64,000 nucleotides of DNA from Mustelus asterias (lineage: Eukaryota). Position numbers and translations under genes: made by a program. Position 1 is the stretch's first letter, and each line of letters starts with the position of its first letter. Location of the stretch: positions 1 through 64,000 of the forward strand of contig NW_027590874.1 of assembly GCF_964213995.1 (NCBI RefSeq), given 5' to 3'. The notes under the pieces were generated by a model. That model was given only the letters and a program-made list of their open reading frames with translations, was not told where the DNA came from and searched no databases. Shown one piece after another: positions 1 to 64,000 of this stretch.

Positions 1-61
1 GATTGAGTGCGGCAGGTTTAGGATTGGGAGTGGGTTCAGGAGTCGGGGGGGATTAGGCTCA

Positions 62-372
62 GTGGGGGTTGGGTCTGTCGGTGGGTGTGGGGTTCGGGTC
101 TGTCGGTGGGGGTGGGGTTCGGGTCTGTCGGTGGGGGTGGGGTTCGGGTCTGTCGGTGGGGGTGGGGTTCGGGTCTGTCGGTGGGGTTGGGTGTGGGGTT
201 CGGGTCTGTCGGTGGGGGCTGGGTCTGTCGGTGGGGGTGGGGTTTGGGTCTGTCGGTGGGGGTGGGGTTTGGGTCTGTCGGTGGGGGTGGGGTTTGGGTC
301 TGTCGGTGGGGGTGGGGTTTGGGTCTGTCGGTGGGGGTGGGGTTTGGGTCTGTCGGTGGGGGTGGGGTTTGG
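62..372 (+). repeat. G-rich minisatellite, 25-bp unit GGGTCTGTCGGTGGGGGTGGGGTT(C/T)
   Basis: About 12 near-perfect tandem copies visible; the Gly/Val/Trp-rich ORFs here are artefacts of the repeat. Confidence 0.95.
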
Positions 373-531
373 GGACAGGAGTTCAGGAGCTGGGGAGGGG
401 CCCCTATGGATAGGGCTGGGATTTGGGGGGAGGGGGGGTGAAATCCTGGTGGGACTGGAGGGTCTCAGAGGAATTGGTCAGGGCGGGTCTGAGAGGGGGG
501 GACAGCTCGGGGGGGGAACAAGCGGGGGGGG

Positions 532-1787
532 NNNNNNNNNNNNNNNNNNNNNNNNNNNNNNNNNNNNNNNNNNNNNNNNNNNNNNNNNNNNNNNNNNNNN
601 NNNNNNNNNNNNNNNNNNNNNNNNNNNNNNNNNNNNNNNNNNNNNNNNNNNNNNNNNNNNNNNNNNNNNNNNNNNNNNNNNNNNNNNNNNNNNNNNNNNN
701 NNNNNNNNNNNNNNNNNNNNNNNNNNNNNNNNNNNNNNNNNNNNNNNNNNNNNNNNNNNNNNNNNNNNNNNNNNNNNNNNNNNNNNNNNNNNNNNNNNNN
801 NNNNNNNNNNNNNNNNNNNNNNNNNNNNNNNNNNNNNNNNNNNNNNNNNNNNNNNNNNNNNNNNNNNNNNNNNNNNNNNNNNNNNNNNNNNNNNNNNNNN
901 NNNNNNNNNNNNNNNNNNNNNNNNNNNNNNNNNNNNNNNNNNNNNNNNNNNNNNNNNNNNNNNNNNNNNNNNNNNNNNNNNNNNNNNNNNNNNNNNNNNN
1001 NNNNNNNNNNNNNNNNNNNNNNNNNNNNNNNNNNNNNNNNNNNNNNNNNNNNNNNNNNNNNNNNNNNNNNNNNNNNNNNNNNNNNNNNNNNNNNNNNNNN
1101 NNNNNNNNNNNNNNNNNNNNNNNNNNNNNNNNNNNNNNNNNNNNNNNNNNNNNNNNNNNNNNNNNNNNNNNNNNNNNNNNNNNNNNNNNNNNNNNNNNNN
1201 NNNNNNNNNNNNNNNNNNNNNNNNNNNNNNNNNNNNNNNNNNNNNNNNNNNNNNNNNNNNNNNNNNNNNNNNNNNNNNNNNNNNNNNNNNNNNNNNNNNN
1301 NNNNNNNNNNNNNNNNNNNNNNNNNNNNNNNNNNNNNNNNNNNNNNNNNNNNNNNNNNNNNNNGGCAGTCGGGGGGCGGGCAGTCGGGGGGGGGGCAGTC
1401 GGGGGGGGGGCAGTCGGGGGGGGGGCAGTCGGGGGGGGGGGCAGTCGGGGGGGGGGCAGTCGGGGGGCGGGCAGTCGGGGGGCGGGCGGGCGGGCNNNNN
1501 NNNNNNNNNNNNNNNNNNNNNNNNNNNNNNNNNNNNNNNNNNNNNNNNNNNNNNNNNNNNNNNNNNNNNNNNNNNNNNNNNNNNNNNNNNNNNNNNNNNN
1601 NNNNNNNNNNNNNNNNNNNNNNNNNNNNNNNNNNNNNNNNNNNNNNNNNNNNNNNNNNNNNNNNNNNNNNNNNNNNNNNNNNNNNNNNNNNNNNNNNNNN
1701 NNNNNNNNNNNNNNNNNNNNNNNNNNNNNNNNNNNNNNNNNNNNNNNNNNNNNNNNNNNNNNNNNNNNNNNNNNNNNNNNNNNNNNN
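532..1787. other. Assembly gaps (N runs 532-1363 and 1496-1787; further gaps at 36837-36967 and 49171-49421)
   Basis: Runs of n in the sequence. Confidence 1.
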
Positions 1788-1900
1788 AGTCGGGGGGGGG
1801 CAGTCGGGGGGGGGGCAGTCGGGGGGGGGGCAGTCGGGGGGGGGGCAGTCGGGGGGGCGGGCAGTCGGGGGGCGGGCAGTCGGGGGGCGGGCAGTCGGGG
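1364..1900 (+). repeat. G-rich 15-16 bp tandem repeat (GCAGTC followed by a G run)
   Basis: Repeated GGCAGTCGGGGGG(C)GG units on both sides of the second gap. Confidence 0.9.
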
Positions 1901-3064
1901 TGTCTGAATGTGTGTGTGTGGTTAATGATTCACCAGAGATCAGAGCTGCAACATAAAGCGTTTAAACTGTTTTTTAAACAGAAGCACTGGCTGGGGGAGG
2001 GGAGGGAGAGAATGAGAGTGAAGTTTCTGTCTGATAAATGCTGTAAGTGTGTCTTTAACCAGCAGCTCTGCAGAGAGACAGATGCAGGATTTTAAACTCT
2101 CTGGGAGCTGCACGCAGGGACTCACACACACACACACACACACAGATAGACATCAGCTCCTGTTTCACACCAACAACCAGGCTGGAGTCGATGCAGCTAA
2201 TTTCCATCCAGAAATGTACTTGATGCATGAAGTCAGTGAGGGCTCCATTCCCATGACTTCCCATTCAGTCCAATCCAGCTCAGTTTGTTGGAATGCAGTG
2301 TGGGAGCCTCTGAGGGAGTTCACACACTGAGTTAGATTCACAATCTTCATTTCCTATCAAACACTCTCCAGTGTGTTTGAGTTGCACAGATCAGATTGAG
2401 CTGGGCACAGACAAGACCACAGCAGATCAGCCAGAGTGACCCCCCCCCCCCCCCCCCCCATTCCTGGATCTACTGGTTACTGTTTTAACCAGGGTCTGGA
2501 GCAGGTCCAGGAGAACATCCCCCCACTCACCCACCCCCTCTTGTTCCCCCCCCCGCTTGTTCCCCCCATAATTTCTGAGTAAATTACGTTTCCGCTGATA
2601 TGAATTTCCGCTTGAATATTAGAACAGAAATGTCAACACATTTCAAATACAATTAACATGAAGATACATACGGGGATAAATAAAGTGCTTGCGTACATAG
2701 ACGGAATTAACTAATCTATGCGTCTATCTATCCAAAGAACAAATCTACTTATTATAGATCTTTCTATCTTTCTTTTTTTCCATGTTTAGCCATCTTTCTG
2801 TTGCATTTCTATCCGCTGAGGTGTCTGAGAAGCAGTTATTTTTCCTGTTTGTTTCTTTACTCAGTGTGTGTGGAACAACGAAACAAGAGAGTTTACTTAA
2901 TATGTTTCCACACACTGCATCTGTACTGACAGTTATCGGATATTGCAACTCTATCCAGATGGAAGGTTAAAAATGGAAAATCGATACTTCTAATATCAGC
3001 GGCATTGCTAAAGGCACCAGTTTTGGGTAAATTTAAACGTGCAGCGGAGGCAGGGCAGTGAGCA

Positions 3065-3103
3065 GGATAGTGTTCACCCGGATCCGCTCTGTGTCTCACT
3101 GTG
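3065..3103 (-). other. 23-RSS of V1
   Basis: CACAGTG (3103-3097), 23-bp spacer, divergent nonamer ACACTATCC (6/9 match to ACAAAAACC). Confidence 0.75.
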
Positions 3104-3528
3104 TCTGCTTCACGCACAGATACATTCCGGAGTCCTGGACCGAGGTGTCATCAATACAGATAGTTTTTGAACTCTTTACTCGGTCAAAGGACAGTGTGTA
3201 ACGTCCTTCGGTCGCACTTCCATCGTAAATGGAGGCGATCAGTGTCGGAGCCCATGTCAGTGTTTGTCTGAACCAGAGAACGGTAACGTCTGTAGCAACG
3301 GAGAGCCGACAATTCAGTTCAAACCGTTCCCTTTCCCGAGACACCATCTGCTCAGGGTGGGAGCTCTGAAACTCACACTGAACGGCTGTGAACAGAAGAA
3401 AATCACTCACAAACCGCATGATGTGAAGAGAGTGTTGAAATAATGAATAATAGAAACATAAACCCACACAATATCAACAGCATCAGAGTCCCAACTGGAA
3501 AGCGGTTTTTGCGGGTGTTCTTCTCCAT
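3104..3528 (-). CDS. TCR alpha/delta-like V segment V1 (leader exon 3528-3468, intron 3467-3386, V exon 3385-3104)
   Basis: Leader MEKNTRKNRFPVGTLMLLIL with phase-1 donor T|gtgggt and acceptor ttcttctgttcacag. V domain ...ELNC...WFRQ...DSGMYLCVKQT has both canonical Cys and the Trp; RSS follows directly. Confidence 0.85.
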
Positions 3529-3686
3529 GTTGATGAAGATGCACAGGAGGATCAGTCCGGGTCTCATTTCTAGACTGGGACTTGCTGCCGAGGCCTCGAC
3601 TCTGAGTGGTGGGGAGGGGAAGGAGAGGCGGGAGCTTTACACTCTGATGAGCCACCGTGTCACCACTATTATGGGATGTCGGTCTC

Positions 3687-3718
3687 TGACGTCACTTGCG
3701 GTGCCACTGAGTGATTGG
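3687..3718 (-). promoter_or_regulatory. V1 promoter: CRE/TCR-V decamer plus CCAAT box
   Basis: TGACGTCA at 3687-3694 (minus-strand AGTGACGTCA) and ATTGG at 3714-3718, about 160-190 bp upstream of the V1 ATG. Confidence 0.6.
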
Positions 3719-4580
3719 CTGTTTCTCGAACCAGAGACCACTTGAACCGTCACTGCCCCCGACCCCCTCTGCTTCCGGTGTGTAACAACAGAGTAAATTG
3801 TTTCATAACTGCGGTGCTCTGGTGTCTTTCTAAATGAAAAGAGCCGTTCATAATCTTAGAATCGTAGACAGTTGTAGCACTAACAGAGACCATTCGGCCC
3901 ATTGCTCACGTACTGTCCCTGTTGATGGGTTACCCACTTATTCTTTATCTGCAGCTTGCATTCGATGTATCTTATATTCTTAAAATTTCCGTTTGCTGGT
4001 CAAATATTTATCCACTTGTCTCCGCAACTTACTTATAGATTCTGTCCCCATTACAGTTTGGCACGAACCATCTAGCAGCCGACTGCACAGAACACAAAAG
4101 TCTCCTCCCTCCGTTTAATAAAGATCACCAGAAATGCCGCTCTCCAGTCACGCACTGAGAGGCCAGCCGGGTTATCTCTGTTCCTTTTCAATCTTTTCCA
4201 ACCTGTCTTGATTGGGGACAAGTCTGCCAACCACTTCTGGACAGAATTGCAGCTCCATTGAAAATGTCCCCAATTGCTCAAGTCTCCGCTGAGCATTGTG
4301 CTCTCTCTCTCTCATCCCCACTTCATCTTTCCCAGTCTGTCTTACACATTGTGTCTGAGATTAACGCTACACGGATCCAAGTGTTTGAACTGTGTCCTCA
4401 ACAATGATGTGTATAAGGCTTACACATGTCCCCTTGTGTTCTGAAATCTGCGTCCTTGTTAATAGTGAGGGAGTTAGTGTTGGTAATGCCATTGTTAATA
4501 GTGAGGGAGTTAGTGTTGGTAATGCCATTGAATGTCAAGGGGCAATGGTTAAATCCTCTCATTTGAAGATGGTTACTGCA

Positions 4581-4897
4581 TGGGGCGACACGGTGGCGCA
4601 GTGGTTCGCACTGCTGCCTCACAGCGCCAGGGACCCGGGTTCAATTCCGGTCTCGGGTCGCAGTCTGTGTGGAGTTTGCACGTTCTCCCCTGTCTGTGTG
4701 GGTTTCCTTTGGCTGCTCCGGTTCCCTCTCATAGTATAAAAGTGTGCGGGTTAGGGTGATTGGCCGTGCTAAATTGCCCGTACGTATCAGGCGGTTTAGC
4801 ACGATAAATATGTGGGGAGATGGAAGTAGGGCCTTTGTGGGCTTGTTGTCGGTGCCGACTCGATGGGCCAAATGGCCTCCATCTGCGCTGCAGGATT
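4581..4897 (+). mobile_element. HE1/V-SINE-type tRNA-derived SINE inserted in an older LINE fragment
   Basis: GGGGCGACACGGTGGCGCAGTGGTT head, GGTTCAATTCC B-box, V-SINE core TGTGTGGAGTTTGCACGTTCTCCC. Absent from the paralogous flank of V6. Confidence 0.9.
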
Positions 4898-5255
4898 CGA
4901 TGAACGCATGTGGCGTGAATGTTGCTTGTCAGGCCAAGCCTGAATATTTTCCAGATTTTGCTGTATTTGGACACAGACCAATTATCTGATTTGAAACAAT
5001 AGATTTTCAGCATAAAATTAACAACAATGCGGAAGATTTCCTCAACATAAAGCCCACACTCACTGAGTGACTGTTTCCTTCATCGGATAAGTTATGCTCT
5101 GACTGTCAATAAATCTGAGCAAAGCCGCTGGCAGATATTGGGGAATTACAAAGCCCCGGGCGACCCCGCTCGCATGCTCCATTTCCTGCTCTCTGACATA
5201 TCTTGCCTCAGTCTGCTGTTTGTTTGATCGTTGCAGCAAATGTACACAGGCGTGA

Positions 5256-5294
5256 GGTTTTTGTACGGTGACTCCCGTCTTTCCTCTCAGTGTG
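5256..5294 (-). other. 23-RSS of V2
   Basis: CACACTG + 23 bp + perfect nonamer ACAAAAACC. Confidence 0.95.
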
Positions 5295-5711
5295 GGCTCT
5301 ATCGCACAGTAATACAGAGCGGTATCCGCGCTCCCACTGTTTTCAATAATCAACTGGCCCCATTTGCCCGCAGTGGAAAGTTCCAATTCGAATCGCTCCT
5401 TTCTCTCTTTGCCATCCGAGAATCCGCTTATTATCCACTTCAGACCCTGACCGGGTTTTTGCCTGTACCAATCCATTCTGTAAAAGCTGGAAATGTCATA
5501 ACTGCAGTTTATCTGCACCGAATCCCCGCTCTGGACTGTTCTCGCTGTGGGAGTTTGTGAAACTTGGTCCGAGCGACACCGATCTGTAAAAACATTCAGA
5601 CAATGAGGCACTGGAACAAAATGAATATCAGTAAACAGTCTCTATAGGTTACATAGTAAATTTCCTGCGCTTACAAATTGGTAGAACCATAATGACAAGG
5701 CACAGATACAT
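5295..5711 (-). CDS. TCR alpha/delta-like V segment V2 (leader exon 5711-5675, intron 5674-5584, V exon 5583-5295)
   Basis: Leader MYLCLVIMVLPI|gtaag; acceptor tttttacag. Open V exon DQVSQTP...INCSY...WYRQKPG...DTALYYCAIEP. Confidence 0.95.
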
Positions 5712-5882
5712 TTGCACCGTGTGAGACAGTAACAATGTCAATAGGAAAACGGAGCACAGCTCACAGCAGAAGAGCGCGAAGTGAATCAGCAACTTCAGTA
5801 TTCCCCGAATGTAAGATGCACCAGATAACGTTTCAGACACTCGGGTTCTCTGCAATCTGATGGGCTGGAATCAGACTATGCT

Positions 5883-5904
5883 CTTCCGGTGTAAGGATGT
5901 GGTT
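5883..5904 (+). promoter_or_regulatory. ETS site plus ETS:RUNX composite upstream of V2
   Basis: CTTCCGG followed by AAGGATGTGGTT; conserved upstream of the paralogue V6. Confidence 0.6.
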
Positions 5905-6371
5905 TTTTGATCCGCTGCTGCTTCTCTTTCCGATCATGTGTGAACAAATCAATTTTCTATAAACCAGGGCCCTACTTTACTACAGTTACTTTAATTGATA
6001 AAAGTGTTCACTGCTTAATTGTTCAACAATGAAGTCGTTGATTTCAATTTGAGGTAATTATTCATGTGAATTCTACCCAAGTGCAGTTCAAATGATCGTT
6101 TCAAATACAAGAAGCTCCTCCCGCTGCTCAGGCCTGGCTCCGTTATCCTCGGAAACTCTGCCTCGGGATTTCAATTGAAGCATCAACCATTTAGTTGATG
6201 GCCTGTACCGTTCTGGTTATGTTTTATTCTAGCTCAACATCCTCACCCTGACAAGAGGAATATCCTGATTTTATTTAATATCCAAACATTTATTTAATAT
6301 TCTGAATTGAACTTATCTGAAATACACAACATTGAATTGCAAACACGACTGACCAACAAAAGAAATCGAGT

Positions 6372-6720
6372 TAAAAACAAAATACTGCGGAGGCTGCAAT
6401 CTGAAACAAAAACAGAAAATCTCAGAAGGTCGGAGAGCATCTGTGGGAAGAGAACAGAGCAACATTTTCCAGTCTAGATGATCCTTCCTCAGAACGTACA
6501 TCCTCCTCTCAGTCCCTGAAACTGTTTTTTTTCCGCGTGAAGTCATTGTCCAATCCAAATTTGAAGAAGGAGTTTCTGTGGAATCCGTGCACAGTTTGTC
6601 TTCGTCAACAACATTTATCTGACGAAGGGTCATCTAGTAGACTCGAAACGTTGGCTCTACTTTCTCCCCACAAATGCTGTCAGACCGGCTGAGGTTTTCC
6701 AGCAGTTTCTGCGTTTGTGT
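6372..6720. mobile_element. Inverted pair of Penelope-like element termini with a hammerhead-like motif
   Basis: About 6372-6493 and 6618-6720 are diverged reverse complements. The plus copy has CTGACGA-A-GGGTC..GACTC-GAAA-CGTTG. Confidence 0.6.
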
Positions 6721-8177
6721 GTGAAAAGAAATCGAATCATTGGGTAACCCAGATCCCATGGTGTTTATCTGACCACAGGCAGCTTCTAAACAAAATCAAA
6801 TATTTTTACATGGAAGATATTTAAGAAAGATCGACCAATCACACTTGATCCCTCTTTATTCTGGATGTGAAACATTCTGCCCCCTAAACCTCGTTCATCA
6901 ACACAAAATCCAAGTAGATCGGCACTGAGTCTCGATTTCCTCATCAGCCTGAGCGGTTTTTTCTCTTTGTCTATTATGATGAAAGATTTGAAAAGATGGT
7001 ACTGTGCAGTGCGCGCCATTTCCTCCAGTTCAGTTGCAGCATCACTTGTGTCTGTCTTTATGCGCACACAATACTATTAAACATGTTTCATACGGTGATT
7101 AACTATCCTAGTCTGCATCTGTAAACCCATTCAATTCTGTTGTACACTGAACGAATTGCGAATATGTGCACGGTGTCAAATTAGGAACATTTAATTCCTC
7201 ATTATGTCTTAAAAGGCAGCATTTCCGAATTTGCTGAAAGCATTTGAGGCCGAGGTCACGGCAAATATAATGTGGCTTAACATCGAGTTTCTGATAATGT
7301 TCAGGAACAAACTTAAATCCTGCAAACATCGCTTACCCTCACTGTGAAAGGTTTATACTTCCAATTGGTTGCAAACCAGTGACTTTTCGCGTATAAGGCG
7401 AGCGTGATGGCCAATACACTGCAGAAATGATTATCCACTATAAAACCTCAAGAGACTGTCTTGAAATGTTACAACTGTGCCGTCATTCAGTCACACTTTG
7501 GGTGCTTCCTTCGAAGAATTCGGCTGCTGTCACGAGGAATAAATGCTGTAGACAACCTGGTCTCAGTGACCAGGAGAGAAAACAATTCTGCACAGAGGGG
7601 CCTGAGAGCTGAACCCAGGCAGAGTGGAGGGAGGGAGAAAACTGAGAGTGGAGAAAAGAATTGGTGGAGAGGGTGAGATGGGTTTGGATTTCAGCCCAGG
7701 GACGGGGTAGAGTGTGTGAGATGGGGATTTACAGATTTGGGGCAAACGAGAGGAAAAAATGTTCCAAAAAAAAACTAGAATTATCTGTTCAGAATTTCTA
7801 TCCTGGACCGACCGTGATTAATTTTGTAAACTCTTTTTCCAGGTATTAACAATGGAAAGATTTGTAGATGCAAAACTCAAAACAAACATTTTGGTTTGAG
7901 TCACTCGATCATTCGTCAATCTGTGAATGTGGAAGGAGAAATGTTTATCTCTTGAAGATTTTAAACATCAGTGCAACTGGAAAAACACCGAGACACACAC
8001 ACACACACTCGAGTGAGAGTGTTCCAGTGAACTGACTGTGGAAAGAGCTTTAACCAGTGACACAACCTGAGAAAACATCACACCATTCACAGCGGGGAGA
8101 AACTGTACACGTGTTATCTGCAAGGACGAGGTTTCAACTGATCATCTAACCTGGAGAGACACAAGGACACTGGCACC

Positions 8178-8978
8178 ATGGAGAAACCTTGGAAATTTGG
8201 GGACTGTGGTAAAAGATTCAAGTCTTTATTCCGACTGGAAATCCATCAACGCAGTCACACCGGGGAGAAGCCATTCGTCTGTTCTGTGTGTGGGAAGGGA
8301 TTTACCAAGACAACATACCTGATGTTACACCAGAGAATTCACACTGAGGAGAGGCCCTTCAGCTGCACTCACTGTGGGAAGAGGTTCAACAGCACATCCA
8401 GCCTCGCGACACACCAGCGGATTCACACTGGGGAGAAGCCGTTCACCTGCTCTGTGTGCGGTGAGAGATTCACTCGGTCATCCGGCCTTTGGACACATCA
8501 GCGAATTCACACTGAGGAGAAACCGTTCAGCTGCACTTCTCGTGGAAAGAGTTTCGGGCAGTCATCCACCCTGACTGCTCACCAACGCACTCACACCGGG
8601 GAGAGACCGTTCACCTGCTCCGTGTGTGGGAAGAAATTCTCCCAGTCATTCGATCTGGTGAGACACCAGCGACTTCACACCGGGGACAGACCATTCACCT
8701 GCTCGGTGTGTGGGAAGGGATTCGCTCTGTTATTCACCCTCCAGTCCCACCACCGCACTCACACTCAGGAGAATCCATTCAGCTGCAGTACCTGTGGAAA
8801 GAGTTTCAAGCAGTCATCCAACCTTCTGACTCACCGACGCACTCACTCTGGGGAGAGGCCTTTCACCTGCTCCTTGTGTGGAAAGGCATTCACAAGGTCC
8901 TCCAGCCTGCTGAGACACCAGCAAATTCATCATAGACTGCAAGGATTGGATTCTGCTTTTAACCACAGCCAGGATTGA
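8178..8978 (+). CDS. C2H2 (Kruppel-type) zinc-finger protein, 9 fingers of which 7 are intact
   Basis: Repeated C-x2-C-x12-H-x3-H with TGEKP/TGERP linkers. Fingers 1 (C>F) and 5 (C>R) are degenerate. Probable acceptor tttttccag near 7842; decayed fingers with stops lie upstream of the ATG. Confidence 0.9.
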   Translation: MEKPWKFGDCGKRFKSLFRLEIHQRSHTGEKPFVCSVCGKGFTKTTYLMLHQRIHTEERPFSCTHCGKRFNSTSSLATHQRIHTGEKPFTCSVCGERFTRSSGLWTHQRIHTEEKPFSCTSRGKSFGQSSTLTAHQRTHTGERPFTCSVCGKKFSQSFDLVRHQRLHTGDRPFTCSVCGKGFALLFTLQSHHRTHTQENPFSCSTCGKSFKQSSNLLTHRRTHSGERPFTCSLCGKAFTRSSSLLRHQQIHHRLQGLDSAFNHSQD

Positions 8979-9150
8979 TAGTCTGACAATATTGGTTCGA
9001 TTTTGCTGATATTAACATCCCTATAAGTAGCTGGAGTTTAATATTCTGGAGATGTCTCTGACTTTCGGAGCTGCAGTGTCCCTTTTTAAAAACACCTTGT
9101 GATCTTTCCCCTAAATTCAAGAATCCTTAACAAGAACCTGTTCAACATAA

Positions 9151-9496
9151 AATCATAGAAGTCATAGAAACCCTACAGTGCAGAAGGAGGCCATTCGGCC
9201 CATCGAGTCTGCACTGACCACAATCCCACCCAGGCCCTACCTCCACATATTTTACCCACTAATCCCTCTAACCTACGCATCCCAGAACTCTAAGAAGCAA
9301 TTTTTTTAACCTGGCCAATTAACCTAACCCGCACATCTTTGGACTGTGGGAGGAAACCGGAGCACCCGGAGGAAACCCACGCAGACACGAGGAGAATGTG
9401 CAAACTCCACACTGACAGTGACCCGAACCGGGAATCGAACCCAGGACCCTGGAGCTGTGAAGCAGCAGTGCTAACCACCGTGCTACCGTGCCGCCC
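9151..9496 (-). mobile_element. HE1/V-SINE-type SINE, full length
   Basis: Reverse complement of the GGGCGGCACGGTAGCA head, with V-SINE core and TTCTATGA tail. Confidence 0.9.
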
Positions 9497-10120
9497 ACTT
9501 TGCTTCAATCCTAAATTAATCTTCGATGCAAATCAGTGTGAGAGAGGTTCCACTGATTAACATCTCCAATTAGAAAGTCCTGATTAATCCTTGCTGACAA
9601 TTCTGGCTGACGTCTTCACAGTGACACGTCCATTATGAAATTAAATATGAATTAACATAAACAAAATAGTGAAATATTATACAGGCACAGTTAAATCTCA
9701 CATAAAATCCTTAACAATCAATATTGAAGTTGATGAAACTTGGAGGTCTCTGAGTTCACTCATTTCTGACACAGCAGCAGCAGTTTCACGATCTTGCGAT
9801 TAAAGTAATACAATATCACCATCTGCTGGCGACGTGTACTTACGGCAGGCGCTGGCATCTGTGAGTCTCGGGGAAGTTCAGTCACTGGATGGTTGGAACT
9901 GGCATCCGGTTGATGAAGTGCCAATATTGAATAACATTGTTCATTCCCTGTTGCAAACTTTCATTCCTAACATTGGAATGAAAGTTTGCAACAGGTTCTT
10001 GGGTGGCGCGTTCGCCCATTTATCACCAGGCACCGTGTAAGAATTTTGTTCCCCATTCCCCATGGGAGATATTGTCTGGAGTTGCAGTTCGGGATTATTG
10101 TGTGCATTAGTATTTAAAAT

Positions 10121-10276
10121 AAATATTTATTGAAGATATATAGCACTGGAGATACGTTTCAGGATCTACCGGACAGATTTTCTTGCTGTTTTGCGCAAAG
10201 GAAAGAAAACTGTTCTTTTTAATATTGCCGGGATGCTTCTCCCTGACACCGCCGTGTATCCCTGTGCCACGGAGCC
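10121..10276 (+). pseudogene. Decayed V remnant V3 (3' half; V7 family)
   Basis: KYLLKIYSTGDTFQDLPDRFS, then a +1 frameshift, then AVLRKGKKTVLFNIAGMLLPDTAVYPCATE. Aligns with V7 RYLLKKY...PDFPDRFSAELDKDKRTVPLTITG...DSAVSHCALS. Confidence 0.85.
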
Positions 10277-10316
10277 CACACTGCTGCAGAGATAGAGCGG
10301 ATCCCGGACAACAACC
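10277..10316 (+). other. RSS of pseudo-V3 (24-bp spacer)
   Basis: CACACTG + 24 bp + ACAACAACC. Confidence 0.7.
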
Positions 10317-10342
10317 CCACACATGGGAGTTCCAGTTAGGTA

Positions 10343-10356
10343 CCACCAGAGGGCGC
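10343..10356 (+). promoter_or_regulatory. CTCF motif just 3' of the V3 RSS
   Basis: CCACCAGAGGGCGC matches the CTCF core consensus. Confidence 0.7.
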
Positions 10357-11172
10357 ACTTACGCTGCTAAACAGAACCAATAATTCACTCTCCATGTGAG
10401 TCACAGGGACCTTCCCAAGATATCAGAGAAAAAACACAACCTCAACAAGAGGTGAGCAACATTTGAGGAGTTATATTAGTTTATTTTAACTTGCATTTGT
10501 GCTATCGCCGATCTTCTTAAATCTATTCCATTTTGTTAGTTTAGTTGTTGCCCTTGGATGCAGTTTCCCTGTCTCTAATATTGAGCAACTCGATCCCCAT
10601 CTCCCCTGAGAGGTTTCTGAAGTCTATCACCGCGGCCTGGTCACTGGGTTTATTTGATCCGAGAGATGTGCTGCTTCCGAGAAAGTGTAGACACAATGAA
10701 GAAATTTCACAATGAAGTGACTGTGATCTTTTAAATAGACATTGAGCACAGAATTCCCCCAATGACCAGTGAACTTCAGGATGTTTCCGTAATGATGTTT
10801 TGTTACTATGAGCAACCCAGAATTTGCAGCTGCTAATTAACAGAGCAGGGTTTCATCCCCGCAACCCCATCCGGAAAAGTGCACCCGTTCCCCTATCGAG
10901 GTGCTGAAATCAGCTCGGCTCGAGGGATTTCCTTTCGATATCAGCCAGCTCACCACTGAGAGATCTCACAGACTCATAGAGACACAATGATTGAAGTGGC
11001 AGGATACCGGAAACACTTGGGCTGATCCCAGGTTAATGAGGATTCTTGCGTAACTGACGGTCACATCATGGCTGCATCTGCCCGCGCTTCTGAGCAACCC
11101 GCAGCAGACAGGACTTTCAACCTATAGTTAAAGGCAGTTTTTTCAGCAGTCAGACTGCTTTCCATCACTGTG

Positions 11173-11732
11173 AGTTTCAGCGAGAGCGCAGTAATACAAG
11201 GCAGAGTCAGTCAGCTGCAGACCCCAGATGGTCAAACTGGTGAATTTACTCCATGCCTGAAGTTCTCCAGAGAAGCGGCTTTCAGCAAAATCTGCTACAT
11301 CTTCACCAAACATCGAGTTCTTCCCCACTGTAACACAGGGTGTTGCCGGTACCAGTGTCAATTGCAGTTGCTCATTCTAGTGTCATAGGTACAGTTTAAA
11401 GTCACCGTTTCTCCTTCTGTCTGTTATCCTGAAGAAGGGGCTCAGAGCCTCGAAAGCTTGTGTGGCTTTTGCTACCAAATAAACCTGTTGGACTTTAACC
11501 TGGTGTTGTTAAACTTCTTACTGTGTTATTCTGAGGACAGCGACTGAGTGACAGAATCTCCATGACTCAGATCTGAAAAACATGTTCAAACGGAAACAGA
11601 TCAGACCGACTGAATCCGTAAAATTCAGTTCAAAAGCAAGTTTGTCAAATTAAAGTGAATATGAAATCCGTTTGGTCCATAAGTACCTGTCAGGAAGGTT
11701 CCCCGCACAATCCAGATGCTGAGTAGCAGCAT
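11173..11732 (-). pseudogene. TCR alpha/delta-like V pseudogene V4 (leader exon 11732-11687, V exon 11572-11173)
   Basis: Leader MLLLSIWIVRGTFLT|gtactt; GDSVTQ...VTLNCTY...*HWYRQHP...DSALYYCALAE. Has in-frame stops, a frameshift after WYRQ and a 96-bp insertion. CACAGTG heptamer at 11172-11166 with a shortened (~21 bp) spacer. Confidence 0.92.
11428..11523 (+). mobile_element. 96-bp Penelope-like terminal fragment inserted in V4, 6-bp TSD TGTTAT
   Basis: TGTTAT at 11422-11427 and 11524-11529 flanks the insert. The insert holds CTGAAGA-A-GGGGCT/AGCCTC-GAAA-GCTTG and AATAAA. Confidence 0.75.
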
Positions 11733-12245
11733 CGTTGTTGTCTGCTCTGTAAAAGTGGAGTTGGATATTTGCAGACACCCTTTCCAAACTTCACCCTGTA
11801 TATGTTGCTGCCGTGTCTCGGGATGCTCTCACTGCATTTCCCTGTGTCCGCGGGGGTGCTGTGGGGTTGGCAGCTGGTGAACTGGCTACCAGTGAATGGA
11901 TTCACCCCGAGCTGGGTTCACTCAGTGTTCTGATAGGACGAATGGTTTCCTAGTTAGACACGTGGGAAGAGATTTGTAACCGGAAACATGGGGTCACTGA
12001 TGGGGTTTATTTATTCCGGCTTCAATTCTTCATCTCCGATTCCAGTAGAATCGATGTCAGTGAATGTGGGCGGATAAAACCCGAGTCTCAGCTTCTTTCA
12101 TCAGTTCAACAGAGAGACGCTTCAGTTGGACACGAAGCAGGCGTTTGACTCCTTGTAAATTCTTCCGAATATTAAACCCAGGTCCTGGTTCTGATCTGAA
12201 CTCCCCGGACAATTACTTCAGCAGAAATTTCATATGATCTGAAAA

Positions 12246-12578
12246 ATGCTCCGAATTTACAGACTCTGTTTGCTGTGTTTCGCTCTGACCTGCACGGGGG
12301 TGACTGGAGCAGATGAGGTGATGCAGCTCCCTCGGCGGAAGGTTGTTAGTGAAGGGGGAACCGTATCCATGAACTGCACCACGATCACTACATTTAGCAA
12401 CCTACATTGGTACAGACAGTCCCCGAATCAGCCACCCCAGCATCTGGTGATGGCCACAAGAGAACCCGATCTACACGAGAGGATCACAGCCTCAATCGGT
12501 GGAGGCTACAAATTCAGCGCCCTGACTGTGAGAGACGCCGGAGTTACAGACACTGCCACCTATCTCTGTGCTGTGAGC
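12246..12578 (+). CDS. TCR alpha-like V segment V5 with leader and V in a single exon
   Basis: Continuous ORF: hydrophobic signal MLRIYRLCLLCFALTCTGVTG, then ADEVMQ...MNCT...WYRQSP...DTATYLCAVS. Confidence 0.92.
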
Positions 12579-12617
12579 CACAGTGTGACAAACACAGGGA
12601 AGTCCCATACAAAAACC
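12579..12617 (+). other. Consensus 23-RSS of V5
   Basis: CACAGTG + 23 bp + ACAAAAACC, both perfect. Confidence 0.98.
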
Positions 12618-12957
12618 TGCACAGACTGCGAGAGCCACTCTGCTGTGTCTGCAGGAGCGGCAGAGAGAGTGATGTGATTGTTAAAAAAAATCCGTAAAGA
12701 AAGGAAATGAGCGCAACACAAAATAAAACATACAATCTAGTTATTGAAATCCCGTTAAAATGAAGATAGTTGAAAACAGATGGAGAAGAGGAACGAGGGA
12801 ACATGTAAACTCGACTGAGTGAGAGGAAAACAGAACATAGGAAAGTTCAGTTATCATAGGAGAAGTGGACAGAAAATGAATAAACTGTTGAAATAGAAAT
12901 GGAAGAGATTGGAAAGTGTGATAGACAGTTTAAAAATCAGGTAATATCATGAATAAA

Positions 12958-13275
12958 GTGGGGTGGCCTAGTGGTATCATCGTGAGATTATTAACCCAGA
13001 AACTCAGTTAATATTCTGGGGACCCCGGTCCGAATTCCTGCACGGCAGGTGGTGAAACTTGAATTCAATAACAATTTAGAATCTACTGAAACCATGAAAC
13101 CATTGTAGATTGTCGGAAACACCCATCTGGTTCACTGATGTACTTTAGGGAAGGAAATCTGCCGCCCTTACCTTGTCTGGCCGACATGTGACTCCAGAGC
13201 CACCGCAATGTGGTTGACTCTCAACTGCCCTCCAACGAGAGCCCGTGACGCCTAAGTCTCACAAATGACTAAAAT
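12958..13275 (+). mobile_element. Second-family tRNA-derived SINE
   Basis: GGTGGCCTAGTGGT A-box-like head, B-box-like GGTCCGAATTCC, and a body I recognise as a common shark repeat. Confidence 0.6.
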
Positions 13276-13424
13276 AAACGCTCATATTTACGAGATATTT
13301 AAACGGCTGAATTTCCTGAAAGATCTCCTAAAATCCGGGCACTGGAAACTGCCCTATCGATAAATTTACACATTGCTCATTATCCGCACATTGAAAGTTT
13401 CACAACCTGTGAACCTGTGATGGG

Positions 13425-13950
13425 TGTGTCGAGCTGCGGTTCCTAAGGGACCGTGTTAGAGAACTGGAACTGCAGCTCCGGGATCATCGTCCGGTTAGGG
13501 AAAATGAGGAGGTGACAGACAGGAGCTATCATCAGGTGGTCACACCAGGGCCAAGGGAGGCAGACAAGTGGGTAAGTCTGGAGAATTCAATTCACACCCC
13601 TGACTTGTACCTTGGAGATGGTGGACAGGCTTTGGGGAGCCACGAGGCGAGGTACTCGCCACAGGTTTCCTAACCTTTGATCTGCTCCGGTAGCCACTGT
13701 ATTCATATTCTTCGGTCCAGTTCAGCTTTCGGTCAACTCCCAGGATGTTGTTGGGGGTGGGGGAGAGGAAGGGGGGGAGCAGGGGGGAGGATTCAGCGAT
13801 GGTAATGCCATTGAATATCAAGGAAAGTTCGTCAGATCCTCTTCTTTTGGAGACGGTCATTGCCTGGAACCTGTGTGACCTGAACGTTGCTTCCACTTAT
13901 CAGTCCAAACCTGAATATTGTCCAGGTCTTTCTGTATTTGTGCATAAACC
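13425..13950. mobile_element. LINE fragments: CR1 ORF1-like piece (+, ~13425-13575) and an RT-region fragment (-, ~13595-13950)
   Basis: LRDRVRELELQL...RENEEV.DRSY.QVVTP is typical of CR1 ORF1; the second piece is homologous to ~4480-4970. Confidence 0.6.
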
Positions 13951-14226
13951 AAATGTCTGATTCGAGACAGTGGACTATCATGCTTAAATTAAAGAATGCG
14001 GGTGATTTCCTCACCATAAAGCCCACACTCACTGAGCGACTGTTTCTTCAATCGGATTAGTTACATCATGAGTGTCGATATGTCTGAGAAAAGCGAAGTC
14101 GCTGTCAGGAATTGCAAATCCCCGGGCAACCCCGCTCACCTGCTCCATTTCCTGCTCTAGTTCTGGCAGCTATTGCCTGCAGTCTGCTATTTGTAGGATT
14201 GCTGCAGCAACTGAAAACAGGCGTGA

Positions 14227-14265
14227 GGTTTTTGTACAGTGACGAGCGTCTTTCCTCTCAGTGTG
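14227..14265 (-). other. 23-RSS of V6
   Basis: CACACTG + 23 bp + ACAAAAACC. Confidence 0.95.
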
Positions 14266-14674
14266 GGCTGTATCGCACAGTAATACAGAGCGGCATCCGC
14301 GCTCTCCGTGTTTCCATAACCAACTGGCCCCGTTTGCCCGCAGTGGAAAGTTCCAATTCGAACCGGTCTTTTCTCTCTTTGCCACTCGATAATCTTCTTA
14401 TTATCCACTCCAGTCTCTGACCGGGTTTTTGTCTGTACCAATACATTCCATAAATGCTGGACATCTCATAACTGCAGTTTATCAGCACCGAATCCCCGCT
14501 CTGGACTGTTCTCGCTGTGGGAGTTTGTGAAACTTGGTCCGAGCGACACCGATCTATAAAAAAACATTCATACAGTGAGACACTGGAGCAAAATTATTAT
14601 AAATAAATAGCTCCACAAATAAATATCCTGCGCTTACAAGTTAGCACCACCAGAATGATAAGGAACAGTTTCAT
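14266..14674 (-). pseudogene. V6, paralogue of V2 with a single 1-nt deletion in FR3 (leader exon 14674-14638, V exon 14553-14266)
   Basis: Leader MKLFLIILVVLT|gtaag. Frame 1 runs DQVSQTP...WYRQKPG...GQLVME; frame 2 continues NTESADAALYYCAIQP. AAA at 14311-14313 where V2 has AAAA. Confidence 0.85.
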
Positions 14675-14831
14675 TTGCACCGTGTGATATAATAACAATG
14701 TCAGTAAGAATACGGAGCACAGCTCACAGCAGAAGAGCATGGATTGAATCAACGTCTTCAACATATGCACCAGATAAAGTTTCAGACACTTGGGTTTTCT
14801 GCAATCTGATTGGCTGGAATCAGACTCCGTG

Positions 14832-14853
14832 CTTCCGGTATCAGGATGTGGTT
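14832..14853 (+). promoter_or_regulatory. ETS site plus ETS:RUNX composite upstream of V6
   Basis: CTTCCGG followed by CAGGATGTGGTT (14842-14853); CCAAT box (ATTGG) at 14809-14813. Confidence 0.65.
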
Positions 14854-15220
14854 GTTGATCCGAAGCTGCTTCTCTTCCGGGTCACGTGTAAACAAATCAA
14901 TTGTCCAAAAAACAGGACACTGCTTTCCTGCAGTAACTGTCATTTATAAAAGTGGTTAAAGTTTAACTTCACCAATAAAGGCATGATTTTAAAATGAGGT
15001 TTGCCCTCATTTTAAAGTTATGTATGATAAATGCGTGATCAATAATATGTTGGAAATATTGTTTCTCGATTTACTTTTGCAAATATAATTGATTCCCCTT
15101 GTGTTTCAAGGGGACTTAAAGACCAGCCAAGCTGGTCTTCATATGATTTGGGTTCAATTACAAATCCACAATCCAGCTCACAGATCTGATTCAGTGAGAG
15201 GAGGTGAGAGTGCCTTTGCC

Positions 15221-15259
15221 GGTTTTTGTACGGGTTGACTGTGCCTCTGTAACAGTGTG
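15221..15259 (-). other. 23-RSS of V7
   Basis: CACACTG + 23 bp + ACAAAAACC. Confidence 0.95.
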
Positions 15260-15695
15260 GGGCTCAGCGCACAGTGAGACACGGCAGAGTCAGAGACATG
15301 GACCCCGGTGATTGTTAAAGGAACTGTTCTCTTGTCTTTGTCCAATTCAGCCGAAAACCGGTCAGGGAAATCTGGAGACTTTTCCCCCTGTCCCTTGCCG
15401 TATTTCTTCAGTAAATATCTCGGAGCTTCCCCGGGATGTTGAATGTACCAGAAGAGAGTCTCGCCAGTGTATTTTGCTGTGTAGTTGCAGTTCAATATTA
15501 CCGTCTGCCCTTCCTGGACCGTGAATTCGGGCCGGTCCTGGGAAACTGAATCTTGGCCACTGGTTCCTGTAACAACATATAGAATGTGTGAGAAATCTGA
15601 GTGAATATAACCCATGAAACACACACTGAGGATTTGAGCTCAGACTCACCGGGCAGCATGACAATTATTATCAGTAAAGCACACAGGGAACACAT
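15260..15695 (-). CDS. TCR alpha/delta-like V segment V7 (leader exon 15695-15650, intron 15649-15567, V exon 15566-15260)
   Basis: Leader MCSLCALLIIIVMLP|gtgagt; acceptor gttacag. QDSVSQ...ILNCNY...LFWYIQHPGEAPRYLL...DSAVSHCALSP, with YYC replaced by SHC. Confidence 0.92.
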
Positions 15696-18366
15696 GGTTC
15701 CTGATTGGACAGTAAACAGCCACACTGTTTAAACGATGTTGCTGCTTCTAGTTTATATCACAGAGTCAACTCAGATCAGAGGCAACTGCAATTATTGGGA
15801 AACTGGGGGGCGTTTCTCAGTGCTGCGATTGGTTAGTCTGCCTGAGATGATGTTAGCTTTGGATCAATCACTGTTAGTTGACGACGAAGTGCGGCTGGCT
15901 TTCTCCAATCAAATTGTAGCCCAGGCTGAGTGCGTCTTTCTCACCCTCTTGCTCTCTGTCACATTCTCAGTCATTCTGTCTCTTTCTCGGTTTAACTCTT
16001 TCCTTCCAACCGGAGATCAGCTCTTTATATGACACCAGAGCCTGTCTTCATATTGCAATAGACCATGTTTCCCTTGCCATCAGGATAGTATTAATTACGA
16101 TATCTATCGGTGCGTCTGTCAGAATTCAATCATTTTAGTCAGAGTAAATTAACGATAATAGTGAAAGAGTATATTTAATCTTATTAACGTTTCTAAGTAC
16201 AAACCCAGAGGCCTCAGATGTCTGCGGTTTTATTTGATCGGATTAACTCGCTCATGTTAAATGTTATTTATTTTTATACCAGTTTGTGACGACTTCTCAA
16301 GAACCTTAATCTTATTACCACGCGCTTGACCTGTTTACGCGGAACTTTTCGTTCTGACAGGTAGATTTCCTCGGGTTGCGATTGGAAATAGAACTGTACA
16401 CGGATTGAACAACTGAGGATTTAGATGGAGATCCCGTGAGGGAAGCAAACGCTGCAACACAGGAATTTTCAGGCTAAGTAATAAAGATAAAGGGATGGAA
16501 AGACAATGGGAAACAATCTCATGTCTTTCGTCTGACTCCAGAGAATTATAATACAATTTACTCAGCATTTCATCAATTTCAACATGGGGAACACGACAAG
16601 CCCCCTTTGTTCTACAGAACTTCCAATTTCATGCCATTCGTTGAATACTTCGTTGTCAAATTATTCCTTCTAAATTTAATCACCACTCTTTTCAGGGTTA
16701 AATTCCATCTGCAACTTACCGGCCCATTTGAACATTCCATCCATATCTTCTTGTCGTCAAAGAGACTCAACCTCAGTGTTAACCACTCGCCAAATGAAAG
16801 TGGTCATCTTTCAATCTGTATTCTCTGACAACGCTGGCAGTTTTAGACTTCGCAGTCAACTGATGGGACGAGTGGAATGTGCAGGAAACGTTTTGATTGC
16901 AATTTATTGAAGGACTGAGTGTGGATTTTTCTCTCTCCCTTTGGCTCTCCACAATCTGGCCGATGAAAAACAGAATGAGAGAGAGGCGGAAAAGATAGGA
17001 GTATGAGGACGATGTTGATGTGGGGCGGTTTATTAAGAGAGGCAAAGGTTCTGTAGTTCTCTACAGAGTTGGAGTGGGGAGAGGTGACTGATAGAAGTTG
17101 GAGCTCAATTGCTGATGCTGAATGTACATACAGCACTAGTCCAGGCGTGAGGAGGTTTAGTGGTTGTGCAGGGAGAACCTGGCCAACCATCTCCAAAAGG
17201 AAACCCACCGATTCCTGTTAATCATCTGGAAAATCTGAACTGGACCGCCTCGATTGCAATTATATTTCCCTTAAAATAACGAGACGCAGGAGTATATACA
17301 TTATTTCTAATATGGGTTCTCCATCTACAGTGCTGCAACCGTCAAAGCCTCGGGTCACTTGTTAGAGTGTGGTATTAAAAGGAGCTACTAGCTCCATTTG
17401 TCGCTCTTGTGTCCGGCGCCACACGATCAGCTGAGGTTTGCAAACTGAAAGGGTACTTATACTTATACATTATATCGGGTCTATTTCAGATTAAATAATA
17501 TTTTATTGCCAGTTTTACAAAAACTCTGGACTGATACTTTTTTTTTCAATCTACCAATCAAAAGTAATCGAAGGCTTTGAATATTACCAGGATAAGTTAG
17601 TTGAAAGTCCAAGACATTTCGAGAATGCAACAGTTCAAGATCGAGGGAATAGCTTCCACACAGACTGCAAGGAACATGGCATAAGGAAGAAGATGAAAGT
17701 TTGAATGAATGATACAGGACACATCCTCACTTATCTCCAAAGATACCAGAAATTGTACATGTGTTTCCGAAAGTAGTTTGGACACGTGATTTACCCCTCT
17801 CTCGGAGTAATCTCCATAAAATATTATCTGTGAACAACTTGAGGGTAAATGTCTGTCTTATTGATTTTAAACTGTTTCTTGCTGAATAGCAGCAGTGCGA
17901 TGTTTCCAATCATCCTGCTTCTGGCACCTCTCTTGCATGAACAGAAGAATCCCGAATCTGCACTAATTTCATGATTACAATTTCATTCAAATTCTGAAAT
18001 TGTAGACTGACATTATGTGATAGAAATATTCGTAACTCCTTTAATTCACTTCAGTTCAGTACATAGTGTTAATCAATATTCATCTTTTTTCACCAAACTG
18101 CTGGACAAATCTGTTTGCCTTCAGTCAGTTCCTGTACTATGAGTGCAAAAGACTTTCAATAAACATATATTTTGCAATAAAAGCCGAAGTCATCATGTTT
18201 GTTCATTGATCGTGATTAATGTCATTCCGCACATCATTTAATTGTTTCACCAGGGGACTTTCCTCACTCGGTAAATATAGAATGTTTTCATTGTGCGCAT
18301 CAGTGTTAAAAGTGAGAGTGGTCTCCAGTACAACCAGTGATCATTGAATCTCAGAGTCACTAAACC

Positions 18367-20035
18367 ATGTTCTGGATTATTCCACTTGAGCTTCGTGTTG
18401 CTTGGGTACTTCACGATATCCAAAGGATTTACTACCCACTCCTCGCTGCAGTTGGTGTAGCTGGTGAGTTAAATTTCACTCTGTTGATTGCACTTGTCCA
18501 TGAGACCCAATCAATAATTTTATAATGTGCAAACTTCATGTTGCATATGTGCTAATGCAATTGGAAAATTTCTCTATCTTCCCAGCAGACATTTTCCCTA
18601 CTCTTGCCTGGTGGTTGCTCTCTATTTCCCACTCTCCCCCCTCCCCACTACCAACCCCCTCTCCTCACTCCCACCACACCTTCACCGGCCACTTCCACTA
18701 TTCCTGCCTTAATATCTACAGGGTCCTGCCTCAGTAAAATAAAATATATAATTTCCAGTTTTGTGATTTACAGCCAATTCCAAATCAACTTATGCAATAT
18801 CTTCAGATGCACAGTCTGCAGCACAGCCACAGCAGAGTGACCCAGACCAGGAACATTCCGTCCAAACCCATTGGTACCATTGTGTCTCCCAAATACAAAT
18901 AAAGAGAAGGCAGGGAATTGGAGATCTGCTCTGTTGGTAAATTTAGTTTCTTGATAGCTCAGTGCGATGCTTTCCTACTGTGAACCCAGTCTCAGCAGGA
19001 CAGGTGAATCCATGTTTTTCTGAGGCTGGACTCTGTAAAACAAAATCCTGCAGCTGTTCCCCAGAAACCTGCCAGATTACTGCTCCTGTTCTCAGTCTGA
19101 AATATGAGTTAATTGTCTCTCTCTTCCCTGCAGTGAACTTATTGACGATTCTTATCCTGTCTCGAGGAAGGTGTGGACTTTCCAAATGTGTCTCACGTTA
19201 CCTAATTTCCATGTCAGCGGCGGATCTACTCGTCGTCATCATCGACCTCGTATTGAGGCAAATTCCCATCAGTTTCAGAGATCAATTTGTCTTCATGTAT
19301 CATGTTAAAGTGTGCAATATCCATGCCGTCCTGCTTTACGCAGTCACTGACTGTTCTGTCTGGTTCACTGTCACTTTTACCTTTGATCGATTCGTGGCCA
19401 TTACTTGTCAGAAGCTGAAAATAAAATACTGCACTGAGGAAACGGCAACTGTGGTTCTAGGAACAGTGAGTGTGGTATTCACTGTAAAAAACACTTTCTG
19501 GTACTTTATGTGTGAGAATAGCTATTGGCTTTCCAATACTCCCTATTTCTGTTCTGTAGATTTTGATGTCGCCTCCTCACCAGCATGGACAGCAGCTGAA
19601 AGTCTCCACTATATTTTAACCCCGACTATTCCTTTTGTGTTGGTTGTGCTGTTCAACGTTTTAACCGTTAAATACATTGTGGTGTTGAGTAAAGTCCGCA
19701 GGAGACTTCGGACCCACAAGAATGGGGAAAGTCCAAGTGACCCAGAGATAGAGAAAAGAAGAAAATCTATCATCATACTGTTTGCAATATCGGGAAATTT
19801 TCTCCTGTTATGGTCAGTGTTCCTCTTCTATTGTTTATATGACCGACTGTACATGTTTAAATTATTTCTGTCGCGTTTACCACATTTTCTTCAGGAATTA
19901 GGATTTATGCTCCAACTCCTGAGTTGCTGCACCAACACATGCATCTATGCAGTGACACAGACACAGTTCAGAGAGGATCTGAAAAATGTGGTGATGTTTC
20001 CAGTAACTGGAATTTTGAAATTCATTAAACAGTAA
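18367..20035 (+). CDS. Class A GPCR, GPR139/GPR142-like, two exons (18367-18463 and 19134-20035; 332 aa)
   Basis: Exon 1 MFWIIPLELRVAWVLHDIQRIYYPLLAAVGVA|gtgagt splices in phase 1 to ctcttccctgcag|(V)NLLTILILSR. Seven hydrophobic segments; motifs AADLL, SVWFTVTFTFDRFVA, NTCIY...FR. The ORF-track start at 18962 lies in the intron. Confidence 0.9.
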
Positions 20036-21314
20036 TAAGCTATTCTATCACCACAACGTATTTATCTGATGTTTTGCTACAGAAACTCATCGCAATCAGA
20101 AACACACTGATGTCGATTTTGCTTTATTCATCCCGATAAACCCATGAACAACAATTGTAGAAATTCAAAAGGAAACGACTTCAGATCCAAAGCTGTCTGG
20201 ATTTGAATCAGTTAAAATCAGCGATTTAACATGTGCTGGACACATTGAGTTCCAGAATAAAATATTCGCCTGTCAAATTCGGGAGGAAGTTACTGACCTT
20301 AGCATTTTACATCAACACTCATCCCACAACGAAAATATCTGCCAGCACCACCCCTACCAGCCTCACGGTACCGGCCCCACCACCCGATCTCTCACATCAC
20401 ACGTCCCCCTGCGCCGCCCCCCCCCCCCCCACCACCACCCCCAACCCCGTTCGGGAAGTATTCACTATTGTATCTAGTGATGGTGAATTAAAGAAGTGGA
20501 TGTGAGATTAATGAAGGCTGGTATTGGGGAAGAGGAATTGAAGGGAGGGGTGGTGGGCGGTTGCGAGTCATTTGTCGTGTGCTGAGACGACAATGTCCAT
20601 AAAATATTAGCCCGAAACATCCATTCAGTTGCAATCAGAGTCATGTTGCAGCTGCGACGACATTTAATAAAATCCAGTGCCAGCATTCGACAGCGCACTT
20701 GCTTCAATTCACTGAGAACTCAAATAACTGCACAGCAAATCAGTCCAATGCGCCCCTGAATTTTGCAGTGTGTGTTATAGGTCAGAGTGACTTAAGGCCT
20801 CAAATGTGCCGGAGTGTAATCTTCAAATAAGCAAACACATTTTAATATAGATGGAACAGAATACAGGCAGGGTTGTGAAGGGTCTATGGAACACATTAGA
20901 ACTCAATAATGGAAAACTCAGAGAAAATTAGATTTGTGTCCAATTATAATGAAATAATACTTAATAAAATCTGGATTTAAAAAGTAGCCAGCTCTTCCAA
21001 AAAATTAAAGTGAATGTAAAGAAATAATTAGCAGTTAAGAGACACATTTATTCGCGAGTGGATGAATATAAATCAAGTATTAAATTCCCTATCCTTGGGC
21101 CAGATTTCCTTGTGGATATTATTGAGAGGGATGCGGATGCCGTTGCTTTCTGGGGAAGCAAGGTATTAAATTTATTTTGAAAATCACCTCAAAACTGTTT
21201 ATTTATCTTGAGTCTACAAATGATACAATGCTACCATCTGCTGACAACCCACAACTGCTGCAGACGCTGGTCTTTGTGAGTCTCAGAAAAGTTCAGTAAC
21301 TCGAGACTGCATTT

Positions 21315-21630
21315 TTGATTTGATTTGATTTATCATTGTCACATGTATTAACATACAGTGAAAAGTGTTGTTTCTTGCACACTATCCGAATAAACATATT
21401 GTACTTAAAGAAGGAAAGGGGAAAGTACAGCATGTATGGCTACGGTCATAGGTAGGATGGAGAGAAAGATCAACTTTGGTCCATTCAACACTCTGATGGC
21501 AACATGGAAGAAGCTGTTCTTAAGTCTGTTAGTACGTGGCCTCAGGCTTTTGTATCTTTTTCCCAACAGAAGGTGGAAGAGAGAATGTCGGGATGCATGC
21601 GGCCCTTAATTATGCTGGCTGCTTTTCCGC
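21315..21630 (-). mobile_element. Rex/Babar-type LINE 3' fragment
   Basis: (TTTGA)n tail; same sequence family as 27797-28437 and ~51727-52125. Confidence 0.7.
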
Positions 21631-21634
21631 GACT

Positions 21635-22212
21635 TGAGTCAGTGGGGTTATGCTGCAACTGTACAGGACCTTGGTGAGACCACATTTGGAATATTGTGTG
21701 CAGTTCTGGTCACCTCACTATAAGAAGGATGTGGAAGCGCTGGAAAGAGTGCAGAGGAGATTTACCAGGATGCTGCCTGGTTTGGAGGGTAGGTCTTATG
21801 AGGAAAGGTTGAGGGAGCTAGGGCTATTCTCTCTGGAGCGGAGGAGGCTGAGGGGAGACTTAATAGAGGTTTATAAAATGATGAAGGGGATAGATAGAGT
21901 GAACGTTCAAAGACTATTTCCTCGGGTGGATGGAGCTATTACAAGGGGCATAACTATGGGGTTCATGATGGGAGATATAGGAAGGATGTCAGAGGTAGGT
22001 TCTTTCCACAGAGAGTGGTTGGGGTGTGGAATGGACTGCCTGCAGTGATAGTGGAGTCAGACACTTTAGGAACATTTAAGCGGTTATTGGATAGGCACAT
22101 GGAGCACACCAGGATGATAGGGAGTGGGATAGCTTGATCTTGGTTTCAGATAAAGCTCGGCACAACATCGTGGGCCGAAGGGCCTGTTCTGTGCTGTACT
22201 GTTCTATGTTCT
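21635..22212 (+). mobile_element. CR1-clade LINE 3' fragment
   Basis: [19 protein letters not shown]...[14 protein letters not shown]...[12 protein letters not shown]; tail TGTTCTATGTTCTA. Confidence 0.92.
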
Positions 22213-22231
22213 AGAGAAGAAAGGAAAATAA

Positions 22232-22830
22232 GTTGCTGCCTCTAGTCTTATATCACAGAGTGAACTCAGATCAGAGGCAGCTTCAATTATTAGGAAACTG
22301 GGAGGCGTTTCTCAGTGCTGCGATTGGCTCATCTCCCTGAGCTGACGTCAGCTGCGAATCATAAAATCCCTACAGTGCAGAAGGAGGCCATTCGCCCCAT
22401 CGAGTCTGTACCGGTCACAATCCCACCCAGGCCCCACTCCCGCAACTCCGTGTATTTACCCTGCGTATCCCCTGAGACTCGGGTCAATTTAGCATGGCCA
22501 ATCAACCCAACCTGCACATCTTTGGACTGTGGGAGGAATCAGCAGCAGCCGAAGGGGACCCACGTAGACACGGGGAGAACATGCAAACTTCATACAGAAA
22601 GTGATCCGAAGCCGGAATTGAACCCGGGTCCCTGACACTGTGAGACAGCAGCGCTGACCCTTGTGGCATCATGCCGCCCCGTAACCAGTGAAGCAATCAC
22701 TGTTAGTTAATGATTTAATATAGCTGGCACTTTCCAATCACATTCCTTCCCTGGCCGTAAACGTATTTCTAAGTTCCTTGCTCTCTCTCTGCTCTCTCCC
22801 ACATAACCAGTTATTCTGTCTCATTAACTG
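22232..22830 (-). promoter_or_regulatory. Orphan copy of the V7 promoter (split by a SINE at ~22358-22680)
   Basis: 22232-22355 and ~22690-22800 align with 15738-15960. Contains a TATA-like element, ATTGG and a perfect CRE TGACGTCA (22343-22350). No leader or V exon follows. Confidence 0.75.
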
Positions 22831-23220
22831 GTGAACTCGCTTTCCTCAGAACTCAGTCCATCAATCTTTCTGAAGGCAGATCCTTTTTTTCTAATTCAGG
22901 TGAAAAGTGAAACTAATTTAATCATTTATGGGCGACACGGTGGCGCAGTGGTTAGCATTGCTGCCTCACAGCCCCAGGGACGCGGGTTCGATTCCAGCCT
23001 CGGGTCACTGTCTCTGTGGAGTTTGCACTTTCTCCCCGTGTCTGCGTGGGTTTCCTCAGGTGCTCCAGTTTCCTTCCACAGTCCTAAACTGTGCAGGTTT
23101 GCTGGATTGGCCACGCAAGATTACCCTAAGTGTCAGGGGATAGCAGGTTAAATATGTGGGTTACGGGGATAGGGCCTGGGTGGGATTGTTGTCGGGACAG
23201 GCTCGTTGATCCTAATGGCC
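22358..23220. mobile_element. Two HE1/V-SINE-type SINEs (~22358-22680 minus; ~22929-23220 plus)
   Basis: Same head and core motifs as the other copies. Confidence 0.88.
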
Positions 23221-23307
23221 ATGACTCAACATAATCAATAGTAGTGCTGTAAGTGTACCGGGGATAAGTCGTCACTCAACCCTGCACCAGGAAATATTTC
23301 ACGGACT

Positions 23308-23780
23308 CATAACATAGAAACTAGAAGCAGGAGCCTTCTCCGCCAATCATCGTAATCATGGCTGATCATGGAATTCAATATCCTGATCCCCCTTCCCCCT
23401 CGCCCATATCCCTCGACCCCTTTAGCCCCAAGAGCTATATCAAATTTCTTCTTGAAATCAGACAACGTTTTGGCCTCAACTACATTCGGTGGTACTGAAT
23501 TCCATGCATTCAACACTCTCTGGATGAAGGAATTTCCCTTCACCTCAGTTTATCCCTTACCTTCAAAAGATGACGCCTAGTTCTGGATTCCAGCATTGGG
23601 AACAGTCTCCTGAATCCACCCTGTCTAACCCTGTTAGAATTTTATAAGTTTCTATGAGATCCCCTCACTCTTCGAAACCCCAGTGAATATAATCCTAACG
23701 GATTTAATCTCTCGTCATATGACAGACCTGCCATCCCAGGAATCAGCATGGTAAATCTTCACTGTACCCCTCTATTCCCC
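23308..23780 (-). mobile_element. CR1-clade LINE 3' fragment
   Basis: FIQRVLNAWNSVP..VVEA.TL..FKKK.D motif on the minus strand. Confidence 0.85.
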
Positions 23781-24163
23781 AAATAGAAAAGCTCTGATTT
23801 CAATCAGTTATTATTTCTGCTCCACGGACTTGAAAATGGGACAATTCTGAGGCTGCATTTGACAATAGATCACTTTTAAAATGTGTTGCCGGGCAGATAG
23901 GCACCGAATCCAGAATCTTTCTAAGTACAGATTAAGGAAGTTATTCACCCGGGATAATCTGCAGATTTTGTGCGGATGGGGTCGGAGAATGGTTGGATTT
24001 GATCCGGGAATAATAGGACGGCAAATGTGACATTTCACAACACTGACAATGGCTGAGCTCAGTGGGGGAATATTATTCAGCTGGGGCTGTATTGTGGCCT
24101 TCATTTTCTGCGCATTTTCGTTGAGATCCGACTCTTTTTCTCTGACCCTGAAACGTCTGCGTC

Positions 24164-24202
24164 ACTTTTTGTCTGAGGCCCGCGGGAGCCTCACTCACTG
24201 TG
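24164..24202 (-). other. 23-RSS of V8
   Basis: CACAGTG + 23 bp + ACAAAAAGT. Confidence 0.92.
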
Positions 24203-24673
24203 GGTCTCAGTGCACAGTAATACACGGCGCTGTCTCTCATCTTCAAATCTTTCATGGACAAGTGAAAAGTGCTTTGTGTCTGGTTGAGATTCCCGCTGAA
24301 GTGTCCAAAGCCGGGAGCCGTATCGGTAAACCCATAACTATTGGCTCTGAGCAGATACTGAGGAGCTCGGTGTGGATACTGGCGATACCAGAACAGGTCA
24401 TGTTGTGTAGCTGAACTCGGCACAGAGTAACTGCAGGGTATTGCTGAATCTTCACCCTCTGCTGCTTCAACTCCTGGTTCTGACTGGGAAACTGAGTCTC
24501 CATTACTCATCTCTGAAAATAAACAGCGGACACACAGTGGGTTAGGAGTCAGAGGAAGACAATAGTCACACAGCGCTGGGAAAGGGAAATTGCACAAGGT
24601 TTGCAATATACTTTACAATCTGTGACCAGAATCACTGACCTGGGATCAGTGCAATAACTAGAATCAGGAACAT
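24203..24673 (-). CDS. TCR alpha/delta-like V segment V8 (leader exon 24673-24640, intron 24639-24513, V exon 24512-24203)
   Basis: Leader MFLILVIALIP|gtcagt; acceptor tttattttcag. GDSVSQ...IPCSY...LFWYRQYPHRAPQYLL...DSAVYYCALRP. Confidence 0.95.
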
Positions 24674-24999
24674 TTTCACCCCCAGCGTTCCAGTCTGAGC
24701 TCCAGAAACGGAAACAATGATCTCTCTCTGTACCGGACCTGGAATGTGAGAAGTTGAAAGAGTCAACAAGGTGTGGTGCGATTGGCTGGGGTTTATTTCC
24801 CCACCCATTTTTATATCTGCAAATAGTCACTCCCTGCAGAAGGCAACTGTGATGTTCGGTAAGTGATCAGAGAGCGCCCTCCCGTGGACATTACAACCGC
24901 ATTGGGAACAGACGCAGAAACAAGAGCCCAGATATACACACGCCGAGAAATATAAAGACCCAGAAATACCCAGTGCAGCTACAACACGGACACGAGGGA

Positions 25000-25620
25000 A
25001 TAGCCGCTCCACATCCACACCGTTAATACCCCTTATGGTTTCAAAGGTTTCAATGAAGTTATCTCTGAGTCTTCGAAACTCAAGTGGATACAAACCCAAC
25101 ATCAATATTCTCACCGCGGATACAGATAACCCGCACGTACCTGGATACTATTATAGCCAACCTTCTCTGAACGTTTTTTAACGCATTGCCATCTTTCTTT
25201 AGATAAGGAGATACGTATTGTCCGCAATACTCCAGGTGGTGGTCTCACCAATGCCCCGTACAACGGAAACATACCCTTCCTATTTTATAATAGATCCCCT
25301 CGTAGTGAATGATCATATTTTATGACGTTTTTAATTAATTACTATACCTGTACCTTAGCCCCTTTCGATTCGTGCCCTAGGACAGCCCAATCCCTCTGTA
25401 CCTCAGAATTTTGTAATCTTTCACCGTTTAAATATTAAGTGTATTTTATATTCATCCTGCCAATATGGACATTTTCACATTTGACCACATTATACTCAAT
25501 TTGGCGGAGCTTTGCCAATTCACTTAACCTACTTATGTTTCTTTATCGTATCCTTACACGCACTTTATCATTTATCGTCCTACCTATCTTTGTGTTGTCT
25601 GCAAATTTAGCATCCATATC
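25000..25620 (-). mobile_element. Old CR1-clade LINE RT fragment
   Basis: Degenerate KFAD.TK and LEFRRLR..IETF motifs on the minus strand. Confidence 0.7.
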
Positions 25621-25815
25621 TGCTCTGTAAATATTACAGTGTATTCTAACAATTAATCCAGTTCTCCTTGATTACTGCTCTGCTACATATCATCGTGTAT
25701 TCCAACAATTAAAGCAGAGTTCTCCTGCATTACTGCTCTCTATCCTTTAACCGTGTAATTGAATAATTCATCCTGTTCTCATGGATTATGGCTCCCCAAC
25801 ATATCCATGTGTTAT
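25621..25815 (+). repeat. Degenerate ~56-bp tandem repeat, ~3.5 copies
   Basis: Recurring GTGTATT..AACAATTAA..GTTCTC..ATTACTGCTC. Confidence 0.65.
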
Positions 25816-25860
25816 GGAACCTGCTCCTGAAACAGTGAACACAAAAACACGGTGAGGGAT

Positions 25861-25873
25861 CGCCCTCTGGTGG
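25861..25873 (-). promoter_or_regulatory. CTCF motif
   Basis: Minus strand CCACCAGAGGGCG. Confidence 0.6.
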
Positions 25874-26879
25874 TGATGTGAGGTAAATGGGAGATCAGTG
25901 AATTCTCAGGTTACTGAAGGATCTTGTTGCAGGATTTTGCTGCTGTATTTTTTCTTGTTCTCATGATTCTTATTATAATATACTTAAATTCAGGTGGACC
26001 CATGCACGGAACTAATACGAACTTCAGTCTGAATCCTCATCAATTAATTGCTTTATCTGTTTTGAGTGTTCCAGGCCTTTCTGTTAAACTATATTCGTGT
26101 TACAAAATTTGAAACCACAGCAATACTGATAAGATTCGAACTCTCAATAAAGTTCTCTCCACACATCGAAAGGATGTAAATTTGACTCCAACCTCACATT
26201 TATCTGACAGATTGTCGGATTTCAGTGCACCTGCTTCAATTTTAAACTTTCCTCAGAGTTGTCATGATGATATTTTGGCTAACACATCAGCTGTCCCCTA
26301 ATGGGGCTTGGGGAATTTATTGAAATAGGAGACTGGGAGAAATTGCATGTTCTAAATTCTGCACGTTGCTGGAAAACGGTTGAGGGAGAGAGGGGCTTTG
26401 AGACACAGAGAGAGGAGACAGACATTAGCCACCAAAATATTGAGAGTGCAGGATGGACACCGAGGTGAACAGAGACCCAGAGGCGCAGAGAAAGACAGGC
26501 AGGGGCAGGTAAAGTTATTGGGCTACAACCAATATTGTTCGGTGGCCAATTCTTGACAACACTGAGAAACAAGCCAATCCTGTCATTGGGTAACGCCTCT
26601 TAGTCTCCCAATAAATGAGGACTGCCCATGATATAAAATTACTTCTTCACATCAGAGTACAAGAGTTGACATAATTTTACAATTCTGCTGATTTTGTGGA
26701 ATTCTTAAGCTGGGAGCATGTTCTCCCAATGTTCTTCACTACTTTGTCTAGGAAACAATGACTGAACACAGGGGGTGAATGTGAGAAGCTGAAGTTTCCA
26801 CTTGAAGACATTCCCAGTGTCTCTGAGCAGCTGAACTGGGGAAGCCTTTGGGCAGAGACTGTGCTGCTGCTATTGCCCT

Positions 26880-27300
26880 TCCTGGCCACCAGGCGTCGCT
26901 GTAACGCTCCCCGGGGGGGGCTGTTCCTCCCAGTGTCACCTCTTGCCCACTCCGGCCCGGCCCATGCTCGTTGGCGGGACAACAGGGGGACTTGTCGAGG
27001 GGGCGGGGCTACCTGTGCGCATGTGCGGAACGGGAATGCTCCCAGAGGTCAGCGCGCGCGGACGCCGCCGCATTGATGCCGTCTCCCCTGGCAACGCAAG
27101 ATGGTCGCCGCCGACTCCCTTGGCAACGCAAAATGGCCGCCGGCGGTGGGTGTCATTGCGGCGCACGCGCAGTGAGGTCTGTCTGCAGCCATTGTCCAGA
27201 GTGCCCCCAGTGGATGGGGTTGGGATTGTGCAGCAGATGGAGCAACAATCCCAGTTTCAATAGGGGGACAGAAGCTGCAATGCTGCCCCCTGTTGGTCAC
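26880..27300. promoter_or_regulatory. CpG-island promoter-like element (GC box, NRF1-like, 2x RFX+YY1-like unit, CTCF)
   Basis: GGGGCGGGG 27000-27008; TGCGCATGTGC 27016-27026; GTCTCCCCTGGCAAC 27081-27095 and GACTCCCTTGGCAAC 27113-27127; CAAAATGGCCGCC 27129-27141; minus-strand GACCAACAGGGGGCAGCA 27281-27298. Confidence 0.65.
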
Positions 27301-27796
27301 TTCTCCCAGTCTCAGCATTGCAGAGTGTTTAAACAAGAGTGCATTGTCACAGCAGCACCTTGACCTTCAGTTTCAGTTTATTTATTAGTGTCAGAAGTAG
27401 GCTTACATTAACACTACAATGAAGTTACTGTGAGAATCCCCTAGTCGCCCACACTCCGGCGCCTGTTCGGGTTACACTGAGGGAGAATTTAGCACGGCCA
27501 ATGCACCCTAACCGGCACATCTTTCAGACTGTGGGAGGAAACCGGAGCACCCGGAGGAAACCCACGCAGACACGGGGAGGGGACAGCCCGGGGGAAAGCT
27601 CCATTCCAACTGTCCCTGGAGTGTCAGATTAACCTGGGTCACTCACGCACCCCAGGCTAAGACTCACCTCCCTCAGACAGTGAGACCCTCCTGTATCACT
27701 CACCTTACTGTAGTCAGATACCCTCAGACTCAGCACTGGGCCCTGGGCGTGTTCTTTAAATGCTGCGACCTATCGTGGAGGAAAGAATTGGGAGGA

Positions 27797-28437
27797 TTTT
27801 GATTTGATTTGATTTATTATTGTCACATGTATTGGGATACAGTGAAAAGTATTGTTTCTTGTATGCTGTACAGACAAAACATACCGTTCATAGAGTACAT
27901 CGGGGAGAAGTAAAAGAGAGGGTGCAGAATGTAGTGTTGCAGTCATAGGGAGGGTGTAGAGAAAGATAAATCTAATATGTAGCAGGTCCATTCAAAAGTC
28001 TGAGGGCAGCAGGGAAGTTCTTGAGTCGGTTGGTACGTGATCTCAGACTTTGTATCTTTTTCCTGACGGAAGAAGGTGGAAGAGAGAATGTGTGCATCAG
28101 GTCCTTAATTATGCTGGCTGCTTTTCTAAGGCCGCGGGAAGTGTAGACAGAGTCAATGAATGGGAGGCTAGTCTGCGTGATGGACGGGCCTACATTCACG
28201 ACCTTTTGTAATTTCTTGCAGTCTTGGACAGAGCAGAAACCATACCAAGCCGAGATACAGAAAGGATGCTTTCTATGGTGCATCTGTAGAACTTGGTGAG
28301 AGTCGTAGCTGACATGCCAAATTTCCTTAGCCTCCTGAGAAAGTAGACGTGTTGGTGGGCTTTCTCAATTATAGTGTCGGCATGGGGGGACCAGGACAGG
28401 TTGTTGGTGATCTGGACACCTAGAAACTTGAAGTTGA
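27797..28437 (-). mobile_element. Rex/Babar-type LINE 3' fragment
   Basis: FKFLGVQITNNLSWS.H...AHQ.VYFLRRLRKFGMS..TLT.FYRCTIESIL. Confidence 0.85.
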
Positions 28438-28454
28438 GACCCAAATGACAAGTT

Positions 28455-30712
28455 GTCATAGTGTCACAGATGTTTACAGCATGGAAACAGGCCCTTTGGC
28501 CCAACTTGTCATGCTGCCCTTTTTCTTTTAACCCCTAAGCTGGTCCCAATTCCCCACATTTGACCCATATCCCTCTACATCTATCTTACCTATGTAACTG
28601 TCTAAATGCTTTTTAAAAGATAAAATTGTGTCCATCTCTACTACTACCTCTGGCAGCTTGTTCCAGACGCTCATCACTCTCTGTGTGAAAAGATTGCCCC
28701 TCTGGACACTTTTGTATCTCTCCCCTCTCACCTTAAACCCATGCCCTCGAGTTTTAGACTCCCCTACCTTTGGGAAAAGATATTGACTATCTACTGTGTG
28801 TCAACCATAGAATAGCCACAGAATGAAGGAGGCCATTCAGCCCATTCAGCTGGTGTCGACTCTCTGCTAGAGCAATCGAGCCAGTCCCACTGCTCCACCT
28901 TGTCCCTGGAGCCCTGCAAATCTTTTCCCATCAGCTTCCCATCCCATTTCCTCCGGAAAGACAGCGAGGAGCAGAGAGGAAAGAGGGACTTGGGGAATGG
29001 GAGGTTTCATCTGATGTTCTTGTTGGCAGATGCTCTGTGGCGGATAAAGCTGGCAGCCTCCTCCAGAAAGCAGCACAGAGTGAATGGAAGGGGCAGAATG
29101 TGAGTGAGATGAGACACGAGAGAGAGAGAGAGAGGTGAAAGCTTTCTGTTTGTCAGCAAAAAGCACAATGGTGGCCCTGTGTCCTTCAGGGAGCGGCCCA
29201 GGCCTCGCTCAAAGCCTGCCCTGTCCTCACACTCACTGGGAGACGGCCATTTCTAACATGTTGTCCATGTTTCTGAGCTGACACTGAGACAAACACAACA
29301 ACAGCAGCCACTATCCGGACAAGTCCTCACGGAGAATGAAATGTCCAAAGCCACTTCAAAGGAAGATTGCGCGGCAGGATTTGTCCCCGAGCTGCGGAGG
29401 GAGAGATTTGGATGGATGACCAGAAGCTGGGTCAGTGAGGTTGTGTTTTAGCAATGGAGGTCTGGCGAACAGAAAAGGCCCTTCGGCCCATTGCATCTGT
29501 GCTGGTCAAAGACAAATCACCCAACTTGGCTCACGGCCTGGTAAGCCTTGGCATTGCAAATGCATAGCTAAGCACTTCTTAAACGTTCTGAGGGTCTCTG
29601 CCTCCACCACCCTTTCAGGCAGAGAGTTCCAGACTCCCACCACCCTCTGGGTGAAAAAGGTTTTCCTCACATTCCCTGTAAACCTCCTGCCCCTTACCCT
29701 AAATCTATACCCCCTGGTCATTGATCCCACCACCAAGGGGAAAGCTTTCTTCCCGTCTCCTCTATCGATGTCCCTCATAATCTTATCCATCTCCATCATG
29801 TTCCCCCCTCAGCCTCCTCTGCTCCACGGAAAACAACCCCAGGGTGGAATCTTATCACCGTTCAGGCCGGCAGGATTTTCCCATCCCACTGCAGTGAAAG
29901 GAGATTTGGCTGGTCACCAGATTCTCCGACCTCGCTGAGCGGGAGTGTGGCGTCAACAGGTGGTAAGATCACACCCTCAGTCTATAAAATCTCTCTTCAG
30001 TTCGAGTGGCGGCACGGTAGCACAGTGGTTAGCACTGCTGCCTCACAGCGCAAGGGACCCGGGTTCAATTCCGGCCTCGGGTTACTGTCTGTGTGGAGTT
30101 TGCACATTCTCCCCGTGTCTGCGTGGGTTTCCTCCGGGTGCATTGTCCATGCAAAATTGCCCTTAGGGTCCCACGATGTATATGTTAGGGGGATCAGCGG
30201 GAAAATACGTGGGGCTACGGGGTAAGCCTGGGTAAGAGTCCGTGCAGATTTGATGGGTCGAATGGCCTCATTCTGGACTGAAGGGATTCTATGATTCTAT
30301 GAACTAAAACTCTCCAGGCCAGGCAACATCCTGGTGAATCTCCTCTGCACCTTTTCCAGTGCTATCACATCCCTCCTATCCTGTGCATTCCACAACTGCA
30401 CAATGTTTCGATGAGGGGCGGCACAGTGGTTAACACTGCTGCCTCACAGCGCCAGGGACCCGGGTTTGATTCCTGGCTTGGGTCACTGTCAGTGTGGAGT
30501 TTGTACATTCTCCCCGTGTCTGCGTGGGTTTCCACCGGGTGCTGCGGTTTCCTCCCACAGTTCGAAAGACGCGCTGGTTAGGTGTATCAGCCATGCTAAA
30601 TTCTCCCCAAGTTGCCCAAACAGGCGCCAGAGCATGGCGACTACGGATTTTCCACAGTAACTTCATTGCAGTGTTAATGTAACCCTACTTGTGACACTAA
30701 TAAATAAACTTT
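28455..30712. mobile_element. Mosaic of CR1 3' fragments (~28455-28795, ~29470-29840, minus) and SINEs (~30007-30301, ~30415-30712, plus)
   Basis: [14 protein letters not shown] motifs and SINE heads/cores; one non-repeat island at ~28940-29400. Confidence 0.8.
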
Positions 30713-32719
30713 CAAACCCGATACTCGATTCTTTCATGTTGGCCTTGTTCTGTGATAATTAATGCGGATGTTTAGATTATTCAATAGTTCTTTAAGGACA
30801 GCAGACACAGGGGAAAAAAAACATGTGGCTCTGTACACAACAGATATATTTCAAGGGGATATTGCAGCCAGCTGTATCTGAGTGGCAGTAATCTTCCCTC
30901 AGAATCAGACAGATTGTGGGTTCAGCTCAGAGCCTCAAATACTAGGCCCTTAGCATCGATCAGAGACTCCGCGCACAGCATGATGGGAGAGCGGACAAAG
31001 GAAAGTGGTGTTGAATTTGTGAGCCTTGTTTTGTGGAAAGCTTTAGTGTTTGGTCAGAATGTTAATTTTTGAGTGGACCTACCATATATTAAGCTGATCT
31101 TTCTCTATACCCTATCGGTAACTGCAACACTGTATTCTGCACCCTCTCCTCCTGACAGTTTTGTTTTAAACTCTTTATCAATGTCCTTCCAGGTTTAGTG
31201 TGAAGGTTTGTGTTCCACACTGAGCCCCTCTCAGTCTCCACACGGAGCTTGTGTGTGTGCTGATGCTCCTGTCATTTTGGATGGATACTGTGTGAAGCTG
31301 CATTCTCTCCCAGTGAGTTTCTGATCTACTTCACTCTCTCTGCGGCTGGAGCAGTGTCCAGCAGGCAGCAGAGGATGGCAGTGTATCACTGTCAGCACAA
31401 TATAGACAAACAGCCTTTAGCAAGAGAGGCTTTGACCCTTTTTCAAACCAAATCCCCAATTTGATGTTTCCAGCTGCGCTGTTTACAATGCTGCTGAATA
31501 TTGTGTGTCTTTGGTAAACTGGGATGTGTAGCATTCAGTCACATTAAGTGGTCAATAAATACGTCCACACTGTGTATATCTTTCTGTGTGTGTGTGTCAG
31601 CGTGCATGTGTGTCAATGTATTTAAATCTCAAAGGAAAATAGGAGCAGGTGTAGGCCATTTGGCCCATCGATCCTGCGCCAGCATTCAAACAGATCATGA
31701 GGCACGTACGCACACAAAACACGCACACACCAACACACACAAAACACACACACACCAACACACACAAAACACGCACACACACAAAGTACGCACACACAAA
31801 CACACATAAAACACGCACAAAAAGCACACACACAAATTTACACACACAAACACAATAAACACACACACACAAACACACAGAAAAACACACACACACATCA
31901 AACTGACAGTTAGCACTGCTGCCTCACAGTGCCAGGGACTCGGGTTCGGTTCCCGCCTTGGGTCACTGTCTGTGCGGAGTCTGCACGTTCTCCCCGTGTC
32001 TGCGTGGGTTTCCTCCGGGTGCTCCGGTTTCCTCCCACAGTCTGAAAGACGTTCTGGTTCGGGTGCATTGGCCGTGCTAAATTGTCCCTCCGCGTCAGGG
32101 AGACGAGCTCGGGTAAATGCATGGGGTTACGGGAATAGGGCCTGGGTGGGATTGTGGTCGGTGCAGACTCAATGGGCCAAATGGCCTCCTTCTGCACTGC
32201 AGGAGTCTAGGATTCTATGAAAACACACAGAAACAGATATTCTCACCCAGTAACACTCAGACGCACACAGTAATAAACACACACGGAAACATGTCCACAC
32301 ACAAACACGCATGCACACACGCACACAAACACACACACACACACAGATTCCTATTTTATTTCACACAATCGATTTGCGTCTTGAACATGCTGAATGATTG
32401 GGCTTCCACATCCCCCTGGAATAGAAAATTCCAAAGATTCACCACCCTCTGAGTGAAGAAATTTCTCCTCATCTCAGTCTTCAATGGTCTGCCCCTGATT
32501 CTGAGATTGTGTCCCCTGGTTCTAGTCTCACCAGCCAGGGGAAACATCCAATCTACATCCACCCTGTCACACCCTGTACGAATTTTAAGTCTGTTTCAAT
32601 GGGATCGCCTCTCATTCTTCAAGGGTTCAAGGCCGACTTCCGGACTTGATGGCCATGGAAGGTGTGCTCATAACGGGGCCAAACAGCTGGATTATCAAAC
32701 AGTAAATCCTGCCGGGATC

Positions 32720-33131
32720 GTGTATCAGTAAACTCTGCCCGAAACCTCTCTCAGTTATTACAATCTGGGCTTTGTATCAGTAATCTCTGCCCTAAACCTC
32801 TCTCAGTTATTACAATCTGGGCCTTGTATCCGTAAACTCTGCCCGAAACCTCTCTCAGTTATTACAATCTGGGCTTTGTATCAGTAATCTCTGCCATAAA
32901 CCTCTCTCAGTTATTACAATCTGGGCCTGGTATCAGTAATCTCTGCCCGAAACTTCTCTCAGTTATTACAATCTGGGCCTTGTATCAGTAATCTCTGCCT
33001 AAACATCTCTCAGTTATTACAATCTGGGCCTTGTATCAGTAATCTCTGCCCGAAACCTCTCTCAGTTATTACAATCTGGGCCTTGTATCAGTAATCTCTG
33101 TCCTAAAACTCTCTCAGTTATTACAATCTGG
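32720..33131 (+). repeat. 52-bp minisatellite, ~8 units
   Basis: Unit GTATCAGTAA(A/T)CTCTGCCC(G/T)AAACCTCTCTCAGTTATTACAATCTGGGCCTT. Confidence 0.95.
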
Positions 33132-33865
33132 GAAATTTGTGAGCCTTGTTTTGTGGAAAGCTTTAGTGTTTGGTCAGAATGTTAATTTTTGAGTGGACCT
33201 ACCATACATTAAGCTGATCTTTCTATATACCCTATCGGTAACTGCAACACTGTATTCTGCACCCTCTCCTCTCCTTCTCCCGAATGAACTCTATGAACGG
33301 TATGTTTTGTCTGTGTAGCGTGCAAGAAACAATACTTTTCACCGTGTCCCAATACATGGGATAGGGCGACATGGTGGACAGTGTTTAGCACTGCTGCCTC
33401 ACAGCACCAGGAACCCGGGTTCAATTCTCGGTTGGGAGTTGAGTTTGCACATTCTCCCTGTGTCTGCGTGGGTTTCCTCCGGGTGCCCCGGTTTCCTTCC
33501 ACAGTCCAAAGATGTGCAGATTAGGTGGAATCTGAGACGCTACAGAAGCAGGGTAAAGATTTGAAAATGAAGTGTTTCTTACCCACTTTTAAAAGACAAT
33601 CCACATTCGCACCAGTCACATTTCACACACTCTGCTCAGTCCTGTGTTGGGGGGGTGTTTAGTGCGGGATCAGTGTTTGCTTTTCTCAAACCGCAGTGAT
33701 ATTCTCAACAAGGGCACGAGGTTTCAGTGTTTAAACATGTAAAGATTACAAAACTAAACCAGACAGAAAGTGATGAGGCCTCACACCTTCAATGTAGTAA
33801 TCTTTGCTCAGAGTCAGAGAGATTGTGGGTTCAGGTCAGAGCCTGAAATACTAGGCCCTTAGCAT

Positions 33866-34581
33866 CGAGACACACAGAGACAGAGAAACACAGAGACAGA
33901 GACAGATACAGAGAAATGCAGAGACAGAGAGACACACACAGATACATAGAGAGATATAAACACAGAGGCAGAGAGAGAGACACAGATCCAGAGAAGTACA
34001 GAGACAGAGAGACACACAGATACAGAGAAATAGAGACAGAGAGAAACAAAGAGAGAGACACAAACACAGAGACAGAGTGAAATATACAAATATACAGAGA
34101 GAGACACAGATACAGAGAAATACAGAGACAGATACACAGAGAGATAGAGACACAGAGAGATAGAGACACAGAGAGACACACAGATACACAGAGAGATAGA
34201 AACAGAGAGACACACAGACACACAGAGAGATAGAGACACAGAGAGACACACAGATACACAGAGAGATAGAGACAGAGAGACACACAGACAGATAGAGACA
34301 CAGAGAGATAGAGACACAGAGAGACACACAGATACACAGAGAGATAGAAACAGAGAGACACACAGACACACAGAGAGATAGAGACACAGAGAGACAGAGA
34401 GACACACAGATACACAGAGAGATAGAGACAGAGAGACACACAGATACACAGTGAGATAGAAACAGAGAGACACACAGATACACAGAGAGATAGAGACACA
34501 GAGAGACGCACAGATACACAGAGAGATAGAGACAGAGAGACACACACATAAACACACCAACAGAGAAATACAGAAAGAGAG
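33866..34581 (+). repeat. Compound (AG/AC/AT) microsatellite; paralogue at 56787-57341
   Basis: Low-complexity GAGACACAGA runs, which explain the Cys/Val/Ser/Leu ORFs. Confidence 0.95.
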
Positions 34582-37325
34582 TTTGGCAAAGTCAGATTTT
34601 ATTTTCCATTCAATATTTATTTACAAATTCAGAGAATATTTGACAGGAAAATTGATTTTAAAGTTAACAAAAGTGAATCTGACCTTTGAGCTTCACAATG
34701 AGATCAGAACCCTCCCCCCCGCTCTGAACTGCCCAATATCTGTACAGCTGTACCAGACACCAGAAAGAGAAAACCAGAGCTCAACATCACGGGAAATGAA
34801 CAATTGTGAACAAGGAACGAGAAAAGTTATTAATTTATACCTGAGATTTAAACTACAGGAAAACTATTAACTACAATTACATTACAACAAAAGTTACCTT
34901 CTACATTTCACACTGAAAACTGAACTACCGCCCACAATTGTCTCAGTGACAGATTCAGAATGATAAACTGAGAGAATTTCACTGTTGGAGTCACCGACAG
35001 CAGATATTGTATTTGTGTCAATCAGGAATCTTAATAATCAGCTGAGGGAAATCTACACCGTCCAAAATTCAACCCATCACTTGATCTATAAAAGAAAGAT
35101 ACAATAATGAAGCAGATGTTTATGATGCGGGACATTAATGTTAGAGTTTTTAATCAATGAATCATTTAGAGATTTTTCAAATCCCTTCTGTCAGTTTGAC
35201 AATCCACTCTGACACCAGTCACATTTCACACTCTCTGCTCAGTCCTGTGTTGGGGGGGTGTTTAGTGTGGGATCAGTGTTTGCTTTTCTCAAACCGCAGT
35301 GATATTCCCAACAAGGGCAAGAGATTTCAGTGTTTAAAAATGTAAAGATTTCAGAACAAAACCAGACAGAGAGTGATGAGGCCTCACACCTTCAATGTAG
35401 TGATTCCCCCTATCTTTCCTTTTGTATATTGCTTCCTTCCTCTGTCTGAAGTATTGGAGACGTCGACATCACTGAAACAATACAATCTCTCGGGACAATC
35501 ACTGTAAACAGCTTCTGGAAACAAATTGACACTTTAATCACCCAAAAAGCTGAATGTCCATTCAAACACCTCCCTCCCCATATCCTTGTAAATGCAAAGA
35601 TAACTCCCATTTCCCCAAAGCAGGAAGATGTGAAATGGAAACATCTTCAGCTTTTTACACACTGCACTTTTCCACGGACCAAAATGTTTCAAAACATTTG
35701 CTGAAGTTTTGTTTTAAACTCTTTATCAATGTCCTTCCAGGTTTAGTGTGAAGGTTTGTGTTCCACACTGAGCCCCTCTCAGTCTCCACACGGAGCTTGT
35801 GTGTGTTGCTGATGCTCCTGTCATTTTGGATGGATACTGTGTGAAGCTGCATTCTCTCCCAGTGAGTTTCTGATCTACTTCACTCTCTCTGCGGCTGGAG
35901 CAATGTCCAGCAGGCAGCAGAGGATGGCAGTGTATCACTGTCAGCACAATATAGACAAACAGCCTTTAGCAAGAGAGGCTTTGACCCTTTTTCAAACCAA
36001 ATCCCCAATTTGATGTTTCCAGCTGCGCTGTTTACAATGCTGCTGAATATTGTGTGTCTTTGGTAAACTGGGATGTGTAGCATTCAGTCACATTAAGTGG
36101 TCAATAAATACGTCAACACTGTGTATATCTTTCTGTGTGTGTGTGTCAGCGTGCATGTGTGTCAATGTATTTAAATCTCAAAGGAAAATAGGAGCAGGTG
36201 TAGGCCATTTGGCCCATCGATCCTGCGCCAGCATTCAAACAGATCATGGTGCACGTACGCACACAAAACACGCACACACCAATACACTCAAAACACGCAC
36301 ACACCAACACACACAAAACACGCACACACACAAAGCACGCACACACACAAAACACACACACACAAGCACACATAAAACACGCACAAAAAGCACACACACA
36401 AATCACACACACAAACAATAAACGCACACACACACAAACACACACACACGCATCAAACACACAGTTATCACTGCTGCCTCACAGCGCCAGGGACTCGGGT
36501 TCGATTCCCGGCTTGGGTCACTGTCTGTGCGGAGTTTGCACATTCTCCCCGTGTCTGCGTGGGTTTCCTCCGGGTGCTCCGGTTTCCTCCCACAGTCTGA
36601 AAGACGTTCTGGTTCGGGTGCATTGGCCGTGCTAAATTGTCCCTCCGCGTCAGGGAGACGAGCTCGGGTAAATGCATGGGGTAATGGGGATAGGGCCTGG
36701 GTGGGATTGTGGTCGGTGCAGACTCAATGAGCCAAATGGCCTCCTTCTGCACTGCAGGAGTCTAGGATTCTATGAAAACACACAGAAACAGATATTCTCA
36801 CCCAGTAACACTCAGACGCACACAGTAATAAACACANNNNNNNNNNNNNNNNNNNNNNNNNNNNNNNNNNNNNNNNNNNNNNNNNNNNNNNNNNNNNNNN
36901 NNNNNNNNNNNNNNNNNNNNNNNNNNNNNNNNNNNNNNNNNNNNNNNNNNNNNNNNNNNNNNNNNNNACACAATCGATTTGCGTCTTGAACATGCTGAAT
37001 GATTGGGCTTCCACATCCCCCTTGAATAGAAAATTCCAAAGATTCACCACCCTCTGAGTGAAGAAATTCCTCCTCATCTCAGTCTTCAATGGTCTGCCCC
37101 TGATTCTGATATTGTGTCCCCTGGTTCTAGTCTCACCAGCCAGGTGAAAAATTCAATCTACATCCACCCTGTCACACCCTGTAAGAATTTTAAGTCTGTT
37201 TCAATGGGATCGCCTCTCAATCTTCAAGGGTTCAAGGCCGACTTCCGGACTTGATGGCCATGGAAGGTGTGCTCATAACGGGGCCAAACAGCTGGATTAT
37301 CAAACAGTAAATCCTGCCGGGATCA

Positions 37326-39620
37326 TGTATCAGTAAACTCTGCCCGAAACCTCTCTCAGTTATTACAATCTGGGCCTGGTATCAGTAATCTCTGCCCGAA
37401 ACCTCTCTCAGTTATTACAATCTGGGCCTGGTATCAGTAATCTCTGCCCGAAACCTCTCTCAGTTATTACAATCTGGGCCTTGTATCAGTAAACTCTGCC
37501 CGAAACCACTCTCAGTTATTACAATCTGGGCCTTGTATCAGTAAACTCTGCCCCAAACCTCTCTCAGTTATTACAATCTGGGCCTTGTATCAGAAATCTC
37601 TGCCCGAAACCACTCTCAGTTATTACAATCTGGGCCTTGTATCAGTAAACTCTGCCCCAAACCTCTCTCAGTTATTACAATCTGGGCCTTGTATCAGTAA
37701 ACTCTGCCCCAAACCTCTCTCAGTTATTACAATCTGGGCCTTGTATCAGTAATCTCTGCCCTAAACCTCTCTCAGTTATTACAATCTGGGCCTTGTATCA
37801 GTAAACTCTGCCCCAAACCTCTCTCAGTTATTACAATCTGGGCCTTGTATCAGTAAACGCTGCCCGAAACCTCTCAGTTATTACAATCTGGGCCTGGTAT
37901 CAGTAAACTCTGCCCGAAACCTCTCTCAGTTATTACGATATGGGCCTGGTATCAGTAATCTCTGCCCGAAACCTCTCTCAGTTATTACAATCTGGGCCTT
38001 GTATCAGTAAACTCTGCCCGAAACCACTCTCAGTTATTACAATCTGGGCCTGGTATCAGTAAACTCTGCCCCAAACCTCTCTCAGTTATTACAATCTGGG
38101 CCTTGTATCAGAAATCTCTGCCCGAAACCACTCTCAGTTATTACAATCTGGGCCTTGTATCAGTAAACTCTGCCCCAAACCTCTCTCAGTTATTACAATC
38201 TGGGCCTTGTATCAGTAAACTCTGCCCCAAACCTCTCTCAGTTATTACAATCTGGGCCTTGTATCAGTAATCTCTGCCCTAAACCTCTCTCAGTTATTAC
38301 AATCTGGGCCTTGTATCAGTAAACTCTGCCCCAAACCTCTCTCAGTTATTACAATCTGGGCCTTGTATCAGTAAACGCTGCCCGAAACCTCTCAGTTATT
38401 ACAATCTGGGCCTGGTATCAGTAAACTCTGCCCGTAACCTCTCTCAGTTATTACGATATGGGCCTTGTATCAGTAAACTCTGCCCGAAGCCTGTCTCAGT
38501 TATTACAATCTGGGCCTTGTATCAGTAAACTCTGTCCGAAACCTCTCTCAGTTATTACAATCTGGGCCTTGTATCAGTAAACTCTGCCTGAAACCTCTCT
38601 CAGTTATTACAATCTGGGCCTTGTATCAGTAATCTCTGCCCTAAACCTCTCTCAGTTATTACAATCTGGGACTTGTATCAGTAATCTCTGCCCTAAACCT
38701 CTCTCAGTTATTACAATCTGGGACTTGTATCAGTAATCTCTGCCCTAAACCTCTCTCAGTTATTACAATTTGGGCCTTGTATCAGTAATCTCTGCCTGAA
38801 ACCTCTCTCAGTTATTACAATTTGGGCCTTCTTTCAGTAATCTCTGCCTGAAACCTCTCTCAGTTATTACAATCTGGGCCTGGTATCAGTAATCTCTGCC
38901 CTAAACCTCTCTCAGTTATTACAATCCGGGCCTTGTATCAGTAAACTCGGCCCGAAACCTCTCTCAGTTATTACAATCTGGGCCTTGTATCAGTAATCTC
39001 TGCCCTAAACCTCTCTCAGTTATTACAATCTGGGCCTTGTATCAGCAATCTCTGCCCTAAACCTCTCTCAGTTATTACGATCTGGGCCTTGTATCAGTAA
39101 TATCTGCCCGAAACCTCTCTCAGTTATTACAATCTGGGCCTGGTATCAGTAATCTCTGCCCTAAACCTCTCTCAGTTATTACAATCTGGGCCTGGTATCA
39201 GTAATCTCTGCCCGAAACCTCTCTCAGTTATTACAATCTGGGCCTTGTATCAGTAATCTCTGCCCTAAACCTCTCTCAGTTATTACAATCTGGGCCTTGT
39301 ATCAGCAATCTCTGCCCTAAACCTCTCTCAGTTATTACAATCTGGGCTTTGTATCAGTAATCTCTGCCATAAATCTCTCTCAATTATTACAATTTGGGCT
39401 TTATATCAGTAATCTCTGCCATAAACCTTTTTCAGTTATTACAATCTGGGCACTGTATCAGTAATCTCTGCCCTACAACTCTCTCAGTTATTACAATCTG
39501 GTCTTTGTATCAGTAAACCTTGCCCTAAACCTCTCTCAGTTATTACAATCTGGGCCTTGTATCAGTAAAGTCAGCCTGAAACCTCTCAGTTATTATAATC
39601 TGGGCCTTGTATCAGTAAGC
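37326..39620 (+). repeat. 52-bp minisatellite, ~44 units
   Basis: Head-to-tail units with no unique spacers. Confidence 0.97.
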
Positions 39621-42574
39621 TCTTCCCTTCAGCTGATTGGAGAATATCATTGTGAATATTACTGAGTTTGGGATGTAATATTTTCCTGCTGTTGCCAATA
39701 TGGCTGTTTTTAACATAGTTTCTGGGATCCTCCAGTCTCCCCTCAGCAGCTTTCTGGGCAGTGAGAGGTGACACACCGTTCACTAGCAGAGGGAGTTTTT
39801 GGTCCTGTCGCTGTCAATGGGATTTCCCATTGAAGTCACCTCACGCTAGCAGGAAACCAGAGGCAGGGGAACGAGAGCAGAGAATTCCCCACGAGTGAAC
39901 AGCCGGAGAATCCCGGACAGTCGCTCCTTTCCCAGTTATCACTGCACTCAACCCAGTCGCTGTTTATACGCTCAGTTGTCTCAGTGAATACTACATTACA
40001 CCATGCTGCTGTGGACACTACAATCAACCCTTTTTGAGTTCTCACTGTATTAATACCATGTATGGATTGATATTTCATTGGACAATGTGCTGGGTTAGAT
40101 GAATATTTATTGATTCTTGTGATGTGGGTGTCACTGGCTAGGTCAGCATTTATTGCCCATTCCTAGTTGCCCTGGAGGAGGTGGTGGTGAGCTGCCGTCT
40201 TGAACCCGCTGCTGTCTATGTGGTGTAGGTACACCCACAGTGCTGTTAGGGAGGGAACCTGCTTAAATTATCACTGCATTTAACCATGTCACTCTTTATA
40301 AAAAATAAACTAGACCATGTCTGGGTAATGAATGTGGAGCATGTCTCCATTTCTCTTTACCTCAGCACTGTATCTGTGTATATAACACTTTATACAGTTT
40401 CAATGTTATTTATTAGTGTCACAAGTAGGCTTACATTAACACTGCAATGAAGTTGCTGTGAAAATCCCCTAGTTGCCACACTCCGGCGCCGTTCGGCTTC
40501 ACTGAGGGAGAATTTAGCACGGCCAATCCACCGAACAGCATGTCTTTCAGACTGTGGGAGGAAACCGGAGCACTCGGAGGAAACCCAGACACGGGGAGAA
40601 CATGCAGACTCCACACAGACAGTGACGCAAGTCGGGAATCGAACCCGGGTCCCTGGCGCTGAGAGGCTGCAGTGCTAACCACTGCACCACCCCTATAAAC
40701 TAGATACAGTTTCTCTTCTTAATGCATGGGGCCATCCCTCTGTATATACTACAATTGGTCTTTACTTAGTTATTGCTTCACTCAACTATGTCACTGTTTC
40801 CAATGCACTCAGTGAAGTCACAGTTATTAACGCACGCAGCCATGCCTCTATCTACACCACACCCGACAATTTCTAAGCTGTTGCTGCACTTCCCCAGGAA
40901 TAGATTTGATCTGTTTCTCTTACATTCAGCATCATCGGTGATACTGCTGTGTTCGGCCTTGTTTCATTCATTACTCAACTCACCTGTGTCTCAGTTTTAT
41001 TTTACACAAGTTCCTGTCTTTCTTATTCCTACATTCTACCCTGTTTCAGTTGTTACTGCACTGAAAAATCTCTCTGTTAGATAGACAGAGAAAGAGAGTC
41101 AGCTGGATGGATAGACGAATATTCCTTTAAAGTTATATATTTGTGTGGGTCAGCTGGTGCCACCACTCTTGTTTGGAACGGTTTTTGTTTGGTCTTGTTA
41201 CCAGCTATTGGGTGTTGTGTGAAATGTCCAATTGCTCCAGTATTGTGTGTGTAATATTGGTGTTGAAAGATTGGGTGAATTTCGCTCGAGTCTCTTGGAG
41301 ATGAGCAGAAATTGAGGAAGGGAAATAAAGTTGAACATCGGTAAAGGGAAAGTGACCACAGTCCCAGATGACGATCTGCTGCTCTCCCCTTTGAGGGGGA
41401 GAACTCACTGGCGGTGATTTACCACACCTCAGGCCAGGGGAAAGGTTGAAAGGGTTGGGCTTTCATGACGTGTTGGAGACTTTGTGCATCTCAGACCAGC
41501 TGTCCAGCCAACTGAGTGAACCAACTTCCATATTGCCACATTTCAATGCATGTTGCACAACCTGGTCACAAACTATTGCATTGGAGATTACTCACTGATA
41601 TTGGGATTGATCTGTGACAATTCTCACAGTCGCGTATGTGTGCAGGAGTTCCTCAGGGTGAGTGTCCGAGGCCCCAACCATCTTCAGCTGCTCCAACGCT
41701 GACCTTCCCTCCATCACAAGGTCTGAAGTGGGGATGTTCGCTGATGATTGCACAATGTTCAGCACCATACGCAACTCCTCAGATACTGAAACAGAAAATA
41801 AGGACATACCAAACAGGTCAGGCAGCATCTGTGGAGAGAGAAACAGATTCTGGGACCAGGGGGACTGAGAGACAGGCAGATTGAGAAAAATATGCACACA
41901 CACTAACACTCACACTCAGACAGCCTAAAACTAAACAGATATATAATGGAGGAGGAATCCCTTCTCTCTCTGTAAATAGACATTAACTAGATTTCTCTTC
42001 CAAAAAGACAGCACATCTGGATGGGCAGAATAGTCTCCAATTCTACCCATGGTCCTTTTCTGATCTCCATTCTTCACATCTGCACACGTTGGCTTCAGCT
42101 CCAGTTTGTGAATGAAAGCAAACCCCTGTTCATTACAAATCCACTCAGCCTTTTCCCTCTGCTCTCTCCACACACAATCTACAAGACACAAACAGGAAAC
42201 ATGGATTCCAGGAGAGAAAGGTCACACCTGATCCTCCTCTCAATGGATTCTCTGTCGCCAGAGAGAACATTCCAGCTCCTACAGAAAGTCACAACTGATT
42301 AATGTCAGGGACAGAATTGGAATGAATTAGACACAAGAGAGATGAAAGGTTTCTGCTCATCATAAAAAGCTAAAGAGTCACTCAATGTCATTAAGGGAGA
42401 GACCTCGCTGGTCTATCTTTGACCCAAGTCACACACTGACTCTGAATGTCCTCACAGCAACTTGGGGGATGGACATTTCTAAAGTACTATTCATGGCTTT
42501 AGGGTTTCCAAAAGCGTTTCACCGACAATGGAGCGCTTTTGAAATGTTGTCAGTGTTATTTAGGAAATGAGCAA

Positions 42575-45500
42575 ACTTTTGACGCCACATGCATTGAGTT
42601 TAAAAATTGGCAAGCCATGTTGCAGCTTTATAGAACCATTGTTAGGCCGCACTTGGAATATAGTGTTCAATTCTGATCGACACACTACCAGAAAGATGTG
42701 GAGGCTTTGGAGACGGTACAGAAAAGATTTACCAGGATGTTGCCTGGTATGGAGGGCATTAGCTATGAGGAGAGGTTGGAGAAACTTGGTTTGTTCTCAC
42801 TGGAACGACGGAGGTTGAGGGGGCGACCTGATAGAAATCTACAAGATTATGAGGGGCATGGACAGAGTGGATAGTCAGGAGCTTTTTCCCAGGGTTGAAG
42901 AGTCAATTACTAGGGGGCACAGGTTTAAGGTGTGAGGGACAAGGTTTAAAGGAGATGTACGAGGCAAGTGTTTTACACAGAGGGTGGTGGGTGCCTGGAA
43001 CTCGCTGCTGGGAGAGGGAGTGGAAGCAGATACAATAATGAGTTTTAAGGGGCGTCTGGAGAAATACAAGAATAGGATGGGAATAGAGGGATATGGTCCC
43101 TGGAAGGGTCGGTGTTTTTAGTTCACACATGGTTGGTGCAGGCTTGGAGGGCCGAAGGGCCTGTTCTTGTGCTGTAATTTTCTTTATTCTAATTTCAGAG
43201 AGAGATATATACAGATACAGAGCCATAGAGAGACAGAAACAGGATGGGATTGTGCTGTACATGTTTCCGAGCTGACATTGAGACACACACGAGATGTACA
43301 CCAATGATTTGGATGAGGGAACCAAAAATAATATTTCCAAGTTTGCTGATGCCATGAAACTTGTTGGGAATGTGAGTAGTGAGAAGGATGTTAAAATGTT
43401 TCACAGTGACTTCAGAAAATTGAGTGAATGGGTAAATGCACGGCAGATGCTGTATAACGTGGACAAACGAGAATTTAACTACTTCGGACAGAGAAGCAGA
43501 ATGGCAGAGGATGATTTAAATGGTGATAGATTGGGAAATGTTGATATACAAAGGGACCTGGGTGTCCCAGTACACCAGAGACTGAAAGCAAGCATGCAGC
43601 TACAGCAAACAGTTAGGAAGGCAAATGATATGTTGGCCTTCATTGCAAGAGAACTTGAGGAAAGGAGCAAGGATGTCTTACTGCAGCTGTACAGGCCCTC
43701 GGTGAGACCACACCTGGAATATTGTGTACAGTTTTTGTCTCTGTAACTATGAAATGCTGCACTTACCATAGAGGGAGAGCAGCGGAGGCACACCAGACTG
43801 ATTCCTGGGATGGCAGGATTGTCGTATGAGGAGAGATTGAGTCGACTGGGCCTGTATTCACTGGAGTTCCGAAGAATGAGAGGGGGTCGAATTGAAATGT
43901 GTAAATTCTGACTGGGCTGGAGTGACTGAATACAGGGATGTTGTTTCCTCCAGCTGAGGGGCTGAGGGGGTGGGGAGAGGGGGGGGGGGGGGTGGGGGGG
44001 GGCGGGGGAGAGGCTGGAACAAGGGGTCACAGATGGTGAAACTTTGCAATATGTTTAATCAGTAGAAACCTATCCATCTCAGTCTGTGAACGATGACTGA
44101 GCCTCCACAGCCCCCTGGGATAGGGAATTCCAAAGATTCACCATCCTGCAAGCACATGGAATTCAGGAAAACTTGGCGAGATGGATCGGAAACTGGTTTA
44201 GTAATTGGACACAAAGGGTGGTGTTGGAAGGCTGTTTGAGTGGCTGGAGGCCGGTGTCCAGTGGTGCCACAAGGCTCCGTGCTGGGGGGCTTGTTGTTGT
44301 TATACATAAATGAGACAGATGATAATGTGGGGGCAATGATAAGCAAGGTTCCAGATGACACCAAGATTGGTAGGATGGTTCATAGTGAAGAAGGTTGTAG
44401 GTTACAGGAAGATATCGCTGGGTTGGTCAGATAGGCAGAGCAGTGGCAGATGGTATTTGACCCTGATAGGTGCGAGGTGATGCACTTTGGAAGCAGTAAC
44501 AAGGCAAGGGAGTATTTAATGAGTTGCAGGACACTGGGAAGCTCAGAGGAACATATGGATCTTGGGCAATTATTCACAGATCCCTGAAGGCAGCAGAGCA
44601 GGTGAATCAAGTGGTAAAGAAGGCAGATGAGACACTTGCTTTAACCAGTCATGGCGCAGAGTAGAAGAGCAAAGAGTTAATGTTGGAGTTGTACAGAGCG
44701 TTGGTTAGGCCACAGCTGGAGTACCGTGTGCAGATCTGGTCACCACACCAGAGGAAGGATATGATAGCACTAGAGGGGGTACAGAGGAGGCTCAGCAGCA
44801 AGTTGCCTGGGATGGAGTATTTGAGCTATAAGGAGAGACTGGATAGGTTTGGATTGTTTTCTTTAGAGCAGAGAAGGCTGATTGAGGTGTGTAAGATTAT
44901 GAGGGGTATGGACAGGGTGAATAGGAAACAGCTGTTCCCCTTGGTTGAGGGATCAATCATGAGGGGACATAGTTTTAGGGCAAAGGGCAGGAGATTCAGA
45001 GGAGAGTTGAGAAAAACATTCACTCAGAGGGTGATGGGAATCAGGAATGTACTGCCTGGGAAGGCAGTGGAGGTCGGAAACCTTACAACCTTTCAAAAGC
45101 ATTTGGATGAGCACTTGAAACATCACAACATTCAAAGATATGGTACAAGAGATGGAAAATTGGATGAGCACAACTTTAGTGGTAGTTACTGTTGGTGCAG
45201 ACTCAATGGGTCGAAGGGCCTTTTCTTCACTGTACCACTCTATGACTCTGAGGGAAGAAATTCCTCCTCACAGGAAGCAGAGAGTCGGAATAAATGGGTG
45301 CTTTTCTGGTTGGCGGATGGTAACTAGTGGCGTGCCGCAGGGATCGGTACTGGGGCCTCAACTATTTACCATTTATATCGACGATCTGGAGGAGGGGACG
45401 GAGTGTAGGGTAACAAAGTTTGCAGACGACACAAAGATAAGTGGAAAAGTGAATCGTGTGGAGGGCGTAGAAGGTCTGCAGAGAGATTTGGACAGGCTGA

Positions 45501-47800
45501 GTGAGTGGGCGAGGATCTGGCAGATGGAGTATAACGTTGACAAATGCGAGGTTATTCACTTTGGAGGAAATAATAGTAAATTGGATTATTATCTAAATGG
45601 AAAAAAATTACAACATGCTGCTGTGCAGAGGGACCTGGGGGTCCTTGTGCATGAGACGCAAAAACCCAGTCTGCAGGTGCAACAGGTGATCAAGAAGGCA
45701 AACGGGATGTTGGCATTTATCGCGAGGGGGATAGAATATAAAAGCAGAGATGACTTGCTGCATCTGTACAGGGCATTGGTGAGGCCGCAGCTGGAATACT
45801 GTGTGCAGTATTGGTCCCCTTATTTGCGGAAGGATATATTGGCCTTGGAGGGAGTGCAGAGAAGGTTCACCAGGTTGATACCAGAGATGAGGGGTGTTCA
45901 TTATCAGGAGAGACTGATGGAAACATCCTTCCTGTATCTACTCAGCTAATGTTTGGGGGTTGGGGAGAGTTATAGAACAAAGAGATCTCGGGGTACAGGT
46001 TCATAGCTTCTTGACAGTGGAGTCACAGGTGGACAGAGTGGTGAAGAAGGCATTCAGCATGTTTGGTTTCATTGGTCAGAACATTGAATACAGGAGTTGG
46101 GACGTCTTGTTGGAGTTGTACAAGACATTGTTAAGGCCACGCTGGGAATACTGTGTACAGTTCTGGTCACCCTATTTTAGAATGGATATTATTAAACTAG
46201 AAAGAGTGCAAAAAAGATTTACTAGGATGCTACCGGGACATGATAGTTTGGGTTTTAAGGAGAGGTTGCACAGACTGGGACTTTTTTCCCTGTAGCGTAG
46301 AAGACTGAGGGGTGATTTTATAGAGGTCTATAAAATAATGAGGGGCATAGATCAGCGAGATAGTCAATATCTTCTCCCAAAGGTAGGGGAGTCTAAAACT
46401 AGAGGGCATAGGTTTAAGGTGAGAGGGGAGAGATACAAAAGGGTCCAGAGGGGCAATTCTTTTCACACAGAGGGTGGTGAGTGTCTGGAATGAGCTGCCA
46501 GAGGTAGTAGTAGAGGCGGGTACAATTTTATGTTTTAAAAAGCATTTAGACAGTTACATGGGTAAGATTGGTATAGAGGGATATGGGCGAAACACAGGCA
46601 ATTGTGATTAGCTTAATGGTAAAAACTGGGCGGCATGGACAAGTTGGGCCAAAGCGCGTTTCCATGCTGTAAACCTCTATGACGCGACCCTGCTGAGCCC
46701 TGTAAGAATTGTCCAAGTTTGAATGAGGTCACCTCTCATGCTTCTCAAGTGCCTAAAGTAAAAGTCCAGTTTATTTTCCTTCCTCAGAGGACAATCCCTC
46801 CATCCCAGGAATTAATGCAGTGAAATGTCATTGAAGTCCCTCTCGGACAAGAATGTCTTTCCTTAGGTAAGAGGATAAAACTGTCCACAACACTCCGTGT
46901 GTGGTTTCACCACTAATTCAGCCTCTCCCACATCCCCTTGAAGAGTCTACATCCTCCTCACAACTCACACTTCCACCTGCTTTCATGTCATCTGCAAACT
47001 GGGAAATATTACATTTGATCCCAAACGCCCAAATCAATGATATGGATTGTGAATAGCTGGGCTCCCGAGTACTGATCCTTGTGATAAGCCGCTGGTCACA
47101 GCCTGCCACCCTGAAAATGACCCATTTGTACCTCAGCTCTGTTTTCTGTCCGTTAACCATTTCTCAATTCATGCCGGTATTATCAGGGTAAATACGTTGC
47201 ATCACGGGGACAGGGCCTGGGTGGGAATGTTGTTAGCGCAGGCTCGATGGGCTGTATGGCCTCCTTCTGCACTGTAGGGATTCCATGATTCTAATATGTA
47301 CATACGTCAGTGAAGGTGGCAGGGCACTTTGAGAGAGCAGTAAATGAAGTATATGGTATCCCAGCTTTTATTAATGGAGGAATTGAGGACAAGAGTAAGG
47401 AGTTCATATTGAACTTGTATGAGACACTTGTTAGGCCTCATCTGGAGACTGCGCCCAGTTCTGGGCACCGTACTTGAGGAGGGATGTGAAGACATTGGAG
47501 AGAGTGCAGAGGAGATTCACAAGAATGATTCCAGGGAATAAGATCCGTAGCTACGAGGGTAGATTGGAGAGGTTGGGACTGTTTTCCTTGGAGAAAAGAA
47601 GGCTGAGGTGAGACTTGAAAGAGAGCTTCAAGATCCTAAGGGGTATCCACAGGTTAAAGAGTGAGAAACTCTTCCCTCTCAAGAGATGGTGATGAACTAG
47701 AGGGCACAGATTCTAAATGATGGGGAAATGGATCAGAAGTGAAGTGAGGAAAAGCACTTCATCAAGAGGGTGTTTGGAATCTGGAACAATCTTCCTGAAA
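42575..47800 (+). mobile_element. Stack of at least six 5'-truncated CR1-clade LINE fragments, mostly plus strand
   Basis: Repeated [13 protein letters not shown] blocks near 42640, 43700, 44700, 45780, 46130 and 47430. RT core GVPQGSVLGPQLFTIYIDDL...KFADDTK at ~45275-45915. Confidence 0.92.
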
Positions 47801-49504
47801 GCCTGTTCCAATATTCAATAAGATCCAGGCTGATCTGGGATCTAACTCTCTGTCTCTTAACCCCTTGGACTAAGGAAAATCTATCAACCCCAGATTTAAA
47901 ATAATAACAAGTGACTGAGCATCAATAGCCATTTGCAGAAGATTGTTTCAAACTAACTCCACACCACATCTGGCAATGTTTCCATTTCTACAATTCTAAA
48001 ATTCTAAACTGAGGCTAACATTCAAATATTCCCAAATCCTGGAGTTCCCAGACAGCAGAAAAACTTGTTCTTTATCAGCCTCTCCCTTTCCCTCATTATT
48101 TTCAATGTTTGATTAAATCAGCCCCCAACTTAAATTCCAGCGGTTAAGAATAATGTTTAATCTGCGCTGTTCATCAAATGTTCCCAACACAAATACTGTA
48201 ATGGGGTAAATACAGAGTAAAATCCCCTCTGCTCTGTCCAAGGAATGTTTCATCACAGATTTTTATTTGAAGTTTAGGAAAAACAGGAATCAAATTGCTC
48301 AGCATCCCAGTGTGGCCTCCTGTTTATTTCAATCAGCCCTTCACATTCAAACATGAAGTTGAAGCTTCGAATACTGTCTGTGGCAGCGTTTGTGGATTCA
48401 GTTATTCTCCTGCTTTTTCACTTGTCTGAAGGATTTGAATTCTCGACATTGTTGAATCATTCCTTTCTCTCAGCACATGGAACTTGTGAATCTTCAAGGC
48501 AGACAATCTCATGTCATTAACAACAAACTGCATCTTTATTCATCCGTCCATTTCCTATCTCTGAATGGATCACACACATTTCCAGAATGCAGGAAGCTCT
48601 CAATGGAAACTGCTTCCAATTATTCCCCAATACAATTGTTCACACTTTACTGTGAACTACATTCCACTGACACTCCCAAAGCAGCCACAGAAAAGTGACT
48701 GGTTATTTTAAACATTGAACCTGAACTATTTGAGCTGATGATTCACTCACATTGTACAGAAATGTTGAGCCTGTTTTGATGAGAGTGATCAGATTAACAT
48801 TGTAACATGAAGACAGCCTCCGTACTGAGATTAACCACATTTACAACAATTCCGCAATATCAGATCCATTGCTGTGTGTTTTGTGTGAATCCAGCTGTGA
48901 AATATCTGGACATTTGGAGCTTCCACTGTTTCTGTCATTTCATCATTTATTAAAGTACGCTGTTCTCTCCCTTTTAAATCTAAGTTGTGTCAGTTTACAT
49001 TTCCCTGCACTGAAACCTCTCCACCAGTTTTGTCCATGTACAAAATATGAATAACTCTTTGCAATGTGATGTTTCCAGCTATGCTGCTTACAATGCTGTC
49101 TCATGTTTTGTGTCATTGGCAAACCAGGATGTGTAGCATTCAGTCACATTAAATGGTCAATAAATATGTCNNNNNNNNNNNNNNNNNNNNNNNNNNNNNN
49201 NNNNNNNNNNNNNNNNNNNNNNNNNNNNNNNNNNNNNNNNNNNNNNNNNNNNNNNNNNNNNNNNNNNNNNNNNNNNNNNNNNNNNNNNNNNNNNNNNNNN
49301 NNNNNNNNNNNNNNNNNNNNNNNNNNNNNNNNNNNNNNNNNNNNNNNNNNNNNNNNNNNNNNNNNNNNNNNNNNNNNNNNNNNNNNNNNNNNNNNNNNNN
49401 NNNNNNNNNNNNNNNNNNNNNTCAATGTATTTGAATCTCAAATATGTGCAGTTGGAGGCCATTTGACCCATCGAGCCTACTGCACCACTCAAACAGATCA
49501 TGAC

Positions 49505-49506
49505 AA

Positions 49507-49538
<32 letters not shown>

Positions 49539-50040
49539 ACACACACACAGACAAAGAGAGAGGCACACAGACACTCACGGACACACACACACAGAGAGAC
49601 ACAAACACACATTCACGGACACACACGCAGAGAGACACAAACACACACTCACAGACACAAATGCACAAAGACACAGAGAGAGACACACACACAGACACAC
49701 ACACACACAGACAAAGAGAGAAACACACAGACACTCACGGACACACACGCAGAGGGACACAAACACACACTCACAGACACACATGCACAAAGACACAGAG
49801 AGAGAGACACACACACAGACACACACACAGACACACAGACAAAGAGAGAAACACACAGACACTCACGGACACACACGCAGAGGGACACAAACACACACTC
49901 ACAGACACACATGCACAAAGACACAGAGAGAGAGACACACACAGACACACACTCACTCACACAGAAACACACATTGAAATAGACACTTGCACACACTTAG
50001 AAACTGTCTCTCTCTCACACACACACACACAGAAATACAA
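49505..50040 (+). repeat. Compound (CA/GA) microsatellite with larger repeated blocks
   Basis: Low-complexity ACACACAGA runs. Confidence 0.9.
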
Positions 50041-50444
50041 AAACATAAGTGCACCGACAGTCTCATTCCTATTTCTGTTTTACTCCTCAATGCCCCAACT
50101 AAAAAGTACTGGGATCTGAACTTGAAATGCTGGAACTGATCATGGAGGAACGAGTGGGGCCTAATAGACACTGAGAAGTTAACTTGTGTGTGAATCATAG
50201 AATGGTGACAGCACAGGAGGCCATTCAGCCCGTCAAGCCTGGATCGACACACTGCAAGGGCAGTTTCACTATTCCCAATCCTCCACCCTCTCCCCGTAAC
50301 CCTGTCAATATTTTCCCTTCAGCTTCCCATTCAATTTCCTCTTGATGGAATCTTCTTCCACCTCTGACTCAGGCAGAACATGATGTGGAGATGCCGGCGT
50401 TGGACTGGGGTAAACACAGTATTTTTGTCTAAACCACAATATAC

Positions 50445-52125
50445 ATAGAATCCCTGCAGTGCAGAGGAGGCCATTCGGCCCAACGAGTCTGCACCAACCC
50501 ACAATCCCACCCAGGCCCTATCCCCATATATTTACCCTAGCTTGTCGCTAAGGGTCAATTTATCATGGCCAATCCACCCAACCCGCACATCTTTGGACTG
50601 TGGGTGGAAACCGGAGCACCCGGAGGAAACCCACAAAGACACGGGGAGAATGTGCCAACTCCGCACAGACAGTGACCCGAGCTGGGAATGGAACCCGGGT
50701 CCCTGGTGCCGTGAGGCAGAAGTGGTAACCACTGTGCCACCGTGCCGCCACTGACCTTTTGGAGAATCCTCCTTAGTTCCATTTATTCTCCAAGGCAAAA
50801 CTTCCATTTCCCAGCTCTTGTCTGTAAATGCTCAGTCTCTTGTTCCAGGGATTTTCCCAGTATTTCCACACGCTAACCTGCTGTGGGTCATTGGCCCAAA
50901 TTTTCTTCAACCATTTTCAGAATTTCATTCAAATACTTCTGATGTTTAAGCAAAATGGTTTGCTGCTCCTGTTTGGTCTTTGAACTTTTCATAACCCTGG
51001 AGTTTCTCCTGATCTCATTCAGATTGAGTTTTATTTAATTTCTTTCCAGCGATGTCAAAACTTATTCATTCTGGACTTTCATTTTGTTTTCTAATATTGA
51101 GTCTATCTCGTCACTCACAAACTACTCATTCGAATCATTTGAGGGGGTTTAAATAATGTGTTTTTAAATAATTTGTCAACTTCCCTGAACTCTGCCGTTG
51201 TTAAATCTTGTTCTGTCTCAGCAATGGGCGGCACGGTAGCACAGTGGTTAGCACTGCTGCTTCACAGCTCCTGGGTTCGATTCCCGGCTCGGGTCACTGT
51301 CTGTGTGGAGTTTGCACATTCTCCTCGTGTCTGCGTGGGTTTCCTCCGGGTGCTCCGGTTTCCTCCCACAGTCCAAAGATGTGCGGGTTAGGTTGATTGG
51401 CCGGGTTAAAAATTGCCCCTTAGAGTCCTGAGATGCGTAGGTTAGAGGGATTAGCGGGTAAATATGTGGGGGTAGGGCCTGGGTGGGATTGTGGTCGGTG
51501 CAGACTCGATGGGCCGAATGGCCTCCTTCTGCACTGTAGGGTTTCTATGATTTCTATGAAGCCCCTTAAATTAAAATGAGCAGCTACTCAGTGTTAATTG
51601 TCATTAACCCTTGGAGCTCTTATTTCCTCTGGGGTGAACTTTTATCATGATGTTTCGGGCACTTTTCCTGCCTCTGCACTGTCCATTACCAGGGTGGATA
51701 CATCAATATCTTTACTCACTTCAGTTTGACTCGATTTATTCTTATCACATTGATATACAGTGAAAAGTATTGTTTCTTGTGCACTCTACAGACAAGGCAT
51801 ACCATTCATAGAGAAGGAAAGGAGAGAGTGCAGAATATAGTGTGACAGTCATAGCGAGAGTGTAGAGAAAGATCAACTTAGTGTGAGGCAGATCCATTCA
51901 AAAGTCTGATGGCAGCAGGGAAGAAGCTGTTTTTGAGTCGGTTGGTACATAACCTCAGACCTTTGTGTATTTTTCCGACAGAAGAAGGTGGAAGAGAGAA
52001 TGTCCAGGTGCGTGGGGTCCTTAATTATGCTGGCTGCTTTTCCGGGGCAGCGGGAAGTGTAGGCAGTCAATGGATGGGAGGCTGGTTTGCGTGATGGACT
52101 GGGCTTCATTCACAACCCTTTGTAT
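50445..52125. mobile_element. SINEs (~50445-50749 minus; ~51226-51559 plus) and a Rex/Babar fragment (~51727-52125 minus)
   Basis: Same motifs as the other copies. Confidence 0.85.
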
Positions 52126-52874
52126 AGTCCCCACCAGTCACACACGACACACACACAGTCCAGAAGAGACACACGTGTGGAAGATGATGCTGTCGGAGGC
52201 AGAGGTGCCTCGAGCTATCCGTGCAGCAATGCAGGTCCAGTGCGCTGAAGGCTGTCCTCCTCGGCAGCAATGACCTGCCACCGGTCTGCGCCTTCACAAG
52301 ACTCTGGACACAATGGGTAAAGAGAGATAGAGAGTGAGAGATGGATTGATATATATACATGGTGAGAGAGAGAGAGAGATTGCCCCAATACAAACATCGC
52401 TCCCCAACCTCTCTATCCCCCCTCCCCAGCAACTATCTGAAGCTAAATTAATGTCACAACATCACTGCCATCTTTTACCCAAAACTTAGCTTCAGACCCT
52501 GTCCCTCTATATTTAACCAGCCCGTCTCTGACATCTCCAGTCACACAACCCTGTGAGATGTCTGCACCGCTCTAATTGTGGCATCGTGAGCGTTCCACAT
52601 GCAACATGACTTGCATCGATAAACTCTCAACTCCAACATTTCAATTGAAATTTCAAAGCTCAATGGCTTTGAAGCCGAATGGTCCAGATTGCCATGGCCT
52701 TCAATGTGAACAAGTTGTTTGTGATGTCACTACAGAGGTTGCCTAGGAAACAATGACTGAACACAGGGGGTGAATGTGAGAAGCTGAAGTTTCCACTTGA
52801 AGACATTCCCAGTGTCTCTGAGCAGCTGAACTGGGGAAGCCTTTGGGCAGAGACTGTGCTGCTGCTATTGCCCT

Positions 52875-53331
52875 TCCTGGCCACCAGGCGTCGCTGTAAC
52901 GCTCCCGGGGGGGGGGCTGCTCCTCCCCAGTGTCACCTCTTGCCCACTCCGGCCCGGCCCCATGCTCGTTGGCGGGACAACAAGGGGGTCTGTCGAGGGG
53001 GCGGGGCGGCCTGTGCGCATGTGCGGGACGGGAATGCTCCCAGAGGTCAGCGCGCGCAGACGCCGCCGCATCGATGCCGTCTCCCCTGGCAACTCAAGAT
53101 GGTCGCCGCCGTCTCCCTTGGCAACGGAATATGGCCGCTGGCCGTCTCCCTTGGCAACGCAAAATGGCCGCCGGCGGTGGGTGTCATTGCGGCGCACGCG
53201 CAGTGAGGTGTGTCTGCAGCCATTGTCCAGATTGCCCCCAGTGGATGGGGTTGGGATTGTGCAGCAGATGGAGCAACAATCCCAGTTTCAATAGGGGGAC
53301 AGAAGCTGCAATGCTGCCCCCTGTTGGTCAC
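52875..53331. promoter_or_regulatory. Duplicated CpG-island promoter-like element with 3x RFX+YY1-like unit
   Basis: GTCTCCC(C/T)TGGCAAC at 53079, 53111 and 53144; CTCF motif at 53312-53331. Confidence 0.65.
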
Positions 53332-53887
53332 TTCTCCCAGTCTCAGCATTGCAGAGTGTTTAAACAAGAGTGCATTGTCACAGCAGCACCTTGACCTTCA
53401 GTTTCAGTTTATTTATTAGTGTCAGAAGTAGGCTTACATTAACACTACAATGAAGTTACTGTGAGAATCCCCTAGTCGCCCACACTCCGGCGCCTGTTCG
53501 GGTTACACTGAGGGGGAATTTAGCACGGCCAATGCACCCTAACCGGCACATCTTTCAGACTGTGGGAGGAAACCGGAGCACCCGGAGGAAACCCACGCAG
53601 ACACGGGGAGGGGACAGCCCGGGGGAAAGCTCCATTCCAACTGTCCCTGGAGTGTCAGATTAACCTGGGTCACTCACGCACCCCCCCCGGCTAAGACTCA
53701 CCTCCCTCAGACAGTGAGACCCTCCTGTATCACTCACCTTACTGTAGTCAGATACCCTCAGACTCAGCACTGGGCCCTGGGCGTGTTCTTTAAATGCTGC
53801 GACCTATCGTGGAGGAAAGAATTGGGAGGATTTTGATTTGATTTATTATTGTCACATATATTGGGATACAGTGAAAAGTATTGTTTC

Positions 53888-54226
53888 AAAGAAATCATAG
53901 AAACCCTACAGTGCAGAAGGAGGCCATTCGGCCCATCGAGTCTGCACCGACCACAGCCCCACCCAGGCCCTACCCCCACATATTTATTTGCTAATCCCTC
54001 TAATCTACACATCTCAGGACTCTAAGGGGCAATTTTTTAACCTGGCCAATCAACCTAACCTGCACATCTTTGGACTGTGGGAGGAAACCGGAGCACCCGG
54101 AGGAAACCCACGCAGACACGAGGAGAATGTGCAAACTCCACACAGACAGTGACCCGCACCAGGAATCGAACCCGGGACCCTGGAGCTGTGAAGCAGCAGT
54201 GCTAACCACTGTGCTACCGTGCCGCC
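53888..54226 (-). mobile_element. Young HE1-type SINE with GTTTC target-site duplication
   Basis: GTTTC at 53883-53887 and 54227-54231; the empty site is visible in copy A near 27855. Confidence 0.92.
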
Positions 54227-57200
54227 GTTTCTTGTATGCTGTACAGACAAAACATACCGTTCATAGAGTACATCGGGGAGAAGTAAAAGAGAGGGTGCAG
54301 AATGTAGTGTTGCAGTCATAGGGAGGGTGTAGAGAAAGATAAATCTAATATGTAGCAGGTCCATTCAAAAGTCTGAGGGCAGCAGGGAAGTTCTTGAGTC
54401 GGTTGGTACGTGATCTCAGACTTTGTATCTTTTTCCTGACGGAGGGAGAGATTTGGATGGATGACCAGAAGCTGGGTCAGTGAGGTTGTGTTTTAGCAAT
54501 GGAGGTCTGGCGAACAGAAAAGGCCCTTCGGCCCATTGCATCTGTGCTGGTCAAAGACAAATCACCCAACTTGGCTCACGGCCTGGTAAGCCTTGGCATT
54601 GCAAATGCATAGCTAAGCACTTCTTAAACGTTCTGAGGGTCTCTGCCTCCACCACCCTTTCAGGCAGAGAGTTCCAGACTCCCACCACCCTCTGGGTGAA
54701 AAAGCTTTTCCTCACATTCCCTGTAAACCTCCTGCCCCTTACCCTAAATCTATACCCCCTGGTCATTGATCCCACCACCAAGGGGAAAGCTTTCTTCCCG
54801 TCTACTCTATCGATGTCCCTCATAATCTTATCCATCTCCATCATGTTCCCCCTCAGCCTCCTCTGCTCCACGGAAAACAACCCCAGAGTGGAATCTTATC
54901 ACCGTTCAGGCCGGCAGGATTTTCCCATCCCACTGCAGTGAAAGGAGATTTGGCTGGTCACCAGATTCTCCGACCTCGCTGAGCGGGAGTGTGGCGTCAA
55001 CAGGTGGTAAGATCACACCCTCAGTCTATAAAATCTCTCTTCAGTTCGAGTGGCGGCACGGTAGCACAGTGGTTAGCACTGCTGCCTCACAGCGCCAGGG
55101 ACCCGGGTTCAATTCCGGCCTCGGGTTACTGTCTGTGTGGAGTTTGCACATTCTCCCCGTGTCTGCGTGGGCTTCCTCCGGGTGCATTGTCCATGCAAAA
55201 TTGCCCTGAGGGTCCCACGATGTATAGGTTAGGGGGATTAGCGGGAAAATACGTGGGGTTACGGGGTAAGCCTGGGTAAGAGTCCATGCAGATTTGATGG
55301 GTTGAATGGCCTCATTCTGGACTGTAGGGATTCTATGATTCCATGAACTAAAACTCTCCAGGCCAGGCAACATCCTGGTGAATCTCCTCTGCACCTTTTC
55401 CAGTGCTATCACATCCCTCCTATCCTGTGCATTCCACAACTGCACAATGTTTCGATGAGGGGTGGCACAGTGGTTAACACTGCTGCCTCACAGCGCCAGG
55501 GACCCGGGTTTGATTCCTGGCTTGGGTCACTGTCAGTGTGGAGTTTGTACATTCTCCCCGTGTCTGTGTGGGTTTCCACCGGGTGCTGCGGTTTCCTCCC
55601 ACAGTTCGAAAGACGCGCTGGTTAGGTATATCAGCCATGCTAAATTCTCCCCAAGTTGCCCAAACAGGCGCCAGAGCATGGCAACTACGGATTTTCCACA
55701 GTAACTTCATTGCAGTGTTAATGTAACCCTACTTGTGACACTAATAAATAAACTTTTAAACCTGATACTCGATTCCCCCATGTTGGCCTTGTTCTGTGAT
55801 CATTAATGCGGATGTTTAGATTATTCAATAGTTCTTTGAGGACAGCAGACACAGGGGAAAAAAAACATGTGGCTCTGTACACAACAGATATATTTCAAGG
55901 GGATATTGCAGCCAGCTGTATCTGAGTGGCAGTAATCTTCCCTCAGAATTAGACAGATTGTGGGTTCAGCTCAGAGCCTCAAATACTAGGCCCTTAGCAT
56001 CGATCAGAGACTCCGCGCACAGCATGATGGGAGAGCGGACAAAGGAAAGTGGTGTTGAATTTGTGAGCCTTGTTTTGTGGAAAGCTTTAGTGTTTGGTCA
56101 GAATGTTAATTTTTGAGTGGACCTACCAGACATTAAGCTGATCTTTCTCTACCCTATCGGTAACTGCAACACTGTATTCTGCACCCTCTCCTCTCCTTCT
56201 CCCGAATGGACTCTATGAACGGTATGTTTTGTCTGTGTAGCGTGCAAGAAACAAAACTTTTCACCGTGTCCCAATACATGGGATAGGGCTACATGGTGGA
56301 CAGTGTTTAGCACTGCTGCCTCACAGCACCAGGAACCCGGGTTCAATTCTCGGTTGGGAGTTGAGTTTGCACATTCTCCCTGTGTCTGCGTGGGTTCCCT
56401 CCGGGTGCCCCGGTTTCCTTCCACAGTCCAAAGATGTGCAGATTAGGTGGAATCTGAGACGCTACAGAAGCAGGGTAAAGATTTGAAAATGAAGTGTTTC
56501 TTACCCACTTTTAAAAGACAATCCACATTCGCACCAGTCACATTTCACACACTCTGCTCAGTCCTGTGTTGGGGGGGGTGTTTAGTGCGGGATCAGTGTT
56601 TGCTTTTCTCAAACCGCAGTGATATTCCCAACAAGGGCACGAGGTTTCAGTGTTTAAACATGTAAAGATTACAAAACTAAACCAGACAGAAAGTGATGAG
56701 GCCTCACACCTTCAATGTAGTAATCTTCGCTCAGAGTCAGAGAGATTGTGGGTTCAGGTCAGAGCCTGAAATACTAGGCCTTAGCATCGAGACACACAGA
56801 GACAGAGAAACACAGAGACAGAGACAGATACAGAGAAATGCAGAGACAGAGAGACACACACAGATACATAGAGAGATATACACACAGAGGCAGAAAGAGA
56901 GACACAGATCCAGAGAAGTACAGAGACAGAGAGACACACAGATACAGAGAAATAGAGACAGAGAGAAACAAAGAGAGAGACACAAACACAGAGACAGAGT
57001 GAAATATACAAATATACAGAGAGAGACACAGATACAGAGAAATACAGAGACAGATACACAGAGAGATAGAGACACAGAGAGATAGAGACACAGAGAGACA
57101 CACAGATACACAGAGAGATAGAAACAGAGAGACACACAGACACACAGAGAGATAGAGACACAGAGAGACAGAGAGACACACAGATACACAGAGAGATAGA

Positions 57201-60141
57201 GACAGAGAGACACACAGATACACAGTGAGATAGAAACAGAGAGACACACAGATACACAGAGAGATAGAGACACAGAGAGACGCACAGATACACAGAGAGA
57301 CACACACATAAACACACCAACAGAGAAATACAGAAAGAGAGTTTGGCAAAGTCAGATTTTATTTTCCATTCAATATTTATTTACAAATTCAGAGAATATT
57401 TGACAGGAAAATTGATTTTAAAGTTAACAAAAGTGAATCTGACCTTTGAGCTTCACAATGAGATCAGAACCCCCCCCCCCCCCGCTCTGAGCTGCCCAAT
57501 ATCTGTACAGCTGTACCAGACACCAGAAAGAGAAAACCAGAGCTCAACATCACGGGAAATGAACAATTATGAACAAGGAACGAGAAAAGTTATTAATTTA
57601 TACCTGAGATTTAAACTACAGGAAAACTATTAACTACAATTACATTACAACAAAAGTTACCTTCTACATTTCACACTGAAAACTGAACTACCGCCCACAA
57701 TTGTCTCAGTGACAGATTCAGAATGATAAACTGAGAGAATTTCACTGTTGGAGTCACCGACAGCAGATATTGTATTTGTGTCAATCAGGAATCTTAATAA
57801 TCAGCTGAGGGAAATCTACACCGTCCAAAATTCAACCCATCACTTGATCTGTAAAAGAAAGATACAATAATGAAGCAGATGTTTATGATGCGGGACATTA
57901 ATGTTAGAGTTTTTAATCAATGAATCATTTAGAGATTTTTCAAATCCCTTCTGTCAGTTTGACAATCCACTCTGACACCAGTCACATTTCACACTCTCTG
58001 CTCAGTCCTGTGTTGGGGGGGGGCGGGGTGTTTAGTGTGGGATCAGTGTTTGCTTTTCTCAAACCGCAGTGATATTCCCAACAAGGGCAAGAGGTTTCAG
58101 TGTTTAAAAATGTAAAGATTTCAGAACAAAACCAGACAGAGAGTGATGAGGCCTCACACCTTCAATGTAGTGATTCCCCCAATCTTTCCTTTTGTATATT
58201 GTTTCCTTCCTCTGTCTGAAGTATTGGAGACGTCGACATCACTGAAACAATACAATCTCTCGGGACAATCACTGTAAACAGCTTCTGGAAACAAATTAAC
58301 ACTTTAATCACCCAAAAAGCTGAATGTCCATTCAAACACCTCCCTCCCCATATCCTTGTAAATGCAAAGATAACTCCCATTTCCCCAAAGCAGGAAGATG
58401 TGAAATGGAAACATCTTCAGCTTTTTACACACTGCACTTTTCCACGGACCAAAATGTTTCAAAACATTTGCTGAAGTTTTGTTTTAAACTCTTTATCAAT
58501 GTCCTTCCAGGTTTAGTGTGAAGGTTTGTGTTCCACACTGAGCCCCTCTCAGTCTCCACACGGAGCTTGTGTGTGTGTGCTGATGCTCCTGTCATTTTGG
58601 ATGGATACTGTGTGAAGCTGCATTCTCTCCCAGTGAGTTTCTGATGTACTTCACTCTCTCTGCGGCTGGAGCAATGTCCAGCAGGCAGCAGAGGATGGCA
58701 GTGTATCACTGTCAGCACAATATAGACAAACAGCCTTTAGCAAGAGAGGCTTTGACCCTTTTTCAAATCCCCAATTTGATGTTTCCAGCTGCGCTGTTTA
58801 CAATGCTGCTGAATATTGTGTGTCTTTGGTAAACTGGGATGTGTAGCATTCAGTCACATTAAGTGGTCAATAAATACGTCCACACTGTGTATATCTTTCT
58901 GTGTGTGTGTGTCAGCGTGCATGTGTGTCAATGTATTTAAATCTCAAAGGAAAATAGGAGCAGGTGTAGGCCATTTGGCCCATCGATCCTGCGCCAGCAT
59001 TCAAACAGATCATGGTGCACGTACGCACACAAAACACGCACACACCAACACACACAAAACACGCACACACACAAAGCACGCACACACCAACACACACAAA
59101 ACACGCACACACACAAAGCACGCACACACCAACACACACAAAGCACGCACACTCCAACACACACAAAACACGCACACTCCAACACACACAAAACATGCAC
59201 ACACACAAAGCACGCACACACAAACACACATAAAACACGCACAAAAAGCACACACACAAACACACAGAAACACACACACACACATCAAACACACAGTTAG
59301 CACTGCTGCCTCACAGTGCCAGGGAGTCGGGTTCGGTTCCCGGCTTGGGTCACTGTCTGTGCGGAGTTTGCACATTCTCCCCGTGTCTGCGTGGGTTTCC
59401 TCCGTGTGCCCCGGTTTCCTCCTACAGTCTGAAAGACGTTCTGGTTCGGGTGCATTGGCCGTGCTAAATTGTCCCTCCGCGTCAGGGAGACTAGCTCGGG
59501 TAAATGCATGGGGTAATGGGGATAGGGCCTGGGTGGGATTGTGGTCGGTGCAGACTCAATGGGCCAAATGGCCTCCTTCTGCACTGTAGGAGTCTAGGAT
59601 TCCATGAAAACACACAGAAACAGATATTCTCACCCAGTAACACTCAGGCGCACACAGTAATAAACACACACGGAAACATGTCCACGCACACACACACACA
59701 CGCATGCACACACACACACACAAACAGACACACAGACACACACACACACACACACAAACACACACAGATTCCTATTTTATTTCACACAATCGATTTGCGT
59801 CTTGAACATGCTGAATGATTGGGCTTCCACATCCTCCTGGAATAGAAAATTCCAAAGATTCACCACCCTCTGAGTGAAGAAATTCCTCCTCATCTCAGTC
59901 TTCAATGGTCTGCCCCTGATTCTGAGATTGTGTCCCCTGGTTCTAGTCTCACCAGCCAGGGGAAACATCCAATCTACATCCACCCTGTCACACCCTGTAA
60001 GAATTTTAAGTCTGTTTCAATGGGATCGCCTCTCATTCTTCAAGGGTTCAAGGCCGACTTCCGGACTTGATGGCCATGGAAGGTGTGCTCATAACGGGGC
60101 CAAACAGCTGGATTATCAAACAGTAAATCCTGCCGGGATCG

Positions 60142-61925
60142 TGTATCAGTAAACTCTGCCCGAAACCTCTCTCAGTTATTACAATCTGGGCCTTGTATCA
60201 GTAATCTCTGCCCTAAACCTCTCTCAGTTATTACAATCTAGGCCTTGTATCCGTAAACTCTGCCCGAAACCTCTCTCAGTTATTACAATCTGGGCCTTGT
60301 ATCAGTAAACTCTGCCCGAAACATCTCTCAGTTATTACAATCTGGGCCTTGTATCAGTAAACTCTGCCCGAAACCTCTCTCAGTTATTACAATCTGGGCC
60401 TTGTATCAGTAAACTCTGTCCAAAACCTCACTCAGTTATTACAATCTGGGCCTTGTATCAGTAATCTCTGCCTGAAACTTCTCTCAGTTATTACAATCTG
60501 GGCCTGGTATCAGTAAACTCTGCCCGAAACCTCTCTCAGTTATTACAATCTGGGCCTTGTATCAGTAAACTCTGCCCGAAACCTCTCTCAGTTATTACAA
60601 TCTGGGCCTTGTATCAGTAAACTCTGCCCGAAACCTCTCTCAGTTATTACAATCTGGGCTTTGTATCAGTAATCTCTGCCCGAAACCTCTCTCAGTTATT
60701 ACAATCTGGGCTTTGTATCAGTAATCTCTGCCATAAACCTCTCTCAGTTATTACAATCTGGGCTTTGTATCAGTAATCTCTGCCCTAACCCTCTCTCAGT
60801 TATTACAATCTGGGTTTTGTATCAGTAAACTTAGCCCGAAACCTCTCTCAGTTATTACAATCTGGGCTTTGTATCAGTAAACTCTGCCCGAAACCTCTCT
60901 CAGTTATTACAATCTGGGACTTGTATCAGTAATCTCTGCCCTAAACCTCTCTCAGTTATTACAATCTGGGCCTTGTATCAGTAATCTCTGCCCGAAACCT
61001 CTCTCAGTCATTACAATCTGGGCCTTGTATCAGTAATCTCTGCCATAAACCTCTCTCAGTTATTACAATCTGGGTTTTCAATCGGTAAACTCTGCCCGAA
61101 ACCTTGCTCAGTTATTACAATCTGGGCCTTGTATCAGTAAACTCTGCCCTAAACATCTCTCAGTTATTACAATATGGGCCTTGTATCAGTAATCTCTGCC
61201 CTACAACTCTCTCAGTTATTACAATCTGGGCCTTGATTCAGTAAACTCTGCCCTAAACCTCTCTCAGTTATTACAATCTGGGCCTTGTATCAGTAAACTC
61301 TGCCCTAAACATCTCTCAGTTATTACAACCTGGGACTTATATCAGTAAACTCTGCCCGAAACCTCTCTCAGTTATTACAATCTGGGCCTGGTATCAGTAA
61401 TCTCTGACCGAAACCTCTCTCAGTTATTACAATCTGGGCATTGTATCAGTAATCTCTGCCTTAAACCTCTCTCAGTTATTACAATCTGGGACTTGTATCA
61501 GTAATCTCTGCCATAAACCTCTCTCAGTTATTACAATATGGGCACTGTGTCAGTAATCTCTGCCCTACAACTCTCTCAGTTATTACAATCTGGGCCTTGA
61601 TTCAGCAAACTTTGCCCTAAACCTCTCTGTTATTACAATCTGGGCCTGGTATCAGTAATCTCTGCCCTAAACCTCTCTGTCATTACAATCTGGGCTTTGT
61701 ATCAGTAATCTCTGCCCTAAACCACTCTCAGTTATTACAATCTGGGCCTGGTATCAGTAATCTCTGCCCGATACCTCTCTCAGTTATTACAATCTGGGCC
61801 TTGATTCAGCAAACTCTGCCCTAAACCTCTCTCAGTTATTACAGTCTGGGCCTGGTGTCAGTAATCTCTGCCCTAAACCTCCCTCTGTTATTACAATCTG
61901 GATCTTGTATCAGTAATCTCTGCCC
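60142..61925 (+). repeat. 52-bp minisatellite, ~34 units
   Basis: Same unit and same flanks as 37326-39620. Confidence 0.97.
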
Positions 61926-64000
61926 TTCAGCTGATTGGAGAATATCATTGTGAATATTACTGTGTTTGGGATGTAATATTTTCCTGCTGTTGCCAATATG
62001 GCTATTTTTAACATAGTTTCTGGGATCCTCCAGTCTCCCCTCAGCACCTTTCTGGGCAGTGAGAGGTGACACACCGTTCACTAGCAGAGGGAGTTTTTGG
62101 TCCTGTCGCTGTCAATGGGATTTCCCATTGAAGTCACCTCACACTAGCAGGAAACCAGAGGCAGGGGAACGAGAGCAGAGAATTCCCCACGAGTGAACAG
62201 CCGGAGAATCCCGGACATTTGCTCCTTTCCCAGTTATCACTGCACTCAACCCAGTCGCTGTTTATACGCTCAGTTGTCTCAGTGAATACTACATTACACC
62301 ATGCTGCTGTGGACACTACAATCAACCCTTTTTGAGTTCTCACTGTATTAATACCATGTATGGATTGATATTTCATTGGACAATGTGCTGGGTTAGATGA
62401 ATATTTATTGATTCTTGTGATGTGGGTGTCACTGGCTAGGTCAGCATTTATTGCCCATTCCTAGTTGCCCTGGAGAAGGTGGTGGTGAGCTGCCGTCTTG
62501 AACCCGCTGCTGTCTATGTGGTGTAGGTACACCCACAGTGCTGTTAGGGAGGGAACCTGCTTAAATTATCACTGCATTTAACCATGTCACTCTTTATAAA
62601 AAATAAACTAGACCATGTCTGGGTAATGAATGTGGAACATGTCTCCATTTCTCTTTACCTCAGCACTGTATCTGTGTATATAACACTTTATACAGTTTCA
62701 ATGTTATTTATTAGTGTCACAAGTAGGCTTACATTAACACTGCAATGAAGTTGCTGTGAAAATCCCCTAGTTGCCACACTCCGGCGCTGTTCGGCTTCAC
62801 CGAGGGAGAATTTAGCATGGCCAATCCACCGAACAGCGTGTCTTTCAGACTGTGGGAGGAAACCGGAGCACTCGGAGGAAACCCAGACACGGGGAGAACA
62901 TACAGACTCCACACAGACAGTGACACAAGTCGGGAATCGAACCCGGGTCCCTGGCGCTGAGAGGCTGCAGTGCTAACCACTGCACCACCCCTATAAACTA
63001 GATACAGTTTCTCTTCTTAATGCATGGGGCCATCCCTCTGTATATACTACAATTGGTCTTTACTTAGTTATTGCTTCACTCAACTATGTCACTGTTTCCA
63101 ATGCACTCAGTGAAGTCACAGTTATTAACGCACGCAGCCATGCCTCTATCTACACCACACCCGACAATTTCTAAGCTGTTGCTGCACTTCCCCAGGAATA
63201 GATTTGATCTGTTTCTCTTACATTCAGCATCATCGGAGATACTGCTGTGTTCGGCCTTGTTTCATTCATTACTCAACTCACCTGTGTCTCAGTTTTATTT
63301 TACACAAGTTCCTGTCTTTCTTATTCCTACATTCTCCCCTGTTTCAGTTGTTACTGCACTGAAAAATCTCTCTGTTAGATAGACAGAGAAAGAGAGTCAG
63401 CTGGATGGATAGACGAATATTCCTTTCAAGTTATATATTTGTGTGGGTCAGCTGGTGCCACCACTCTTGTTTGGAACAGTTTTTGTTTGGTCTTGTTACC
63501 AGCTATTGGGTGTTGTGTGAAATGTCCAATTGCTCCAGTATTGTGTGTGTAATATTGGTGTTGAAAGATTGGGTGAATTTCGCTCGAGTCTCTTGGAGAT
63601 GAGCAGAAATTGAGGAAGGGAAATAAAGTTGAACGTCGGTAAAGGGAAAGTGACCACAGTCCCAGATGACGATCTGCTGCTCTCCCCTTTGAGGGGGAGA
63701 ACTCACTGGCGGTGATTTACCACACCTCAGGCCAGGGGAAAGGTTGAAAGGGTTGGGCTTTCATGACGTGTTGGAGACTTTGTGCATCTCAAACCAGCTG
63801 TCCAGCCAACTGAGTGAACCAACTTCCATAAGACGGAGAAATCATCTGGCCGGGAACACAACAGCGACATTTTTCAGGGAAGCTCGGAGCCAGCTGTGTC
63901 TCAGTGGATCATAATCTGACCTCAGAATCATTCAATTGTGGTTTCAGTTACAGCATCAAATTCTCGGCCAGGCTGGAAAACAAATCACTCCTCAAATCCC

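What the first reader, a model, noticed from the sequence alone, without database searches (positions are those of the whole stretch)
3065..24673. Compact, mixed-orientation cluster of highly divergent TCR alpha/delta-type V segments with no D/J/C in view
Seen: eight V segments or remnants in ~21.6 kb from about six distinct families, all with 23-type RSS. Six point left and two (V3, V5) point right; the next 38 kb has none. Known: 23-RSS with WYRQ/YxCA ends and no downstream D-J-C cassette fits TRAV/TRDV rather than the shark cluster-type IgH organisation. Inference: this is the distal end of a shark TCR alpha/delta locus whose inverted members must join by inversion, or a detached orphon.
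Basis: partly seen in the sequence, partly recalled or inferred. Interest (0 to 1): 0.7.

Follow-up and report, generated by a model that had tools for sequence, protein, structure and literature searches.

The report
Shark V island, twin TCR-alpha loci
These eight T-cell-receptor variable gene pieces are one recently copied island in a pool of at least 570 such pieces in a shark genome assembly that holds two diverged alpha-chain loci and 19 separate likely delta constant exons, so the intact pieces likely join a distant alpha or delta partner rather than marking a locus end or lying orphaned.

Summary
In detail: eight TCR alpha/delta-type V segments, six on minus and two on plus; four are intact, one is an open frame with a damaged motif, three are broken. 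The window starts at base 1 of an unplaced 152.6-kb contig that has no D, J or C. It is a patchwork of blocks found at 97-99% identity on other V-dense contigs, where the array runs on and the strand flips about every second gene. Mixed orientation is therefore the rule, the V-free right flank is a recurring spacer, and 'distal end' is unsupported. Framework purifying selection (pN/pS 0.46) argues against an orphon. Mixed-orientation V genes scattered through the shark antigen-receptor complex are already tabulated (PMC12227049). Less usual: at least 572 V loci on 102 contigs (about 1,000 estimated; haplotype copies not excluded), two intact-looking J-alpha/C-alpha cassettes (127 and 29 J; 74% identical C) with no C-delta found in front, dead D-delta relics before one, and 19 likely C-delta exons elsewhere. 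The scan had reported those 19 exons before on other contigs; I re-counted them. Linkage and expression remain untested.

The parts
3065..3528 (-). V1: leader exon 3468-3528, intron, V exon 3104-3385, heptamer 3097-3103, 23 spacer, weak nonamer (3 mismatches). Most divergent family; open frame
   Evidence: 8 copies at 99-100% aa on 7 contigs; same weak nonamer in 5 of 5 copies seen
5256..5711 (-). V2: intact V with split leader and 23-RSS (1 mismatch)
   Evidence: 9 copies at 98% or more on 8 contigs
8142..8978 (+). C2H2 zinc-finger ORF, 278 aa stop to stop; the sequence upstream has stops in all three frames; passenger in the duplicated block
10143..10316 (+). V3: 3' remnant of a V exon with an RSS of 24 spacer
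   Evidence: same remnant at C71:7.339 Mb and 16.484 Mb
11134..11732 (-). V4: pseudogene with in-frame stop and frameshift (shared with older copies), an 88-bp insertion absent from the C232 and C71 copies compared, and a degenerate nonamer
12246..12617 (+). V5: intact V with perfect 23-RSS; leader and V in one exon (no intron)
   Evidence: 12 copies at 94% or more
14227..14674 (-). V6: V2-family gene with a 1-bp deletion near the 3' end; its C232 copy is intact
15221..15695 (-). V7: open frame and good 23-RSS, but the tyrosine two places before the second cysteine is serine; 66% identical to a bamboo shark V
18947..20035 (+). Rhodopsin-family GPCR ORF (7tm_1); passenger, 99% aa copy on C1126
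24164..24673 (-). V8: intact V with split leader and 23-RSS (2 nonamer mismatches)
   Evidence: 24 copies at 93% or more on 17 contigs, none with a stop
2646..20079 (.). Segmental-duplication block, about 99% identical to C232:322,429-341,899; its left 8.4-8.8 kb also on C596 and C1085 at 99%
25620..64000 (.). V-free spacer (internally repeated unit, 52-bp minisatellite, microsatellites) that recurs beside V islands on C546, C596, C1085, C1126 and C232; beyond 78 kb the contig is 72% tandem repeat

Best explanation
The window is one recently duplicated island of a very large shark TCR alpha/delta V pool, and its intact segments (V2, V5, V8, perhaps V1) likely rearrange through their 23-RSS to 12-RSS partners on other contigs, most likely the 127-member J-alpha array of C546. 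Shown: the V anatomy; the 97-99% block copies in shuffled order and orientation; the absence of D, J and C on this contig; two J-alpha/C-alpha cassettes and 19 likely C-delta exons in the assembly; purifying selection on frameworks. Inferred: the contig belongs physically to the antigen-receptor complex near C546. RAG joins V to J-alpha directly, or to a D-delta of a nearby delta unit, under the 12/23 rule, by deletion for V facing J and by inversion for V facing away. The mixed orientation arose by inverted segmental duplication and is tolerated because both routes give a coding joint when V lies upstream of J.
For: Window 2646-20079 matches C232 at about 99%, and blocks recur at 97-99% on C596, C1085, C741 and C1126. 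In those contigs V genes go on to the left of V1 and neighbours switch strand in 42 of 81 pairs on five contigs. The V3(+), V4(-), V5(+) trio, with V4's stop and frameshift, also sits at C71:7.34 and 16.48 Mb, so the inversion predates this copy. C546 carries 10 intact V (7 plus, 3 minus), 127 J by motif scan, a C-alpha exon and a TM exon. Eight of its 10 V are 96-99% nt identical to V on C1126, C232 or C1085, and 23.9 of its first 32 kb match the window's spacer at 93% or more. Both C exons are 51% identical to the C domain of LOC121270132, which PMC12227049 Table S1 labels TCRa. On the unplaced V-dense contigs 76 of 100 V are intact, against 4 of 22 on C71 below 17 Mb (Fisher p=6e-7). In 62 unique ORFs of 8 families, framework pN/pS is 0.46 (p=6e-13) and CDR pN/pS 1.00 (CDR against framework p=2e-4; CDR limits approximated by me).
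Against: C842 is unplaced, so no physical link to any J or C is shown. None of the window's own V genes has a match of 230 nt or more among C546's 10 V: the link runs through shared blocks and the spacer. This copy has defects its C232 twin lacks (V6 deletion, V7 substitution, V4 insertion) and lies beside satellite DNA, which fits decay or base-calling error. V8-, V7- and V5-family genes also lie co-oriented 16-24 kb upstream of a likely J-delta on C436, so delta use competes. Some copies may be uncollapsed haplotypes (two C-delta exons score as 100% identical). Deep forks of the V tree are unresolved; V1 and V2 cannot be placed by it. No transcript evidence.
Confidence: 0.62

Rival explanations
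1. The intact segments serve mainly a nearby TCR-delta minicluster: V joins D-delta (12/23) and then J-delta, as for the window's families on contig C436.
For: 19 likely C-delta exons on 17 contigs; 15 of those contigs also carry V hits. On C436, V8-family (97% aa), V7-family and V5-like genes face a NAR-type V, a D, a supporting V, a J and the C exon within 34 kb. Nurse shark alpha and delta cDNAs share V segments in five of seven delta families (PMC5931798, passage).
Against: No such C exon on C842, C232, C1085, C1126, C596 or C741. The V genes sampled on C71 below 17 Mb, near IgM and delta units, are mostly broken (4 of 22 intact). My scan found no 12/23 D between the supporting V and J on C436.
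Confidence: 0.15
2. C842 is a detached or decaying copy (an orphon in the functional sense): a recent duplicate dropped into satellite DNA, out of reach of any J, whose genes look intact only because the copy is young.
For: No D, J or C in 152.6 kb; 72% tandem repeat beyond 78 kb; three private defects against the C232 twin. At 99% identity a copy has had little time to decay, and the selection signal is measured on families, not on this copy.
Against: The same spacer flanks V islands on C546, which holds the J array. V2, V5 and V8 keep leader, frame and RSS.
Confidence: 0.13
3. The contig is an uncollapsed second haplotype, or an assembly artefact, of the C232 region, and the large V counts are much inflated.
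For: About 99% identity over 17 kb with C232; many identical-score hit pairs between C71 and unplaced scaffolds.
Against: V1 has 8 copies at 99-100%, two on one contig; V8 has 24 at 93% or more, more than two haplotypes allow. Block order differs: C232 has 36 kb of extra V array inside the window's layout. Each C-alpha occurs once. Contigs of four public runs carry many variants of V5.
Confidence: 0.1

Closest known systems
Elasmobranch antigen-receptor complex, AgRC (Flajnik et al. 2025, PMC12227049; read: parts 1-2 of 8 of the text, term passages, all of Table S1)
   Same: TCR alpha/delta V exons lie between IgH clusters and in both orientations over megabases (great white 8.2-17.1 Mb, stingray 21-24 Mb, epaulette 3.0-5.1 Mb). 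Here C71 carries IgM C exons, V blocks, C-alpha and likely C-delta.
   Different: Table S1 lists automatic gene models, tens of V per species and one TCRa C each; in catshark and stingray TCRd C lies just upstream of TCRa. Here there are at least 572 V loci, two C-alpha cassettes with no C-delta found in front, and 19 likely C-delta exons.
Newt TRA/TRD separation with a duplicated TRA (Pleurodeles waltl, PMC12698447; read: abstract and first half of the discussion)
   Same: TRD not nested in TRA; two TRA loci.
   Different: In the newt the loci lie on different chromosomes, the duplication is recent, and TRD is single and lacks D. Here C-alpha paralogues are 74% identical, one shares scaffold C71 with three likely C-delta exons, and the delta units are many.
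Channel catfish TRAD locus (PMC8656973; read: passages)
   Same: 125 TRAJ (127 here on C546); V genes used although opposite in orientation to C; local segmental duplications.
   Different: 140 V, all in one orientation downstream of TRAC, in 1.3 Mb, with TRD nested before J-alpha.
Nurse shark TCR alpha/delta V repertoire (Ott et al. 2018, PMC5931798; read: passages)
   Same: V segments shared between alpha and delta; near-identical germline V; the authors say their 17 germline V are a small part of the pool.
   Different: No assembled locus there. The families could not be matched here because those sequences were not on hand.

Membership tests
TRAV/TRDV rearranging V segment | V-set domain with both cysteines and the conserved tryptophan | tested here: met
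   6 of 6 tested pass Pfam V-set; C, W, D and C invariant in the alignment; V6 loses the second cysteine by frameshift
TRAV/TRDV rearranging V segment | 3' RSS with 23-bp spacer | tested here: met
   5 clean, 2 with degenerate nonamer, 1 with 24 spacer; far above chance
TRAV/TRDV rearranging V segment | Split leader (leader exon, intron, V exon) | tested here: inconclusive
   Met for V1, V2, V4, V6, V7, V8; V5 and its family are intronless; V3 has no 5' part
TRAV/TRDV rearranging V segment | Groups with TCR alpha/delta V, not with IgL, IgH or non-rearranging V | tested here: inconclusive
   No window V in the starred IgL (97/97) or IgH (100/99) clades; V5 is sister to a C546 family (98/92); V7 and V8 join other shark V without stars; V1 and V2 unplaced; 60 rows, 101 columns
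TRAV/TRDV rearranging V segment | Found joined to J-alpha or D-J-delta in transcripts | not testable with these tools
   No RNA holder listed
Shark IgH/IgL minicluster V | One V followed within kilobases by (D), J and C | tested here: not met
   No D, J or C on the contig
Canonical TRA/TRD locus | D-J-C-delta nested between V and J-alpha | tested here: not met
   No C-delta match on C546 or near C71:18.4 Mb; 0 of 68 candidate ORFs on C546 and 0 of 33 (of 92 listed) on C71 hit C1-set while 3 of 3 controls did. Caveat: a 200-N gap on C546 at 129.6 kb
Canonical TRA/TRD locus | Single C-alpha behind a J-alpha array | tested here: not met
   Two C-alpha exons, 74% aa and 84% nt identical, each with J array and TM exon
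Elasmobranch AgRC | IgH clusters, TCR alpha/delta and scattered V on one linkage group | tested here: met
   Met for scaffold C71; the window is tied to it by shared blocks only
Elasmobranch AgRC | Synteny with PSMB5 and UrIg2 | tested here: inconclusive
   No proteasome exon on C71 among 28 matches; two on C185, which also has C1-set exons; subunit identity not checked; UrIg2 not searched
Orphon | Lies outside the locus, on another chromosome or out of reach of J | not testable with these tools
   Contig unplaced

The most novel reading that the evidence does not exclude
This shark has taken the TCR alpha/delta locus apart: two diverged, intact alpha cassettes (two C-alpha isotypes, 127 and 29 J) that have lost their nested delta unit, many free-standing delta miniclusters, and an archipelago of about a thousand V segments in both orientations, spread over tens of megabases among IgM clusters, zinc-finger genes and satellite. 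V-alpha joining would no longer delete the delta genes as a set, and inversion would be a main route of rearrangement.
Probability: 0.4. Interest if true: 0.72.

Novelty: new variant of a known kind. Interest (0 to 1): 0.45.

Why it matters
The island itself is an ordinary piece of a published arrangement. Its context matters for three questions. First, nesting of TRD inside TRA is nearly universal and was thought to enforce the alpha-beta versus gamma-delta choice; the newt paper (PMC12698447, discussion) reports the first full separation, and this would be a second case reached by multiplication of delta units, with the dead D-delta relics as a trace of the loss. Second, two C-alpha paralogues at 74% identity raise the question of isotypes and of allelic exclusion across loci. 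Third, hundreds of near-identical germline V mean that shark TCR repertoire and hypermutation studies need a complete germline; PMC5931798 handled this by using shared CDR3s.

Tried and rejected
Expression: no RNA holder listed among 4 public runs. Laid on V5, their contigs cover coding and non-coding bases alike and show no joint to a J, so they say nothing on expression. One search used the wrong stretch (a simple repeat) and is uninformative. Homologue searches gave few shark rows: 5 teleost proteins and 7 proteins, so nurse shark, catshark and chimaera family names could not be assigned. The profile search was dominated by multi-V gene models and yielded no C-delta. A PDB search with the likely C-delta exon showed only Ig chains in the best 60: its name rests on layout (12/23 D, FGXG J, NAR-type V cassette) and on earlier notes. 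PDB matches for V2 were dominated by multi-domain antibody constructs. IgL identity was rejected (the IgL V on C8 has a 12-RSS and a separate clade). I considered V1's leader defective, then found a usable downstream start and splice donor. Literature: searches found no paper on two TCR-alpha loci, on V numbers of this size, or on intronless V leaders in sharks; the library lacks most subscription journals (Deiss 2019 and Ott 2020, recalled, not read). PMC10322711: passages read; 11 of 19 supplementary files searched without a species hit, and the unsearched ones may hold shark J and V counts. PMC5278385 (passages) had nothing on single-exon leaders. PMC6795676 (passages) states that shark TCR genes are translocons. 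PMC8559430: abstract only.
Full report
Observation. All eight segments are present at the stated places and orientations. V1, V2, V5 and V8 have leader, open V exon and RSS. V7 is open but has serine for the tyrosine of the YxC motif. V6 has a 1-bp deletion. V4 has a stop, a frameshift and an 88-bp insertion. V3 is a 3' remnant. Six of six tested pass Pfam V-set. Five RSS are clean 23-mers, V1 and V4 have degenerate nonamers, and V3 has a 24 spacer. Six RSS with at most two mismatches stand against 0.09 expected. Complete exons are 17-39% identical except V2/V6. A zinc-finger ORF and a GPCR ORF lie between the V genes.

Where the window lies. It is bases 1-64,000 of contig C842 (152,580 bp) in a 3.68-Gb assembly of 5,313 contigs. 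The remaining 88.6 kb hold no V; the RSS scan of the whole contig gave 7 hits, 6 at the V genes and 1 in a microsatellite. Beyond 78 kb the contig is 72% tandem repeat. Nothing lies to the left, so context had to come from copies elsewhere.

The window is a mosaic of recent duplications. Bases 2646-20079 match C232 at about 99%, and parts match C596, C1085, C741 and C1126 at 97-99% in other orders and orientations. V1 has 8 copies at 99-100% on 7 contigs, V2 has 9 at 98% or more, V5 has 12 at 94% or more and V8 has 24 at 93% or more. In C232 and C1085 the array continues left of V1. Neighbouring V switch strand in 15 of 30, 11 of 22, 4 of 10, 6 of 9 and 6 of 10 pairs on five contigs. The V3, V4, V5 trio with V4's stop and frameshift recurs at C71:7.34 Mb, beside an IgM cluster, and at 16.48 Mb. 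The V-free right flank recurs next to V islands on C546, C596, C1085, C1126 and C232. Mixed orientation is thus inherited and general, and the empty flank marks no locus end.

Size of the pool. Four protein searches each scored only 150 candidates (of 1,855, 1,313, 317 and 1,459). Their listed hits merge to 487 distinct places on 102 contigs, 68 of them on C71 between 4.5 and 19.5 Mb. I entered 150, 148, 41 and 150 rows; the 23 left out were split halves, repeats of other lists and two C23 rows. My annotation of 1.35 Mb found 163 V, 78 of them among the search hits, which gives 572 places and a recapture estimate near 1,000. The fetched DNA was chosen around hits, which lowers the estimate; uncollapsed haplotypes would raise the counts.

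Partners. A perfect 12-RSS search led to two J arrays: 127 J on C546 and 29 on C71 by motif scan, 77-90% identical in their shared blocks. Each is followed by a C exon. A genome search finds exactly two (57 of 57 candidates scored), 74% aa identical and 84% nt, each with an open TM exon. Both are 51% identical to the C domain of a great white shark model that PMC12227049 Table S1 labels TCRa. C546 also has 10 intact V, 7 facing the J array and 3 facing away. Eight are 96-99% identical to V on contigs that share blocks with the window, but the window's own V have no close match there. No C-delta was found in front of either J array. C546 keeps two D relics with a 15-nt 3' spacer against 23 nt in an intact D, and it has a 200-N gap before the J array. 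A J-like element upstream of that gap has a homologue 7 kb before the first J on gap-free C71 DNA, which supports the join. Earlier notes of this scan pointed to 19 C-delta exons. I located one independently through the D relic and counted 19 on 17 contigs (108 of 108 candidates scored). Its name rests on layout, since PDB gave no named delta match. One such unit, on C436, lies directly behind co-oriented genes of the window's families.

Function of the pool. On unplaced V-dense contigs 76 of 100 V are intact, against 4 of 22 on C71 below 17 Mb. Along minimum-spanning-tree edges in 8 families (62 unique ORFs), framework pN/pS is 0.46 and CDR pN/pS 1.00. This fits working receptor genes but is measured on families, not on this copy, which has three private defects. 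In the tree, IgL and IgH rows form separate starred clades without window V; V5 is sister to a C546 family; V1 and V2 stay unplaced.

Mechanism. Shown: 23-RSS V genes, 12-RSS J arrays, 12/23 D segments, two C-alpha exons. From established V(D)J rules: a 23-RSS V joins a 12-RSS J-alpha directly or a D-delta, by deletion if it faces J and by inversion if it faces away. Catfish has all 140 V opposite to C (PMC8656973, passages). Inferred: the window belongs to the V pool of the C546 cassette (0.62). Rivals are use by a delta minicluster (0.15), a detached or decaying copy (0.13) and a haplotype copy (0.10). Which strand of the window is the inverted one cannot be told.

Comparison and verdict. 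TCR alpha/delta V exons in both orientations among IgH clusters over megabases are already listed for great white shark, stingray and epaulette shark, so the finding as written is an ordinary piece of the antigen-receptor complex. What departs from print, as far as searches reach, is the scale of the pool and the split architecture. Multiplied delta units were noted earlier in this scan; a look-up for a second alpha cassette found no note holding all the words. The nearest precedent is the newt. Novelty: new variant of a known kind; interest 0.45; the bold reading has probability 0.4 and interest 0.72.

Noticed in passing
window 12246-12578; copies on C1126, C232, C71: The V5 family, and its 64% sister family, encode leader and V in one exon; other families read as intron upstream of the V exon. 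Single-exon leaders in some avian V-alpha are recalled, not checked.
   Followed up: partly
L046:3560-3700 and L019:750-890 (C546:113.6 and 120.8 kb): Two D-delta-like relics whose 3' RSS spacer is 15 nt against 23 nt in the intact D at C71:12,249,037, upstream of the J-alpha array with no C-delta found.
   Followed up: yes
L063-L077 (C71:19.2-19.5 Mb): A V-dense block lies 0.8-1.1 Mb downstream of the C71 C-alpha; 16 of 24 intact V are on the minus strand, including 12 tandem V5-like genes. A 200-N scaffold gap at 19.16 Mb leaves the orientation unsure.
   Followed up: partly
L144-L147 (C436:193-227 kb): NAR-type V, a 12/12 D, a supporting V, a J and a likely C-delta directly behind co-oriented genes of the window's families.
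   Followed up: partly
window 18947-20035: Intact single-ORF GPCR copied with the V block; a broken relative at about 42-47% lies on C391.
   Followed up: no
window 11436-11523: 88-bp insertion in V4, absent from the C232 and C71 copies; it looks like a retroelement 3' end (recalled, not tested).
   Followed up: partly
window 29.4-49.2 kb and 54.4-69.4 kb of the contig: Internally repeated spacer with a 52-bp minisatellite and a GC-rich, promoter-like patch near 27.0 and 53.0 kb.
   Followed up: no
L138, L139 (C23:0.509 and 1.119 Mb): V exons with no RSS found, each followed within 170 bp by a C1 exon: likely non-rearranging V-C genes, the weak outside matches of V1.
   Followed up: no
G000:C185:264.8-267.8 kb: Proteasome exons among C1-set exons, probably the PSMB5/IgW part of the complex on a separate scaffold.
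   Followed up: no
G000:C8:50.17-51.08 Mb: 19 perfect 12-RSS and about 20 C1 exons in mixed orientation: an IgL cluster array.
   Followed up: partly
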